From positions 1,334-65,333 of the IMG/VR virus record IMGVR_UViG_3300044621_001461: DNA of 64,000 nt; one strand, given 5' to 3'. Of the stretch, positions 1 to 64,000 are shown in pieces; the first letter of the stretch is position 1; each line of letters begins with the position of its first letter. The translations under genes were made by a program, and so were the position numbers. The stretch is from a virus (lineage: Duplodnaviria; Caudoviricetes). Below the pieces are notes generated by a model. That model saw only the letters and a list, made by a program, of their open reading frames with translations. It did not search any database and was not told where the DNA came from.

Positions 1-215
1 TCAGGTTCAGGGGTCTTGTCAACCACATCAAAGATAATTAGATTGACACAAGCATCCTTTGCTTCTTTGAGAGTCTTTGTGACTTGTTGAGGAGTGTCTA
101 CAACATCAACAACAATCCACTTAGCAGCAGATGCTTTACGAATGAATCCAACAGTGTTAGAATCCTTCTGAACTTCGTAGATACCAGCAGACAGACGAGG
201 AAAGGTGAAAGTCAT
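1..215 (-). CDS. Small hypothetical early protein, runs off the window edge (MTFTFPRLSAGIYEVQKD...)
   Basis: ATG at 215 with an open frame to position 1, read manually; follows ORF 248..496 on the same strand. Confidence 0.6.
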   Translation of the reverse strand, partial: MTFTFPRLSAGIYEVQKDSNTVGFIRKASAAKWIVVDVVDTPQQVTKTLKEAKDACVNLIIFDVVDKTPEP

Positions 216-247
216 AATGAAGTATGATTGATTAACTTAAGTGTGAA

Positions 248-496
248 TCAGTAGCAGTATTCAGGAAGAATGCAGAAGTTACCGCAATACATACGAACCC
301 AGTTCAAGGTGTCAGCATAGCAACGAGGTTCAGATACTACCGTGCTCACATTCTTACGAGGATTGTAAGCAACGGCAATATAACGATAAAAATCAGGAGA
401 TTCTTCAATCTCTTGAATCCACATTTGATTGACATTACCTTCATGCCAATCCCAACGAGAGGTGGTGTAGTTAAAGATAGTATCAAGGTCGGTCAA
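248..496 (-). CDS. Hypothetical early protein
   Basis: 82-aa ORF directly downstream of an early-promoter cassette. Confidence 0.7.
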   Translation of the reverse strand: MTDLDTIFNYTTSRWDWHEGNVNQMWIQEIEESPDFYRYIAVAYNPRKNVSTVVSEPRCYADTLNWVRMYCGNFCILPEYCY

Positions 497-522
497 GTGG
501 TATCCTTTGCTTGTGTCCCTGT

Positions 523-581
523 ATTATAGGGCATCAGGGGGGTCTGTGCTCATTTACTGTGCCAGTGCTACGAGTGGCACA
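523..581 (-). promoter_or_regulatory. Early promoter cassette: TATAAT plus upstream TGTGCCA-N10-TGGCACA palindrome
   Basis: attata 523-528, palindrome 558-581, 29-nt gap; recurs about 11 times. Confidence 0.8.
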
Positions 582-590
582 TTGGATAAA

Positions 591-1373
591 TTATAAGACC
601 CTTATAATGAAAGCAAGTGCATGATATGGAGGTAAGTTTTGGTTTAAACCACTAACACCCTCTGGTGTAACAGCAACACTGTGGGAGTGTCTTCCATTAG
701 AATTAGTGCCTGCAGCAAATGCTGCTAATCTTTGTCCGTCATTTCCGCCAGATTGTTCCAATTCGGTAACATTGCCAGTGTTTGTTACATTAACAATTCC
801 ATTATAACCATCTTTTATAGCACCAGCTGAACCTTGGGCAAAACCATATCCGTGATTGTGTGCAGAAGCTGTATCAGTGATAGATGTGTGTCCGTGAGAA
901 ACTACAACAGCATCCGCACTACCACCAGTTTGATTGACACCAACTCCAGGATAAACATTATCTCCTCCACTGGTAGAACCAACAATAAATTTATCTCTTA
1001 GGTCTGGAGTTTTTGTAATTGTTGGTCTTAATGGAGAAGTTGATGGTAAATCAGTTCCATTGCATAGTTGCCAACCATCTGGTGTCGTAGTTCCAGACCA
1101 CATAAGAATTGCACCAAGTGGAACTAATGATGATGATGAAGCAAGCTTATCTGCAGTTACAGAGGAATTTGCAAGTTTATCTGTAGTTACAGAAGAATTT
1201 TGAATATGATTAGTTCCGACTGCTCTTTGAGAATTATCACTAGCACTACTTTGTAGTTTAGCAGCAGTTACAGCAGAATCATTGATATCATTTGTTGTTA
1301 CTCCAGAAGTAGCTATTTCTGTTGCACCTATAGAACCCGTAGCTACAAGACCACTTTGTATTTGAGTTGCCAT
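591..1373 (-). CDS. Tail-collar-domain fibre protein
   Basis: VPLGAILMWSG..PDGWQLCNG..PDLRDKFIVG collar motif, HxH motifs, C-terminal LPPYHALAFII, N-terminal VTxxKL repeats. Confidence 0.85.
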   Translation of the reverse strand: MATQIQSGLVATGSIGATEIATSGVTTNDINDSAVTAAKLQSSASDNSQRAVGTNHIQNSSVTTDKLANSSVTADKLASSSSLVPLGAILMWSGTTTPDGWQLCNGTDLPSTSPLRPTITKTPDLRDKFIVGSTSGGDNVYPGVGVNQTGGSADAVVVSHGHTSITDTASAHNHGYGFAQGSAGAIKDGYNGIVNVTNTGNVTELEQSGGNDGQRLAAFAAGTNSNGRHSHSVAVTPEGVSGLNQNLPPYHALAFIIRVL

Positions 1374-1410
1374 TATAGTTTTACTTTAATTTCGTAAAAC
1401 TATTTATTGA

Positions 1411-1602
1411 TTACTTTGTAGATTCCTTCACAAGGACAACCTCATTATATTGATTTGGATAAACTAAAAGACAAACATCCTTTGATTTGTGTTCCATTCT
1501 ACGAACACAAATTGTAATGTATTTTTCGCAGACAAAATAAACTTTACCGTACATTCCACGATAGTAAACTTCAATTCCTTCTGCAAATGTTATTCTTGGC
1601 AT
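1411..1602 (-). CDS. Conserved-looking small cyanophage protein
   Basis: 63-aa ORF with TAAATA upstream. Confidence 0.6.
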   Translation of the reverse strand: MPRITFAEGIEVYYRGMYGKVYFVCEKYITICVRRMEHKSKDVCLLVYPNQYNEVVLVKESTK

Positions 1603-1800
1603 TTGAACTAATTTAATTCAAGACTATTTAATTTCATTACTTGGAGGATGTTTCAGTCTTTCAATACCCACTGCTTTATCATAAATATCAAACATTTTCT
1701 TATCACGTTTGATTAGAAATGCGTTCCATCCAAGAATAGCAATAAAAGCAAGAAAGATGTAAGTAATAGTTTTAGAATTCATTTCAAATAAAATTTATAT

Positions 1801-2199
1801 TTACTTATACAAATATTGCCCACTCCAATCAGCACGTTGATACATTTCCTCACGAGACTTATCATCAAGAAGGTTGTACCGAATACCTTTGGCAGGTGCT
1901 TTCCACGATGCTGGTTTATAAACATCAGCAGTCTCTTTATCTACAAAGAGATGAACGTGACTTTGATTATAATCTCTCATTATAATCTTATGGTACTTGC
2001 GAAGAGTATTGATATAAAACTCTGGAACATCTTCACCTTCACAAAGTTTATCAATTTGCTCTTGATGATATTCTACATTCTCACCTTTTTCAATGTATTT
2101 GCGGTGATTATCAATACGATGCGATTGATAGTTAGTGCGAAGAACCTCACAAAGAGTTTGAGTGTATTGAAGAACCTTATCAGCAGTCGCAGTAGTCAT
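1801..2199 (-). CDS. Hypothetical protein of a T4-like phage family (VYKPASWKAPAKGIRY motif)
   Basis: Motif recognised from T4-like phage hypothetical proteins. Confidence 0.75.
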   Translation of the reverse strand: MTTATADKVLQYTQTLCEVLRTNYQSHRIDNHRKYIEKGENVEYHQEQIDKLCEGEDVPEFYINTLRKYHKIIMRDYNQSHVHLFVDKETADVYKPASWKAPAKGIRYNLLDDKSREEMYQRADWSGQYLYK

Positions 2200-2343
2200 T
2201 TGAAGTTCAGTTTGTTTTTGAGATGTTGAAGTGCTTGCTTGCGGGATTTAAGTTTTCCCTTACAAGTTCCTTTAGTATTCTTTTGTTTTCCTGAGTTATG
2301 TTGCCAATTTGGGGTAGTCATCTCCTTTCCTTGGTATGAACCT

Positions 2344-2402
2344 ATTATAGGGCATCAGGGAGGTCTGTGGGGGTTTATTGTGCCACTAGAAGAAGTGGCA
2401 CA
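2344..2402 (-). promoter_or_regulatory. Early promoter cassette
   Basis: attata 2344-2349; TGTGCCA-CTAGAAGAAG-TGGCACA 2379-2402; 29-nt gap. Confidence 0.8.
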
Positions 2403-2879
2403 TCAACTATAGCAATACTCTTTCCACTCAGGAACATTTGCTCTATCTAAAGAAAATAACATTTTATTAAATGGTTTCTTTGGAATAGTTTGAAGAATCA
2501 TATTAGTATCTTCAAGTAGTTTGTTGCCTTTTCTCATATTACAAGGCATACAAGCAACCACAAGATTTTCCCAAGTATCTTCACCACCACGAGAACGTGG
2601 AATAATATGGTCGATAGTTAATTCTCTTGTCGAACCACAATACTGACACTTATGCCCATCACGTTTATAAATCATAGTTCGTGATGGTTTGGTTTGCATT
2701 AGTTTTTCATATGGTAACTTAATATAATTTACCAATCGAATCACTCTCTTACCGAGTGCTTGTGCTTTATTTTTCATAAGAAGCACAATTGCTCTTTTCC
2801 AATTACAAAAGTTAAGAGGTTCAAAACTTGCGTTTAGAACAAGTATGGTTTGGTATGGTTCAAGTTTTAGATAGTCCAT
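2403..2879 (-). CDS. HNH endonuclease (McrA/HNH_5-like)
   Basis: LVLNASFEPL N-terminus; RDGHKCQYCG, LTIDHIIPRSRGG, WENLVVACMPCNMRKG. Confidence 0.9.
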   Translation of the reverse strand: MDYLKLEPYQTILVLNASFEPLNFCNWKRAIVLLMKNKAQALGKRVIRLVNYIKLPYEKLMQTKPSRTMIYKRDGHKCQYCGSTRELTIDHIIPRSRGGEDTWENLVVACMPCNMRKGNKLLEDTNMILQTIPKKPFNKMLFSLDRANVPEWKEYCYS

Positions 2880-2972
2880 CGACCTTTATATGAATTTATA
2901 AGTGAACAGATTTTAACTCTTTTATTATCTAGATGTCAAATAACAAATCAGAGTTAAAACCTGTTCTTTTTA

Positions 2973-3191
2973 TCAGAGAGCAGTCACAGCACCATCAACA
3001 TCAGTCAGAGACACATAACCATCATCATCAACTGCTTGAGTGTAGTTCTCAAGAACAGTAGAATCATAATTATCCAGTGCTTCTACGAGTTCAGCACCAG
3101 TTTCTGCTTTCGTGATATTTACAATCAGTTGAGCACCAGCAGGATTGGTATCAACGAGTTCAGCAGCAAGAGCAACCAGTTTGGCAGACAT
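2973..3191 (-). CDS. Hypothetical protein
   Basis: 72-aa acidic ORF downstream of the tRNA cluster. Confidence 0.65.
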   Translation of the reverse strand: MSAKLVALAAELVDTNPAGAQLIVNITKAETGAELVEALDNYDSTVLENYTQAVDDDGYVSLTDVDGAVTAL

Positions 3192-3234
3192 TATAATAAA
3201 AGCAAGGTGAATGTTTGGGTATTGTTATACCCAA

Positions 3235-3307
3235 TGGAAATAACTGGACTTGAACCAGTGGTCTTTCGATTATCAGTCGAATGCTTTACCAACTAAGCTA
3301 TATTTCC
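3235..3307 (-). tRNA. trnI: tRNA-Ile(GAU)
   Basis: GGAAATA/TATTTCC acceptor stem, TTCGA-CTGATAA-TCGAA anticodon arm, GTTCAAGTC T arm; no encoded CCA. Confidence 0.95.
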
Positions 3308-3310
3308 AGA

Positions 3311-3382
3311 TGGGTTATGTTGGATTTGAACCAACGACTAATCGGTTAAAAGCCGAATACTCTATCACTGAGTTAATAACCC
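3311..3382 (-). tRNA. trnK: tRNA-Lys(UUU)
   Basis: GGGTTAT/ATAACCC acceptor stem, TCGG-CTTTTAA-CCGA anticodon arm, GTTCAAATC. Confidence 0.93.
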
Positions 3383-3386
3383 GAGG

Positions 3387-3475
3387 CGGAAGTGGTTGGA
3401 TTTGAACCAACGGATGCCCTAAAGAACATCGGGAGATTAGCAATCTCCTGCATTAAACCACTCTGCCACACTTCC
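3387..3475 (-). tRNA. trnS: tRNA-Ser(GCU), long variable arm
   Basis: GGAAGTG/CACTTCC-G, GGAGA-TTGCTAA-TCTCC, long variable arm, GTTCAAATC. Confidence 0.95.
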
Positions 3476-3655
3476 AAAAAAGAAATTAAACACCCAAAGG
3501 ATATTCAATTTCAATTTCATCTTCGTCAGGAAGACCAAGTTGAAGACTAATGTAGTCTTCATAATCAACACCGAGAAACTTTTTAGCAAAGTCCTCGTAA
3601 TCATCGTGAAGAACGCAAGTGTCAATCATCATAACCTCCTTGACTTGATGAATAC

Positions 3656-3714
3656 ATCATAGCATGGTCAGGACCGTTTGGAAAGTGTTGTGTGCCACCT
3701 AAAAAAGTGTCACA
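3656..3714 (-). promoter_or_regulatory. Early promoter cassette driving a small ORF and the tRNAs
   Basis: atcata 3656-3661; TGTGCCA-N10-TGTCACA 3691-3714; 29-nt gap. Confidence 0.78.
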
Positions 3715-4311
3715 AGGTCTCAACGTCCTCCAGCAATTCTGGATTGTATTCTTTTACTTCTGTGATGAGTTCTTCATCATTATACTCATTGAGATTGGAA
3801 ACAAGAGTATCATAAACAAAACACTCCATTGTCTTCATATCCATTGAATCCATTATTTGTTGTGCATAATCTTCAATGAGTTTTTCACGATTGAGAGACA
3901 TTTTGTTAAACTCCAAGATTTCTTTGTAAAGGTCAGTCATCAAACAGCATCAATTTCAGCAAGTTTCTTTTGCTTTCGCAAATCAGTGATAATCATTTGA
4001 AGTTCAGCAATATCTTCATACAGAACTTCTGCTTCATCAGCAAGATTTTCGTATTGAAATGAAGACCTTGCTTTCTTCATTTGCTTGAGAAGTTTATCAT
4101 ACTTCTTCTTTGCTTCTTTGAGTTCTTTTTCGTAATCTTGAATAGACTTTGAGTAATTCATTTGTTGAAAGGAGAATTGAAATAACTACGAAAAACAGTA
4201 ATAAGAATAACAAAAGTAAAAATAAGACCACCCAAACCAGCAATAGTAGTCCCATCACCAGTGAAATTGTAAGTTGAAATCTGGTTCATCGTTTGATTGA
4301 TTTACTCCGTA

Positions 4312-4370
4312 ATCATAGCACAAAAAAGGGGCACTTGCAACCGTCAATAGACAGTTCGGCAAGTGTCCCC
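4312..4370 (-). promoter_or_regulatory. Early promoter cassette (degenerate palindrome)
   Basis: atcata 4312-4317; ATAGACA-GTTCGGCAAG-TGTCCCC 4347-4370; 29-nt gap. Confidence 0.65.
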
Positions 4371-4868
4371 ACCAGAAAGACCAATGTTTTCTGAAATGGC
4401 ATAGCACAAATTACCGTGCAAATCGTAATCAAGTTGTCCCATTTTATCTACTACTGCATCAGAAATCATTTGAATAAGAAACCCAATCCATCGTTCATCG
4501 TTGTAGATATATTCTACAACTTCTGGTGCAAGTGCAGCAGCAATTTTATTCAGAGACTTAGCAGAAATCATTGGTCGGTAGAAGTATAAAAAACAAAATC
4601 AACAACACGATTGCTGTTTGTCTTAACACTATTTACAATAGTTTCACCATTATCCAACCACCACAGTTGTGCAACAGTAGCAAAATAAGAAACTACACCA
4701 ACAACAATCGCACAAATCGTAGCAACAACAAAGATGATGCTTTCACCAAACTTCACATAATCAATCTTCTGTAGATTACCATAAAGGTCATCAGCAGGAG
4801 GAAATCCAAGTGTTGAGTTCATTTTAATAAAGAAAAAGAATTGTGGTCTCTGTCTCAACCACCCTTTA

Positions 4869-4926
4869 AGAATACCACAGTTTATGGTCTGTGCTCTTTT
4901 ACTGTGCCACTAGAACAAGTGGCACA
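4869..4926 (-). promoter_or_regulatory. Early promoter cassette
   Basis: TATTCT-type -10; TGTGCCA-CTAGAACAAG-TGGCACA 4903-4926. Confidence 0.72.
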
Positions 4927-5403
4927 CGACTATGGAGTGGGGTCATAATAAACAATCTCTTCCAGTGCAGGAAGAATTTCATATTGAATAGTTTCCAAAT
5001 GAGTTCCAATAATAGTCATATCCATCTCGTGAAGTTTATTTTCACGTTCTACAACTTCTTTGAGAATCTTGTATGCTTTTTCGATTTCAGCATAAGAATA
5101 GATGATTTTGGATTCCATTACCATTCACCTCGTTGAATCATAATTTTTTTAATTTCAGTATATATAAACTTCTTTAGTTTTTCGTCGTTTGTACTTTCAA
5201 AAGCAGCATACAATCTCTTTAGATAGTCTTCTTGTTTTGTGATATTCACAACTTTAACATTTGTGACACCAATATCACGCATAGAAGAACCTGCTTTTGT
5301 TTTTGCTCTTCCAAAATTGCCAGTTACATTACCTTGAGTACGAAGTTTAGGTTTGATTTTAGAAAGATTAGAGTAAATCATCAATCAGGTCATTGATACA
5401 AGT

Positions 5404-5462
5404 ATCATAGCACCTACTCTGGTGCTTTGGGGGGTACAGGGGACACTTTCGCATCTGGTCCC
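5404..5462 (-). promoter_or_regulatory. Early promoter cassette (degenerate, overlaps an ORF end)
   Basis: atcata 5404-5409; GGGGACA-N10-TGGTCCC 5439-5462; 29-nt gap. Confidence 0.6.
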
Positions 5463-5591
5463 TTGACCTCAACAAATAACCTATTCAATATATCATCACA
5501 AACTTGATATGATTTAGATGTTAAACCAACTTTATTCATTTGATATAATCTTACAGCATTATAGATAATCTTTTTTTCTTCTAAATTAAAT

Positions 5592-5915
5592 TCAGTCATC
5601 TAACTCCACATCTTTCACAAGGTCTTTGAGATTATTAACAAAATCTTCATCCATAGGAATCAGTTTCTCTTCACCTCTATCAATTCTATCGCACATTTCC
5701 ATAAGGTACTCAAGAAACTCTTTTGGTAAAGTTTCATCCATATTGATAGAACACCAGAACCAATTATAACATTCTTCATATGGGTCGTCAGTTTTTAGAA
5801 GAGCATAGTCCTTATAGTTTCCACTAATAAGGTCTCTCCACATCTTGAAGTTGTTCCACATCTCCCTCCAACCAGTTTGAAAGCAGTGTCCGAAATAATA
5901 CTCAAACCAATTCAT
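5592..5915 (-). CDS. Hypothetical protein, paralog of 12075..12422
   Basis: NWFEYYFGHCxQTGW...YKDYALLKTDDP...EMCDRIDRGEEKLIP shared by both copies. Confidence 0.8.
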   Translation of the reverse strand: MNWFEYYFGHCFQTGWREMWNNFKMWRDLISGNYKDYALLKTDDPYEECYNWFWCSINMDETLPKEFLEYLMEMCDRIDRGEEKLIPMDEDFVNNLKDLVKDVELDD

Positions 5916-6457
5916 CAGTGCTCTACCATTCCCTGAAGATACCTTATCGTATCATCCATACGGGCATCAGTCAAGTGTGCTGCAGGATTGAACCCAAGAT
6001 GTGTATTATGTTGATTCAACCAGTGTATCATAAGTTCTTCATCACCACCCACAAGAACATACAAATACTTATAGAGTTGTAGTAGTTTCAGTGGTTCAAT
6101 GTCACCCAAAGGCATATGGAGAGCATTTGCTGCTTTTGTTGCTTTTTCTTTTAGAAATTCTTCATCAGTCAAACGAGCAATCAGTTCTTGTCGTTTTTGT
6201 TCTTTGAGTTTCTCTTCTTCTTTTTGTTTCAACATACTCACAAAAGTATCCATTAGATAGTCAAAAGAACAACCAGAATTATACCAATTACTTTCACATT
6301 CTTTAGTGATAAAGGTTGTTTCATCAAAGTTATTGGTATAAAGTTCATAGAACCTGATTTTGTAATCACCATCCGTATCTTCCTTCACATCATAAGAAAG
6401 ACCAAGTTGAGTTGCGTAAGTGAAAAGTTCAAGAAGGTCAGTTGTGGAAACAGTCAT
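5915..6457 (-). CDS. Hypothetical protein with a C-terminal segment resembling the Xre/MbcA/ParS antitoxin C-terminal domain
   Basis: LVGGDEELMIHWLNQHNTHLGFNPAAHL resembles the GDEEKA..WL..PN..LGG..P motif. Confidence 0.5.
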   Translation of the reverse strand: MTVSTTDLLELFTYATQLGLSYDVKEDTDGDYKIRFYELYTNNFDETTFITKECESNWYNSGCSFDYLMDTFVSMLKQKEEEKLKEQKRQELIARLTDEEFLKEKATKAANALHMPLGDIEPLKLLQLYKYLYVLVGGDEELMIHWLNQHNTHLGFNPAAHLTDARMDDTIRYLQGMVEH

Positions 6458-6796
6458 CAGGTTTCTGTGTGTATGAGAGTATTATATCAAATAGAATTGG
6501 GATAAGTTATTTCAGTCCAAGGAAGAGTTTTCAGTTCTTCATATGTAAATTGAATGCCATCATCAAGTCGTGCTTCATTTTTATAGAGATAAAACTGCTT
6601 GAAATTCACAACAGTTCCTCTCAAATCACCATCCTCATCTACCTGATAAACAAGAACATCACAATACTTATTTCTATCATAAGTCAGGATTTTTGCTCTA
6701 CGAATAGGTGCTTTTTCTCCCCCAATATCACCATAAGATGGAATGGGATAATCAGTAAAGGCATCAAGCATTTGGAGTTCCTTTGTGTATGAGAGT

Positions 6797-6855
6797 ATCA
6801 TACCACCCACAGAGGCACCCAGAGCATCCCCTGTGCCAGTTCATCAAGTGTCCTC
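6797..6855 (-). promoter_or_regulatory. Early promoter cassette
   Basis: atcata 6797-6802; TGTGCCA-GTTCATCAAG-TGTCCTC 6832-6855; 29-nt gap. Confidence 0.75.
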
Positions 6856-7565
6856 ACCCAAGTTCTTATAAATCGCATCCATCCATATCTTATCAAAATA
6901 TTTCCTGTCTTCATCAGTAATCATATTTGCTCTCATATACTCTTCAAGTGTGATGTTATTATCATCCAAGAACTTTTGGAGTTCTTCAATAGTCATCCAA
7001 AGAAACCTCAAAGGTAATTCTAGCACCAGTAGTATTGATATACTTATGTCCCATTTCCATATTCATACTTACCACCTGTGCCTCACCATTTTTGATTTTT
7101 TCTGCTACTTGTTGAAAAGATGCTTTCAAGTCATCAAGGTCATAAGATTTAAGTTTTGATAGTTTTGGTTTCTCTACTGGTTTTGGAGGTTCTGGTGGTT
7201 TTGGATTGTAGAGTTCATTATATTTTTCTATGAGTGGGTTAGTCATCCTCCCAAATCTCCACTCACTACAATAGGTTCTACATCACCACAGACAACTTCT
7301 GCGTTCATTTGTTCCATAATAATAGACACCTTATCCATAACTCTTTCTCTGGTTTCTTGTGTCCAAATGCTATTTCCAACGACACTCAAACTTTTATAAA
7401 GAGTATTATGGATTACCATAAGGTCTGCTGCTGATAGTTTAGTCATTCCTCATCCCCAATATTTCCCCAACGATGAAGTGCTTCACGAATAGTATTTCTA
7501 ACTTCGGGATAAAGATTGTAATACCCTCCAATCTCATCCCAAAGTTCATCAATTTGTTCGTCGGT

Positions 7566-7905
7566 TGGTTCAGTCATAATCAATAATCAACTCCTTCTGT
7601 TTTTTCAATTTCAGTCATTTTACTTTACCTCACCTTTTCGTAAGTCAATAAACACAAATTTATCATTTATTTGATGAATTATAAACCACGAAGAGTTTTC
7701 ATCATCAATCATAGTTTTTACTTCATCAAGAGTATCATACAACTTCAAAAACTCCCAATCACTCCATTTACCAGTAAGTTCGTGATGAGTTCCTTCATCA
7801 ATCCAAAATTGAAAAGAATACTGAAAGTCAGTATCACTTATATTACGAATTTTATGAGTATCGGTTAGGTATAGTGGTTCAGTCATAATCAATAATCAAC
7901 TCCTT
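7566..7905. repeat. 31-bp direct repeat (7566-7596 and 7875-7905) carrying RBS and start codon
   Basis: TGGTTCAGTCATAATCAATAATCAACTCCTT twice; minus strand reads AAGGAGTTGATTATTGATTATGACTGAACCA. Confidence 0.85.
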
Positions 7906-8267
7906 GGTATTAATGTTGAAGGATTTCATTTCACATCCACCCAATCATCATAATAATATCCATAAGAACCTCCACCACTATGATTTTTACATAGAATATT
8001 ACTACAAGAAAACCAATAGTCAAAGTTTTTACTTTCTGGTCGCACTTCCAAAAGAGATTGATTACACAGGTATTCTAACACAGGATTTTCACAATCGGTG
8101 CATTTACCAACAACACCCAAACAATCTGGTGGTTCAGTCATTTTTCTTATAAAACTCTATTTTGAGTTGAGTAATGAGTAAATCAACTTTATCTTCAATA
8201 CGAGTAAGTCGTTCCTCAATTGTGTCTATAAGATATTCATCAATTGCTTGTTTTTTTATTTCGTAAA

Positions 8268-8726
8268 TCATAGTTTTATAAAGTGAAATTCACCATCTTG
8301 TTTTGTTTTACCCCAGAGAAATTCATTTGAATCTATATCATATCCAGCATCTCTGGAATAGTAATTAATACCATCAAACTTCAAAAATGTGGAGACATAA
8401 GCATTTCTCTTGGGTATGATACAATTATCATTTATACCAATCCAAGAGTTATTTACATACTCAAAAACAATCTCACAAGATTTGGTATTTGTAAGATTAT
8501 TATAAGGTGTCATAATAACATTCTCACCAGACACGGATAATTCCAATGTTGTTGCCCGATAAGGTTTTTCTTCCCCATCAATATCATACCAACTCTTTGA
8601 GTATAACATTCCGTCAGGAAGTTCTTCAAATTTAATATGAATATGTGCCCAAAGTGGTGGACTGTTAAATGCTTGCTGTTGGTTAGAATAATTACCAATC
8701 AATTTTACTTTGAAATCTTCAATCAT
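8268..8726 (-). CDS. cpeT: CpeT/CpcT-like (T-type) phycobilin lyase
   Basis: GNYSNQQQAFNSPPLWAHIHI, KPYR and SRDAGYD....FLWG....GEFHF motifs. Confidence 0.88.
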   Translation of the reverse strand: MIEDFKVKLIGNYSNQQQAFNSPPLWAHIHIKFEELPDGMLYSKSWYDIDGEEKPYRATTLELSVSGENVIMTPYNNLTNTKSCEIVFEYVNNSWIGINDNCIIPKRNAYVSTFLKFDGINYYSRDAGYDIDSNEFLWGKTKQDGEFHFIKL

Positions 8727-8984
8727 TCTTCATCCTCCCAATCAATCTCAACGGTTTCAAACTGCTCTACATTAGTGTAAGGCATAGGATTTGCAGGTCC
8801 TCCCATCTCATAATGGATTTTATCAAACAATTCATTAAGCACTAAACTCTCAAATCCTTCTTGGTCTGGATAACACTCCCAGTCCTCAAACATTTCAGTT
8901 GTGGGAGAAACCGTGAGAGTTCGGGTGTAAGTAACTGTGATTGCTTTGAGTTGAATACGCATTTGTTTGGTTGCTTATGAAGTC

Positions 8985-9043
8985 ATTATAAGGCAAAAAG
9001 GGGTCTTGTGGAGACCCCCTGTGCCAGTTCGTCAAGTGTCTTT
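8985..9043 (-). promoter_or_regulatory. Early promoter cassette
   Basis: attata 8985-8990; TGTGCCA-GTTCGTCAAG-TGTCTTT 9020-9043; 29-nt gap. Confidence 0.75.
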
Positions 9044-9770
9044 ATGATATTCTTACTCTTTTGGAAGTGTCTATTCCTCTTTTTCTTTGATAACAAGCAA
9101 GTGCCCCAGCATTAGAAATGAAACCAGTTTCAAGACATTTCCATTTTTGTGAGGCAACTTTTTTAGAATTCTCACTCATTTGTTCTCTGGTAAGTGCGTG
9201 AACCCCAACTTTCATTTCATATGCTTTTTTTCCACCATTAAACCCATTTTCACTCAATTGTTTTTTTGTATAAGAAAAAATACCAACACCAAGTTCTTTT
9301 GATTTTTTACCATTTTCACTCCTTTGTTCTTTTGTAAAACCATAAAGTCCAGCACCAAGTTTTTTTGCTATTTCGGTTGCTTTTTTACCATATTCACTCC
9401 TTTGTTCGTAAGTAAGTGAATGAATACCTACACCAAGTTCTTTTGTCTTATTTCCCAATTCTTTTGCTTTTTCTGTCGTCATTCCATTATGAAATTTTGA
9501 AGAAGTTTGATATGCTTTATTCGCAAAGTGTGGATTTTCAACTACTTTATAGTATTCTTGTAAAGTAATCTCATCAATATATGCTTCTTCTCTTGTATTA
9601 TAATCGTCCTTAAGTATTATCTTTTGAGTTGGTTTAAAGTTTTTATCACTAAAAGAACCAAAATACTTTATATCTTCTTCTGGTAAGCATTTACAGGTTC
9701 TTGAACCAAAATATCCTCTACCCCATTCCTCATAGGAATAATAAACATAGTGATACTCTTTGAGTTCCAT
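9042..9770 (-). CDS. Seg-like GIY-YIG homing endonuclease with C-terminal repeats
   Basis: HYVYYSY..GRGYFGSR, YFGS, REEAY.DE, HFAN; repeated LGVG.....EQ.SE.GKK units; low GC. Confidence 0.8.
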   Translation of the reverse strand: MELKEYHYVYYSYEEWGRGYFGSRTCKCLPEEDIKYFGSFSDKNFKPTQKIILKDDYNTREEAYIDEITLQEYYKVVENPHFANKAYQTSSKFHNGMTTEKAKELGNKTKELGVGIHSLTYEQRSEYGKKATEIAKKLGAGLYGFTKEQRSENGKKSKELGVGIFSYTKKQLSENGFNGGKKAYEMKVGVHALTREQMSENSKKVASQKWKCLETGFISNAGALACYQRKRGIDTSKRVRIS

Positions 9771-9807
9771 AGTTCTGCTTTATGTTGTGCCGCAATAGTA
9801 TTTATAC

Positions 9808-9864
9808 AAGAAAAGGTGCCCGAAAGCACCCAATCTCTGCTATGGTTGCGACACACATAAGCAT
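9808..9864 (-). ncRNA. Putative antisense sRNA A (cognate to endonuclease 9042..9770)
   Basis: TAAATA 9868-9873; 5' hairpin TGCTTATG/CATAGCA; terminator GGTGCTTTCGGGCACC-TTTT; 9846-9863 complementary to leader 9776-9795; second TATAAATA 9799-9806. Confidence 0.7.
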
Positions 9865-11203
9865 CTTTATTTATTTAAGTTCTTCTTCTTGTCTTTCAAT
9901 TTCAAAAGTTTCGTTGAGAAACTCAATTGCGTATTTTCCCACTACGAATGCATCTTTATCCTCAAAGAACCTATCACCAATGGTTCTCATATCATAACAC
10001 TCTTTGCCTTTATCAAAGAAAGCAATCACATAACAGTTCTCTTGTCCTGAACCATTAGATTGATACCACTTGACGAGTTCATACTTGTTGTTACAGGTGC
10101 TCCAACGGAACTCTATGTTACGAAATCTCATTGTTCTCCAACATAGTTTTAATTTGTTTGAGGTCTTCTATTCGTTGTTTAGTAAGGTCGTATTGTTCAG
10201 TATACCAATCAAGGTCATTCACTTCGTGATTGAGTTCTTCACGAATGTCCCATTCATAACATTGAAGGTCTCCTTCTTGGTCTTGTATGAGGTAATTGAG
10301 AGTATCAAGGAGTGACATTTTCAGGAACAGGAGGAGGAGGCAGTTGAGGTGGGGGGGTTTGAGACGTTTGAGGAAGTTGAGGTTGGGGGGTAGGAAGAAT
10401 TACAGGTTCTGGAGCAACTTGTGGTTGTTGTGCTTGGTCAAGTTTCTTTTCCAACTCCATCACCTTTTGGTCTAATGGACTCAAAGGAACTTCTTTTTGA
10501 GAATCTGACAGTTTCCAACCAGTAGCACCAGCAGCAAAGATACTTGCAAGAGCAGCAAAAACAGAAACAGTTTTAGAAAAACTCATTCAATAACCTCCCA
10601 ATGTGCGTCAGATTTGTCACCAAAACGGTTAGTGCCAGTACGAGTGCTAACCCAAAAAAAGTATTTACGATTTTCAGAAGCAAGGAATAATTCACCACCA
10701 GTGTCCTGCTCTACAATACAAACAGGATTGTTGTCCATAATGTTTGCTAACCTATTCTTGGATTTGCTGGACTTTGGTTTGACTGTTACTTTTCTCATTT
10801 TGAATCTCAAGTTTCAGTTTACGAATGGTAGGAAAGAAATAAGCAAAATCTCTTGTTTCAGTGATAGGTTTGGTTTCACCACATACACCACATTTTGCTT
10901 CATAAACAGAGGAGCATCCTACAGAATATACTCCATACTTTTTCCCACAGTCAAAGCAGGTATTGGCAGCATTCTCAAGTTTCTTCAGGAGTGCTTTCTT
11001 TTCTTTGAGGTTCATAACGCAGTTCAACTCCGTATTTGTTTTTGAGGTTGTCTGTGAGGTAATCATACAGTAGGTAGGCAAACCCGTAGTAGGGTCTTGT
11101 GCCAGTTTCGATACTGGTACTCGTTGCGACCGTCCAAAAAATATCAAGTTCGTGTTTTGGTGGAAGAGGTTTCATAAATTTTAAAATTACACCTATTATT
11201 ATA

Positions 11204-11971
11204 TCATAAAATTTGACGAACTTTCCATCCTTTATGTTGTTTTAACTTTCCCCTTAACACTTTTGAAAGGCAAGAAGAATCTAATCCATATTTTTTACCA
11301 AATTTCATCAAAGTAGTAAATTCCTCTATAATTTCTCCATTAGGTGAAGTAAAAAGAAAATGTCTTCTCTGCAAATTTGAAATTGTGTTTCTATGTTCTT
11401 CACTTAAAATTTTATTTTTCATTTTTCTTTTTGTTTCTTCACTTATTTTTTTCCCAATATTTGCTTGTCTTATTTTTTCTTTAGTTTCTTCAGTATGCAA
11501 TCTACCCTTACTACATTTACTTATTTTTTCTCTTGTTTCTTTGGATATATTTTTTTTAGATTCTCTCATTTTTCTTTTAGTTTCTTCCGTATGAAATTTA
11601 CCAGTCATAGATTTACTTTTTTTTATTCTAGTTTTTAAGGAATAAACTCTATTTTTTGATGATTCACTTATTTTTTTTAATGCTTCTTCAGAAAAATTTG
11701 AAGAACCTTGCCCACCATCAGTCCTATTGAGTAAAATACCAGTTTTCAAATTTTTCCTACCAAAAATCGCAATCATATAAATTTCGTGTCTAAATGCTTC
11801 TTCTTCGGTTAAATTTTGCTTTAATAATATTACTCTTGATTTATCTTTAGGTGGTTTTATGTCAGTTTTTTTCCTACTATAATATCTTCTTCCACTACCT
11901 TTACCTATGTAATAAGGAGTCCTATCTTCTCTTAAATACGCATAGGTATAAAATCTTTTAGGATTTACCAT
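11204..11971 (-). CDS. GIY-YIG-like homing endonuclease with NUMOD3 repeats
   Basis: FYTYAYLREDRTPYYIGKG, EEEAFRHE, LLNRTDGG; HTEETKxK NUMOD3 repeats; QHKGW end. Confidence 0.88.
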   Translation of the reverse strand: MVNPKRFYTYAYLREDRTPYYIGKGSGRRYYSRKKTDIKPPKDKSRVILLKQNLTEEEAFRHEIYMIAIFGRKNLKTGILLNRTDGGQGSSNFSEEALKKISESSKNRVYSLKTRIKKSKSMTGKFHTEETKRKMRESKKNISKETREKISKCSKGRLHTEETKEKIRQANIGKKISEETKRKMKNKILSEEHRNTISNLQRRHFLFTSPNGEIIEEFTTLMKFGKKYGLDSSCLSKVLRGKLKQHKGWKVRQIL

Positions 11972-12007
11972 AACTGCTCTTAACTTGGTGGTTATTAGTA
12001 TTTATAC

Positions 12008-12065
12008 AGGAAAAGCACTCGAAAGTGCTTTATCCCAACCCGAAAAGAACCACCAAGTCAGGCAT
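12008..12065 (-). ncRNA. Putative antisense sRNA B (cognate to endonuclease 11204..11971)
   Basis: TAAATA 12069-12074; hairpin GCCTGA/TCGGGT with loop CTTGGTGGTTCTTT; terminator AAAGCACTTTCGAGTGCTTT; complementary to leader 11975-11993; second TATAAATA 11999-12006. Confidence 0.72.
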
Positions 12066-12074
12066 TTTTATTTA

Positions 12075-12422
12075 TCAGGTAAAGTCTTCATCATTTAACT
12101 CCACATCTTTTACAAGGTCTTTAAGGTCATTAAAAAAATCTTCAGTCAACGGTATTAGTTTCTCTTCACCTCTATCAATTCTATCACACATTTCCATCAG
12201 ATATTCCAGAAACTCTTTTGGATATGTTTCATCCATATTGATGCTACACCAGAACCATTCGTAACACTCTTGAAATGGATCATCAGTTTTCAGTAGAGCA
12301 TAATCCTTATAATTTCCACCGATAAGGTCTTTCCACATTTTGAAATTGTTTCCAATCTCATGCCAACCAGTTTGCAGGCAGTGACCGAAATAATACTCAA
12401 ACCAGTTCAGTTTCTTCTTCAT
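12075..12422 (-). CDS. Hypothetical protein, paralog of 5592..5915
   Basis: Near-identical core sequence to 5592..5915. Confidence 0.8.
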   Translation of the reverse strand: MKKKLNWFEYYFGHCLQTGWHEIGNNFKMWKDLIGGNYKDYALLKTDDPFQECYEWFWCSINMDETYPKEFLEYLMEMCDRIDRGEEKLIPLTEDFFNDLKDLVKDVELNDEDFT

Positions 12423-13984
12423 CTACCTCTTCCAGTCGTTCCCAATTCCAAGTGTACTCAATAAATCCAATATCAAATCCAAACTTATATGCCCAGAACA
12501 TAATACTCAAAAGACTACCAGTTCCAGATTTGATTTGAATATATGGACAACCAGGATAATCATTCCAAGAAATCGATGCCTGAAGAAGTGCCCAACGGTC
12601 TGTAAATAGAAATTGAACATACCACTCGTGTCCAAAGTCTTCACGATAAGACCATTTAGCAACTTGAAAAAATTTAATTGGTTTCATTATTGTCCTCAAA
12701 GTCAAACCATTCATATAGAGAGTTTACCACACCATCTACCACACAATCAACCACAGCATCTTCGTGTGGATTCTCTACATGTTTGTGAGCACGATCATAT
12801 CCAAATCGGACACCTTCTTCCAGTGCCATCTCAAGAACTTTACGAAAATTGGGTTTCATCAATCTCTTCTCATATCATCATCAGTTCTAAAAAAATCTGC
12901 GATATCATCTGCACCATCGAACCTTGTACGGTGCTCTGATGGGTCAGGATGCCCTAAATCCATAATATTTAAAAATTCATCCAGACTTCCTTCTTTCATA
13001 TTGGGATTTGATGCCTTTCGTCTTGCCTGACGGAGTATTGTAGCGGCAGAACGATTTGCTTTCGCAAGTTTTTCTGCCCAGATCATATCTTCTAAACTCA
13101 CCTCATCGCCTGTTGCAATCCTATCACAGATTGCTTCAAGACGCAGGCGATATTGTGTAGAGAGCATAAGAATTACCAGATGTAGTGTTATTTATTTTTA
13201 TATTCGTCCATTAACTCTTTTGCAAGTTTCATAGAACGGCGATGCATTGAATATTTTGCCCATGGAGTTGTGGGATTGTGAATTAACCACCATTGAAAAA
13301 TCAAACACTTATTCTTGATAATTATTGTAAGGTAATAAAAGGCAGTAGCGACACTATCATCCGTTGCGATGAAGTATGCTACTACCACAAATACAATAAA
13401 CCAAGCGTAATAGGTCATCGTCTTATTGTTTTTAGATATTCTAACACATGCTCACGAACCGACATGAGTTCATTGTAACATTTTTGGTTATGAGCACATT
13501 GACGAAGTTCATGGTCTGGTTTGTGTACGCTCTCAATAAACAGATCGAGACCACGATTCCACTTAACGTCAGGTGATTCTTCCATAATCAGTTCTGTAGT
13601 TATACTATTTAACGTGTTTAAAGAAACTTGTCTAAACTGGAAACCGATGCTCCTTTTGCGGACTTTTGAATGTAGGTTTTTGCGGACTTATAGTTGTTTG
13701 TAATGTGAACTTGCTGTCCATTATGGAGAATAATAAATTTTTTACCCCAAGAAACTGCTGCCCACATTCCATCCTTGGTCACATAACCGTTTGGATCTCC
13801 TGGTTTGGGATTGAGAATACCTTCGTTTTGAGTGTTCATAGAAAGGTAGCAGTGGCACTGATGATGCGAGCATTTGGATGTTGTGCAGAAGCAACTTGCT
13901 TTGCTTCTTGAATATTATTGGCGTAACATTCAAACCACCAAGTTTGACCGCCGACATAGAGTTGAACTTTGTACTTCATTGGAA

Positions 13985-15220
13985 TTAACGCTTAACGACA
14001 GAGATTGCAGGTTGACCTTGGTTGAACACGGTGTCCACCACCGCTTGCACCTTCCTAGCGGTGCTGATGCCCACAGAAGAGTAGACAGGGATGCAGACCA
14101 ACCCAAAGGACTTGGTGTAGGTTTCAACGGCACCAGGGGCGATCCTGCCGCTGCTGAGACCCTCTGCGTCGTCCTTGTGCAGACGGATCACCCGCCCGAT
14201 GGTCTGAGAGATGCCGATGTAATCCATAGAGCGCATAAACAGAACTGCCTCCAGACCAGACACATTGATGCCTTCAGACAGAATGCTGTGATGAAGAACA
14301 ACAAACTTCTTAGAGTCATCCTTGCCCCAGGCAGAGAGAGTGTCAAAGAACACCTCGCGATTGACCTTACGACCATCGATCACGGCACCAGTCTTGGAAG
14401 TGATATACATCCAAGAGAATCCACGGTTTTCCAGTTGCTTACAGAAATCAGTTTGAGAAACCAGATTCTGAATCTGTTTGGTTGCCTTGGAGCAGATAAG
14501 AACCTTACCCACCTCCTGAGCATCGATGGTTTGAATCAGGTTCTCACAGTCAACATCAGCAACAATCTGACCCTTACTCAACATCTCAAACTGCTGCACA
14601 ACAACCTTAGGGGGCACAATGAAACCACCCTCAACAAGTTCAGGGGCAGGGACATTACAAATCACCTGACCATATACTGCACCATCATTCATCCCAGGTT
14701 TGGAAATAGTGGCAGAATGCTTAGGAGTAGCAGTGAAGAAATAGCAGCGGTCAGCAGTAGAAGCGAAGTGCTCCGTAGCAGGGAAAAAGTGACGTTGAAC
14801 ACTGTTATGTGCCTCATCAAAGTAAATGGTGTCAACCTTAAGGTCTGCCTGCTGCAGACGCTGCAGAGAGTTATAGGTAGTGAAGATCAGTTGATGCTTA
14901 TAAGCACGACGAGACCAGTTATGAATCTCATTGGGGCGAGTCGTGCTAAAATGATGTGTCTCTCCCGAGTGCAAATGTGCAACAGAAGCATTGGTAATAA
15001 ACTCCAAAAACTCAGAAGACAATTGCTCAGCCAAAAGAATTCTTGGGCAAACAATGACGATTGTTTGTGCTTGAGATTGAGAAAACTGACGAATAGCATC
15101 AAAAATCATTACAAGGGTCTTACCGCCGCCAGTGGGGATAATGACCTGCCCCTTGCGGTGCTGCAGCAGGGCATCCAGAGCACGTTGCTGGTGAGGTCGG
15201 AGTTGAATCACAGGTCTCAT
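13985..15220 (-). CDS. Superfamily 2 (DEAH-type) helicase
   Basis: LRPHQ, PTGGGKT, DEAH, TATP, ILSEGINV, QTIGRVIR; start moved to 15220 because the track start lies upstream of the -10 box. Confidence 0.92.
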   Translation of the reverse strand: MRPVIQLRPHQQRALDALLQHRKGQVIIPTGGGKTLVMIFDAIRQFSQSQAQTIVIVCPRILLAEQLSSEFLEFITNASVAHLHSGETHHFSTTRPNEIHNWSRRAYKHQLIFTTYNSLQRLQQADLKVDTIYFDEAHNSVQRHFFPATEHFASTADRCYFFTATPKHSATISKPGMNDGAVYGQVICNVPAPELVEGGFIVPPKVVVQQFEMLSKGQIVADVDCENLIQTIDAQEVGKVLICSKATKQIQNLVSQTDFCKQLENRGFSWMYITSKTGAVIDGRKVNREVFFDTLSAWGKDDSKKFVVLHHSILSEGINVSGLEAVLFMRSMDYIGISQTIGRVIRLHKDDAEGLSSGRIAPGAVETYTKSFGLVCIPVYSSVGISTARKVQAVVDTVFNQGQPAISVVKR

Positions 15221-15233
15221 CGCGTATGAACTT

Positions 15234-15294
15234 ATTATAGCAGCAAAAAGGGGTCTCATGCGGAACCCTGTGTGACGGTTCTTAAAGTGTCACT
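15234..15294 (-). promoter_or_regulatory. Early promoter cassette for the helicase
   Basis: attata 15234-15239; TGTGACG-N10-TGTCACT 15271-15294. Confidence 0.7.
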
Positions 15295-15333
15295 ATAAAA
15301 GATCAGATCCTCATCTCCAACCCAGACAAAGGT

Positions 15334-15376
15334 AGTCTACATGGATTTTATGGGTATGTCAACTTTGTGGTATAAT
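15334..15376. promoter_or_regulatory. Divergent sigma70-type promoters
   Basis: Minus strand TTGACA-N17-TAGACT (15362-15334); plus strand extended -10 TGGTATAAT (15368-15376) before ORF 15405. Confidence 0.6.
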
Positions 15377-15404
15377 GTAAAAAATCCAAGATTTATCAAC
15401 TCCA

Positions 15405-16079
15405 ATGCAAAATAATTTATTTCCAATAACGATCATCGATAATTTTTATTCAAACCCAGATGAAGTTAGACAAATAGCTTTGGAGCAAGAATATATGCCA
15501 AGTGAAAAGGGATCTTGGCCTGGAGAAAGAAGTATTAAAAACTTAGATGATATTGATGAAAAATTATTTTTATTCTTTTCTAAAAGTATTTTGAGTTTAT
15601 TTTATCCACCAGAATATCGAATAGGATTTGATATAGTGTCTTGCTTTCAAAAAGTATCACCAAGACATGAAGAAAAATATCATCCAAAAAATATGGGATG
15701 GATACACAATGATGGTTGTTTATTTGGTGGATTGATTTATTTGACAGAAAATCCAGAAAAAGATACAGGAACTTCTATTTACACCGAAAAAAATACATAT
15801 TTTAGATATGAAATGGAAGATTCTATGGTAATGAGAAATGATTACTTAAAAAAATCCAATATAGATGATGAAAAATATTCAGAAGTACATAAAAAAACTT
15901 TTGAAGGTTATGATGAAACAGTTAAAATAGAAAATCTTTATAATCGTTGCATTCTATTTGGGGGAAATAATCATCATGCAGCACAAACTTTTGGCACTAA
16001 AGAGCGTTTAACTCAAGTATTTTTCTGTTACAGAATAGACTCTGAGTGGCAATATCCTTTTTGTAGAAATATTTTTTAA
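15405..16079 (+). CDS. 2OG-Fe(II) oxygenase-like protein (DUF6445-like)
   Basis: IIDNFYSNPDEVR, WPGERS, GWIHND, GLIYL, GTS, NLYNR, HHAA, RLTQVFF. Confidence 0.8.
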   Translation: MQNNLFPITIIDNFYSNPDEVRQIALEQEYMPSEKGSWPGERSIKNLDDIDEKLFLFFSKSILSLFYPPEYRIGFDIVSCFQKVSPRHEEKYHPKNMGWIHNDGCLFGGLIYLTENPEKDTGTSIYTEKNTYFRYEMEDSMVMRNDYLKKSNIDDEKYSEVHKKTFEGYDETVKIENLYNRCILFGGNNHHAAQTFGTKERLTQVFFCYRIDSEWQYPFCRNIF

Positions 16080-16657
16080 CGTGGTAAAATATTAATATTA
16101 AAAGATACTATTTTTCTTTCATGTTCTGACGTATTTCTATGCGTAAAATGGGATATCATTGATGGAAATAAAATTAAAGATCCTTCTTTTATATCCCTTA
16201 GAGATACAATTTCTAAAGAACCATCAAAAACATCAACATGTGGAGATACAAAATTTACAGGTTTATGATAATTTTCATTATAATCTAAGTAGCATATACC
16301 ACTAACTCCTATTCCATGATTATGAATATTATGGTTCATTCCTGTTTTTTCTATTTGAAACCAACTATTTTCTACTGAAAAAGATGGAAAACTAAAATTA
16401 CTTTGATAAATTTTTAGTTCTTCTGAGAAAATATTTTCTATATCTTTGTTTAATTTTCCATTTAAACCATAATTGTTGTTTTCACAATAAGTTGTCATAA
16501 CATTTGCAGAAGATTCAAATTCATATGATTTCATTAATTCATTTAATTTTTCCTTTTTACTCTTCCAATTTTCGCAAATAATATGGAAAATTGGAACACT
16601 AAAAATACCTATTATCTCTGGATTATTATTTGTCATCTTTTTTTTCATCCATATCAT
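16076..16657 (-). CDS. 2OG-Fe(II) oxygenase (TIGR02466-like); probable start about 16636
   Basis: IFSVPI, SW, HNH, SGICYL, EGSLILFPS.I.H, RKIVSFN. Confidence 0.85.
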   Translation of the reverse strand: MIWMKKKMTNNNPEIIGIFSVPIFHIICENWKSKKEKLNELMKSYEFESSANVMTTYCENNNYGLNGKLNKDIENIFSEELKIYQSNFSFPSFSVENSWFQIEKTGMNHNIHNHGIGVSGICYLDYNENYHKPVNFVSPHVDVFDGSLEIVSLRDIKEGSLILFPSMISHFTHRNTSEHERKIVSFNINILPR

Positions 16658-16973
16658 TTAGAATATTGTTAAAAACTTCTTCCCATTCTTTGTCATCAAA
16701 ACTCCATTTATTTAATGGGCAACTTTCTAGAACAAATTTTGCCTTTACTGATAAAAAACAACCACATTCGTAACAACGATTTTGAGAATTGTCGTATCTA
16801 TCACATCCTTTACAAGTTTCTATTCTTTTATTGTAAATATTATCAGAGGCAATAAGGGTTTTATTTTCTTCATTATCATTATTTTGCAAATACTGAAGAA
16901 AATTGAGAGAAAATTTTGCTAGATTTTTTCCTTGCTGTAGTAATGATGGATATTTTTTATTTTCCATGGTCAT
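16626..16973 (-). CDS. Cys-rich small protein (DUF6171-like)
   Basis: R..CKGC...CYECGCFL..K......CP..KW. Confidence 0.7.
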   Translation of the reverse strand: MTMENKKYPSLLQQGKNLAKFSLNFLQYLQNNDNEENKTLIASDNIYNKRIETCKGCDRYDNSQNRCYECGCFLSVKAKFVLESCPLNKWSFDDKEWEEVFNNILNDMDEKKDDK

Positions 16974-17001
16974 AACATAATTTAATTCTTGAAGGTATTT
17001 A

Positions 17002-18087
17002 TTATTGGTATAAACCCCTGATAGTGCTACTATTTATTGATCCTGTCACAGTGTAGTTAGAACCAGAAACTGCTCTTCCTGCTGTTCCACCTGATCCTGA
17101 ATTTGTGGTGACTCCTCCAGGTGATCCCCAGTCTCCACCATTACCACCAGTCTCTCCAGTATTTCCTGTACCACCATAAGAAGGACATCCACCTTGAGTT
17201 CCTCCTGCCCCTCCTGCCCCATTAGTTCTTGCCTGATTATATCCTTGACCAAATCCACCATCTCCTCCTGCACCACCTGGAGCGCCTCCAACTGCATAAG
17301 GAGTTGTTACTGTAATAACTCTTTCACATAGAGATTTTCTAAATTGACCTCTCCAATCACATCGACCTTCCCTTTGATAACAATCAATACGATACCATCC
17401 AGGATCACAATCGGGGCAACTTCTACACCTATTACCTGTTGTATATCTTTGCGTAGCTGTACTGTAACTATAACAAGTTCCAGAAGATCCAGATGAACCA
17501 GTTGAACCCTTTTCTCCACCGCCTCCACCACCGTAAATATTTGCGGTATTTCTTAAAAATAAAACTATATTATTTCCACCAGAAGAATTAATATAAAGAG
17601 CATTCCCACCATTACCACCACTAATGGTAGTAGAAGTTCCATTAGATCCACCTGCCCCATAAATTCCACCAGAAACATCAACAGTCAAATTATAAGTAGT
17701 TGCATCAAAAGAAGCAGCATACAAAGATATTGAATTAGATCCACATGTTCCATTCATAAATATCCATTTTCTAATATTTTTATTCAAATTACTATTCCAA
17801 GTTTGAGCACTAATATTAAAATTAATATCAGTTCCAGTTTGTGTGATATAATAATACTTAATACTATTACGAAATTGTGATAATTTTAAATTTGTACTTG
17901 ATGAAATATCAGAATTTTCTGTAGCATCAGGAACAATTGGATTTGTATTCGTTGTAGATGTATTTTTTCTCAATTCTGATGCACTAATAGAACCGGAAGC
18001 AGATTCCTTGAAATTTAATCTTAAAGAACTGAAGGAAATAGAACCTGAGGAATAATAGGGTCCTGCTTTTGTTACTGTTGCTGTCAT
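17002..18087 (-). CDS. Glycine-rich distal tail-fibre/adhesin-like protein
   Basis: SGSISFSSLR..F N-terminus, IYGAGG/IYGGGGGG polyglycine motifs, Cys-rich insert. Confidence 0.7.
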   Translation of the reverse strand: MTATVTKAGPYYSSGSISFSSLRLNFKESASGSISASELRKNTSTTNTNPIVPDATENSDISSSTNLKLSQFRNSIKYYYITQTGTDINFNISAQTWNSNLNKNIRKWIFMNGTCGSNSISLYAASFDATTYNLTVDVSGGIYGAGGSNGTSTTISGGNGGNALYINSSGGNNIVLFLRNTANIYGGGGGGEKGSTGSSGSSGTCYSYSTATQRYTTGNRCRSCPDCDPGWYRIDCYQREGRCDWRGQFRKSLCERVITVTTPYAVGGAPGGAGGDGGFGQGYNQARTNGAGGAGGTQGGCPSYGGTGNTGETGGNGGDWGSPGGVTTNSGSGGTAGRAVSGSNYTVTGSINSSTIRGLYQ

Positions 18088-18096
18088 TTTTTATCC

Positions 18097-19974
18097 TCAA
18101 TATAAATTTTGCCAACCAAATGTAACTCCATTATCAGTACTTCCATATCCTTGGTGTTTTTTTGTAGTTGAATTGTATATAATTGCACCCTCAATAGTAC
18201 CACCAATACCAGTATTGTTAGATAATTGATTTCTATTTGCAGTTGTTATTGTTGGTACTATAAAGTAACCACTTACGGTCGCGGCAGAACCTACTCGACC
18301 AAAATCCAAAATCGATCTTGAAAAATCTGTATTAAATCCAATAGTACTATCTCCATATAGAGAAATTCCACCACCATAAACTGAAATAAACTTATCCCAA
18401 AATTGAACTCCAGATGAAAAACTTGACAATGGATCAACATAAATTGAAGTTGTACCTACCCCAACAGAATCCACTAATAATGTACCACCTTGCACATCTA
18501 GTTGAACATTTGCAACAGTTGTTCCTATTCCAATACGATTTACTAGTAATGTACCATCTCTGGCATCAATTTCTGCTAATGGGTTTGCGGTATTAATCCC
18601 AATTTGTACTATAGATAAAATTCGAGATGATTTTATGTCATTAAATGTAGAAATTCCTGAGGAATTATTTAAGTTTACGTTTGTTAAAACTGGTGGTAAA
18701 GTAAGACTTCCAGCAGTTAAGTTTCCATTAATAGTTACATTACTTCCAAAATTAGCGTTACCTGTAACAGTAGATGTACCAACAACGTGCAGCTTGTTTG
18801 TTGGATTTGTAATTCCTATGCCAAAATTGCCATTATAAGTTAGTGAAACTAGTTCGGCATTTGACTGACCATACAACCAAGCAAATCTACCAGTTCCTAC
18901 GCCAGCAGGACCAGCGTGTAGATATGTATTAATATTTCCAGTGTCATTATTAACAATATCAAAAGTCTTTGATTCATTTCCAAATCTCAATACTGCGGTA
19001 CTTTTACCAACACCAACAGATTGACCAATGCTAATTCTTGCTTGTGAAGTATCACTAATAACTTCTACAAGAGTATTATCAGATTTTCTGATTTGAAGTT
19101 CTGATGTTGGTGCTGCGGTTCCAACACCAATTCTTCCAGATTCTAATGCGGCAAATGCAGTTCCACCAGTTCCAACATGAAGTAACTTGGAAATTGTTGT
19201 GATACCTGATGGAAATGCATTAACTTCAATACTATCAGCAATAATCTTCGTTGCAGTTACAACACCAACAGTAATATTTGGAGTTCCTGTGAGTGATTGT
19301 GCAGTAGTTGCAGTGCCAGTTACATTGCCTACGACATTACCACTAAATCCAGAAGTCGCGGTTATGACTCCAGAAACATTGATATTTGATGGAAGTATTG
19401 AGTTTGATAAAGTTCCTGAAGAAATATTCGAAGCATTAATTTGAGTAATTCCAATACCAGAACCAACAAAAGAAGAAGCAGTTATAATTCCCGTTAATTT
19501 GATATCGCCAGTAGAGTTAATACCTACACCAGATACTGTGTCCGGATTTCCTCCCACTTGAAGGAAATAATTGGGCATTGTATTAGCAATACCGACCGTT
19601 CCGGCAGCATATATGCTCGAATATCCAGTTCCAGTATTTACATCAACCCATTGTGAAGTTGGAATATTAGTTAGCCCTTTACCATCACCATAGTAAGTTA
19701 CAATTCCAGAAGATGCCGTTACAATACCAGAACTAATTCTAACAGTTCCGTCTGTTAAAGTTGTAAATGTTCCAACTCCAGTAACCTGCAAATTAGGAGT
19801 ACTTACCCTTGAAGCAGTAACTAATCCAACAACTTTAACATTACCTCGAACATCCAAGAACTCAGTGGGAATTGAAGTTCCAATTCCCACCAGACCATTA
19901 GCGTTTACGATAAAGTTATCATCGTCAACCTGAACACCATTCCTAAGGTTAAATGACTTTCTATAATTTGCCAT
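18097..19974 (-). CDS. Tail fibre / virion structural protein
   Basis: Repeated VGIGTxxP..LDVxG and GIVTA motifs; GAIIYN C-terminus. Confidence 0.8.
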   Translation of the reverse strand: MANYRKSFNLRNGVQVDDDNFIVNANGLVGIGTSIPTEFLDVRGNVKVVGLVTASRVSTPNLQVTGVGTFTTLTDGTVRISSGIVTASSGIVTYYGDGKGLTNIPTSQWVDVNTGTGYSSIYAAGTVGIANTMPNYFLQVGGNPDTVSGVGINSTGDIKLTGIITASSFVGSGIGITQINASNISSGTLSNSILPSNINVSGVITATSGFSGNVVGNVTGTATTAQSLTGTPNITVGVVTATKIIADSIEVNAFPSGITTISKLLHVGTGGTAFAALESGRIGVGTAAPTSELQIRKSDNTLVEVISDTSQARISIGQSVGVGKSTAVLRFGNESKTFDIVNNDTGNINTYLHAGPAGVGTGRFAWLYGQSNAELVSLTYNGNFGIGITNPTNKLHVVGTSTVTGNANFGSNVTINGNLTAGSLTLPPVLTNVNLNNSSGISTFNDIKSSRILSIVQIGINTANPLAEIDARDGTLLVNRIGIGTTVANVQLDVQGGTLLVDSVGVGTTSIYVDPLSSFSSGVQFWDKFISVYGGGISLYGDSTIGFNTDFSRSILDFGRVGSAATVSGYFIVPTITTANRNQLSNNTGIGGTIEGAIIYNSTTKKHQGYGSTDNGVTFGWQNLY

Positions 19975-19990
19975 CTTATATGGTTTCTAG

Positions 19991-22900
19991 TTATTTATCT
20001 GTAAGTTTCTGCTCAAGGTTTTCAACCTTCGCAGAAAGTTCTTTAATTGCCTCAACCAACAGTGGAACAATCTTATGATAGTCAACTGCAAGGTATCCAT
20101 TATCTCTAGTTGTAACTGCTTCTGGAAGAACCTCAAGGATTTCTTGTGCGATTACACCAACATCATTACCTTCTTTACCAGACTTCTCATTCCAAGTATA
20201 AGTGTTACCACTGATTGAGAGAACTTTAGCAAGTGGGTCCTCAATCGCAACAATATTATCTTTTAGTCTTTGGTCGGAAGTATAGAATGCTGTGATATCA
20301 CCGACAACATTCAGTGCTCCGCCAATAAGAACATTACCGTTAGTTTTTAACTCATTATCTGTATCGCAGAAAATAGATGTAAGACCAGTATTTGCTGCGT
20401 TGTAAAGAACAATATCACCACCATTATTCAATCGTAGTGCTGTTCCACCACTTCCACCATTAATTGTTAGAATTCCTGTTAGAGTTGTGTTTCCAGTAAC
20501 TCCTAATGTGCTTGAAAGCGTAGTAGCACCAGTAACTCCTAAGGTTCCACCAACATTTAGATTGTTGCCAATACCAACACCACCAGAAACAATCAAATCT
20601 CCAGTTGTTGTAGAAGTTGACTGAGTTCCTTGGGTTAATCTTACAGTATTGCTAAACGTGGATTGAGCTCTAATTCTAAGGTCTTTATTGAAATTAACTG
20701 GACCATCAAACTGAGATAATACTTGACCCGAATCACCTCCTTCAACAAGAAGTCTTTCTTTGATAGTAACCTCATCAAATACAGCACTTAATCTGGATAC
20801 ATCTTGACCTGTAACAGTAGGTGTTGGAATATCGTATGAAATAGTCTCTCCACTGGTCGCAGAAGTCTTTGTATTGCCATTAAAAACATCACCATTGCTG
20901 TTCATAGCAGTGTAAACAACAACGCCACAAGAGCGCTCCTGAGACTGTGATAAGAAGTCCTCTCTTTCAGTAAGAGTCTTAACTTGAACTTGTGGCAGAC
21001 CAGTTGAGTAGTTTCCAGGACCATAACCAAGATATTCAAAAGTATGTCCAGATGCTCTTAGAATGGATGGTCTGCGGAATTCTATGGCAATTGGGTTAAT
21101 CTTACGAATAAGTGAATTGGCATCATGATTTTCTTGACGAGTTCCAAAAGCACCGCGAATGACATTGATTTGAGTAGTATTTGCACTACTTGTCACCCTC
21201 ATAATTTCATTGTCTACTTGAATATATGAACCAAGAGGAATACGATTTGTTATTGGACCAATTGCGCTAATATTGAGTGTAGTTTCATTGGTAATTGCAG
21301 AAGTTAATGTAAAGATTTCATTATTATAGAAAGGAACTGTTCTTGTTCCAATACTTTCTCCACCAGCATCAGAAATTGCATCATTTGCCGAAAGACCGTG
21401 CTTGAGAATAAATCCATCTGTTGCTGAAATAGATTTGTTCGTAATTGCAGTAAATTGTGTTACATTGGTTCTTTCCAGAACTAGATAGTCTCCTAGATTG
21501 TTATTGCTCGAATCAATAACTCTAAACTTATTACCAGAAACCAGTCCGTGAGAAGAAGAAGTTGTGAATGTGGTAATACCTGTTGTAGAACTATAAGTCG
21601 TTCCAGTAATTCTAGATGAAGGACCAACTACAAAGGCATATTGACTTGATAGGATTGTTGGGTCTCCAGCAGTCTTAGCAATTGCAATTTGATTCTTTGC
21701 AGAAACTGAAGTGATGCGGTAGTATCCGTCAGCAGTTGTTCCAGCCCCAGTGAACTGAACAACATCACCGATATTTGTAGAAATACCAGCGGTTGCAATT
21801 GTAACATAAGCATTTGCGGTTCCACCAATCTTCGCAGTATCAAAATAGAGTGTTTCATCATTGGTATATCCAGAACCACCTGCCTGAATATCAACACCAA
21901 CAACAACACCACTAGCAGATACTACAACCTTAGCAGTTGCACCATCCCAGTTAGATAGACCTACTTCATTGTATAATTTAACATTATAGAATGTTCCGCT
22001 AGTGTGCCCAGAACCACCGGTAAGAGTGCTATAAGTTACAATACCAGCAAGACCATGATTCCTACCAAAGGTAATTGTTGCAATACCAGATGTTGATGGT
22101 GATAAGACTGAAGAAATAGTTAAACCAATACCAACATCCTTGAGCAATAAGTCGGCAGATTCTCTAGTAATACTCCTCTTAAGATCGTTTGTTACAACAT
22201 CACCAATTGGAAAACGCTTAGCGAACGATTTTGCAGCAAATGGGTTATCATTTGCATTATCTCTATCCAGTTGTGGATAAAGATCTACTGGAAGCTGACT
22301 ATACTCTAGATTTGTAAACTCTATAGGAATCGTATTACTTGCATTCAGAACATAGAGATGATAGATACCATCCTGAGTGTTATAGATGTATGGAGAAATA
22401 ACTTCATTTCTGTAAATATAGAGATTTCCTTTAAGGTCATTTCTTTCAAATCTTGGAAGATTCATATCTCTTACATTTACATTGTTTGTAAATGTTCCTG
22501 GAGTATGTGCAACATCAAAAATATCGGTAGTTGAATAGTTGAATGTTACATCATCTGTAACTACAACTTCAAAAATACCATTATATCCAACATTATCTTC
22601 GCCAATTGAATTATCAGTGCTTGTTACTTTTCTAATAGCAACGATGTCACCAGTTTGTAAGTTATGTGGAAGTTCGGATGTGACTGTAACACGATTAGAA
22701 CTTACTGAGCAATTGCTAATGAATCTTGGGTTCTTATTGTATCCATAATCAGCACTAGTAATACTAGGTCTTGTAAAATCAAAATTATCTCTAGATCCAG
22801 TTGAACTTGAAGTTTGAATTACAAATCCATTTTCAGGATCTTTTGCGTTTGCAAGTTCTTTTGGTATAACAACTCTAAACTTATACAGTTTTTCATCAAG

Positions 22901-25273
22901 ACTTCTTTCATCAGAAATACGATTTACATAAGCAAGGTCAGTCGTGGTTCCATATGTCGCCGTGCCACCTGATGCAAATGCATTGTAGATGCCGTTACCT
23001 GCATTAACATGAATAAACCAATTATTATTTTGGGCATCAAATTGAATTGGTGAACCAAGTTCTCCAGAGTTTCTATCAGAAACTCGACTTAAAATATGAA
23101 GATTAGTTCCACCATAAACTGTAATTGCTTGTGATTGAGTTGCATTTGTATATGATGATGCCAACTTAACCGTATTGTTGTCGCCGTTGTTAATTGCATA
23201 ATAAATTTGGTGAGCTTCAATATTTTCTGGAAGATCTCCATCATCACTAATAATTATAACTTTTTCACCCGTTAAAAGTTTATTTGCTCCAATTGTAAAT
23301 GAATTTGATGTTGGACCAGAAGTTACATCATAAGACTTGACGGAACTTGTTGTTCCCAATGCTGTAGTAAGTCCACTAGTGCTGATTAAATTATCGCACA
23401 TATAGATAGACGCTGAGTAAGTTGCACCAGCACCCACCAAATATAGATTATCATTTAGTCTTGCACCAATTCGATATCCTTGTGTAAGTGAAGATGGTGC
23501 AGAGTCTGCAGATGTAAACCCATAAAGATAAAGATGACTTGAAATGCCAACCTGAGTTGTCAATCCGACATTCAGAGATAACCACTCTATTGTGTCTTCT
23601 TGAGTAGTATCAACTGCTCTTGGGGGAATAATTGAGGTAATGAAGGCATTATTGTCTTTATTAAATGCCTCTCTTTTAAATCCAGAAGAGTTTAGAGAAA
23701 TTTGACCAAAGTTTGAGTTAGAGTTGGTGATTGAACCATCACCACCAGACTCGGCATCAAAATGTTTATTAAATCCAATCGCAAATACAGAAACGATTTG
23801 AATAAACGCATCATTGGAAATTTTAACATGACTTGTTTCCCAACCCTGACGATAAACTGCATCAGGATCTAAATGGTAAATTTGATCTGAATTTGTTTGT
23901 GAAGCACCTTCTGGAAGTGATGCACCATAAACTGGAGTTATATTAACTCCCTGATAAGTTCTTGAAGACTTGTTATATTTTACAAAAGCACGATCATCTT
24001 TTTGTAGAGATACTGCAGTAAACTGAGCAACAACGGTGCTTCGGAAACCAGATGCTTTGCTACCATCAGCATGAAGACCGTTCATACCCCATACGGAACG
24101 CATAGAGATATTAAAGATATATGGAGATGCACCAGAAACAGTATCAGTCTCAATTGTTACTGTTGCCGATCCAGCACTTGGACTTGGATTGATGTTTGGA
24201 TAAGAAGCAAGTCCAGGTAGTAAATAAGTAAACTGAGTGCTACTTAAAACATTCTGAACTTTGGTAGAAATATTATAAGGTGACGTTACTCCAGAACCTG
24301 ATACACCTTTAATTTTAATTGGTGTACCAGCATTTAACCCATGCTCCGAAGTAGTTATAACTGTAACAATAGAACTTGCAACGGATCCGTTACCAGAAAT
24401 GATAGATGAAACAGTTATAGGATCGCTAGCAAATGCCCCAACAATTTCCCACTCCGAGCGTTGCTTAGCAAATCCTAGTTCATTTGTTGGGAACTTTTGA
24501 TCAATATCACGAACTGAATTATAAGCATTAGATACCTTACTATAATACATATCAAGGTCTGTAAGACCATAAGACCCAATATTGTTTACACCATCTGCAA
24601 ATTCAAAACAAGTCAGTTTGTGGTGAGAGAATGATGGAGTTGATTGATAAGTCGCACCAAAATTATCTGGATTTGTATAAACCAAACCAGTTTCGTCACC
24701 ATCAAATAGAGAAAATTGCCAGAAATAGCAAGCACCCGTGATTCTAAAGATTGCTGATTTTGTTACTGCCGAATCAGTTGGATTGGGAACATACTTTGGA
24801 CGAATTTTAGTCTTTCTTAAATCGAGACCAACAATTGAGGTGCCTCTTGGAATAATAACTCCACCATAATAACTATTAAACTTATAGAGAATATTATCTT
24901 CTTGTGTTAAGTCAAAATTGGAATCAAGACCTAAAGATAATACTGAAGACGCTGAAACCCCTATGCCACCTGCTCTAGAAACTGCATAAGCATCTCCACC
25001 ATTATCATAAATTGCATAACCAGGTCTATTATCAATTAAATGTTCGCCAGGAAATAGTAGAATTGTAGTTTTTTCTACTAAGTCGTTATTGTTTCCTTTT
25101 ACATAAGAAAATCTTGCCGACTCTAACAGTGCTCTTTGAACTGTTTTGAATGGGCGAGCAAGAGAATTACCTTCATTTTCAATAGAATCAGTCGAATCTA
25201 GGTCATTTGGATTTACATAAAGAATGCGACCTTCGGTATTCTTTATGAAATTATCAAGTTTGTTAAGAGGCAT
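19991..25273 (-). CDS. Large virion structural / tail fibre protein with C-terminal intramolecular chaperone (peptidase S74)
   Basis: MPLNKLDNFIKN..GRILYV N-terminus typical of cyanomyovirus structural proteins; SDQRLKDNI...GVIAQE...VDY.KIVPLLVEAIKEL. Confidence 0.88.
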   Translation of the reverse strand: MPLNKLDNFIKNTEGRILYVNPNDLDSTDSIENEGNSLARPFKTVQRALLESARFSYVKGNNNDLVEKTTILLFPGEHLIDNRPGYAIYDNGGDAYAVSRAGGIGVSASSVLSLGLDSNFDLTQEDNILYKFNSYYGGVIIPRGTSIVGLDLRKTKIRPKYVPNPTDSAVTKSAIFRITGACYFWQFSLFDGDETGLVYTNPDNFGATYQSTPSFSHHKLTCFEFADGVNNIGSYGLTDLDMYYSKVSNAYNSVRDIDQKFPTNELGFAKQRSEWEIVGAFASDPITVSSIISGNGSVASSIVTVITTSEHGLNAGTPIKIKGVSGSGVTSPYNISTKVQNVLSSTQFTYLLPGLASYPNINPSPSAGSATVTIETDTVSGASPYIFNISMRSVWGMNGLHADGSKASGFRSTVVAQFTAVSLQKDDRAFVKYNKSSRTYQGVNITPVYGASLPEGASQTNSDQIYHLDPDAVYRQGWETSHVKISNDAFIQIVSVFAIGFNKHFDAESGGDGSITNSNSNFGQISLNSSGFKREAFNKDNNAFITSIIPPRAVDTTQEDTIEWLSLNVGLTTQVGISSHLYLYGFTSADSAPSSLTQGYRIGARLNDNLYLVGAGATYSASIYMCDNLISTSGLTTALGTTSSVKSYDVTSGPTSNSFTIGANKLLTGEKVIIISDDGDLPENIEAHQIYYAINNGDNNTVKLASSYTNATQSQAITVYGGTNLHILSRVSDRNSGELGSPIQFDAQNNNWFIHVNAGNGIYNAFASGGTATYGTTTDLAYVNRISDERSLDEKLYKFRVVIPKELANAKDPENGFVIQTSSSTGSRDNFDFTRPSITSADYGYNKNPRFISNCSVSSNRVTVTSELPHNLQTGDIVAIRKVTSTDNSIGEDNVGYNGIFEVVVTDDVTFNYSTTDIFDVAHTPGTFTNNVNVRDMNLPRFERNDLKGNLYIYRNEVISPYIYNTQDGIYHLYVLNASNTIPIEFTNLEYSQLPVDLYPQLDRDNANDNPFAAKSFAKRFPIGDVVTNDLKRSITRESADLLLKDVGIGLTISSVLSPSTSGIATITFGRNHGLAGIVTYSTLTGGSGHTSGTFYNVKLYNEVGLSNWDGATAKVVVSASGVVVGVDIQAGGSGYTNDETLYFDTAKIGGTANAYVTIATAGISTNIGDVVQFTGAGTTADGYYRITSVSAKNQIAIAKTAGDPTILSSQYAFVVGPSSRITGTTYSSTTGITTFTTSSSHGLVSGNKFRVIDSSNNNLGDYLVLERTNVTQFTAITNKSISATDGFILKHGLSANDAISDAGGESIGTRTVPFYNNEIFTLTSAITNETTLNISAIGPITNRIPLGSYIQVDNEIMRVTSSANTTQINVIRGAFGTRQENHDANSLIRKINPIAIEFRRPSILRASGHTFEYLGYGPGNYSTGLPQVQVKTLTEREDFLSQSQERSCGVVVYTAMNSNGDVFNGNTKTSATSGETISYDIPTPTVTGQDVSRLSAVFDEVTIKERLLVEGGDSGQVLSQFDGPVNFNKDLRIRAQSTFSNTVRLTQGTQSTSTTTGDLIVSGGVGIGNNLNVGGTLGVTGATTLSSTLGVTGNTTLTGILTINGGSGGTALRLNNGGDIVLYNAANTGLTSIFCDTDNELKTNGNVLIGGALNVVGDITAFYTSDQRLKDNIVAIEDPLAKVLSISGNTYTWNEKSGKEGNDVGVIAQEILEVLPEAVTTRDNGYLAVDYHKIVPLLVEAIKELSAKVENLEQKLTDK

Positions 25274-25311
25274 CGTATTACTTCTTCTAGATTATTTCTA
25301 TTCTTTATTTA

Positions 25312-25614
25312 TCAAGTCAAATCTTCCCCATCATATTCAAATTCGAGGTCATCTGGAAGGTCTTCAGGGTTTTCTAAGTCCACTGGAAAGAAGCATGGAT
25401 GTGCCTCTTCGTCTATAAGATAGAATGAGGTTTTATATAAGTCTTCTGGTTCAAAGGTTCTCTCTTTGTCTGCTAATCTACAAAGGTCTTGATCGTATAA
25501 GTGCCCGTCTGGAAGTTCATCGAACGTGAAGGGAATATGATTGATAAAATACATCTTCACAATCATACTGCCATTATTGTACCAGCAGTATGCGTGATCG
25601 ATACGATAAGACAT
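25312..25614 (-). CDS. Conserved cyanophage hypothetical protein
   Basis: 100-aa ORF with TAAATA upstream; MYFINHIPFTFDE motif. Confidence 0.75.
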   Translation of the reverse strand: MSYRIDHAYCWYNNGSMIVKMYFINHIPFTFDELPDGHLYDQDLCRLADKERTFEPEDLYKTSFYLIDEEAHPCFFPVDLENPEDLPDDLEFEYDGEDLT

Positions 25615-25648
25615 AGGGGTGTGCCTAATATCTTATATTTATTTTTAA

Positions 25649-25920
25649 TACCCGTGAGTGGATTCGAACCACCGCTTGAGAGATTTTCTTACCACTACAA
25701 CTTTCGTTGCCTTTTCAGTTTGTGGTCTGGACTATACCTTCACCATACCTTTCGGTTTAGGTGTTCCCCGTCTAGTCTCTACACCTTCATCTTGCGATGC
25801 TTGGCTCGGTATTGCCATTTTACAGGTTTCACCGAATTTGAGGAATTACACTCATAAGGTTTCCCAAATGAGGCTCAATTTTACATAAGTCTCTTGCCTC
25901 TTCCGCTGGGCTACACGGGC
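25649..25920 (-). tRNA. trnL: tRNA-Leu(UAA) split by a group I intron (exons 25887-25920 and 25649-25687)
   Basis: 5' exon GCCCGTGTAGCCCAGCGGAAGAGGCAAGAGACTT; 3' exon AAAATCTCTCAAGCGGTGGTTCGAATCCACTCACGGGTA; spliced loop CT-TAA-AA in an AGAGA/TCTCT stem. Confidence 0.92.
25688..25886 (-). ncRNA. Group I intron (trnL-UAA type, IC3-like), 199 nt, no ORF
   Basis: Follows U34 and ends in G; AATTGAGCC guide; CAAATTCGGTGAAACC (P), GGCAATACCGAGCCAAG (Q), GTAGAGACTAGACGG (R), AAGGTATAGTCC (S). Confidence 0.9.
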
Positions 25921-25932
25921 GTGTATGAGACC

Positions 25933-25961
25933 ATTATAACTCAAAGAATCATAATAGTCAA
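25933..25961 (-). promoter_or_regulatory. sigma70 promoter for tRNA-Leu
   Basis: TTGACT-N17-TATAAT. Confidence 0.75.
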
Positions 25962-25962
25962 G

Positions 25963-26034
25963 TGCTCGTTGTCGGTTACGATCCGACCTTCTATCGTTTA
26001 TGAGACGATTGCATTCCCAGATTGCTAAACGAGC
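25963..26034 (-). tRNA. tRNA with CAU anticodon (elongator Met or Ile2), atypical T-loop
   Basis: GCTCGTT/AACGAGC-A; ATCGT-CTCATAA-ACGAT; GTCGG-ATCGTAA-CCGAC. Confidence 0.85.
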
Positions 26035-26058
26035 ATTCGCTATTTGCGAATAGCGAAT
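26035..26058. repeat. Perfect 10-bp hairpin spacer between two tRNAs
   Basis: ATTCGCTATT-TGCG-AATAGCGAAT. Confidence 0.8.
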
Positions 26059-26129
26059 GGGGATACTGGGAGTTGAACCCAGACTAAGCCCTTATAAGGA
26101 GCCCGCTCTAACCATTAAGCTATACCCCC
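26058..26129 (-). tRNA. trnI: tRNA-Ile(UAU)
   Basis: GGGGGTA/TATCCCC-A; GGCTC-CTTATAA-GGGCT; GGTTCAACTCC. Confidence 0.9.
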
Positions 26130-26135
26130 GTGCGT

Positions 26136-26309
26136 TCATGATGCTTCGTTATTACACTCAGTGTGTATTCGTACAAAGTCATCATCAGCAGGTATCATAA
26201 CCGCTGCCTGTCCATTCTCATTGATTATACCTAAACTTTCACCATTTTCAACTCGTTCCATAAGTTCATCAAACTTTTCTTGAAACTCTTCCACCGTAAA
26301 AACTTCCAT
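26136..26309 (-). CDS. Phd/YefM antitoxin-like small protein (57 aa, below the ORF-track cutoff)
   Basis: MEVFTVEEFQEKFDELMERVENGESLGIINENGQAAVMIP; TATAAATA at 26324-26331. Confidence 0.65.
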   Translation of the reverse strand: MEVFTVEEFQEKFDELMERVENGESLGIINENGQAAVMIPADDDFVRIHTECNNEAS

Positions 26310-26339
26310 TCGTTTCTTTTCGATATTTATATTATCGCA

Positions 26340-26540
26340 TCACTCGCCGTAAATCGCAAGATCAGCATACTCAATCTGCTCAGGATCAAGTTGTGCGGTG
26401 ACAACTTCCAGTACGTTCATAAACTCTTCAACAGTATCACACTCCACTCGACGCTCGCTGCCGTGATCGCTGAGAAGAAGAAAGGTGCGGGTGCAGATAT
26501 CAATCACAATGCCTTGGACGATCTCTTGTGCGGCGGTCAT
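26340..26540 (-). CDS. Conserved cyanophage hypothetical protein
   Basis: 66-aa ORF behind a consensus TTGACA-N17-TATAAT (26594-26566) plus half-conserved palindrome. Confidence 0.75.
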   Translation of the reverse strand: MTAAQEIVQGIVIDICTRTFLLLSDHGSERRVECDTVEEFMNVLEVVTAQLDPEQIEYADLAIYGE

Positions 26541-26615
26541 GTGGTGTTCCGTTGATTACCCCCATATTATAGGGCAGATGGGTGGGGGTGTCAAGTGTGC
26601 CAATTTTAAAAGTGG

Positions 26616-27311
26616 TTAGGTTTTCATGATAAATGCTAGAGCATAGTATGGAGGTCGGTTTTCATGAAAATCACTTGCGCCCGCAGAACCAGTGGTTGTT
26701 GAATAATAAGGACCTAAATTACTACTATTTCCACCACCACTATAATTACCACCAGTTGCATTATTGCTTTCTGTAGTATGTGTGTGTGCGGGCATTTCAG
26801 CAGTTGTCAATTGATGTGCAACTGAACCACCAGTATTTCCAGGCGCATATGCTCCACTTACAGCACCAGTATCAGCATTAAATGTGACTCCAGTAGAAGC
26901 ATCACTGGTTGCACCTACAATAAATTTACTTCTTAAGTCTGGTGTTCCATTAGAACCATTGCAAAGTGCCCATCCTGTTGGGATATTTGTAATGGTTCCA
27001 GACCACATTACAATTACCCCAGATGGAACAATGGCACCTATTCCAGTAATTGCAGATGCCAAAGTTGACCCATTAACAGTCATATTAGCAGCATCACCAT
27101 AATAAGTTGTAATACCAGAAGTTGCCGTTACAATGCCCGAAGATACTTTAACTGTTCCAAGAATTGATTTCTCATTAACAGTAAGATTTCTAACAGTTAA
27201 AGAATCGTAATTTAAATTGCCCTGAATATTGACGTCCTTATAAAAAGTCACATTCTCGTTAAAATGAGACTCTAAACCATAATACTTAATTTCTGCCATT
27301 TTAACCACCAA
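26616..27311 (-). CDS. Tail-collar-domain protein
   Basis: VPSGVIVMWSG..IPTGWALCNG.NGTPDLRSKFIVG; HENRPPYYALAFIMK. Confidence 0.88.
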   Translation of the reverse strand: MVVKMAEIKYYGLESHFNENVTFYKDVNIQGNLNYDSLTVRNLTVNEKSILGTVKVSSGIVTATSGITTYYGDAANMTVNGSTLASAITGIGAIVPSGVIVMWSGTITNIPTGWALCNGSNGTPDLRSKFIVGATSDASTGVTFNADTGAVSGAYAPGNTGGSVAHQLTTAEMPAHTHTTESNNATGGNYSGGGNSSNLGPYYSTTTGSAGASDFHENRPPYYALAFIMKT

Positions 27312-27870
27312 CTAAGTTATTAACTACACTACCAACAATATCCCCAACCAGACCATCAATTGCATCAATACCAACAAAACTACCTTCGAAAACTTTTTTA
27401 GTAAAATCCATTCCAAGTAAAGAAATTAAATTGCCACTCATACCTTTAACATCTACTCTTTTTCCATCTAGCATTAATCTGCCAGAACCTGCTTTCAAAT
27501 TAATATTTCTACCTGCCTTCAAATGAATATCTTCTTCTGCCTCAAGCATAATGTTTGTGGCATAAATGCGAACTGTTCCGTCAGCAGAGACTGAAACATT
27601 TCCATTTTTACCGATGATAACTACATCTTCTCTACCTTTTTCATTATTAGTTCCACCAGATATTTGAATTGTATGATCATTGTAGATCGAAAATAAACCA
27701 CCACTACTTAGACTGATTGATGATTGATTATCTCCATTATCAGTTACGCCATAAATCTTATAAACATCTGTTCCCGATCCACCCATTTCAGGATTTGCAG
27801 TATCAATCCTGAAGTTTGGATTAAAACTAATTAGTTGTCTCTTGTATAAGTTTTTCTTTCTTGCTGCCAT
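27301..27870 (-). CDS. Baseplate hub/needle-associated protein (gp5 C-terminal-like)
   Basis: Beta-helix-like I.L.A...I.LKAGRNI.L repeats, directly downstream of gp5. Confidence 0.6.
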   Translation of the reverse strand: MAARKKNLYKRQLISFNPNFRIDTANPEMGGSGTDVYKIYGVTDNGDNQSSISLSSGGLFSIYNDHTIQISGGTNNEKGREDVVIIGKNGNVSVSADGTVRIYATNIMLEAEEDIHLKAGRNINLKAGSGRLMLDGKRVDVKGMSGNLISLLGMDFTKKVFEGSFVGIDAIDGLVGDIVGSVVNNLVGG

Positions 27871-27871
27871 T

Positions 27872-29785
27872 TTACACTACACAATTTACAACTGTTTCTA
27901 CTTCACCAGTAAACTTCGGATCGCCAAGTAGTGGTCTAAGAATTGCCCCTGTTCCTGTATTGGATGTAACTTTGAGAGTTGGAAAAGAATCCACAACATT
28001 ATTTAGAGGTTCAACCTGATAGATACGACCATCAACAATTTGGGAATTGTAAGTGTTGCCAAGGTTATCAGTTACAATTGCGTCTTCATATCCACCACCA
28101 CCATTTTCAACAAAAACATCTAGAACTGAGTATTGCGAAATATCACCAACAGAGTAATTTTCACCCTCTGATACCATATAAATGGAACTTACTTGACCAT
28201 TTTTAATTTTTGTCCTGGCTACTGCACCATATCCTTGGTCTGCATCATCTACAATTTCAATGAAAGGTGGGTATTTATATCCAGAACCAGGGTTTGTAAC
28301 TTGAACACCAATTACACTTGCTGTAGTGTTTCCTGAAGAATCTGTAGTCACATTACCAAAAATTGGAACTGCTGTTGCACCAGAACCCAAACCACCAAAA
28401 ATATTAATCGTTGGTGGACTTGCAAAGTCTAATGCGTCAGTGAAGCATTCGACAATGTTATTCAAAGCTTGACCAGATGCTATGTAATTTGTCATTTCTT
28501 GAACAATGTCATATGCTGCCTTTGAATCAGAAGCAGGTCCATAACCAAGAACCCAATTATTTACAAGTCCCCTAAAGTTATCAGTATTTTGATTACAAGC
28601 AAATGTAACTCCAAGATCTGTAAGCAATCCTATACCATCTCTCAGCATATTTCCAACATTAAAGTCGGAGAAGAATTGTAATAGTTTTTGAACTCCTTCT
28701 AGAGGTCCCTCAACAAATACCTCAATTGTATCGATGATTGTGTTTAATAGAGAACCAGTAAATTGTTCTGCTGCACAAGTCACAAATCGATCAACATTCG
28801 ATACAACAGAGTTCAAAATGTCAGCAACAGCAGACTTTAAGTTATCAATCACTGAACCAGCAATACAACTAAACGCTTCTTCAAGTTTCTTTACTGGAAT
28901 CACCATTGCTTGCTGTGCCGCAACTCCAGCAAGGTGTGCTGCTGCTGGATTACCAGTTGCTGCCAAAACCTGAGCATAAACCAATTTGTATAATAAATTC
29001 AAACCTTTTTTTAAAATCTCAAGAAGTTTTACAGTCAAAGAATCGAAAAGACCACCAATAAATTCATTACAATAAGATACTATCTTATCAACTACCTTAT
29101 CAATCTCATCTTTAATTTTATCGGCATCACCTTGAAATTTTCCAATTTTTTTCAGAAGATTCCTTACTGTTCCTTGAATTTTATCAATCTGTTTATTTCT
29201 AACTGTATTTGCTAAATGAACAACATCCCCAATTGCAGAGTTAGTTGGAACAACTTGTTGACCAACTTGTTGAGATAACTTCTTCGCTTGCTCGTCTGTT
29301 AAATCTGCAGGTGAACGTTGAGCATCTGATGTTGGTTGAGATGCTTGACTTGGAGTTGTTTTGTTATTCTTTTCAATAAATTCATTAAACCCAGTAAAAG
29401 GAACAAATGGCGAAGTATATAGAGTATCTGGTCTTTGAGTCGTATTTGCAAACGCTGCAAGAATAACTGGTATCTGGGCATCATCACCATCTAAAAAGAA
29501 ACCAACAACGACATCACCTGGTTGAAGTTGGACTCCCGTTGTACAGTTTGCAGAACCAGTTCCAGCAGTGGTGGGAAGAAGTGCCTGTGCCCAGGGTAGA
29601 TCCTCATTTGAAAGTTCCGCAACACTATAAGGATGGTAACCAAGTATTCTAACCTTATATCGATATGACCACCCACCACCTTCAACTTGCTGTTTCCAAG
29701 CATCGATGGGGGCAATTTGCCCTATCCACCAACGGAATCCATCTCTACCAATAAAATGACTTTTAAGTAATGATTGATCTAACAT
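27872..29785 (-). CDS. gp5: Baseplate hub subunit gp5 (OB-fold N-terminus)
   Basis: GRDGFRWWIGQ, RYKVRILGYH, DLPWA, VVGFFLDGDDAQ.PVI. Confidence 0.88.
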   Translation of the reverse strand: MLDQSLLKSHFIGRDGFRWWIGQIAPIDAWKQQVEGGGWSYRYKVRILGYHPYSVAELSNEDLPWAQALLPTTAGTGSANCTTGVQLQPGDVVVGFFLDGDDAQIPVILAAFANTTQRPDTLYTSPFVPFTGFNEFIEKNNKTTPSQASQPTSDAQRSPADLTDEQAKKLSQQVGQQVVPTNSAIGDVVHLANTVRNKQIDKIQGTVRNLLKKIGKFQGDADKIKDEIDKVVDKIVSYCNEFIGGLFDSLTVKLLEILKKGLNLLYKLVYAQVLAATGNPAAAHLAGVAAQQAMVIPVKKLEEAFSCIAGSVIDNLKSAVADILNSVVSNVDRFVTCAAEQFTGSLLNTIIDTIEVFVEGPLEGVQKLLQFFSDFNVGNMLRDGIGLLTDLGVTFACNQNTDNFRGLVNNWVLGYGPASDSKAAYDIVQEMTNYIASGQALNNIVECFTDALDFASPPTINIFGGLGSGATAVPIFGNVTTDSSGNTTASVIGVQVTNPGSGYKYPPFIEIVDDADQGYGAVARTKIKNGQVSSIYMVSEGENYSVGDISQYSVLDVFVENGGGGYEDAIVTDNLGNTYNSQIVDGRIYQVEPLNNVVDSFPTLKVTSNTGTGAILRPLLGDPKFTGEVETVVNCVV

Positions 29786-31129
29786 TTATGCTGCTTTATT
29801 AATTCCGAAAGTATCCCTGACTAATTTCATCGATGTATAAGAACGCTCAACATCAAAATGATGACACAATTCCTTTATCATATATAGACCGCTCGTTTCG
29901 GTGTCATATTCTGTTGTATCAGATCTAGAAATCTTAGGAAATCTACATTCAATTAAATCACCTGCTCTCAAATTAGTATTAGATGGAACTGTAATACTAA
30001 GAGTTTGTGTAACTAATGTATTGTATCGCATTAAAGATTGTGATTGATATTTCTTTTGGTCTGAGTTAATTGAAGTTGAAACACCTTTTTCTAAAGTTCC
30101 AACGTCATAAATTGCAGTAATAATTCTAGATGGAACATCACCAAGAGTTCTATCAGTTCCATCACCAAGTGGTGGTAATTTTAAATCTTCACCAAGGTTT
30201 TGCGACTTATTAATATAGTCATTTTGTCTAAACAATCCTTCTTCATACTTTGAAAACTTGAAGTCATAAGGATTGAAAAACATTCTGTGACTTGCATATG
30301 TTCCAAGTCGCAATTTCTCTACTAGATTTTGATTTTTGTCTGTAAGATACTTAAGAATCTTAAAGTCATTATTTACTTTCTTACCATCATTATCATAACT
30401 TACCATCGTTTGATAATAAGTATAGACTGCTTTCTTTGGATTCTTTTTTGGGTCTAGTAATGAATCAATTGCTCTAAATTGAAATCCATCACGAGTTTGA
30501 TAAAATACAAAACCAGCAGTTGCATCACCTGAAGATTCTGGAACTGCTTTTGATGCCAACCATACTAAAACAGTAAATGGTTTTCTCATATTGCCAATAA
30601 AACCATACTTATTTGATGCCTTATCCAATGTTCCTACATTATTTGCTTTGAGATAATCTGTAAGAATCTTATTTACAGATTGATCGATAGATAAACTCGT
30701 TGGATATTTTTTTGATACTCTGGATGTTTCATTTGTAATTGCTTCTCTTGAAACTAGATGTAGAGTAAAAGTTTCTCTAAGTGATTGTGAAATTACATCA
30801 GTAATACTTGAAACATAGAGATAATCAGATGGTCTATTTGAGAAATTTAAACCAGGATTGGTTGTCGAATTACCTGCAATCTTAAGAGATACTCTTTCAC
30901 CACCTCTTAGTGGTAAACCATTATAGATTGATTGTCTTTCACCATCTGGATTTTTTGCTGATGGAATCGTATTACCATCATTTACAACTTGAATTCTTGC
31001 AGTAATTGTCGGTGAGAAAATGTCCTCATAATAGTCGATAGAAATCGCACCAGTTTTGATATCAACTGTTCTTTTACCGTCGTTTGATTGTAATATAAGT
31101 TCTTCAAATATAGACCTTTGAATAGACAT
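29786..31129 (-). CDS. Putative baseplate hub protein (gp27-like)
   Basis: YYEDIFSPTITA, LPLRGGE, SGLYMIKELCHHF, T...LVRD; adjacent to gp5. Confidence 0.7.
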   Translation of the reverse strand: MSIQRSIFEELILQSNDGKRTVDIKTGAISIDYYEDIFSPTITARIQVVNDGNTIPSAKNPDGERQSIYNGLPLRGGERVSLKIAGNSTTNPGLNFSNRPSDYLYVSSITDVISQSLRETFTLHLVSREAITNETSRVSKKYPTSLSIDQSVNKILTDYLKANNVGTLDKASNKYGFIGNMRKPFTVLVWLASKAVPESSGDATAGFVFYQTRDGFQFRAIDSLLDPKKNPKKAVYTYYQTMVSYDNDGKKVNNDFKILKYLTDKNQNLVEKLRLGTYASHRMFFNPYDFKFSKYEEGLFRQNDYINKSQNLGEDLKLPPLGDGTDRTLGDVPSRIITAIYDVGTLEKGVSTSINSDQKKYQSQSLMRYNTLVTQTLSITVPSNTNLRAGDLIECRFPKISRSDTTEYDTETSGLYMIKELCHHFDVERSYTSMKLVRDTFGINKAA

Positions 31130-33099
31130 TATAGGTAAGTTAAATCTAAGAGAAGTTTATTCTTCATAAAGTTATTTACCAAAGTAAATTCACTCACACC
31201 AGAAGAAAGTATATCACCACCACCAGCAGAAAATATCATTGGTGGAGACGATGGTTTTCTATCATCAATCACTACAACTTTTCTACCTTTCTGTTCAGTT
31301 GTTAAGTTTTCTAGAAGTTTACTAAAAGTTGTAATCGATGCAGAATCAATTTGAATTTCTTCATTACCAATTCTAACTGTTGTTGAATCGGATCCTACAA
31401 GAGGAGTTAATGGTTGTGGTGGTTGGGTTGGTTTGCCAGAAATTGCAGTAAATTGTGTACCAATCGAAAGAAATTTCAAGTAAGGTTCTGGATTAATTGG
31501 ACCACCACCATCAATTCTAACTTCAAAATGAAGATGAATACCACTAGAACGACCTGTGTTTCCAATTTCACCTATCGTTTCTCCATTATATGGAGCACCA
31601 TTCTTAACTGATATTTTTGCCAAATGTGCAAAAAAGAATTCAAGATTTCCTGAACGAATAATTACCAAGTAACCATAACCACCATCATTCCAACCAGAAT
31701 AAGTAACTTTCCCAGTTTGTCCAAGTGATACATAATAACCTTTTTGACCTGATGTTCCAATATCAATACCTTTGTGCCTTCCACCCCTTGCAAGATATTC
31801 CCCTCTTCCACCACTTCTACCAACTCTACGAGTGCCTCCGGATGGTCCAGCAACATTAATTTCATCAATTACCGATGTTGGGATTTTTCCAGGAGTTGTT
31901 GGTTTGGGTTTTGCTACTGGTGGATTTAATCCAAAATCTGGAACATTAGCAGCACTAGTGCTTTTTCCTACATAAGAACTACCTCTATTAAAACCAAACG
32001 TTTGCCCATTTCTTGTAATATCATTAGTCATATCATTATATTTTCTTTCATGCCCTTGACTTCTGAAGTCTGGTCTATTACCAATAAACTTTGAAGCACT
32101 TTGTTGTATTGATTTATTAGTCAAAGCAGAAGTAACTTTATCTAAACCACTAACACTTGTGCCATTACCTGGATATTTTTTAATATGAGCAATTGCAGTT
32201 TCTCTATCTACAACTTTATTCCAAGCAGAATATCCACCAAATTTCGTTACTGGTTCATATTGTCCCTTCGCCAAAATTTCTTGTCTTGCAGTTCTCCCAC
32301 TATATCCCATTCTATTATAAATTGATTGTGCTACATCAGCAGCACCTTGTGGATTTAAGCTTTCATAATGTGAAATTAATGAAAGTATCCAAAAATCTGG
32401 TCCACCACCAGTTGGTTGCCCACCAGGAGGAGTAGGTTGTTCGGGTTTTTTATCATAAGCACTTGGTTTTTGTGAACGAGATCCTATTGGTGGAATATCG
32501 AGAAATGGTTTGGTTAAAATTGAAAGAGCTTCCTCTAACTGATTACCCATCGTCATAATGGTTCCAGAAAGATCATCTAATGAAGATTTCAATCTTCCAG
32601 AACTATCAGTGAAATCAAATTGCTTAAGATTTGAAAAAGCAGCATTGAACAAACCACCAATGTCAAAAATAAAATTTTGAATAGTTGATCCAAATTTAGT
32701 CATTACTGATCCAGTTTCTCCAATTCTTCTTATAAGTTGATCACCAATTGCAACCCAGGTTGGTAAATTTCTAAGTGCCCATCCAGCAGCAAGGTAACCA
32801 AGAAAACCCATAATACGACTTGTAAAACTAGTATTATCGCTTCTTTGTGCAAGTAATGCTGGACCTCTATACCTGGTAACAACAGTAGGTGCCGAAATTA
32901 TCTCTTGTGTATTTTTTCTTTTAGTATCTTGAATTCTTCTTTGTTTTAAAATTTTAATACTTGATGATATAGTTTTTCTATCTCTGTCTTTTTCAGACAA
33001 AATACCAGACATTCCACGTAAAGTTCTTTGAGTTAATCCAGCAGTATATTTTACAACTCCAAGTGTTTTTGAAATAGGAACTAGTGGATTTATTGCCAT
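31129..33099 (-). CDS. Virion-associated peptidoglycan hydrolase: SleB/Hydrolase_2-like plus M23 peptidase
   Basis: E....GAADVAQSIYNR...GQYEP; HKGID, GGYG, FAHL, GNTGRSSGIHLHFE. Confidence 0.85.
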   Translation of the reverse strand: MAINPLVPISKTLGVVKYTAGLTQRTLRGMSGILSEKDRDRKTISSSIKILKQRRIQDTKRKNTQEIISAPTVVTRYRGPALLAQRSDNTSFTSRIMGFLGYLAAGWALRNLPTWVAIGDQLIRRIGETGSVMTKFGSTIQNFIFDIGGLFNAAFSNLKQFDFTDSSGRLKSSLDDLSGTIMTMGNQLEEALSILTKPFLDIPPIGSRSQKPSAYDKKPEQPTPPGGQPTGGGPDFWILSLISHYESLNPQGAADVAQSIYNRMGYSGRTARQEILAKGQYEPVTKFGGYSAWNKVVDRETAIAHIKKYPGNGTSVSGLDKVTSALTNKSIQQSASKFIGNRPDFRSQGHERKYNDMTNDITRNGQTFGFNRGSSYVGKSTSAANVPDFGLNPPVAKPKPTTPGKIPTSVIDEINVAGPSGGTRRVGRSGGRGEYLARGGRHKGIDIGTSGQKGYYVSLGQTGKVTYSGWNDGGYGYLVIIRSGNLEFFFAHLAKISVKNGAPYNGETIGEIGNTGRSSGIHLHFEVRIDGGGPINPEPYLKFLSIGTQFTAISGKPTQPPQPLTPLVGSDSTTVRIGNEEIQIDSASITTFSKLLENLTTEQKGRKVVVIDDRKPSSPPMIFSAGGGDILSSGVSEFTLVNNFMKNKLLLDLTYL

Positions 33100-33100
33100 C

Positions 33101-34387
33101 TTACATTACCACATTATAATTGAGTTGTGAATATAGAACATAAAAATTATCAGGATTTGCAGAAGATATGAAAGGAATGTCTTCAGGTGAAGTCATTACA
33201 GGCGCCTGTTGTTCTTGTTGTCCAGAAACTGTAGACATCATTACAATATCTGGTTTTGGTTCTGGTAAAGTTAAATCTTTTGCAGGTGTTGGTGGATTAT
33301 ATGGTTGAACTTGAAGTGGAATAGGTTTTGGTTGTGCGGAAACCTCAGGTTTTGAAACATTACTTATTGGTGTAGTAACTGGTTTGGTGGATTCGGTAGA
33401 CCCAGACATCAAAGCACCCATATTATTGATAAAATTCTGGGAACCCTTTGATAACTGTTCAAATGTTTGCCCTATATTAAAATCAATTTTAGGCATTGCA
33501 AAAGTCATTCCACTTTTTTGAGTAGCATCAAAAGCAGATTTAGCGCCAGCAGATCCAAGAAAATAACCACCAATACCACCAAAAAGAGACCCAGCAGGTC
33601 CAAAAACACTACCAGCAGCGGCACCAGTTAAAGCGCCAGTGGCAGCGCCTCCGACACCGCCAGCAACTGCTCTCTCAGGACTTTCTCCAGTAGCAATATC
33701 TATGCCAACTGCCGCTGCTGGTCCAGAAATACCTCTTAAAAGTTTTCCAAATGTAGATAGTGCCGCACCACTAACTGCTACTGCTGCCCCAGCAGCTTTA
33801 GCAGCACCCCCACCTCCTAAACTAAAAACCGACTTAAAAGCATCTGCAATTGCTTTAAAAGGTGAAGAAGCAAGTTTGAATATAATGTCCGAGACTTTCT
33901 TTGTGAGACCGGTAACAGATCTAAAAACAAATCCAAAACCAGAACCAAGAGATGATAATGCTCCAATTACTAAACGAAGTGAATTGGCAATTAGAGATTT
34001 AGTTCCATTAATAGTTTTACCTAGTACAGAAACACTGGAACGTAACCCTACAATACCAAGTGTTGAAATTGTACCAAATAATCCCTTTAATGCTTCACTA
34101 ATTCCACCAAAAGTATTTGATATTTTATTTTCAACTTTTCTAATTGGAGATGCAATTGATTCCGCAACTCTTCTTTCAATTTCAGTTTCCTTACCAACTT
34201 TAATTTGTTGTTGGGTTAATGTTCTTTCTTTCTGTTCTTCTTCCCGTAATCTAATTCTTTCAGCAACTCTATCATTTTGAAGCAATCTGCCAATATTTGT
34301 TAGACCGGCATTCAGTCCAAAAATGTCCGAACGAATACCATCAATTTGACCTTGAATAGAAACTAAAGGTGAATTGTAGTTATCCAT
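33101..34387 (-). CDS. Tail/baseplate-associated protein, tape-measure-like Gly/Ala-rich helices
   Basis: Coiled N-terminus, glycine-zipper segment, position between gp51 and the M23 gene. Confidence 0.55.
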   Translation of the reverse strand: MDNYNSPLVSIQGQIDGIRSDIFGLNAGLTNIGRLLQNDRVAERIRLREEEQKERTLTQQQIKVGKETEIERRVAESIASPIRKVENKISNTFGGISEALKGLFGTISTLGIVGLRSSVSVLGKTINGTKSLIANSLRLVIGALSSLGSGFGFVFRSVTGLTKKVSDIIFKLASSPFKAIADAFKSVFSLGGGGAAKAAGAAVAVSGAALSTFGKLLRGISGPAAAVGIDIATGESPERAVAGGVGGAATGALTGAAAGSVFGPAGSLFGGIGGYFLGSAGAKSAFDATQKSGMTFAMPKIDFNIGQTFEQLSKGSQNFINNMGALMSGSTESTKPVTTPISNVSKPEVSAQPKPIPLQVQPYNPPTPAKDLTLPEPKPDIVMMSTVSGQQEQQAPVMTSPEDIPFISSANPDNFYVLYSQLNYNVVM

Positions 34388-34553
34388 TGGTGCTTTGCTT
34401 CATATTTTCTTCTTCAATGTACTGTTGTAGTAAGGAAACGTAAACTTCTCTCTCCCACGGAATCATATTTTCTAGTTCCGTCAAAGAGTATTTATGATGC
34501 TGAATGAGAGCAAAGTTGGTCTTATAGTATGACGCAAGATCTTCATGCGCCAT
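34380..34553 (-). CDS. gp51: Baseplate hub assembly catalyst gp51 (57 aa, below the track cutoff)
   Basis: YYKTNFALIQHHKYSLTELENMIPWEREVY. Confidence 0.9.
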   Translation of the reverse strand: MAHEDLASYYKTNFALIQHHKYSLTELENMIPWEREVYVSLLQQYIEEENMKQSTNG

Positions 34554-34555
34554 CG

Positions 34556-35275
34556 CTAGGCGAAAAAAGATGTTAAACCCTCCAGAACAACTTCATTTTC
34601 AACACCAGTATTTGGATTTGTAACTTTAAACTTATGAGAAAGTTTGGGCATAGTCTCAAAGAACTTTTCAATCTCTTTGAATTGTGAAGAAGTTAGTTGC
34701 TCAATAAATGCAGTAAGTTCTTTCTTCGTCACATCAGAAGAAGACCAGGACTCATCTTCACTGTAAATCTGCTCAACACAAGAACAAATCATATCAAAAG
34801 TATCATCAACACTTACAGATGATTCCAGAGCAAAGTTGGTTTTAATAAACTCTTGCATTGATGGATATCTCATACGAAGAGTTAATTTTGCGTCAAGTTT
34901 AATATCGCGAGCATGTTCTTCTTTAACAATAACTTTAATGTCGTCCAAATTGATACTTACAGGAACTTGAGTTACTCCATCATCTGGGCAAGTAATTAGA
35001 ACTTCAACATCCTCACCAACAGACTTACCACGAATGTTTAGAAAAAGATACTCAATATCAAAAGTAGATAATTGATCTACTTTGATACCCTTAGACATAA
35101 TACAATTTGAAATGACTGTTTTTACCGCCTCTGCAATTTGCTTTGGATCTTCACTTTCCATTGCAATTACTAGAATCTTTTCTTCTTTTACAAGAAATGG
35201 GCGATACTTAATTGTCTTTTTTATAGAAGGAATTTCCAACTCATACGTTGGTGTAGCGATTGTTGGTAAAGGCAT
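34556..35275 (-). CDS. gp26: Baseplate hub subunit gp26
   Basis: MPLP.I..P.YEL, YRPFLVKEEKIL, FDIEYLFL.IR.KSVGE, LEGL.SFF. Confidence 0.93.
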   Translation of the reverse strand: MPLPTIATPTYELEIPSIKKTIKYRPFLVKEEKILVIAMESEDPKQIAEAVKTVISNCIMSKGIKVDQLSTFDIEYLFLNIRGKSVGEDVEVLITCPDDGVTQVPVSINLDDIKVIVKEEHARDIKLDAKLTLRMRYPSMQEFIKTNFALESSVSVDDTFDMICSCVEQIYSEDESWSSSDVTKKELTAFIEQLTSSQFKEIEKFFETMPKLSHKFKVTNPNTGVENEVVLEGLTSFFA

Positions 35276-35304
35276 AATAACCCAAAAAATTCAGTTAAAA
35301 GTAT

Positions 35305-36102
35305 TTATTTCCTTCCGTAAAGGTATTCGTAGAGAGTTTGATTTGATGGTGTGAGTTCTACTCCACCAGAAGGAAGTGAACCAGGAGATCTTGGAATAAG
35401 AATCGGTTTTTCTGGTTGTGGTGGTGGAGGAGATGATTGTGTGACATCATTATTGTTATTATCGCCTCTAAATTCATTTACACTATTTGACCTACCAGCA
35501 ATATAGCGATCAAATTTAAAAGTTACACTAACTTTAAGAATTTCTGAGCTTACATATGATACTGAGATTGGACTTATATCAGATGGAAATAACCCAATAA
35601 ATTTATATTCAATTTGCTGATCATAATCCCTATCAAATTTAATAATTCTTGTTGAATCTGTTTTATAATTTTCAGGGTACTGCATTCTAACAAAATATCC
35701 TTGATTATTTTGATTTACTCTTTGATTATCACCTATTTCATTATTAAAAGAACCACTTGCGATAAACTCCATCCACCCTTCAAAGAATTTTACAATCTTG
35801 TAGTCACTGTCAACATAAAAATCTAATGCTATCGTGCTGTATACTCGATTAAAAGCAATGTTTTCATAAACCCCAGTATAGTTACCATCAATTAATACCG
35901 TACTCAAACTTGTTGTTGGTAATGCGGCAGAATAACATAAAAGACCACTATTCTCAGTGACAAATAGGGGAGATATTCCTTTACGGACCAGATATGTTCT
36001 TAAAGGTGTAGGCAACCCACCAAAAATAATCTGATAATGCGAAGTCTGTGCTAGATTTGAAACTATTGGTTTAAAATCAGATATCCTGCGGGGTTGTACC
36101 AC
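35305..36102 (-). CDS. Tail-tube-initiator-like protein (gp54/gp19 fold)
   Basis: LLC.SA.LP, FYVD.DY...KFFE.W, YP..YK, FP..I......Y....L.VSV.F; position beside gp26 and gp4. Confidence 0.7.
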   Translation of the reverse strand: MVQPRRISDFKPIVSNLAQTSHYQIIFGGLPTPLRTYLVRKGISPLFVTENSGLLCYSAALPTTSLSTVLIDGNYTGVYENIAFNRVYSTIALDFYVDSDYKIVKFFEGWMEFIASGSFNNEIGDNQRVNQNNQGYFVRMQYPENYKTDSTRIIKFDRDYDQQIEYKFIGLFPSDISPISVSYVSSEILKVSVTFKFDRYIAGRSNSVNEFRGDNNNNDVTQSSPPPPQPEKPILIPRSPGSLPSGGVELTPSNQTLYEYLYGRK

Positions 36103-36142
36103 TCTAAATATCCTATATGAGATTTATAGTATAGTTATTTAG

Positions 36143-36574
36143 ATGTCGTATAAAGGAAAATATAAACCATCATTCCCACAAAAATATAAAGGTGATGCAA
36201 CAAATATCATCTACCGTTCCTTATGGGAACGTAAGTTCTGCGTTTATTGTGACTTAAATGAAAACATTATTGAATGGGCATCAGAAGAAAAATGTATTCC
36301 ATATCGTTCTCCCATAGACGGTAAGATACATCGATATTTTCCAGACTTTCTTATCAAAGTTAAAGAATCAAACGGCACAATCAAAAAGTATATGATTGAA
36401 ATTAAACCAAAAAAGCAGACTTTACCTCCAATCAAACCTCAACGACAAACTAAAAGGTATATCAGTGAGGTTTATGAGTATGCTAAAAATCAATCAAAGT
36501 GGGAAGCAGCAAGAGAATGGTGTGCTGATAGGGGGTATGAGTTTAAAGTTATTACTGAAAAAGAACTTTTTTAA
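36143..36574 (+). CDS. gp4: Head completion nuclease gp4
   Basis: YKGKYKP..P.KYKGD..NIIYRSLWE, RYFPDF, EIKP, N..KW.AA. Confidence 0.93.
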   Translation: MSYKGKYKPSFPQKYKGDATNIIYRSLWERKFCVYCDLNENIIEWASEEKCIPYRSPIDGKIHRYFPDFLIKVKESNGTIKKYMIEIKPKKQTLPPIKPQRQTKRYISEVYEYAKNQSKWEAAREWCADRGYEFKVITEKELF

Positions 36575-36583
36575 TAATAAATA

Positions 36584-36961
36584 ATGCCTAGAAAGTCTCT
36601 TAAAGATAGAGGAAAAGTAAATCGTATCGCTCCATTAGTTAAAAAACTAATCGGAACAGAGTCTGCTGACGATTTAATGCTTGAACTAATGAGCATCTTA
36701 ACAGAAACAAGAAACCCTCCAGTTGCAGGAAAGTTTTATATTTTTGTATATAATGCTAAAACTCTAGGTGTAAGGTATGACCAAAACCCACTAGTAGCTG
36801 TAACTGATGTTTATAAATGGGGTTTCAAAGGTATTAATTTTCACTGGGGAGAATCTAGACAATATACTTGGGATGAGGTTGCTGGTGGTTTATATGAAGT
36901 TTATCAACAAGAAATTACAGATTTGAGAAGATTGCCTTTTAGTAATATTAGAACTAAATAA
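36584..36961 (+). CDS. DNA end-protector gp2-like protein
   Basis: GKFY.FVY.AK....YD..PL, GF.GINFH. Confidence 0.65.
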   Translation: MPRKSLKDRGKVNRIAPLVKKLIGTESADDLMLELMSILTETRNPPVAGKFYIFVYNAKTLGVRYDQNPLVAVTDVYKWGFKGINFHWGESRQYTWDEVAGGLYEVYQQEITDLRRLPFSNIRTK

Positions 36962-36974
36962 TTAGAAAACATAA

Positions 36975-37889
36975 ATGGAAGCAAAGCCAGCTTTAAGATA
37001 TCCACTTAAAAAAATTACCGATTCTGATGATTATTTAAAGATTGATATTTTGGAATATAAACCCCCTGGTTTTAGCAACCAACCAGATTCTTTTGCATTG
37101 AATACTTCAGATCAAACTTATGCAAATATAGGCGTTAAAGATATTTTAGATACAATTTTTCTTCCTATTCCAGACAATCTTCAAGATAGTAATTCTGTAA
37201 GCTGGGGTTCTGATTCATTAAATCCTATTCAAGCGGCGGCAGGTAGTCTAGGTTCAGCAGTAGTTAAAGACGCCTTTACAGGAAATACAAAAAATATTAT
37301 TGATAAAGTTCTAAAAGGTGCAACAAATATAGGTGAATTTGCTAAAACTGGATTAGGTCAAGATGTAATTGCAGCGGGTGCTGCTGGTTTTGCTGCTCAA
37401 GCATTATTAGGAGTAGATAATGTCTCATCTTTTATAAGAAGACAATCTGGTGTTGTTGCAAATCAGAATTTAGAACTTCTTTTTAGTGGAATTGCAATTA
37501 GACCAGAATTTTCATTTGCATATGATTTAGTTCCTAGGTCAAAAGACGAAAGTGAGATGGTTAAACAAATCATCAGAAGATTTAAATATCATAGTGCAGC
37601 AAAAAAGGGAAGTGCTACCTTTGGACCTGGTGCTGGGTTATTCTTAAAAGCACCAAACGTTTTCAAAATTACGTACAGAAGTGGTAATCGAGACCATCCA
37701 TTCCTAAATCGTTTTAAAGTTTGTGCATTAATTGGAATGTCTGTTGACTATGCTGCATCAGGAACATACGCAACTTACCCAGATGCAACACCAACACATA
37801 TGAGAATGGGTCTTACATTTAAAGAACTCACACCAATTTACAGAGAAGATTATGAATCTGGTATCGGAAGAGATGGAGTAGGATACTAA
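36975..37889 (+). CDS. gp48: Baseplate tail-tube cap gp48
   Basis: LRYP, IFLPIP.NL.D, N.ELLF.G...R.F.F, PRS..E, C.L..M.VDY, L.FKE. Confidence 0.88.
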   Translation: MEAKPALRYPLKKITDSDDYLKIDILEYKPPGFSNQPDSFALNTSDQTYANIGVKDILDTIFLPIPDNLQDSNSVSWGSDSLNPIQAAAGSLGSAVVKDAFTGNTKNIIDKVLKGATNIGEFAKTGLGQDVIAAGAAGFAAQALLGVDNVSSFIRRQSGVVANQNLELLFSGIAIRPEFSFAYDLVPRSKDESEMVKQIIRRFKYHSAAKKGSATFGPGAGLFLKAPNVFKITYRSGNRDHPFLNRFKVCALIGMSVDYAASGTYATYPDATPTHMRMGLTFKELTPIYREDYESGIGRDGVGY

Positions 37890-38539
37890 TGACTTACTTT
37901 AGAGAATTACCAAACCTAGAATATCAATCATTCTTACCTGATAGCAAATCATCAGATCAGTATTTAACTGTAAAAAATCTTTTTCGTAGAGTTAAACTTC
38001 GCGATGATTTACAAAATGTATTTACAGTTTTTGATAAGTACCAAATTGTTGATGGCGCTCGTCCAGAAACAGTTGCAGAAGAACTTTATGGAAGTACTCA
38101 ATACGACTGGGTAGTCATTGTAAGTGCTGGTATTACTCGTATTAGAGATGAATGGCCACTATCAAGTAAAGATATCTATGATTATTCTTATGAAAAGTAT
38201 GGTAATGATTTAAATGCAATTCACCATTATGAAACTACCGAAGTTAAAGACTCTCAAAACAGACTAATTCTACCTGCTGGTAAAGTAGTTGATGCCAACT
38301 TTACAATTCCAAATCCAAGTCTTCCAACAGCAACATTAAATCCAGTAACTGGCGTAAGTAACTATGAATATGAGGTTGCTAAAAATGAAGAAAAAAGAAC
38401 AATTTATGTTTTAAAACCAATCTATCTACAACAAATTATCAATGATACAAGAAAAGCGATGACTTATGATAAATCATCGCAGTATGTAGATAATAGATTG
38501 ATTAGAACTGAAAATACTAAAGCATCAAATCCATTTTAA
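37889..38539 (+). CDS. gp53: Baseplate wedge protein gp53
   Basis: YFRELPNL.Y, KNLFRR, RPE.VA.ELYG, WP, HHYET, YEYE...NE.KR. Confidence 0.92.
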   Translation: MTYFRELPNLEYQSFLPDSKSSDQYLTVKNLFRRVKLRDDLQNVFTVFDKYQIVDGARPETVAEELYGSTQYDWVVIVSAGITRIRDEWPLSSKDIYDYSYEKYGNDLNAIHHYETTEVKDSQNRLILPAGKVVDANFTIPNPSLPTATLNPVTGVSNYEYEVAKNEEKRTIYVLKPIYLQQIINDTRKAMTYDKSSQYVDNRLIRTENTKASNPF

Positions 38540-39124
38540 TTCTAGATTCTTATCAAACATCATCACATATCGGTGCTTGCGGGAGCGGTCTTTCCATTCT
38601 CCTTCAGCACCTTTTACTTTTCCACGAGAGTGTTTAGTTCCGTCTGAATAATAGAAATCTTTTTTAGGGTCTGTGAGACCTACATACTTAAAGTTACAAG
38701 CACGATAAATTGTACCAGAATGGTAATCTGAATCAGCATAAGAAATGATTGCTTTAACTTCAGTATCTTTCCGAAGTTGTCTAATCGCTCGTGACACAAA
38801 CCAAGAAGTGATGTTATATTCGCATGACTGCGTACTAGGTTCGATGCAAAGTCTTGAGAGTTCGAAGAGTCCTTGTTGTTCATTTCGTTCTAATCCAAAA
38901 GCACCTTGTGCTATTTCTGGTACTGGTAAGTTTGTAAAAACGCAGGCACCTAATGATCCGCCAATATTCATTATATCTGTAAAAGATTTTTTATACAAAG
39001 AATAATTATATCCGCTTTTGAAATCTTTTGATATATCTTTAAGATAATGATGATTATATAATAATTCTTTTATTTCTGATTTTGGAACTTTTTGAATATA
39101 ATAATCACTTTTCATAAAAAACAC
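38525..39124 (-). CDS. Mom-like (GNAT-fold) DNA modification protein
   Basis: HHYL, ELSRLC, SWFVSRAI, IISYAD...H.GTIY.A.NF.Y.G, KHRY. Confidence 0.75.
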   Translation of the reverse strand: MFFMKSDYYIQKVPKSEIKELLYNHHYLKDISKDFKSGYNYSLYKKSFTDIMNIGGSLGACVFTNLPVPEIAQGAFGLERNEQQGLFELSRLCIEPSTQSCEYNITSWFVSRAIRQLRKDTEVKAIISYADSDYHSGTIYRACNFKYVGLTDPKKDFYYSDGTKHSRGKVKGAEGEWKDRSRKHRYVMMFDKNLELKWI

Positions 39125-39776
39125 TATACTTGTAAATATAATATTTTGATCTACCAGTCATTTTTACAGCATCTTTTATGCAATCATATACTACACCATT
39201 ATAGCATAGTTTTCTCGCTCTTGGATTTTTGCCTCCCATTATATCTGAATTTTGAATACCATTATTCCAAGGTTTTCTTCCCTTACAAGAATCACTTATT
39301 TTTTTCCTAACTTCTGGTCTTTTAGTCGGATTTTTATCTCCAACTAATTTTCCTCTTGCCCTTAAACCTTTTTCTATATCCGATTGCTTTCTTTTTTCGG
39401 TCATAGTTTTTGGAGTTCCTCTATTTGCTTCTGCAATTTTTCTTTTATGAGATTCGGATAAAGGTTTTCCAAGTCTTGCTTTTTTTCTGTTTTGAATATC
39501 TTGTTCGGTCATTACTTTTTTAGAGCATCCTTTTCCACCATCAGTTTTGTTATGAAGAATACCTGTTCCTAAATCTTTTCTACCAAAGATTGAAATCATA
39601 TAAATTTCGTGTCTAAATGCCTCTTCTTCGGAAAGATTTTTCTTTAAGAATAAAATTCTCTTTTTTGATGGTGGATAAAAACCACTATGCTTTAAAAATG
39701 CTCTTCTACCCTTTCCTTTCCCAATATAGTAAGGAGTTCCATCTTCACGCAAGTATGCGTAAGTGTAGTATTCCAT
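39105..39776 (-). CDS. GIY-YIG-like homing endonuclease with NUMOD3
   Basis: YYTYAYLREDGTPYYIGKG, EEEAFRHE, ILHNKTDGG, LSESHKRKI, PWNNG. Confidence 0.88.
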   Translation of the reverse strand: MEYYTYAYLREDGTPYYIGKGKGRRAFLKHSGFYPPSKKRILFLKKNLSEEEAFRHEIYMISIFGRKDLGTGILHNKTDGGKGCSKKVMTEQDIQNRKKARLGKPLSESHKRKIAEANRGTPKTMTEKRKQSDIEKGLRARGKLVGDKNPTKRPEVRKKISDSCKGRKPWNNGIQNSDIMGGKNPRARKLCYNGVVYDCIKDAVKMTGRSKYYIYKYSVFYEK

Positions 39777-39811
39777 CTGCTTCTAAATTAAGGTCGCAAT
39801 AGTATTTATAA

Positions 39812-39866
39812 TAAAATAGGGTGGATTTCTCCACCCTTCTCTAAAAGTGCGACCTTATTAGAGCAT
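39812..39866 (-). ncRNA. Putative antisense sRNA C (cognate to endonuclease 39105..39776)
   Basis: TAAATA 39870-39875; hairpin CTCTAA/TTAGAG with loop TAAGGTCGCACTT; terminator AGGGTGGAGAAATCCACCCT; complementary to leader 39778-39798; second TATAAATA 39803-39810. Confidence 0.72.
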
Positions 39867-39879
39867 TAATATTTAGACA

Positions 39880-40806
39880 TCAATCATCAGATGCTAATTT
39901 TGCGAAATACGACAACGCATCATCGTCCTCATCTTCCTCAACCGCAGCAGCACGGCGGGTGGGTTGAAGATTGTTGAGTTCGGTGCGAAGATCTTCATCA
40001 AGATCTTTCGCAGGACCACGGGAATAGGTCTCTTCTTCAGCAACTTCTTCATCCACACGGCGGGAACCTTTGGAACCCAACACATAGTCAAGACGCTTCT
40101 TCAATTCATCATAAGACTTGAACTGATCAGCAGCAACAAGTTCAGCAAGAGAATATTGCTTCTTCCAGATTGCTTCCATTGCATCATCGTCGTCCAGCAA
40201 AGCACCTTGTGCGGCAAACTCACTGGAATCATAGTTGCGATAACCAGCAACGTTCTTTGCCTTCAGTTTGAAGTTAGCACCTTGCCAGAAATCAAACGGA
40301 TCAATTGCTTCCTCATCTTCAAACTCAGGTTGCATTGCAGCAGTCAGTTTGTCAAAGATCTTCTTACCAAACTTATACAGGAAGACCTTACCTTCGTTGG
40401 AGGGATTAGCAGGGTCCTTCACAACGTAAATGTTGGAGATATAAGTCAGTTTACGCTTCTGCTTGCGGGCAAGTTCCTTACCAGCATCAGTGCCGTTGTT
40501 CCAGAGTTCAGAGTTCAGTTCCGACACAGGATCCTTCTGACCCAGAGTAGTCAAACTTGATTCTATATACCATCCGCCAGGACCTTGAAATGCGTGACTG
40601 TAGAGTTTCACGAATGGTAGGTCCTCACCATTCGGAGCAGGAAGAAAACGAATAACAGCGAATCCATTACCTGCTTTATCACATTCTAAACGCCATACAC
40701 GTTCATCGGAGGAAGAACTTGAGGAATTCATCTTCTCAACTTCCTTAACAAGTTTGGCGGTAAGATTACCGAGTTTGGATTGTTTTTTAAGATTTTGAAA
40801 GCTCAT
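39880..40806 (-). CDS. gp32: Single-stranded DNA-binding protein gp32
   Basis: GNGFAVIRFLP, HAFQGPGGWYIE, FGKKIFDK, GANFKLK, NYDSS.F, acidic C-terminal tail. Confidence 0.97.
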   Translation of the reverse strand: MSFQNLKKQSKLGNLTAKLVKEVEKMNSSSSSSDERVWRLECDKAGNGFAVIRFLPAPNGEDLPFVKLYSHAFQGPGGWYIESSLTTLGQKDPVSELNSELWNNGTDAGKELARKQKRKLTYISNIYVVKDPANPSNEGKVFLYKFGKKIFDKLTAAMQPEFEDEEAIDPFDFWQGANFKLKAKNVAGYRNYDSSEFAAQGALLDDDDAMEAIWKKQYSLAELVAADQFKSYDELKKRLDYVLGSKGSRRVDEEVAEEETYSRGPAKDLDEDLRTELNNLQPTRRAAAVEEDEDDDALSYFAKLASDD

Positions 40807-40860
40807 TTTGGATTACTTTGGATAAATTGGATTTGTCGGATTTGGTTTTGCGACAACTTT

Positions 40861-40889
40861 ATTATAGAAGACCTATAAAGGGATGTCAA
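40861..40889 (-). promoter_or_regulatory. sigma70 promoter of gp32
   Basis: TTGACA-N17-TATAAT; -35 overlaps the HNH stop codon. Confidence 0.8.
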
Positions 40890-41386
40890 GCCCTGGTCCA
40901 ACCTTTATGCTGTTTTCTGCCATACTTTCCTCTTAATGTAGAAGTCATGGCACCTTGATCTAAATTATTTTCAATACAAAATTGTTTTAAGTTTGTTGTA
41001 GTATGAATTTTTCCAGTAGGATCTTTTAACCTCCAAGTAATTGGATTTTTAATGTACTTATTTTTTCTTGATATTCTACCGTGTAAGGAGCACAAAGAAA
41101 TATTTTCAGATTGAGTTCCCCATTTCAAATTATTAATATTATTATTTTTTGGATTATCATCTAAATGAAGAACATTTGGATAATTGTTTGGATTTTCTAA
41201 AAAAGATTTTGCTACTAAACGATGAATATATGAAGAAACCCATTTTCCTTCATCACTTTTAATAGATACAAACTTATATCCACAATTATTTTCATAAGAA
41301 TTTATATAATCTTTTTTAGATAAAGAAAATACCTTTCCAGTATCTTCAATAAGATAATTAGAAAATCCTTCTATTTTATTAAACAT
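40886..41386 (-). CDS. NUMOD4-HNH homing endonuclease
   Basis: IEGFSNY.I...G.V, HRLVA..FL.NP.NYP.V.H.DDN..NN...NL.W.T..EN, QHKGW. Confidence 0.9.
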   Translation of the reverse strand: MFNKIEGFSNYLIEDTGKVFSLSKKDYINSYENNCGYKFVSIKSDEGKWVSSYIHRLVAKSFLENPNNYPNVLHLDDNPKNNNINNLKWGTQSENISLCSLHGRISRKNKYIKNPITWRLKDPTGKIHTTTNLKQFCIENNLDQGAMTSTLRGKYGRKQHKGWTRA

Positions 41387-41447
41387 ATTAGTTAGTGTCT
41401 TTTACTATATTTATTTAGTAAATGACATTATTATAGCAAAGATACCC

Positions 41448-41780
41448 TCAGCGGTCAATGAATTGCTTGAGAGACTCAATGGTTTTAGTCATACTGCCAA
41501 ATAATATACTCATATCAGTTTCTGGGGGAAATCCCATCAGTGCCACTGATTTGCGTAGGTTCTCTTTCATTTCAATCGCCTTTGGATCATCTGAAAGAGA
41601 TAACCTAGTATACATCACTCTTTGCTTTTCTAGCAAGAGTTCAAGTTTTTCAATGTGTTCCAGTTTGGTCTCGCGGGACATTGCACCAAAAGTAAGAATA
41701 CTTCCGTAAATTTCTTCTTGCAACTTGTTAATTTCTTTCAGTTCATCCTGAATAATATTGGAGTCAAAAAAGTTACTCAT
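41448..41780 (-). CDS. Conserved cyanophage protein (DUF1825-like)
   Basis: FFDS..IQ.EL, EKQ.VMYTRLSLSDDP.A. Confidence 0.75.
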   Translation of the reverse strand: MSNFFDSNIIQDELKEINKLQEEIYGSILTFGAMSRETKLEHIEKLELLLEKQRVMYTRLSLSDDPKAIEMKENLRKSVALMGFPPETDMSILFGSMTKTIESLKQFIDR

Positions 41781-42369
41781 CTATAATTGTCCTTAAAATC
41801 TTTTTAAACTGGAATACATCCGTATTTAGGAATGGTGTATATTTTTTGATTTTTAAACTTACGGTTTCCCACACTGGATCTAGCAATTTCTTATCAAAAT
41901 CTTTTGAGAAATGGAATATTTTTTCGTAGATTGTTAAGGTTTCTAGCGACAATTGCCCGCTTAGAAACTTTTTGAGGACTGGTGGATGCCCTTTGGAACA
42001 ATTCAAGGCATCCTCTAATTTGGTCTCCAAGAAGAATTCGTTGCTTTGTTCCTTGAATAAGTAAGTCAAACTCTGTTGTCTCCGCATCCAATCTGCGTAA
42101 GTCCTTTCTCCAGAGTTGATAATTTCTCCAATCCATATTTGATTTACGCTAGTAGATTCTACAAAGTTTGCAACCAAGAAATTAACAATCTCTTCGTCCT
42201 TATACTTTCGACTTGTTTTTTCGAACCAGTATTTATCGGTTCGACGGTTAAACGATGTTACAGACGCACGGACTTTTTTATTATATTTGAAGTAATCATA
42301 TTTTGGATTACTAAAATGCGATTTCAAAGCAAGGTATTCACAATAAACTTGATATGGAGACACCTTCAA
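41773..42369 (-). CDS. gp59: Helicase loader gp59
   Basis: YLALK.HF...KYDYFKY, F..R.DKY.FEK, HP..LK, SLETL; TTGACT-N17-TATGAT promoter at 42421-42393. Confidence 0.88.
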   Translation of the reverse strand: MKVSPYQVYCEYLALKSHFSNPKYDYFKYNKKVRASVTSFNRRTDKYWFEKTSRKYKDEEIVNFLVANFVESTSVNQIWIGEIINSGERTYADWMRRQQSLTYLFKEQSNEFFLETKLEDALNCSKGHPPVLKKFLSGQLSLETLTIYEKIFHFSKDFDKKLLDPVWETVSLKIKKYTPFLNTDVFQFKKILRTIIDE

Positions 42370-42417
42370 TTTATTACATTACAATCGTATGTATCATACC
42401 ACGCTTCTGGAGTGAAG

Positions 42418-42906
42418 TCAATCTGCCTTTTCAAGTTTTTTCTGGTGATAAAGTTCTCGTTTGCGTTGATTTAATCTATCTTTATTTTTAGCACGCCAAG
42501 CACGCTCTGTCTCACGACGCCTCTCTATTCTTTTGTCTCTCCACGCTTTCACCCTCTCTGGGTTTGCGTGGTAATATTTCTTATTATACTCACGCATATA
42601 TTCTTTCTTATGCTTCTCACGCAATATAGGGTCAAGCGGCAAACTTGAGCCATTTTTTCCGCCATCGTGTATATTAATTAGTATTCCACCATCACATTTT
42701 CTACCATAGACAGAGATTAACCATTCTTCGAATATGTAGGCATCTTCTTCAATATCAAAATATTTTATAATCTTAATTCTGTCTTTATCGACAGGGCATA
42801 TATCTCCGCCACCTCTAATATGAGGATTATAGCACCTTCTACCAATACCTTTACCAACATAATAAGGAGTCATATCCTCTCTCAAATAGAGATAAACGTA
42901 ATACAT
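42418..42906 (-). CDS. GIY-YIG-like homing endonuclease
   Basis: YYVYLYLREDMTPYYVGKG, A..FE..LI..YGRK..GGILIN..DGG; basic C-terminus; start at 42906 by analogy with the other cassettes. Confidence 0.82.
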   Translation of the reverse strand: MYYVYLYLREDMTPYYVGKGIGRRCYNPHIRGGGDICPVDKDRIKIIKYFDIEEDAYIFEEWLISVYGRKCDGGILINIHDGGKNGSSLPLDPILREKHKKEYMREYNKKYYHANPERVKAWRDKRIERRRETERAWRAKNKDRLNQRKRELYHQKKLEKAD

Positions 42907-42942
42907 TTCTGCTCTTAACTTAGGTGACATAAGTATTTATAC

Positions 42943-42999
42943 AAGAAAAGGGCATCAAGTGCCCTCCTCTACCTGAAAAGTGTCACCTAAGTCAGGCAT
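42943..42999 (-). ncRNA. Putative antisense sRNA D (cognate to endonuclease 42418..42906)
   Basis: TAAATA 43003-43008; hairpin TGCCTGA/TCAGGTA with loop CTTAGGTGACACTTT; terminator AGGGCACTTGATGCCCT-TTT; complementary to leader 42910-42929; second TATAAATA 42934-42941. Confidence 0.72.
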
Positions 43000-43015
43000 C
43001 ATTATTTAGTTATAA

Positions 43016-43276
43016 TCACAAAGGCAATTTTGCTCTCGATGTTTTTTTCATAAAATTAAGATTGATAGCATCATATTTCAATCTTTCTTTCAGAGGTTTT
43101 GAAATAAGTTTTGTTACTGAATCTACCTCAAGATTATTGATTTCACAATAATGACAAATAGCATCAATGTAATTCATATTTTCACTTGACACAATGTGCT
43201 CTATTTCAAGAGAAAACTTGGAAGGTGTAAGAAACTTATTTTCTATAACTTGTTCTAATTCTTTATTTGGTTCCAT
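43016..43276 (-). CDS. gp33: Late-promoter transcription co-activator gp33
   Basis: FS.EIE, YIDAI..YC..N, KLISKPLKE.L..DA..LNF. Confidence 0.88.
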   Translation of the reverse strand: MEPNKELEQVIENKFLTPSKFSLEIEHIVSSENMNYIDAICHYCEINNLEVDSVTKLISKPLKERLKYDAINLNFMKKTSRAKLPL

Positions 43277-43946
43277 ATGATTCCAGTTTATCTCTAACAA
43301 ACTCTCTAATGTATTCGGTGAGTAGTTTGATGTACTTTGATTTGTCTCTTTCTTCATAGACGACGCATTCTCCATTTTCGCAAGCCATAATGATTACAAG
43401 TTTTTTAACTGAAATACCAGTCAGTTCGTAAAGCATACACCCATATGCCATACATTGAACAAAATAATGTTCGATCCACTCGCGTGGTTTTGGTTTTTTA
43501 GAAGTCTTGAAGTCTATGATTGCCAATTCGCCATTGTATTCTGCAATACAATCGACGGTTCCCGCAATACCTAATTGCTTACTATATAGGGAACCTTCAA
43601 GAGCGTGAATATTATTTATATTCTTGAGAGTTGACTTAGAAATATTGAACAGAAACTCTGAGATTGGAAGAATATCCGTAGGAAGATCTTGATTTTTCAG
43701 AAAATACTCTGTAAGAGTATGCATATCCGTACCACGACTTGTTGCAAGTTTTGTGATACGGTCTGCTTCCTTATCTCCAACTTTCTTACGCCACTTCACA
43801 AAGATTTCTTTGTTAAAATGACTTGTAACAGAAGTAATTGAAACAAGTTTGAGTAGTTCTTCTTCCTCTGGAATTGAATAATATCGAACACCATCTATAG
43901 TCTCCCGTTCAAGTTTCGGAAGAATCAAATCAACGTGATTGAACAT
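43263..43946 (-). CDS. PD-(D/E)XK exonuclease (Cas4-like phage family)
   Basis: SITSV, W...VG...A, RGT.MH...E, E..LYS..L..AG.VDC, IIDFKTS, Q..AY. Confidence 0.88.
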   Translation of the reverse strand: MFNHVDLILPKLERETIDGVRYYSIPEEEELLKLVSITSVTSHFNKEIFVKWRKKVGDKEADRITKLATSRGTDMHTLTEYFLKNQDLPTDILPISEFLFNISKSTLKNINNIHALEGSLYSKQLGIAGTVDCIAEYNGELAIIDFKTSKKPKPREWIEHYFVQCMAYGCMLYELTGISVKKLVIIMACENGECVVYEERDKSKYIKLLTEYIREFVRDKLESYGTK

Positions 43947-44701
43947 TAAAAACCTGCTTCTAGTTTTGCAATAATATATTCCTTGACAAGTCCAGAACGA
44001 ACAATATCATCAACACCAAACTCAATTATATCAAAAGATGGCATTTTACGCAAGACTGTCATAAAATCTACAATACCATTTCGCTCATTGGTCTTTTGTA
44101 AATCTGATTGGGTAGCGTCACCACAGAACATAATTTTTGAGTTTTCGCCAACACGAGTGATAATGGAATCAAGCTCATGATATGACATGTTTTGGAACTC
44201 ATCTACAATAATGATAGAATTATCAAGCGTGGTTCCTCTTAAGAATGAAGTACTCCAGAACTTAATTGTTTCTTGAGACTTTAAGTTGCCGTAAAGCATC
44301 TCGAACTCAGCATCAGAAGGCATTTGGAACATATACTTCACCATATTCTTATAAGGAATCTGGTAGATATCTGATTTGTCCTCATAGGAACCAGGAAGAA
44401 AACCAATTTCTCTGGTGGCAACTAAAGAACGAACGAGATAGATTTTCTCATAAGGAGTTCTTTCATCAAGAACTTCACGAAGAGCATTATAAAGAGTGAT
44501 GAAAGTCTTACCTGTTCCTGCACATCCATAAGCAACTAAATGCTTTTGTTTTGAATAAGATTCAAAAAGTTTTCTTTGATTGTCTGTGAGTGGGTCAATA
44601 TCTAACAGATATTCACTTCCGAGTGCCTTCTTTCTTTTCATTTGACGGGTTGTAAGACCAACACCGATTGGTTGGTCATTCGTCCTTTTTCTTCTTGCCA
44701 T
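43946..44701 (-). CDS. phoH: PhoH-family ATPase
   Basis: GCAGTGKT, IGFLPG, FLRGTT, VDE.QN, GD..QSDL, DIVRS.LV. Confidence 0.95.
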   Translation of the reverse strand: MARRKRTNDQPIGVGLTTRQMKRKKALGSEYLLDIDPLTDNQRKLFESYSKQKHLVAYGCAGTGKTFITLYNALREVLDERTPYEKIYLVRSLVATREIGFLPGSYEDKSDIYQIPYKNMVKYMFQMPSDAEFEMLYGNLKSQETIKFWSTSFLRGTTLDNSIIIVDEFQNMSYHELDSIITRVGENSKIMFCGDATQSDLQKTNERNGIVDFMTVLRKMPSFDIIEFGVDDIVRSGLVKEYIIAKLEAGF

Positions 44702-44702
44702 A

Positions 44703-44945
44703 TTAGAGTTTCTTTACGGTTGAACCAGGTGCTTTTGATGCTTTCTCTAGGACAGTATTCCACGAAGGGTGTTTTGAGGTTAATTTATTCCTCCACTCAC
44801 CAACTTCCCCTGGTGTAGCACATCCTTGACTCCAATCTCTGGTCCAGTCAGGATTGTCCTTATACCATTGCATAATATCATTGACACTCATTTCAATGAC
44901 TTTCGTTTCACCTGTTTCTTTGTTAATAAGAGGATAAATTGCCAT
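44703..44945 (-). CDS. Conserved T4-like small protein (FmdB-like N-terminus)
   Basis: MA.YP..NK.TGE, W..VL......PGS; upstream of phoH. Confidence 0.7.
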   Translation of the reverse strand: MAIYPLINKETGETKVIEMSVNDIMQWYKDNPDWTRDWSQGCATPGEVGEWRNKLTSKHPSWNTVLEKASKAPGSTVKKL

Positions 44946-44966
44946 AAGTTATAATTTCAAGATAAT

Positions 44967-45086
44967 TTATTTATTGTTTAAGTTTAATGATACTTTATTG
45001 ATATGATTTGTAAATTCTTCAATAGTTAAATCCCACTTCATTATGTTGCAAATTTTGCAACAAGGAACACAATTATCTTCCGTATA
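44967..45086 (-). pseudogene. C-terminal remnant of an HNH endonuclease overlapping the end of thyX
   Basis: Manual translation YTEDNCVPCCKICNIMKWDLTIEEFTNHINKV...*, with no start codon of its own. Confidence 0.7.
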
Positions 45087-45732
45087 ATGACCATTCTGCT
45101 TCACCACCTAATGCTTCATAGCAAGTGGGAAACTGTTCGGCAAAAACTGCTTTACACGCCTTAGCAATGTCCATATGCTCTTTCTGTGTTCCCGATTTTT
45201 CGCGGAGAGCAATGTATGTTATCCAGCTACGACAAGAACCCGTCATATAAATGCGCGTAGGGGTCGCCAGAGGCAGTACAAAGCGAGCACACTCTTTGGC
45301 AATGCCGTGATCCAGAAGTTCTTTGTAGAGGCGCATAGAGTGTGCAAAATGGTCTTGGATCTTGCTCTGCAATGTCAGTTTCTCATACTCAGGAACATCA
45401 TCAATCGAGTTCTGACGATTCTTAGTGTCTTGACGACGCAACTCTGGAATAGGAATATATTCAGAAATCAGAGAACTATCGGCATAACGCTGCGAAAATT
45501 CCTGGAATGTGAATGAACGATGACGCAAAATTTGAGCAGCAATACCACGGGTAGTTTCAATCTCCAAAGTCATAGTAGACTGCTCAAACACAGACCAATG
45601 ATTATGCTTAATACAATAAGCAAGCAACTTGGCATAGTTCTCGTTGTCCTGATTAGCAGGATTAGAGACTCGTGCAATAAATGCCATTGTCTTTTCTGCA
45701 TCTGGTGTTACGCTAATGAGTTTTACTGTCAT
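45073..45732 (-). CDS. thyX: Flavin-dependent thymidylate synthase
   Basis: ARVSNP, HWSVFE, QILRHRSFTFQEFSQRY, KECARFVLP, GTQKEH. Confidence 0.96.
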   Translation of the reverse strand: MTVKLISVTPDAEKTMAFIARVSNPANQDNENYAKLLAYCIKHNHWSVFEQSTMTLEIETTRGIAAQILRHRSFTFQEFSQRYADSSLISEYIPIPELRRQDTKNRQNSIDDVPEYEKLTLQSKIQDHFAHSMRLYKELLDHGIAKECARFVLPLATPTRIYMTGSCRSWITYIALREKSGTQKEHMDIAKACKAVFAEQFPTCYEALGGEAEWSLYGR

Positions 45733-46293
45733 TTCTTTCCAAATCCTTTTGTTGTTTTTGCTTCTAGTTCTGCGAGTTCTTCTTTTACAAGTCGCAGTTG
45801 TTTTTTCATTTCTATAAGTTGCTCTGCTGAATATAAGTGGTCTTGTTTAGTCATTCTTTCAAGCAACTTTACAAGTTCTCTTGCTCTACTAGTCATCATC
45901 ATCCTCAAAAATTTCGTCGTAGTCTAAAATCTGTCTATTTTTTCCATTTGGTTCTGTGTGGGGGTATGCAGAAACATCAGAATAAATCTCTGCCTTCAAA
46001 GAGTCTAGCAAAAGTTCTAGATTACGAACAATGAGTTTTAGTTTGTCTCTGTCCATAAAATACCATTCTCTTGAGATATTTTAACATAAAAAAAGGAGGG
46101 GATCAACCCTTCCTCATATCAATCTTTACCATATTCAGTTCTTCAGTCGAATTTTGGGTCTATTCTACACTCTTTTGGTGAGATTTGTTTAATCTCCCAA
46201 ATGAGATCATTACGAGTTTGTTTTGGCATCTCTGCTGTAAAAACTCGTTTGGAAATCAATTGTGCTTGCAGACAAGTTAAAATAAGTACTTCC
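45729..46293 (-). other. Three small (<60 aa) conserved-looking ORFs (MTSRARELVKLLE..., MDRDKLKLIVRNL..., MEVLILTCLQAQL...) and a terminator near 46087-46113
   Basis: Manual translation; GAGGAAGGGTTGATCCCCTCC-TTTTTTT hairpin. Confidence 0.6.
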
Positions 46294-46426
46294 ATAGATG
46301 AATGATGAGAGTATCATACTCCCTTTCGCGGGTATTTAGTAAACTTTACTTATATAATACAATATAATTTTAGAAAACTTAATGCCTCAAAAATTTTGCC
46401 GGAAAAATTTCCCCCGATCTGGGAAA

Positions 46427-46780
46427 TCACTTTCGCTTTTTCTTTTCAGGTGATTTATATCCCCAGAGTTTTGGGTTGATTCTACCATACCCAAAACTCA
46501 TGCTCTGCAGGTTCTCACGAAATTTATCCCAGTACATATCAAACAAACGAATTTTTGTTCCCCTAGTAAGGTCAAAACAAATTTTATTATCTACAACATA
46601 TTCAATAATATATGCATCGTTCGGTGCTTCTTTAGTACAAACATCATCATACGAACCATTTTCAATCATAATTTCACAACCGTAGCGTGACTTACAGGTT
46701 TCTCTCTCTGCTGATGTCCAATGGTCCATATGCTTTTCCCGTGTTTTATCAATAACTTGACTCACGAACGTCCTCCCCAT
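46427..46780 (-). CDS. Conserved cyanophage hypothetical protein
   Basis: FD.YWDK, G..NPKLWG motifs. Confidence 0.7.
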   Translation of the reverse strand: MGRTFVSQVIDKTREKHMDHWTSAERETCKSRYGCEIMIENGSYDDVCTKEAPNDAYIIEYVVDNKICFDLTRGTKIRLFDMYWDKFRENLQSMSFGYGRINPKLWGYKSPEKKKRK

Positions 46781-47376
46781 GAAATATCTGGATATGCTTC
46801 TACAACAACTTCTTTTGTAATCTTATACTTTTCACCAAGCTTTTTATCTTTTACAAGACAAATAATTTCTGCTTCAAGTGGATGAAGTCCTTGAAGAAGA
46901 TTGATGAACATTGATTCTCTACGAATGTTGTTAAGACCATCATTACCACCTTTGATAAAGTGATAGAAGTTCTTATATTCTTTACGAATTGTAGTGTGTC
47001 CTTGTTTATCAGTAGACCCTAGAGAGAAGGATCCAGTTTCATGCATTCTGCGAACTTCTTCTGTAATCTTTGTAGAGAGATTGCCAGAATGGACAGTTTG
47101 GTCTTCAAATGCAGAATATGGTACTGGTCCTTCAGGTAGCATTGAAATTATACTCTCATCAAAGTTCCAAATCATAATCGATTTGATTGAAAGATCCTCA
47201 TATTTTTTGAAGAGTTCTACCTTTTTAGCGTTAGACCTTTGGCGCGAAATCAGGTCTAATACTTCAAAAATAAAAGGATTTTTTGGTAAATTGTCAACCG
47301 CCGTAGCTGGAGTAGTTTTCTTTGCCTGAACTACTTTTGCTTTTGTTGCTGCCTTTTTTGTTGTTGTCGTTGTCAT
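46762..47376 (-). CDS. Conserved T4-like hypothetical protein (DUF6433-like)
   Basis: WNFDES..S.LPEG.VPY, RRE.MFI.LL.GLHP.EA. Confidence 0.78.
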   Translation of the reverse strand: MTTTTTKKAATKAKVVQAKKTTPATAVDNLPKNPFIFEVLDLISRQRSNAKKVELFKKYEDLSIKSIMIWNFDESIISMLPEGPVPYSAFEDQTVHSGNLSTKITEEVRRMHETGSFSLGSTDKQGHTTIRKEYKNFYHFIKGGNDGLNNIRRESMFINLLQGLHPLEAEIICLVKDKKLGEKYKITKEVVVEAYPDISWGGRS

Positions 47377-47413
47377 ATGAATTCAAAATCTAAAATGATT
47401 ATACAGTATTTAG

Positions 47414-47644
47414 TTATTCTTCCTCATCTTCATCTTCATAGTCTTCAAAGTAATCAGGATTAAAACTGATTGCTAAAACTTCATCAGGGATTACATTACC
47501 TTTGCTGTCAAAGAATTCTGGATGAAGTTTTGGACGATCCTGATAATTCATCATGTATTCTCTGGCAACCCAACCAGTTACAATCCCCACTACAAGAAAC
47601 AATATGGTTAAAAAACAACCGAAAACTAGACTAGTTGCTAACAT
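47414..47644 (-). CDS. Small membrane protein
   Basis: N-terminal hydrophobic helix; HPEFFD..GN. Confidence 0.72.
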   Translation of the reverse strand: MLATSLVFGCFLTILFLVVGIVTGWVAREYMMNYQDRPKLHPEFFDSKGNVIPDEVLAISFNPDYFEDYEDEDEEE

Positions 47645-47835
47645 TTCTTTTTCTCCGGGAAACTACTTTTCTTTTCCTTGACATAAAGGAAAATTCAAAA
47701 TAGATGGTTACTTCCCGATTCAGAAAGCAAACCATCTTTTCAAAGATGATATGGAAGGGCTGAGTTTGCTTTCTTTTACCTCCATGAAGAATAAGTTCAA
47801 TACCACGATTTCTGTGGTCTTCCTTTTTATTTATG

Positions 47836-48078
47836 TCAAGATTTGATGATTTGTTGTTCCTTGAGGAATTTGATTGTGTCAACGGATCCTCCTAATTTTT
47901 TATCATCACAGACAACTTGTGGAAATGTAGAGTCATTACCAAACTCAGCATAAAACTCATCTTTGGTAAAATGCTCATTCAAATTATAAACCACAAAGTT
48001 ACTTCCTGTCAACTCTAACACTTGTTTAACCTTATAGCAATAGGGGCAATTTTCTTTGGAATATACTGTGAAATTCAT
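47836..48078 (-). CDS. nrdC: Glutaredoxin
   Basis: VYSK.NCPYC, TFPQV, LGG. Confidence 0.92.
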   Translation of the reverse strand: MNFTVYSKENCPYCYKVKQVLELTGSNFVVYNLNEHFTKDEFYAEFGNDSTFPQVVCDDKKLGGSVDTIKFLKEQQIIKS

Positions 48079-48111
48079 AGTTTGTTATAATTTTATAATA
48101 ATTTATAATAG

Positions 48112-48210
48112 AAAAAAAGGAGGGTTTAAACCCTCCCCATTAACCACCAACTTACCTCTCCCACCACAGAGAGGATCTTTCATTCTCAAAGATACAAAGA
48201 TTTGAAAGAC
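48112..48210 (-). ncRNA. Candidate ~100-nt small RNA with its own promoter and terminator
   Basis: TTGACA-N17-TATAAT (48245-48217); stems TCTTTCA/TGAAAGA and CCTCTC/GAGAGG; terminator GGAGGGTTTAAACCCTCC-T7. Confidence 0.6.
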
Positions 48211-48241
48211 TTGAATATTATAAGGTATTTTGAGTCAGGTG

Positions 48242-48610
48242 TCAAGCAGGTTGAAGACTGGCAATGTACTCTTGACAAGCAACAATGTCTGCCTCCAATG
48301 CTTCAATTTGCTCTTGAATTTGAGTGTACTGTTCAGTCTCTTCTTCAAGAGTTGCAAGGTTTTCTTGAAGTTGTGAAAGATACTCATTATTATTAGCAAT
48401 TCTTGCCTCGTGAGCAGCAATGTCACCCTCTACAGTATAAGGATCTGGAACAGGATGAGTAATTGTTGCTTCAATCTCATAATCATTTCCGTGCTCTGCA
48501 ATGAGAGCATCAACTTCCTCAAGAGTATACCCAGTTTGATTATTACTATCTGTAGTCAAATAGTAAAGATGTGCCAAAGGTAATGTGAGTGTTGTCGTTT
48601 CAGTTGCCAT
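48242..48610 (-). CDS. Acidic coiled-coil hypothetical protein
   Basis: 122-aa ORF with TAAATA upstream. Confidence 0.7.
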   Translation of the reverse strand: MATETTTLTLPLAHLYYLTTDSNNQTGYTLEEVDALIAEHGNDYEIEATITHPVPDPYTVEGDIAAHEARIANNNEYLSQLQENLATLEEETEQYTQIQEQIEALEADIVACQEYIASLQPA

Positions 48611-48638
48611 AATTCGTAATGTTTTTTCTATTTATTTA

Positions 48639-49391
48639 TCAATAGGTTAGATGTTGAAGTGCTACTTTATGTTGTTCGGTAATTAAGAAAGGTTGTGAAG
48701 AAACTTTTTGAAAGACTTCAAAAATATCATTACGATTTGTTTTCCAGTGATGCCCACCACCATCATTTCTTTGTTGGAAACTCGTCCTTTCTTGATGCCT
48801 TGTCACCATTGTTTCAAAATCGAAACGATGTAAATGAGCAATGTATAAGTCCCGATGATAATTATTGTTTCTACCTTTGAGACTATGAAATCCCCAATTC
48901 CATTCAAGAGGAACCTTACTGATTAAGGTTTTATCTTCTGCAGCATCCTTGTACCAAAAATTTCTTTTCTCAAAAATACAATCACCAGGAGAAAGTGCTA
49001 ACTCATTTTGAGTATCTTGAATCACACTATAACCACTACAAGTCGCATACAAATCATCACCTTGAACAAAATCATTTAGAGTTTCATTCAAAGGTTTCTC
49101 AAGAGAATATAAAATCTCATCACTTTCAGCAAAAATTACACATTCATATTCTCGAAGAAGTTCTCTTTGAAAATCTTGTGCGGTTTTAACTAACCATTCG
49201 TGGTCATTGACATATTCGTTTGAAACCAGACGAACATTCACTGGAAGATTTGATGTAGAACCATCCGTAGAAGAATGGTCTAGGACATAAATGTCTTCAT
49301 TCGCAAAGTATTGTTGATAGTGTCTCAACCAAATTGGTAGAAAAATACTTTCATTTTTAACTGTGGTGAAAACAGCACACTTTTTTTTCAT
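48639..49391 (-). CDS. Glycosyltransferase family 2-like (GT-A)
   Basis: T.VKNE..FLP.WL.HY, IYVLD..STDG, ESDE in place of DxDE. Confidence 0.82.
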   Translation of the reverse strand: MKKKCAVFTTVKNESIFLPIWLRHYQQYFANEDIYVLDHSSTDGSTSNLPVNVRLVSNEYVNDHEWLVKTAQDFQRELLREYECVIFAESDEILYSLEKPLNETLNDFVQGDDLYATCSGYSVIQDTQNELALSPGDCIFEKRNFWYKDAAEDKTLISKVPLEWNWGFHSLKGRNNNYHRDLYIAHLHRFDFETMVTRHQERTSFQQRNDGGGHHWKTNRNDIFEVFQKVSSQPFLITEQHKVALQHLTY

Positions 49392-50473
49392 TTACAATCT
49401 CCAAACTTATTCATTGCGGACTTAATCACAGTGTCCATATCCATATACTTATACTCAGCAAGTCTACCACCAAATATAAAGTTTGTCAAAGAAGATGATT
49501 TATTTTTATAGTTTTCATAAATCATTTGATTTCTTTTATCGTTAATTGGATAATAAGGAATCATTCCTTCTTGATATTCTTGTGGATACTCATAAGTAAT
49601 CACAGTTTTTGATGATTGGGTCTTTTCAAAATGCTTGTGCTCTAGGATTCTTGTGTGAGCAACTTCACTGTCGCAATAATTAATCACAGCATTGCCTTGA
49701 AAATTGTCAGTATCTTTAATTTGATGCTCAAATCTCAATGAACGATACTCAAGTTTCCCAAACTCGTAATCAAAGAACTCATCAATACAACCAGTATAAA
49801 CAACTTGGTTTGCTAGTGAATTGAAGTGATTTCTATTCGAAAGATAATCGATATTCAACTGAACTTCAATACCATCAAGCATCTTTTGTATCATTGAAGT
49901 GTAACCACCGATGGGTATTCCCTGATAAGTATCGTTAAAATAATTATTGTTAAAAGTAAATCTTAATGGAAGTCTTTTGATAATAAAAGATGGTAATTCT
50001 GTTGCAGATTTACCCCACTGCTTTTCGGTATAACCTTTAATAAGAGTTTGATAAATGTCCTGTCCTACAAGGGATAATGCTTGCTCTTCAAGATTTGTTG
50101 GAGTTCCTTGAAACTTTTGTTGTTCTATAATTTCTTTTGCCTGGGATGGGGTTGTAACACCCCACAACTCATAGAAGGTATTCATATTAAAAGGAAGTGA
50201 ATATAATTTTCCTTTTGAATATGCTTTAGGTGAATTGATATAGTTGTTGAATTCAGTAAAACGATTGATAAAGTTCCAGACTACTTTGTTGTTTGTGTGA
50301 AAAATATGAGCACCATATTTGTGAATGTTTATTCCTTCTACATTTTCAGTATAGCAATTACCACCAATATGAGGTCTCTTATCAATCACTAAACAAGACC
50401 TGCCAGAATCAGTGGCAAGTCTTGCAAATGTGACACCAAATAATCCAGCACCAACAATTAGATAATCATACAA
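49388..50473 (-). CDS. glf: UDP-galactopyranose mutase
   Basis: YDYLIVGAGLFG, HIGGN, HKYGAHIFHT, YTEKQWG, YQGIP..GYT, PYYP, GRLAEYKY.DM. Confidence 0.96.
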   Translation of the reverse strand: MYDYLIVGAGLFGVTFARLATDSGRSCLVIDKRPHIGGNCYTENVEGINIHKYGAHIFHTNNKVVWNFINRFTEFNNYINSPKAYSKGKLYSLPFNMNTFYELWGVTTPSQAKEIIEQQKFQGTPTNLEEQALSLVGQDIYQTLIKGYTEKQWGKSATELPSFIIKRLPLRFTFNNNYFNDTYQGIPIGGYTSMIQKMLDGIEVQLNIDYLSNRNHFNSLANQVVYTGCIDEFFDYEFGKLEYRSLRFEHQIKDTDNFQGNAVINYCDSEVAHTRILEHKHFEKTQSSKTVITYEYPQEYQEGMIPYYPINDKRNQMIYENYKNKSSSLTNFIFGGRLAEYKYMDMDTVIKSAMNKFGDCK

Positions 50474-52330
50474 TCAACCTTTCCTCCAAAGTTGTTTTGA
50501 GAATTGAACCCAATCTTGAACTCTGGTGTCCCAACTGTAATACTGATTGCATACTTTTACCTGAAGAGTATTATCAAACTTACCTTCACGATACTCGGTA
50601 ATCGTTCTCTTGAGTTCTCTTGCAAATCGTTCAATATGTTTTTGACGATCAGGAATAAAACCATACTGTCGTGCAAAACCTAGACCAGTTTCGGGAAGTG
50701 CAGCAAGATTACTAGAAAGAACAGAACATCCAGCACACAATGCTTCAATCATAGAAATACAGGAGGTTTCCATAAAGTATGTTGGATAGGCAAAGATGTG
50801 AGTATTCATCAGTTGCTCTCTCACTTTAGAATTATTCGTGCGAGTATGACGAACAACTCTCTTATCCTCATTTGCAAGTTTCAAGCAATAACGAAGGAAT
50901 TGTTGTTCTTGCTCATTAACGTGTGAGTATTCATAAGTTTGTAGACCTTGATGATACTGTTTGATTCTTTCGTCAGGATCAATCTCGTGGAAAACGTGAA
51001 GTTCAATATCTTCTTCTGGAATAAGTCTAAGTGATTCCAAAAGAATATCAAGACCACGAATGGGATTTGAATGAAACATCAAGTTAAGTTTGTTTCCTTC
51101 TGGTTTCTTGTGAGGTTCAAATGGTTGTGTTGCATTCTTAAGTACATAACACTTCTCTGCGGGCAGTTGGAACCTTTCCATAAACCTTTCATACTGCCAA
51201 TCAGACACGAATACATATGCCTTAAAATGTTTTAAGAACTGCTTGTCCAGTAGTGTCTCAAGACCATCTTCCATATGATGCATATGCACCCAAACTAGAT
51301 TTGAACTGTCTGGGGACAAAGTATTATCACCTGGAAGAACACACCAATGCCAATCGGCAAGATCTGGTGCAGCAGGCAAAACCAAGTCCTGCCAAGCACG
51401 ACCCATAAGTTCCGTACCACCAACTCCATCAGGATTTAAAGTTGCTTCCAGAAGAGGAGGCATATTATTATGTAAATATTCTGGTTTTGTAACTACTGTT
51501 TCCGTCATTTCATAAAACTCCTGTGAAAATGTTTTCGTTATAACTCTTCTTAAATCTTCTGGAAAATTTAAAAAGTTATAGTTGTGAAATTTTTTGTTTT
51601 CGTGCTTTCTATTTAAAATATCAGTTTTGTTTTGAATAGCATCTTGAATACTTTGCTGATTATTTACTTCACCATTATTAAATTCTTGGTGTGCATAAGA
51701 GTTCAACTTATCTTGAATTTGTTTGATGCCACCAAAGAATGTGAAGTGCCATCCAGCATTCTCAAAGAAAGGAAACTCATAAGAACGACCTCTCAAAAAG
51801 TCTGCATCAGTTTTAGATGCGGTCTCAACATTCGTGAATACAGTTCCACCCCAAGTGCTGTTCTCGTAAGTGAAGAAATTATAATAGAAGTTATCACATC
51901 TCGCAAGAGCAAGTTTGTTCTCGGGAAGTCCATTTTGTTTGAGATGTTGAATCAATTCCTTGCGGGGAATCTCATCAGCATCACTCAACATAAACAAATC
52001 ATCAGGAGAGAAGTTCTTAAGACCCTCTAGTATGTGATTTCTTTGACCTCTCTCTAGTTTCCAGAACCCAGATTCAAAATTACATTCTTTTTTATTTGAG
52101 AAATCATAATCACTAATATCTGGTTCGTAATGAACTGAAATGATTTTAGAACGAAGTTCTTCATCAAACTCATTAATGATTTGATTAAGATAATATGGTT
52201 TTTCTTTACCAGAGTGTGTGTAATTACATTCACTAATGATAAAATAATCTACAGTATCTCGTAAGTATTCTAATCTTAATTTAAGAATATCAAATTCATT
52301 AAAGAATGAAAATCCATCTATAACTTTCAT
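50474..52330 (-). CDS. Bifunctional glycosyltransferase: GT17-like plus GT-B (GT4-like)
   Basis: D.F.FFNE.DIL..RL, E..QRN, SDADEIP, AGWHF.F; then GGTELM, FVS.WQ, P.RGL, YP..F.ETSCI...EA. Confidence 0.88.
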   Translation of the reverse strand: MKVIDGFSFFNEFDILKLRLEYLRDTVDYFIISECNYTHSGKEKPYYLNQIINEFDEELRSKIISVHYEPDISDYDFSNKKECNFESGFWKLERGQRNHILEGLKNFSPDDLFMLSDADEIPRKELIQHLKQNGLPENKLALARCDNFYYNFFTYENSTWGGTVFTNVETASKTDADFLRGRSYEFPFFENAGWHFTFFGGIKQIQDKLNSYAHQEFNNGEVNNQQSIQDAIQNKTDILNRKHENKKFHNYNFLNFPEDLRRVITKTFSQEFYEMTETVVTKPEYLHNNMPPLLEATLNPDGVGGTELMGRAWQDLVLPAAPDLADWHWCVLPGDNTLSPDSSNLVWVHMHHMEDGLETLLDKQFLKHFKAYVFVSDWQYERFMERFQLPAEKCYVLKNATQPFEPHKKPEGNKLNLMFHSNPIRGLDILLESLRLIPEEDIELHVFHEIDPDERIKQYHQGLQTYEYSHVNEQEQQFLRYCLKLANEDKRVVRHTRTNNSKVREQLMNTHIFAYPTYFMETSCISMIEALCAGCSVLSSNLAALPETGLGFARQYGFIPDRQKHIERFARELKRTITEYREGKFDNTLQVKVCNQYYSWDTRVQDWVQFSKQLWRKG

Positions 52331-53172
52331 TCAAGAACCTCCTTTAAGAATTCTTCCATTGGTGATTTCTTAAAGATTTCAAGACCCTTTTCTGCTTGAG
52401 CATCAAGTTCTTCTGGTTTCTTGAGAAGTTTGTATGCAGTATCTACGAAACGATTGTATGTCGATTCAAATACTGTGCCTTCCATATAAGCAGGAAAATC
52501 AGTATCTGGATTTCTTTCAGTAAGAACAGGAACTTTATTTTGAATCAAATGGGACACACGAATAATCTCAAAAATTTGATTATTCATATTATGAAGATTG
52601 ATGACTAGTTTTGCTCGTTTAATATACTCATCTCTATCGTCACCATAAGTGCTTTGAATATGTACAAAGTTAAGTTTAGGATTATTCTCAAACTGCTTTA
52701 GGATATGAGTTCTTCTTTCTGTGGGGCATCCGTAGAAAAGAATGTCAATGTCTCTGTCCTGTGGTTTGTTGCGTTCAAAGTAAGTAATTTCTGGAACATA
52801 ACCAACCTTACAATGCTTTATGTTCTCCACTCCTGCTTTGCGAAGAACTTCAGCATTTCTCATTGAATAGTCCCATACTTCTAAACCACGATACTTACGA
52901 CACCAACGAATACACTCTGGACCATCTTTCATTTGCTCCAAAGAATAGATGATAGTATCTTTTGGAATATCGTGCCTCACCACATCTACAGGGCAGTGAT
53001 GCATTCCAAAGACAATGTTTCTTCTACCAGGAACAAAATCATTTACACTATTCGTTACATCGTGCCCCAAACATTGAAGAGAAAAAAACATTGCTGCTTC
53101 AATTTCATGAAACACTTGCGAATGAACATAAAATCCATTGTCAGGAACAATTCGTACTAAATTAAATTTCAC
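52327..53172 (-). CDS. GT-B-like glycosyltransferase; probable GTG start at 53172
   Basis: YSLEQ, VWDYS..N, DIDILFYG....RR, K.VINLH, FE..R. Confidence 0.75.
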   Translation of the reverse strand: MKFNLVRIVPDNGFYVHSQVFHEIEAAMFFSLQCLGHDVTNSVNDFVPGRRNIVFGMHHCPVDVVRHDIPKDTIIYSLEQMKDGPECIRWCRKYRGLEVWDYSMRNAEVLRKAGVENIKHCKVGYVPEITYFERNKPQDRDIDILFYGCPTERRTHILKQFENNPKLNFVHIQSTYGDDRDEYIKRAKLVINLHNMNNQIFEIIRVSHLIQNKVPVLTERNPDTDFPAYMEGTVFESTYNRFVDTAYKLLKKPEELDAQAEKGLEIFKKSPMEEFLKEVLE

Positions 53173-55294
53173 GGATAAACTCTCCAAAATTCTTTTTGAT
53201 TTCACTGATAAGATTTATATCTCTAGAAACAACTCCTAATCCATTACAGTGACCGAAGTTTGTTTTTGGTAGATTGATTTCTTTGAAGAACCTACTCACA
53301 CCAAACTTGGGGTCATCAACCATCGTATCGTGCATTAGAATTATACCATCTTCTTTAAGAAATGGTGCCCACTTCTCAAAGTCATTCTTAACTGCTTCAT
53401 AGGTATGCAGACCATCAATGTGAAGAATATCAATTGGTTTCGTCCAAGTCTTTGCAACATCATCAAAGAATCCCTTGATAATTGAAACATTAGTCAATTC
53501 AAGTTCTTTGACCTTATCCATCACATACTCATAAGTATCTCGTTCTCCAGCACAAATATCTCCTTCAAAACTATCAATACCATACACATCCCCAATTCCA
53601 GGAATTGCGAAACAGAATGTTGAGTAACCATAATCAACACCCAAGTCTACAGTTGTGCTTGGTTGTTTGCGACGAACAATCCAGTCAGCAAATTGTCTAT
53701 GGTCTCTCCAGTTGAAATTATTCTTATTTCCAACTTCCATCAAAATATCAAGATTATTTCTTGTGTATTCAGTCTCATCTCTTTCAACATCATCACGATA
53801 CATCTCTGGGGGATAGTAGGTGAAGTATCTTTCAAGACCTTGATTATCATACTGATGATGACGACGATAATGAAAACAATGTTGTTTTGGAATACCAGTT
53901 GCCATCCATAGTTCAAAGCAATAACGATAGTTCTGTAGTTCTCGCATCATTGCTTCTACATCCATATACTCTTCAATCTTGAGTGGATGCTTCAGTTTAC
54001 GAATGTAATCGTTTCGTGCCCACCAGAAATTTCCAGCATAGTGCTGAACCACAAAATCAAGTTTGATGTCGTGTCTTTCTACCCAATCAACACCACAGCA
54101 ATCATAACCTTCATCAAGTTTTGCAACACAATCTTCCCACTTCTCAACATTGAAGTACTGCATATAGTGCCTCCAATCTTTGATTGCACCAGGTATGTGA
54201 GTTGAATAAGAACTCATACCTTTGTTGTGGAAGTAGAAGACATAACCATCTTCATGTAGACAGTGTTCGTAAATCTTCGCAAGAGTCTGCCCTTCATAAA
54301 GATTTGGTTGCTCTCCAACAGGTTTAATATCAATAATATTTACAAAAGGATAACGGTCTTTGATATAACCAATCACCATTTCATCATAAGAATGCCCAGT
54401 CTTGGAATTATAAAGTCCCAAAGGCAGAGTCATACACATATTAATCTTTGCCTTATCTGCAAGACCAACAGTTTTCAACAGACTCATCTGCTCGTCGATC
54501 CACCATACCCACATATTGTTGGTGTCGGGGATAAACATATGGTAAAAGACATTGATAGTCTTTTCAGTTTTCTTTTCGTTTCTATAATTTAACATAGAGT
54601 TCTCCAATCTTGCATATTTTTCTCTTGGATAAGGTTGTAGATAATGATTTGTATGACTGTAATGTATCGAATCTACCTTTGGTTTATTATACAACACCCA
54701 CATCTCATAAGAAAATGTGTGCCCTGCTAGTTTCTCTGTAAGACTTTCATCATAATATAAACTTCGGTTGAGAACATCAGGAAGAGTACGAATATAATTT
54801 GTCGTTGCCCACCAGAAGTTTCCAGAAAGATGTGGGTAAGGTTCTTGATTATAATTTGTTCCTACAACACTTACATCTTCTAGTTTTTTAACACAATCCT
54901 TCCATTGTTCAACCATCCAGTAATTCATATAATGTCTCCAATCCCTTGTAGGAATTGTTTGATATGAATTGATTGAATGTAATACTCCTTTTGAATGAAG
55001 GTAGAGCACATACCCATCATTATTCTTGGAGTATTCTTGAAGTTCTTTAAGTGTCTGCCCCTCGTAAAAATTATCTTCGGTGCTTCTTCTAGAAGATAGA
55101 ACAGTTGCAAATGAATATTCTTTGTTGAGATAATCTCTTACCTCATCAAAATATTCATCAGGAGCAACATAACAAACATAAGTCTTTGCCACATCTGCTA
55201 GACCAACTTGTTTAATCAGTCCTAGTTGCTCATCAATAAAGTCTTTCCATAGATGATTCAGTGCTGCTAAATGATAAAAGACTGCAAGTTTCAT
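53162..55294 (-). CDS. Two YxHxKG-motif glycan-related domains fused to a class I SAM methyltransferase
   Basis: Duplicated YEGQTL..YxHxKG..WRHYM..GNFWW; VDLGVDYGYS, YGIDSFEGD, LHIDGLHTYEAV..D, HD. Confidence 0.75.
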   Translation of the reverse strand: MKLAVFYHLAALNHLWKDFIDEQLGLIKQVGLADVAKTYVCYVAPDEYFDEVRDYLNKEYSFATVLSSRRSTEDNFYEGQTLKELQEYSKNNDGYVLYLHSKGVLHSINSYQTIPTRDWRHYMNYWMVEQWKDCVKKLEDVSVVGTNYNQEPYPHLSGNFWWATTNYIRTLPDVLNRSLYYDESLTEKLAGHTFSYEMWVLYNKPKVDSIHYSHTNHYLQPYPREKYARLENSMLNYRNEKKTEKTINVFYHMFIPDTNNMWVWWIDEQMSLLKTVGLADKAKINMCMTLPLGLYNSKTGHSYDEMVIGYIKDRYPFVNIIDIKPVGEQPNLYEGQTLAKIYEHCLHEDGYVFYFHNKGMSSYSTHIPGAIKDWRHYMQYFNVEKWEDCVAKLDEGYDCCGVDWVERHDIKLDFVVQHYAGNFWWARNDYIRKLKHPLKIEEYMDVEAMMRELQNYRYCFELWMATGIPKQHCFHYRRHHQYDNQGLERYFTYYPPEMYRDDVERDETEYTRNNLDILMEVGNKNNFNWRDHRQFADWIVRRKQPSTTVDLGVDYGYSTFCFAIPGIGDVYGIDSFEGDICAGERDTYEYVMDKVKELELTNVSIIKGFFDDVAKTWTKPIDILHIDGLHTYEAVKNDFEKWAPFLKEDGIILMHDTMVDDPKFGVSRFFKEINLPKTNFGHCNGLGVVSRDINLISEIKKNFGEFIREI

Positions 55295-55986
55295 ACAACA
55301 ACATTACTCTTAACATGCCCCACGATGACTTGAGGATCAAGATAAACTTGATGCCCTTGCTCTGCGACTTTCTCACAGAAGTAGAGGTCTTCACCTAATG
55401 GGAGTTCATAGACGACTCCATCGACCTCTTGAATCACCTTACCAAGACCAAACCATGGTCTCTTGAGTGATTCAAACACACCAGACTTGACACACATAAA
55501 ACCAAGACCAACTCCATAAACTTCAATCGGTTCATCAAGTTGCTGAAGAAGTTGAATCTCTTCTCTCTTCATTGGTTTGAAATCATTCTTTGCACGATGC
55601 ACCATTGCATCTGCTCCTTGTGCTTCAAAATACACAGCAGAAATTAAGTCCTTATTGGATGCATAAAGACGTAAGAACTGCTCTGGATTCCAGACAATAT
55701 CACTATCAATCATAAAGAGTTTGTCGTATGTGTATTGCCCCTTTCCTGGTGCAGGATTAAAGACTTCTAAATTACGACTTCCAGTGATGGTTGCTTCTCT
55801 TGCATTTGTAATGATAGAAGCATACTCACTTTGAAAAATCCAAGAAATATTATTTGCCTCAAGAGTATGAATTGTTGCCATTAGACACTTCACATACTCG
55901 GCACACATATGATGCCCTGGAGTTGTGATGACCACATTAAAGTGTGGTACTGTTGCTTGTTGCGGAGAATTAGAATAATTTAACAT
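55291..55986 (-). CDS. GT-A-fold glycosyltransferase-like protein
   Basis: I.NAR, IDSDI, G.GFM, RPWF, GEDLYFC, VGH.K. Confidence 0.8.
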   Translation of the reverse strand: MLNYSNSPQQATVPHFNVVITTPGHHMCAEYVKCLMATIHTLEANNISWIFQSEYASIITNAREATITGSRNLEVFNPAPGKGQYTYDKLFMIDSDIVWNPEQFLRLYASNKDLISAVYFEAQGADAMVHRAKNDFKPMKREEIQLLQQLDEPIEVYGVGLGFMCVKSGVFESLKRPWFGLGKVIQEVDGVVYELPLGEDLYFCEKVAEQGHQVYLDPQVIVGHVKSNVVV

Positions 55987-55990
55987 AGTC

Positions 55991-56710
55991 TTACAGAATT
56001 ACCATTTTTTGATGACCGACTCGAACCTTTGGATTGCACCAGATTTCAAAACCATACTCTCTTAAATCTTCACACATTGCAACGTCTTCGGAACACATAT
56101 CCTCAAGAACAGTCCCATCATCTTTGATGAGTTGAACTTTCTTCGGTGCAAACCAAGGATAAGGAACTTTTTCGAAGACACCTTTTTTCATCAACACCCA
56201 TCCAAAACCACAATATTCAACTTTAAATGGACCTGGACGACGTTGCATTTCTTCAACGGTTTCAAAGTGATAAGAACCTTTAGTCATCAAAAGTTGCCTG
56301 TCCATATTGACAACAACAGTTGATTGATTTGCGACTGGAGTTCCGTTTGATTGAACGTACCAACCCGTTGCAACATCTTTATCCATCAACAGAAGTTCCA
56401 AAAGGTCTTCTGTCTTGAAAATAATATCACTATCAATCCACATAATATAATCATAAGGAACCTGCCCCCTAAAAGGAGTCAGCATCGTTCCTGCATAATT
56501 ATCTGCCTGCAGACAATCAGTTCGTGCGTGATTCACCATCGAACTGTATTGTTGAGAGATATAAAAATTAATTCCTTGTTGGTTTAGGTCAAACAGCAGT
56601 CTTACAAACTGCGTCATAAAGGTTCCAGAATACATTAATCCTGGAAGACAAAATGCGATTGTTTTACCTTTAAAATTATTTTTCGGTTGATTTGTATAAT
56701 TCAGGGGCAT
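55991..56710 (-). CDS. GT-A-fold glycosyltransferase-like protein (paralog of 55291..55986)
   Basis: SSMVNHAR, WIDSDI, GFGW, YPWF, SEDV.MC, VGHQK. Confidence 0.82.
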   Translation of the reverse strand: MPLNYTNQPKNNFKGKTIAFCLPGLMYSGTFMTQFVRLLFDLNQQGINFYISQQYSSMVNHARTDCLQADNYAGTMLTPFRGQVPYDYIMWIDSDIIFKTEDLLELLLMDKDVATGWYVQSNGTPVANQSTVVVNMDRQLLMTKGSYHFETVEEMQRRPGPFKVEYCGFGWVLMKKGVFEKVPYPWFAPKKVQLIKDDGTVLEDMCSEDVAMCEDLREYGFEIWCNPKVRVGHQKMVIL

Positions 56711-56756
56711 ACAACAAAGTCAATATAGAATTCATTATAACATATGTATGCGTCTT

Positions 56757-59700
56757 TTACCACCAAGTAATTCTTACATATCCATTACCACCATCACCAC
56801 CAAGTCCAAAACGATTTTGCTCTTGAGAGTATCCACCTCCACCACCTCCACCACCTCTGGTGCCGTTGCCTCCGTTTCCTGCTGCGGATTGTGAGGTTGA
56901 TGATGCTAATGTTAATTCTCCACCAGCACAAGCAGCAACATAAGTATTGTTTGCATAGATGAGTGCTTGAATAGAATTAACAACATTAGAAGTCCTAGAA
57001 GACCAAACAATTCCATCGGTAGAAGTAAATATTCTTCCAGGACTAGATTGACCACCAGCAACATAAAGATTGCTTGCAAAATTGAGAGCATTAATTTGAG
57101 CAGTACCAAAACCAGAAGTTCTTAAAGTCCAACGAATTGCATCTGTTGAGGTATTTAAGATTCCACTAGCACCACCAGCAAGATAAGTATTATTTTCAAA
57201 AGTGAGTGCATTAATTTGATTAGTACCAAAAGCAGAAGTTCTTAAAGTCCAACGAATTGCATCTGTTGAGGTATTTAAGATTCCACTAGCACCACCAGCA
57301 AGATAAGTATTATTTCCAAAGGTAAATGTTCTAATAGTACTACCACCAAAACCAGAAGTTCTTAAAGTCCAAGAAATTGCATCTGTTGAGGTATTTAATA
57401 CACCACCTTGACCACCAGCAACATAAGTATTGTTTGCAAAGGTGAGTGCAGGAATAAAATTACCACCAAATCCAGAAGTTCTTAAAGTCCAAGCAATTGC
57501 ATCTGTTGAAGTATTTAAGACTCCACTAAGACCGCCGGCAACATAAGTATTGTTTGCAAAGGTAAGTGCAGAAATATAATTAGTACCAAAACTAGAAGTT
57601 CTGCTAGTCCAAGCAATTGCATCTGTTGAGGTATTTAATTTTCCAATATCATCACCAGCAACATAAGTATTGTTTCCAAAAGTAAGGGCATTAAATTGAT
57701 TCGTAGTACCAGAAGTTCTTAAATACCAACTCGTAACTCCTTCACTCAAAGCACCTCCACCACCTCCACCAGAACCATAAGAACCCGTATAAGTTCCATC
57801 AATACCATCGGAACCACTACCACCAGTATTACTTCCACCATTATTTGTATAAGTATTTCCATAATAATAAGAAACTGAATTACCACCAGTAAAGGAATTA
57901 AATGCTCCTCCTCCACCACCAGTCACTTGGAATGAGTTTGCTTGTATTGTGCTATTTGAACCAACACCAGAAGAAAGTCCAGCACCACCAACAAGACCAG
58001 CAGTATTATAAAGAGGATTGAGTGTGACTGCTGCTGCGGCACCTGCGGTTCCTGCTGTGGTTGCCGTATCACTTGCACCACCACCAGCAGCAGAAGTTAG
58101 TGTATAAGTCGCAGTGCCCGTTGGAGTGTTTCCAGTCCAAGTGACAGTTGTAGAAGCACCAGAAGAACCACCACCAGAAGAAGCACCACCAGCAACAAAG
58201 GTGGTTCCGTATGTGAGAGCATTAATAGTTTGTGCTTGGAACAGTGAAGTTCTTAAAGTCCAGGTGATTGTGTCTGTGGAAGATGCTAAAAATCCAGAAT
58301 TTCCTGCTGTTATATAGAGGTTGTTTGTGTAGGTGAGAGCACGAATAGTACTAGTAAACCCAGCAGTTCTCAATTCCCAGGTGATTGTGTCTGTTGAAGT
58401 GTTTAAGATTCCAGAAACACCACCAGCAATATAAGTATTGTTTACAAAAATAAGAGCATTAGCAGAACCAGCAGAAGTTCTTGAAACCCATACAATTGTG
58501 TCTGTTGATGTTCTTAGGTTTGCAGTACCAGAAGAAGCAACATAAATATTGTTTCCATAAGTGAGAGCAAGCATATTATTAGAACCAAAACCCGAAGTTC
58601 TTAAAGTCCAATTAATTGCATCAGTTGATACATTTATTGCTGGAGATCCGCCAGAAAAAGCACCCCCCAAGACATAAATATTGTTTCCAAAAGTAAGTGT
58701 TTGAATAGCATTAGAACCAACTCCAGAAGTTCTTAAAGTCCAAGTGATTGCGTCTGTTGAGGTGTTTAATCTTCCACGACCAGCAGCACCACCAGCAGCA
58801 ACATAAAATGTCGAATAAGTAAGAGCATTTATAGTATCAGTAGCAAAACTAGCAGTCCTTAAAGTCCAGTTAGTACCATCAGGAGAAGTACTTAATACTG
58901 AAGATGCACCACCGGCAACATAAAGATATCCACCATAAGTAAGAGTATTAATATCACTAGTACCAAACTTAGAACCACCAGGAACAGTAAACCAGTTAAT
59001 ACCATCAGTACTGGTACTCATACCACGATTGTTTCCACCACGACCACCAGCACCAGGAGTCGCAGTCATCGTAGAAGCATTTCCAAGTTCTCCACGACGA
59101 ATCAACCAGGCATTATAAGCACCAGAACCTCCACCACCACCAGAACCGATTGTTCCTGTGTATCGTCCTGATGCTCCACCACCACCACCACCGATTGCCT
59201 CAATATAAAACTGTGTTGCTGTTGGAGGAATAAAAAATGTTTGTGCTCCTGATGTTGTGAATTCTTGAGAACCTTTGTATGTTACTGGGTCTGTGGGTAT
59301 TGTAGATGTGGAGTTTATTGGTTCCCAGATTTGTTGAGTTGCTTGGGAGGTTGCGAGTACACTGTTATTACCAGCATAAATGTATTGATTATTAATGTAG
59401 TTGAGAGAATATAAATCTAATGTAGTAGATGAGGTTCTTAAAGTCCAAGCAATTGCATCTGTTGAGATGTTTAGGACTCCAGTACCACCACCAGCAAGAT
59501 AAGTATTGTTTGCATAAGTAATCGCACGAATAACATTAAGACCAAAACCAGAAGTTCTTAAAGTCCAAGCAATAGTATCTGTTGAAGTATTCAAAAGCGA
59601 AGCAGTTCCACTAACAACATAAATATTGTTTGCATAAGTAAGAGAATAAAGAGTATTGGTGGTTCCAGAAGTTCTTAAAATCCAAACAATAGCATCTGTT

Positions 59701-60314
59701 GAGGTTCTTATATTTCCATTATCACCAGCAGCAATATAAACACTATTTACATAAATGAATGTATTAATAGCATTAGAACCAAAACCAGAAGTTCTTAAAG
59801 TCCAAGCAATTGCGTTTGTTGATACATTTAATCTTCCATTTTGACCACCTACAATATAATTATTGTTTGCGTAAGTGAGTGCATAAATTTGATTAGTACC
59901 AAAACCAGAAGTTCTTGAAATCCAAGCAATTGCATCTGTTGAAGTATTTAAGGTTCCACTTTGACCACCAGCAACATAAGTATTGTTTGCAAAGGTGAGT
60001 GCATAAATGACATTAGTGGCAAAACCAGAAGTTCTTAAAGTCCAAGCAATTGCATCTGTTGAAGTATTTAAGGTTCCAGTATTACCACTAGCAATATAAG
60101 CATTGTTTGCATAAGTAAGAGAATAAATTAAAGTACCAAAACCAGAAGTTCTTAAAATCCAATAAGCAGCACCAGGATAAACTGCCAAAAACTTCCCAGC
60201 ATTTCCAGTTGTACTTGGAAGTGCATTATCATCAATATATTGTCGATTTACAGCATCGGTCGCAGAAGATACTACACTTACATCAATAACCTTATTGCTG
60301 TCTAATGTTGCCAT
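56757..60314 (-). CDS. Glycine-rich fibre/adhesin-like protein with three 7-repeat Asp-box propeller blocks
   Basis: 21 STDAIxWTLRTS repeats of about 40 aa in 3 blocks of 7; DAVNRQYID N-terminus; GGDGGNGYVRITWW end. Confidence 0.8.
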   Translation of the reverse strand: MATLDSNKVIDVSVVSSATDAVNRQYIDDNALPSTTGNAGKFLAVYPGAAYWILRTSGFGTLIYSLTYANNAYIASGNTGTLNTSTDAIAWTLRTSGFATNVIYALTFANNTYVAGGQSGTLNTSTDAIAWISRTSGFGTNQIYALTYANNNYIVGGQNGRLNVSTNAIAWTLRTSGFGSNAINTFIYVNSVYIAAGDNGNIRTSTDAIVWILRTSGTTNTLYSLTYANNIYVVSGTASLLNTSTDTIAWTLRTSGFGLNVIRAITYANNTYLAGGGTGVLNISTDAIAWTLRTSSTTLDLYSLNYINNQYIYAGNNSVLATSQATQQIWEPINSTSTIPTDPVTYKGSQEFTTSGAQTFFIPPTATQFYIEAIGGGGGGASGRYTGTIGSGGGGGSGAYNAWLIRRGELGNASTMTATPGAGGRGGNNRGMSTSTDGINWFTVPGGSKFGTSDINTLTYGGYLYVAGGASSVLSTSPDGTNWTLRTASFATDTINALTYSTFYVAAGGAAGRGRLNTSTDAITWTLRTSGVGSNAIQTLTFGNNIYVLGGAFSGGSPAINVSTDAINWTLRTSGFGSNNMLALTYGNNIYVASSGTANLRTSTDTIVWVSRTSAGSANALIFVNNTYIAGGVSGILNTSTDTITWELRTAGFTSTIRALTYTNNLYITAGNSGFLASSTDTITWTLRTSLFQAQTINALTYGTTFVAGGASSGGGSSGASTTVTWTGNTPTGTATYTLTSAAGGGASDTATTAGTAGAAAAVTLNPLYNTAGLVGGAGLSSGVGSNSTIQANSFQVTGGGGGAFNSFTGGNSVSYYYGNTYTNNGGSNTGGSGSDGIDGTYTGSYGSGGGGGGALSEGVTSWYLRTSGTTNQFNALTFGNNTYVAGDDIGKLNTSTDAIAWTSRTSSFGTNYISALTFANNTYVAGGLSGVLNTSTDAIAWTLRTSGFGGNFIPALTFANNTYVAGGQGGVLNTSTDAISWTLRTSGFGGSTIRTFTFGNNTYLAGGASGILNTSTDAIRWTLRTSAFGTNQINALTFENNTYLAGGASGILNTSTDAIRWTLRTSGFGTAQINALNFASNLYVAGGQSSPGRIFTSTDGIVWSSRTSNVVNSIQALIYANNTYVAACAGGELTLASSTSQSAAGNGGNGTRGGGGGGGGYSQEQNRFGLGGDGGNGYVRITWW

Positions 60315-60342
60315 TTACTTTTAGTCTCCTTCAAGGTATTTA

Positions 60343-62979
60343 TTACCACCAAGTAATCTTCACATAACCATCACCACCATTACCACCATTACCAAAAGTA
60401 GAACCGATAGAAGCACCACCACCTCCACCACCTCCACGAGCACCATTACCACCAGTTGCTGCTATTGCAGTTCCTTGTGAAGTTGCTAATATTCCACTAG
60501 CACCAGCAACAACATAAGTATTGTTTCCAAAAACACTTCCATCAATAGTATTAGCACCAAAACCAGAAGTTCTTAAAGTCCAGGTGATTGTGTCTGTTGA
60601 AGTGTTTAAGATTCCAGAAGTACCGCTAAGAACATAATTATTATTCCCATAAGTAATATCCGTATATTGGGGGGCACTACCAGAACCACCAGTTCTTAAG
60701 GTCCAAGTGATTGCATCTGTTGAAGTAATCAATCTTCCAGTACGACCAACAACAATATAAAGATTGTTTGCATAAAGACTATCAGTAGGAGTAAAACTAG
60801 CTCCAGCAGTTCTTGCAGTCCATTGGATTCCATTTGTTGAGGTACTTAATCTTCCTGAAGTACCAATAAGATAAACATTATTACCGAACAGAAGAGTATG
60901 TAATTCATTAGAAGCGGTAAAACCAGAAGTTCTTAGGGTCCAGGAGATTGAATCTGTTGAAGATGCTAATTCACTAAAAACATTGATAGTAAAATAATTA
61001 CTATTATCAAATATTAAAGATTGTATTCCATATGAGGGATTAAGACCGGTCGTTCTTGCAGTCCAAGCGATTACATCTGTTGAGGTATATAATCTTGCAC
61101 CATCACCACCACCAACATAAAGATTATTTGTATAAATAAGATCATTAAAACTACCGGTAGTACCAGTAGTTCTTAAGGTCCAAGTGATTGCATCTGTTGA
61201 AGTGTTTAAAACTCCACTAGCACCAGCAGCAACATAAAATGTTGAATAAGTAAGAGCATTAAGACCACTAGTAGTACCAGTAGTTCTCAAAGTCCAAGAC
61301 CAATTTCCAACTCCTGCACCACCACCACCTCCACCAGAACCATAAGGAAGTCCAGAGATTACAACGGCATTTGTACCATTGGTTCCTGTATTATTTCCAC
61401 CAGATGCCGATGTAGAGATTCCATAAACATTAATAACACCACCAGAACCTCCTGCAGATGCTGTAGAACCAGCACCACTTCCACCTCCTGTTGGTTGGAA
61501 TTGATTGGTTTGTGTGGTTGCTGTGAGTCCAGCACCGATTGGTGTTTGAAGTGCTCCAGAACCTCCAGCAGTTGTATAATAAAAACTTGATTGAGATGCT
61601 ACTTGTGCTGTTCCTGCGACACCTGCAGCACCTCCACCACTTGCAGTGATGGTATAAGTTCCTCCAGGTCCAGTCCAGGATATTGTAGTTCCTGCTCCTG
61701 CCGAACCTGTGCCAGCATCTGTGGTTGCACCTGCACCACCAACACCAGGATTAACTGTGAGATTTGAAGAAATAATATTTTTTGGAATGTACCAAGAAGT
61801 ATAAGAACCTGATGAACCACCTTGTCCTGATACTTGTGAGTATGAAGTATTTAAGACTCCACTATCACCACCAGAAACATAAGTATTGTTTCCAAAGGTG
61901 AGTGCAAGAATACCATTAGAACCAAAACCAGAAGTTCTTAAAGTCCAAGTGATTGCATCTGTTGAGGTATTTAAGATTCCACTAACACCACCAGCAACAT
62001 AAGTATTGTTTGCAAAGGTGAGTGCTCTAATATTAGTAGTAGCAAAACCAGAAGTTCTTAAAGTCCAAGCAATTGCATCTGTTGAAGTATTTAAGACTCC
62101 ACTAGCACCACCAGCAACATAAGTATTGTTTCCATAGGTGAGTGCATTAATATCATTAGTAGCAAAACTAGAAGTTCTTAATACCCAAGTAATTGCATCT
62201 GTTGAAGTGATAAACCCCCCACTAGAACCCCCTGCAAGATAAATACTACCATCAAAAGAAAAAGATCTAATAATACTAGTAGCAAACCCAGAAGTTCTTA
62301 AAGTCCAAGTGATTGCGTCTGTTGAAGTTCTTAAATCTCCAAATCCCCCACCAGCAAGATAAGTATTATTTAAATAAACAAGTTTGGTAGTATTATTACC
62401 AGTACCAGAAGTTCTTAAAGTCCAGGCAATTGTGTCCGTTGAAGTAATTAATACTCCACTATTACCACCAACAACATAAAATGATGAATATGTACTAGAT
62501 TGGAGTGCTACACCAGCACCAGAAGTTCTTGCAGTCCAAATGATTGCGTTTGTTGAAGTTCTAATTCCACCTGGTGGTGTTGTTCCAGTTACAACATATA
62601 ACCCACCATAAGTAATGGAAGACAGTGTTTCTACAGTACCAGAAGTTCTTAAAGTCCAAGTCACACCTTGATATACTTGTGCATTAGACTGCCCCGCACC
62701 TCCTCCACCACCAGCACCAGTTGCTTCAATGTATAAGAGATTGGCATAACTTGGAACATTAAAAGTTTGACTTCCAGTTGTTGTAAACTCTTGATAGTTA
62801 GAAACATAATCCCAAGAGATATTCGTTCCATCAGTCGTGGTGAGAAACTTACCAGCATTTCCAGTTTGTGATGGTAGTGGTTGAACATTTGCATCCACAT
62901 AGTCCTTGTTGACTACATCAGTTGTAGCAAAGACTGTTGTAGTAATACCTGAAATAAAATTAGAACCTGCTGTTGTCAT
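60343..62979 (-). CDS. Paralogous glycine-rich protein with two 7-repeat propeller blocks
   Basis: 14 repeats; DVVNKDYVD, LPSQTGNAGKFL; GYVKITWW end. Confidence 0.8.
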   Translation of the reverse strand: MTTAGSNFISGITTTVFATTDVVNKDYVDANVQPLPSQTGNAGKFLTTTDGTNISWDYVSNYQEFTTTGSQTFNVPSYANLLYIEATGAGGGGGAGQSNAQVYQGVTWTLRTSGTVETLSSITYGGLYVVTGTTPPGGIRTSTNAIIWTARTSGAGVALQSSTYSSFYVVGGNSGVLITSTDTIAWTLRTSGTGNNTTKLVYLNNTYLAGGGFGDLRTSTDAITWTLRTSGFATSIIRSFSFDGSIYLAGGSSGGFITSTDAITWVLRTSSFATNDINALTYGNNTYVAGGASGVLNTSTDAIAWTLRTSGFATTNIRALTFANNTYVAGGVSGILNTSTDAITWTLRTSGFGSNGILALTFGNNTYVSGGDSGVLNTSYSQVSGQGGSSGSYTSWYIPKNIISSNLTVNPGVGGAGATTDAGTGSAGAGTTISWTGPGGTYTITASGGGAAGVAGTAQVASQSSFYYTTAGGSGALQTPIGAGLTATTQTNQFQPTGGGSGAGSTASAGGSGGVINVYGISTSASGGNNTGTNGTNAVVISGLPYGSGGGGGGAGVGNWSWTLRTTGTTSGLNALTYSTFYVAAGASGVLNTSTDAITWTLRTTGTTGSFNDLIYTNNLYVGGGDGARLYTSTDVIAWTARTTGLNPSYGIQSLIFDNSNYFTINVFSELASSTDSISWTLRTSGFTASNELHTLLFGNNVYLIGTSGRLSTSTNGIQWTARTAGASFTPTDSLYANNLYIVVGRTGRLITSTDAITWTLRTGGSGSAPQYTDITYGNNNYVLSGTSGILNTSTDTITWTLRTSGFGANTIDGSVFGNNTYVVAGASGILATSQGTAIAATGGNGARGGGGGGGASIGSTFGNGGNGGDGYVKITWW

Positions 62980-62991
62980 TTGTTTACCTCC

Positions 62992-64000
62992 TTATACCCA
63001 ACTGATACGAACATAACCAGCACCACCAGTTCCACCAGAACCTGCAGAGTTGCTGACTTCATCATAACCACCTCCACCACCTCCACCACCTTTGACTCCA
63101 GAACCTCCTGTGCCTGCTGATGCGATTGGAGATGTTACGAGAATTCCACTAGAACCACCAGCAACATAAGTATTATTTCCAAAAGTAACTGAATGTACAT
63201 TACCAGCAGTAAAAGCAGAAGTTCTTAATTGCCAAGTAATTGCATCTGTTGAGACACTTAAAAATCCAGATGTGCCTGTAACATAAGTATTATTAAAGAA
63301 ACCGAGTCCAAATACACTATTACCAGTAAAAATACCAGAAGTTCTCAAAGTCCAAGCAATTGCATCTGTTGAAGTTGCAGTTTCACCCCAGGTATTGATA
63401 GTGACATAGATAGAATTTCCATAAGTAAGACCATGAATGTTGTAATTAGATGTATTATTAAGTCCAGAAGTTCTTAATTCCCAAGTAATTGCATCTGTTG
63501 AAGTGTTTATTTTTGAACCACTACTACCACCAGCAACATAAATTCCATTTGCATAAATGATTTCATTAATGGCAAGAGTAGCAAAAGCAGAAGTTCTTAT
63601 AACCCAACTAATTGAATCTGTTGAAACACCTATTCTTCCTGCACTAGTAGCATAGACGTAAAGATTGTTCCCAAAAGTTAAACTATTAATACTGCCACTA
63701 CCAGAATTATTCGCAGTTCTTAAAATCCAAGTAATTCCATCTGTTGAAGTATTTAAAATTAAACCAGAAGTACCACCACTAGCAACATAAAAAGTTTCAT
63801 ATATGATAGAATAAATATCAGCAGTACCAAAACCAGCAGTTCTTAAAGTCCAAGTGATTGTGTCTGTTGAGGTATTTAAGACACCACTAGCACCACCAGA
63901 AAGATAAGTATTATTTGCAAACGCAACTGATCTAATAATAGAAGTGCTAAAACTAGCAGTTCTTGCAGTCCAGAACAACGCATCTCTACTTGCAGCACCT
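62992..64000 (-). CDS. Third paralog, 5' part outside the window; one 7-repeat block visible
   Basis: Frame open to 64000; 7 repeats; GYVRISWV end. Confidence 0.78.
   Translation of the reverse strand, partial: GAASRDALFWTARTASFSTSIIRSVAFANNTYLSGGASGVLNTSTDTITWTLRTAGFGTADIYSIIYETFYVASGGTSGLILNTSTDGITWILRTANNSGSGSINSLTFGNNLYVYATSAGRIGVSTDSISWVIRTSAFATLAINEIIYANGIYVAGGSSGSKINTSTDAITWELRTSGLNNTSNYNIHGLTYGNSIYVTINTWGETATSTDAIAWTLRTSGIFTGNSVFGLGFFNNTYVTGTSGFLSVSTDAITWQLRTSAFTAGNVHSVTFGNNTYVAGGSSGILVTSPIASAGTGGSGVKGGGGGGGGYDEVSNSAGSGGTGGAGYVRISWV

Follow-up and report, generated by a model that had tools for sequence, protein, structure and literature searches.

A T4-type translational lock and a candidate small-RNA gene in cassettes that travel with free-standing homing endonuclease genes

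Background

In I-TevI, I-TevII, I-TevIII, segB and Aeh1 mobE, an RNA helix hides the translation start on transcripts that come from upstream promoters (PMC2988022). Because TATAAATA lies within the T-even-type structure, late transcripts are made without its 5' arm. Among marine metagenomic (GOS) 'fractured genes' with free-standing endonuclease ORFs, hairpins were reported in 15 of 16 5' UTRs, 10 of them with TATAAATA, and the hairpins upstream of these ORFs include two complementary motifs (Dassa et al. 2009, PMC2677866). A non-coding RNA tied to a homing endonuclease gene has also been described in a cyanomyovirus, namely CfrI of cyanophage S-PM2 (Millard et al. 2010; PMC2984593, PMC12197685).

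The four cassettes (c1 to c4) considered here lie in a 64-kb stretch of DNA from a T4-like cyanophage, referred to below as the window. They resemble the T-even genes in having TATAAATA inside the structure and a homing endonuclease under control, but, set against that account (PMC2988022), they have a long-range helix with an intrinsic terminator inside it as well and an invariant second TAAATA 4 nt before the 5' arm, and this arm can form a covarying hairpin of its own. When the T4 genome was searched with a relaxed dual-motif pattern, there were two matches versus one for the reversed-pattern control, and no U-run terminator was seen by eye in either. The GOS set shares with the cassettes a source in marine phage-like DNA and the inclusion of GIY-YIG endonucleases, and its hairpins very probably belong to the same family of elements; neither a terminator nor a second promoter upstream, an alternative local hairpin or a separate RNA is mentioned in the parts of that account drawn on here (PMC2677866). 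CfrI is likewise a non-coding RNA linked to a cyanomyovirus homing endonuclease gene, but it is described as a true antisense transcript of ~225 nt opposite F-CphI and psbA (PMC2984593, PMC12197685), and a pattern search of S-PM2 detected no cassette (one match versus four in the reversed-pattern control).

An earlier note on this DNA knew of no description of the architecture. Since TATAAATA hairpins upstream of marine endonuclease ORFs were reported earlier (PMC2677866), and the lock is also known (PMC2988022), this is true only of the combination of upstream promoter, local hairpin and terminator as a small-RNA gene. We did not find a description of an invariant, insert-borne upstream TAAATA, of a helix starting at the expected transcription start, or of a covarying local hairpin exclusive with that helix.

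Results and discussion

Layout of the cassettes

On the minus strand, all four sites show the same succession of TAAATA, 4-nt spacer, hairpin, intrinsic terminator, TATAAATA, complementary leader and nuclease ATG (Table 1), and in each the leader pairs with the 5' arm and loop of the hairpin. The layout claimed in the earlier note is real, and the family as a whole keeps it, with the upstream TAAATA at its fixed spacing. Re-derived from the TAAATA cores, the promoter spacings are 69, 70, 67 and 69 bp, as claimed; TAAATA, exactly 4 nt and TGC follow one another in 4/4 copies; and for the leader said to end in AGCA, AGCAG was found 1–6 nt ahead of the ATG in all four. A simple scan flagged the proposed terminator in two copies, and the remaining two have a GC-rich stem and U-run in their folds. 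The pattern TAAATANNNATGCN{35,60}TATAAATA matched the 65-kb record four times, always on the reverse strand and never on the forward strand, with no match for the reversed-pattern control; TATAAATA occurs eight times over both strands of the 64 kb, four of these being the cassette sites. No Rfam family was found at the four sites even at E <= 5.

Table 1. Positions of cassette features in the window
Feature	Position	Strand	Remarks
c1 upstream TAAATA, candidate late promoter (P-up)	9868..9873	-	Invariant in 106/106 family cassettes
c1 predicted 54-nt anti-leader RNA	9809..9862	-	From fold; start inferred from T4 late-promoter rule
c1 predicted RNA parts		-	Hairpin 1 9839-9862; terminator stem-loop 9814-9831; U-run
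c1 TATAAATA late promoter (P-down)	9799..9806	-	Inside long-range helix; TAAATA cores 9868-9873/9799-9804
c1 leader	9771..9794	-	Pairs with hairpin-1 5' arm and loop; ends AGCAGAACT before ATG
c1 nuclease-family ORF, 242 aa	9042..9770	-	Single-linkage clustering and motif only
c2 upstream TAAATA (P-up, candidate)	12069..12074	-	
c2 predicted 55-nt anti-leader RNA	12009..12063	-	Hairpin 1 12034-12063; terminator 12012-12031; U-run
c2 TATAAATA late promoter (P-down)	11999..12006	-	TAAATA cores 12069-12074/11999-12004
c2 leader	11972..11994	-	Complementary to c2 arm
c2 homing endonuclease ORF, 255 aa	11204..11971	-	NUMOD3, phrog_314
c3 upstream TAAATA (P-up, candidate)	39870..39875	-	Left end of insert versus empty sites
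c3 predicted 52-nt anti-leader RNA	39813..39864	-	Hairpin 1 39839-39864; terminator 39818-39837; U-run
c3 TATAAATA late promoter (P-down)	39803..39810	-	TAAATA cores 39870-39875/39803-39808
c3 leader	39777..39798	-	Complementary to c3 arm
c3 homing endonuclease ORF, 223 aa	39105..39776	-	GIY-YIG-fold N-terminal domain and NUMOD3
c4 upstream TAAATA (P-up, candidate)	43003..43008	-	
c4 predicted 54-nt anti-leader RNA	42944..42997	-	Hairpin 1 42971-42997; terminator and U-run 42944-42970
c4 TATAAATA late promoter (P-down)	42934..42941	-	TAAATA cores 43003-43008/42934-42939
c4 leader	42907..42929	-	Complementary to c4 arm
c4 endonuclease-family ORF, 162 aa from ATG at 42906	42418..42906	-	

The downstream genes had all been called GIY-YIG-like nucleases. 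This is borne out for c3, which has the GIY-YIG fold and NUMOD3, and in part for c2, which has NUMOD3, while c1, which shows no BLAST similarity to the c2–c4 nucleases within the window, joins the family by single linkage and motif only. The longest c4 ORF begins at an in-frame ATG at 42930, within the leader.

Pattern scans requiring TATAAATACT located further loci in IMG/VR cyanomyovirus contigs, from which 106 unique cassettes with ~34 different seeds were parsed, although the contigs are often related and these counts are not phylogenetically independent. The cultured phage S-SRM01 has about six cassettes. Among the 102 downstream ORFs no shorter than 50 aa, 98 belong to a single endonuclease cluster, and each cassette is a self-contained regulatory unit travelling with a free-standing homing endonuclease gene.

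The long-range helix

The earlier note had each hairpin match its own leader through a loop-centred sequence. The specificity was recovered in a 4x4 matrix of duplex energies (diagonal -21.0 to -23.6, off-diagonal -5.3 to -13.8 kcal/mol), but 'loop-centred' is too narrow, as it is the entire 5' arm, starting at the T or G of TGC, together with the loop that pairs with the entire leader to GCA. This helix of 17–20 bp begins 5 nt after the upstream TAAATA and ends a few nt short of the AUG. Full-length cassette RNAs fold at -34.1 to -37.6 kcal/mol (z = -3.85 to -6.86), energies that none of 200 shuffles per copy reached. The long helix, enclosing terminator and promoter, is the minimum-energy fold of the read-through RNA in 4/4 copies, which supports the suggestion that read-through mRNA is locked in cis. 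Among 89 non-redundant cassettes, pairing with the leader is seen in 13 at position 4 after TAAATA, in 65 at position 5 and in 87 at position 8, and positions 10–21 each show four to six pair types. For 18 same-geometry sequences, whose selection from minimum-energy folds inflates the percentage paired but not the double-change counts, 97.1% of helix cells were paired versus 79.4% in shuffled and 32–41% in slid sequences; 0/500 shuffles matched the paired fraction, and 10 of the 17 pairs had compensatory changes. Over 34 seed classes the own leader was the best partner for 32, with mean duplex energies of -23.2 kcal/mol for cognate and -9.5 kcal/mol for non-cognate combinations. Between the 4-nt spacer and the AUG region there was no pairing specific to cognate combinations (3.02 vs 3.05). 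Judged from sequence and predicted folds, the helix, which covaries strongly, is a lock of the T4 type already known to close the ribosome binding site.

The upstream TAAATA and the local hairpin

The upstream TAAATA was present in all 106 cassettes, including all 53 that were chosen without that motif, and a 44-sequence alignment shows it to be invariant and the flank upstream of it unconserved. At two empty sites (L214 and L217) the gp32 stop runs directly into the downstream gene and TAAATA is absent, so that, by this comparison, the motif is part of the insert and arrives with it. The cyanophage late promoter has been given as NATAAATA (PMC2984593), and tail and baseplate genes of the window have the same short NTAAATA 20–45 nt upstream, none with the full TATAAATA. 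Both cassette promoters have the downstream context N-T-N-N-T-G. Since TAAATA is common in this AT-rich genome (93 matches vs 81 ± 8 expected), the promoter reading rests on positional invariance and not on the motif. Late transcripts of T4 start about 6 nt past the motif, a rule that may not be that of cyanophages; the long-range helix begins exactly at the start expected for a late transcript from the upstream TAAATA.

A local hairpin formed in 106/106 folds of the short RNA, and the covariation claimed for it was confirmed: four of seven pairs were compensatory, and its score of 0.509 (vs 0.262) was equalled by none of 500 shuffles. The same-geometry subset behind these values was again selected from minimum-energy folds, with the same bias towards a high percentage paired but none in the tally of double changes. 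The local hairpin and the long-range helix are mutually exclusive. A lock that worked purely in cis would have no use for the hairpin, although it may stabilise the 3' end of the upstream mRNA or assist folding during transcription. Together with the terminator, the upstream TAAATA and this hairpin look like a gene for a 52–55-nt small RNA. The RNA data covered were low-depth metatranscriptome contigs, a form of data in which transcript ends are not visible.

Proposed switch and alternatives

On the T4 paradigm, transcripts arriving from the upstream gene would mostly end at the terminator, and those that read through would have their translation start shut inside the helix, while late transcripts from TATAAATA would have the first leader-arm nucleotide as their 5' end, lack the 5' arm and be translatable. 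The invariant upstream [A/C]TAAATA would provide a second, generic cyanophage-type late promoter, its product a 52–55-nt RNA made up of a self-folding hairpin with an anti-leader seed and the terminator. By pairing end to end with the cognate late mRNA, at its 5' end and Shine-Dalgarno region, such an RNA would damp nuclease synthesis or set a threshold for it, like an adjacent type I antitoxin RNA; in cofolding, the duplex of predicted small RNA and mRNA 5' end was favoured by 13.0–14.7 kcal/mol. Adjacent, non-overlapping type I toxin-antitoxin RNA pairs include zorO-orzO, tisB-istR-1 and shoB-ohsC. By analogy, the predicted short RNA lies beside its target, has ~18–20 nt complementary to a 5' UTR or translation start, and would act on an mRNA encoding a potentially harmful protein; unlike those pairs, the cassettes are co-directional, with the RNA upstream and not divergent, and their target would be a nuclease, not a membrane peptide. 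The RNA is thus not 'antisense' in the genomic sense that the earlier note implied, as it is predicted on the same strand as its target. Because both promoters would fire late, a repressor made beside its target needs a rationale, for which a threshold or delay is our conjecture. A cis lock combined with a second late promoter making a trans-acting 52–55-nt RNA is the best explanation overall, and we give it an even chance of being correct; its small-RNA part, trans repression included, is plausible and about evenly balanced.

Another possibility, which we hold tentatively, is a late switch that works in cis alone, being the classical T4 design to which a terminator has been added. The 5' arm would then have the single task of locking the translation start of read-through transcripts, TAAATA at the upstream position would be no working promoter or would yield a functionless product, and the local hairpin would merely aid folding, termination or the 3'-end stability of the upstream gene. 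This mechanism is established in phage homing endonuclease genes (PMC2988022), TATAAATA-enclosing hairpins are known at marine endonuclease ORFs (PMC2677866), and the long helix is the preferred full-length fold at all four sites. A perfect sigma-70-type promoter (12/12 positions) stands upstream of gp32, so transcripts can be expected to run on into c3. The T4 consensus has a TA that is present downstream in 117 of 121 cassettes but missing upstream in 111, so the upstream element may be weak or inactive. No solo small-RNA units were found among 93 candidates, of which 92 had a downstream promoter 58–81 nt on and the last one slightly farther. However, a cis-only switch leaves unexplained why an insert-borne TAAATA should be invariant at fixed spacing in every cassette, why the local hairpin that competes with the lock has compensatory changes, and why helix covariation ends exactly at the predicted start; moreover, a promoter at the upstream TAAATA would generate the very read-through RNAs that need locking.

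Two further readings give a small RNA no role. Polymerases from the upstream promoter might terminate at the U-run and transiently occlude the downstream late promoter; the U-run ends 2–3 nt ahead of TATAAATA, abutting it in 4/4 copies, and the core-to-core spacing is narrow (64–75 bp in 106/106 cassettes), but such interference needs neither the local hairpin nor seed–leader complementarity, although selection acts on both, and we regard it as improbable. Still less probable, and in our judgement very unlikely, is that the inverted repeat acts as DNA, with protein sites flanking the late promoter, such as the nuclease's own operator (compare I-TevI autorepression). The I-TevI operator does overlap the I-TevI late promoter (PMC2988022), and the promoter of each nuclease is flanked on either side by sequence private to that nuclease. 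Against this, the family tally for the helix is 93 G·U pairs versus a single A·C 1x1 mismatch, so that selection acts on the sense-strand RNA, as one-strand RNA pairing and not a DNA palindrome would leave it, and single-nucleotide bulges occur on the 3' side of the repeat. The seeds, too, differ even between close nuclease relatives.

Layout of the cassettes in the window

The window comes from a viral contig of 65 kb with a CheckV completeness of 29%. The contig is that of a T4-like cyanomyovirus and carries genes for gp32, for a late-transcription coactivator of the gp33 type and for the tail and baseplate. Among named phages it is closest, by gp32 DNA, to Synechococcus phage S-SRM01 and Prochlorococcus phage P-SSM2 (77-78% identity). 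In a simple ORF call, 69 of the 77 genes in the window lie on the minus strand. The layout that the earlier note had described was found before all four nuclease genes (c1-c4): TAAATA, 4 nt, a hairpin opening with TGC (hairpin 1), a GC-rich stem-loop with a U-run, TATAAATACT, a leader and the ATG, with the two promoter cores 69, 70, 67 and 69 bp apart, as that note had also stated. The leader ends in AGCAG before the ATG at all four sites. The arrangement is not a chance one, because the composite pattern has four matches on the reverse strand of the record as opposed to none on the forward strand and none with the reversed-pattern control, and because the late promoter TATAAATA occurs only eight times in the 64 kb, four of these being cassette sites. 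In c4, the longest ORF begins at an in-frame ATG inside the leader arm; the real start, by homology, is the ATG adjoining it, and automatic annotation would probably miscall it.

Positions of the cassettes and of other features discussed in the text (window coordinates unless a locus is named)
Feature	Position	Strand
c1 cassette	9771-9876	minus
c2 cassette	11972-12076	minus
c3 cassette	39777-39876	minus
c4 cassette	42907-43010	minus
Leader-arm stretch with the in-frame ATG of the longest c4 ORF	42907-42930	minus
Start ATG of c4 by homology	42906	
Nuclease region whose ORF overlaps the 199-aa gene	39105-39885	
Cover of c3 by two metatranscriptome contigs	39768/39759-39875	
HNH_3 nuclease gene	40886-41386	minus
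Sigma-70-type promoter match	40861-40889	minus
Sigma-70-type promoter match	41430-41458	minus
Group I catalytic intron, RF00028	25706-25896	minus
tRNA gene	25963-26034	
tRNA gene	26058-26129	
TAAATA at 120-nt intervals	57152-57632	minus
TAAATA at 120-nt intervals	59945-60065	minus
TAAATA at 120-nt intervals	61848-62088	minus
1185-aa ORF	56757-60314	
TAAATA-terminator-CTAAATA unit, Syn9	L197:1500-1570, 119411-119476	
TAAATA-terminator-CTAAATA unit, P-SSM4	L200:1500-1570	

Sampling and distribution of the cassette family

A scan of IMG/VR that required the upstream motif gave at least 110 stretches, and one that required only the U-run and TATAAATACT gave at least 114. The family was taken to be those TATAAATA sites in the fetched loci whose leader pairs with the upstream region. 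Among the matches listed, a helix of 9 bp or more was present at 179 unique TATAAATA sites; 116 of these passed the position filters, 110 of the 116 had an ATG, and in 106 of the 110, which form the family set, 11 or more long-range pairs enclose the promoter. The other 73 of the 179 resembled unrelated late promoters or chance matches and were dropped. The 106 cassettes among the matches listed fall into approximately 34 classes of seed (the segment of hairpin 1 that is complementary to the cognate leader), differing at more than 4 of the first 22 nt.

The cultured phage S-SRM01 has seven pattern matches, approximately six of them with the full layout by eye. The pattern search found no cassette in T4, and the phages with published start-site maps (Syn9, S-PM2, P-HM2, P-SSM2 and P-SSM4) gave four matches versus five in the reversed-pattern controls, none of them a cassette. 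The matches in Syn9 and P-SSM4 were rejected: they consist of TAAATA, a short stretch, a strong terminator and CTAAATA, and have no anti-leader segment. In both phages the unit follows the major head gene region and precedes a small gene; it may represent another kind of short late transcript, or no more than a stop codon with a terminator and a promoter. Solo small-RNA units lacking the downstream promoter were not found in the 1.78 Mb of loci. A comparison with Rfam, proposed in the earlier note, was also carried out, and no family matched the sites at gathering score or at E <= 5.

The nuclease genes behind the cassettes

The ORFs downstream of the cassettes are homing endonuclease genes: NUMOD3 motifs are present in c2 and c3, and c2-c4 match phrog_314, "homing endonuclease". 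The c3 model, built with 49 family sequences, has a confident N-terminal domain (residues 1-80, pLDDT 87-96) whose best three matches among 48,161 chains are all GIY-YIG domains with moderate Z values, namely 7.5 (rmsd 1.9 over 65 residues), 6.8 (rmsd 2.2 over 67 residues) and, for I-TevI, 6.0 (rmsd 3.1 over 70 residues). In the 49 sequences Y6 is invariant and Y17, G19 and E57 are at least 90% conserved; we take these to be the Tyr, Tyr/Gly and Glu of the GIY-YIG catalytic motif. A PDB sequence search gave E = 0.4, and the only match to a Pfam GIY-YIG model was LEM-3_GIY-YIG at E = 0.13. Because no Pfam GIY-YIG model reaches threshold, "GIY-YIG-like", as these nucleases had been called from the sequence, is the right wording.

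Among the downstream ORFs of at least 50 aa, 98 of 102 belong to one BLAST cluster with the window nucleases, a cluster that c1, which has no BLAST similarity to c2-c4 within the window, joins by single linkage only. The remaining four include PD-(D/E)XK-like and endonuclease VII-like proteins, each by a weak match. A fifth nuclease gene in the window, the HNH_3 gene located between a DUF-type gene and gp32, has TAAATAAATA upstream but no anti-leader hairpin and no terminator, and the cassette is therefore tied to the GIY-YIG-like family and not to nucleases generally. Four cassettes, in locus L176 and three other loci, precede ORFs of merely 5-57 aa. These may be orphans whose nuclease gene has decayed or been lost; one locus of the orphan type was noted by Dassa et al. 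(PMC2677866).

A long-range helix over the translation start

When the whole RNA from hairpin to ATG is folded, the minimum-energy structure of all four window copies is a long-range helix of 17-20 bp, in which a 5' arm starting at the T or G of TGC pairs with the leader down to the GCA just before the AUG. The terminator and TATAAATA sit in its loop, this downstream late promoter being enclosed in each of the four copies. The folds have energies of -34.1 to -37.6 kcal/mol (z of -3.85 to -6.86); each copy was shuffled 200 times, and no shuffled sequence was as stable. Folded alone, the segment between the two promoters gives two hairpins, which are hairpin 1 and the terminator. Therefore, two mutually exclusive structures are available to the same 5' segment: the first hairpin of the earlier note does form in the inter-promoter fold, but in the full-length minimum-energy fold the long-range helix takes its place.

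In all 106 cassettes, the distance between the end of the helix and the AUG is -2 to 9 nt. In the 89 non-redundant cassettes, counting from the upstream TAAATA, pairing with the leader is found in 13 at position 4, in 65 at position 5 and in 87 at position 8, and it holds in 75-89 of the 89 through position 21, with four to six pair types at positions 10-21. When 44 diverse cassettes were aligned with MAFFT, seeds of differing length were misaligned and RNAalifold yielded no structure; covariation was instead assessed by per-sequence folds and same-geometry subsets. In 18 sequences of identical geometry, 97.1% of cells are paired versus 79.4% in shuffled sets (0 of 500 reach the observed value) and 32-41% in slid controls, and 10 of the 17 helix pairs have changes on both sides; as this subset was picked from minimum-energy folds, the paired percentage is inflated and the count of double changes is unaffected. 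The helix contains 93 G·U pairs as opposed to a single A·C 1x1 mismatch, an asymmetry that rules out a DNA palindrome and identifies the strand as that of the nuclease mRNA. The long helix is, by this pattern of substitution, under selection as RNA.

The pairing is also specific to each copy. The mean duplex energy is -23.2 kcal/mol for cognate arms and leaders versus -9.5 kcal/mol for non-cognate ones, and for 32 of 34 arms the best-ranking leader is the cognate one; in the window, the diagonal of the 4x4 duplex matrix lies at -21.0 to -23.6 and the off-diagonal values at -5.3 to -13.8. Both comparisons agree with the earlier claim that each copy matches its own leader. Twenty loci hold two to five cassettes each, and of the 80 non-cognate pairs that reside together in them none approaches the cognate one to within 4 kcal/mol. 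That the lock reaches across the 4-nt spacer as far as the AUG was rejected, there being no cognate-specific signal (3.02 versus 3.05 for shuffled partners). As anatomy, a lock in cis combined with an insulating terminator and an internal late promoter is near certain; by analogy to T4, it would very probably function as such.

The local hairpin and the predicted small RNA

In short-RNA folds, hairpin 1 and a terminator-like hairpin with a U-run form in all 106 cassettes, although a simple scan flags the terminator in two of the four window copies. At positions 6-10, the basal stem of hairpin 1 pairs in 83-89 of the 89 cassettes and shows several types of pair. Covariation of this stem had been claimed for the four window copies, and it extends across the family: in 21 sequences of the same geometry, four of the seven pairs show double changes, and the covariation score is 0.509 versus 0.262 when shuffled (0 of 500 reach it), with slid controls 36-50% paired. 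The local hairpin is conserved despite competing with the lock.

A promoter-like box, a stable hairpin and a terminator occur all together in the cassette, which is the anatomy of a small-RNA gene, and there is specific complementarity to the translation initiation region of the target, as in a type I antitoxin-like RNA. Antisense RNAs of the CopA/RNAI type carry the seed in an apical loop, where kissing is initiated. The seed here spans the 5' side of hairpin 1, its internal loops and an apical loop of 4-6 nt, and only part of it is predicted to be unpaired. When the predicted RNAs of 52-55 nt were cofolded with the first 70 nt of the predicted mRNAs, the duplex was favoured by 13.0-14.7 kcal/mol.

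The RNA evidence comes from four metatranscriptome runs of three studies, present as contigs only, with 7-8% of the sampled words in each. No contig of these four runs covers the nuclease ORF. Two short, low-depth contigs from the same study (X1 record 1 and X3 record 18) bridge c3, and both stop matching at the first T of TAAATA, the leftover 48 and 34 letters being foreign to the window. This fits a c3-type cassette in another genomic context, and is uninformative on RNA ends or strand, with DNA carry-over possible.

The upstream TAAATA

The upstream TAAATA is present in all 106 cassettes. After it, position 5 is T in 104 of them, position 6 is G or A in all 106, and position 7 is C in 102. 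It is likewise present in all 53 cassettes that lie outside the motif-demanding scan pattern (22 from the second scan and 31 as same-contig by-catch). In an alignment of 44 sequences its six bases are invariant and the flank upstream has no consensus; the preceding base is A or C in 115 of 121 cassettes. The full TATAAATA is found at the downstream element in 117 of 121 cassettes versus 10 of 121 at the upstream element. In the window, NTAAATA lies 20-45 nt ahead of tail and baseplate genes, and the full TATAAATA ahead of none of them; the cyanophage late promoter is given in a review as NATAAATA (PMC2984593). By this likeness, the upstream motif is of the phage's own late-gene type, and an N-T-N-N-T-G context lies downstream of both promoter elements. 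TAAATA by itself shows no enrichment in the window (93 versus 81 +/- 8 expected), and its strand bias is strong, the minus strand having 70 matches and the plus strand 23. In T4, late transcription starts approximately 6 nt after the motif. By this rule the mRNA would start at the first nucleotide of the leader arm, and the upstream transcript at the G of TGC, which is the onset of the covarying helix.

The motif could have been a leftover of the target site, a reading that was rejected for c3 because two fetched loci with empty sites, L214 and L217, have no TAAATA. These loci share the 3' end of the window gp32, their homology to the window ends 2 nt past the gp32 stop, right before TCTAAATA, and the stop is followed directly by a downstream 199-aa gene. 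Judged by the empty sites, the upstream TAAATA belongs to the insert. It was also considered as a multi-frame stop signal and rejected, since by eye it provides stops in two frames at most. In the window, the 3' end of the c3 nuclease ORF overlaps the start of the 199-aa gene by approximately 20 nt.

Possible roles of the upstream promoter

The comparative anatomy of the cassettes suggests that the upstream TAAATA probably drives a discrete short RNA. Whether this RNA represses the cognate late mRNA in trans is closer to an even question, and our estimate falls slightly on the negative side. If so, a late repressor of approximately 55 nt would be an exact complement, in its 5' end and seed, to the cognate late mRNA at the 5' end and Shine-Dalgarno region of the latter. 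The dozens of seed classes would then constitute a natural set of mutually orthogonal small-RNA/leader pairs, allowing several selfish nucleases to reside in one genome with each capped independently. We tentatively propose that each mobile GIY-YIG homing endonuclease gene of this lineage may carry its own small-RNA repressor of about 55 nt, as an orthogonal module that is spread by homing and resembles a type I toxin-antitoxin system; as a whole this proposal is credible, though we would not call it probable.

The main rival is a switch that acts in cis only. For the small RNA, the strongest argument comes from logic: a lock in cis is needed only against transcription from upstream, and an upstream promoter of the cassette's own would create the read-through that the lock must solve, unless its RNA is useful. 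We consider the cis-only switch a real possibility, if a doubtful one. Transcriptional interference from the upstream promoter is a weaker rival and appears quite unlikely, while a DNA operator is contradicted by the asymmetry between G·U pairs and A·C mismatches and is highly improbable.

Relation to known systems

Homing endonucleases are selfish genes, which need enough expression to spread without harming the phage. To our knowledge, only a few T-even cases have shown how a homing endonuclease is fitted into the transcription programme of its host. In abundant marine and freshwater cyanophages, the cassette seems to solve this problem completely and in portable form, combining an insulating terminator with a translation-start lock, a late promoter of its own and possibly a small RNA.

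The best-described relative is the T4-type lock, in which a late promoter lies inside an RNA hairpin. For I-TevI, early and middle transcripts form a stable RNA structure that hides the ribosome binding site, and the late promoter is placed so that late transcripts miss part of the structure; comparable arrangements are described for I-TevII, I-TevIII, segB and Aeh1 mobE (PMC2988022). The cassettes share with this design a helix over the translation initiation region (106 of 106), a late promoter, TATAAATA, inside the structure, late transcripts predicted to lack the 5' arm, and a homing endonuclease as the regulated gene. Dassa et al. 2009 noted RNA hairpins in 15 of 16 endonuclease 5' UTRs of "fractured genes" from marine metagenomes, and the word "terminator" is absent from the main text of that paper (PMC2677866); these hairpins are very likely the same element. 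The claim that the architecture was undescribed is thus only partly right, because the core of the lock is the known T4 mechanism and very likely the element seen in the hairpins of Dassa et al. (PMC2988022, PMC2677866); as regards the upstream promoter and the local hairpin, we found no description in the portions of the literature covered.

Such a small RNA was likewise not found in the portions of the literature searched, which included the phage-RNA papers PMC12197685 and PMC10690425, and the only cyanophage RNA found there in connection with a homing endonuclease is CfrI of S-PM2, a true antisense RNA of 225 nt. If the small RNA is confirmed, the finding could prove to be more than a variant of the lock: within this non-exhaustive literature, we believe that it would be the first phage mobile element with a private trans-acting RNA repressor, and the approximately 34 seed classes among the matches listed would be a ready-made library of orthogonal RNA-RNA pairs. 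Even if it acts in cis only, the cassette is a clean RNA element, rich in covariation, for which Rfam has no family.

Other features of the window

Two sigma-70-type promoter matches are located upstream of gp32. One, at 40861-40889, is a perfect match to TTGACA-17-TATAAT (12/12), just upstream of gp32 and within the 3' end of the HNH nuclease ORF; the other lies further upstream and scores 11/12. In T4, in parallel, gene 32 promoters are located inside segG. The group I catalytic intron (62.6 bits versus a gathering score of 50) lies directly downstream of two tRNA genes. TAAATA is also repeated at exact 120-nt intervals in three stretches within and beyond the 1185-aa ORF, a periodicity that points to tandem repeats of 40 aa in a large, probably structural, protein.
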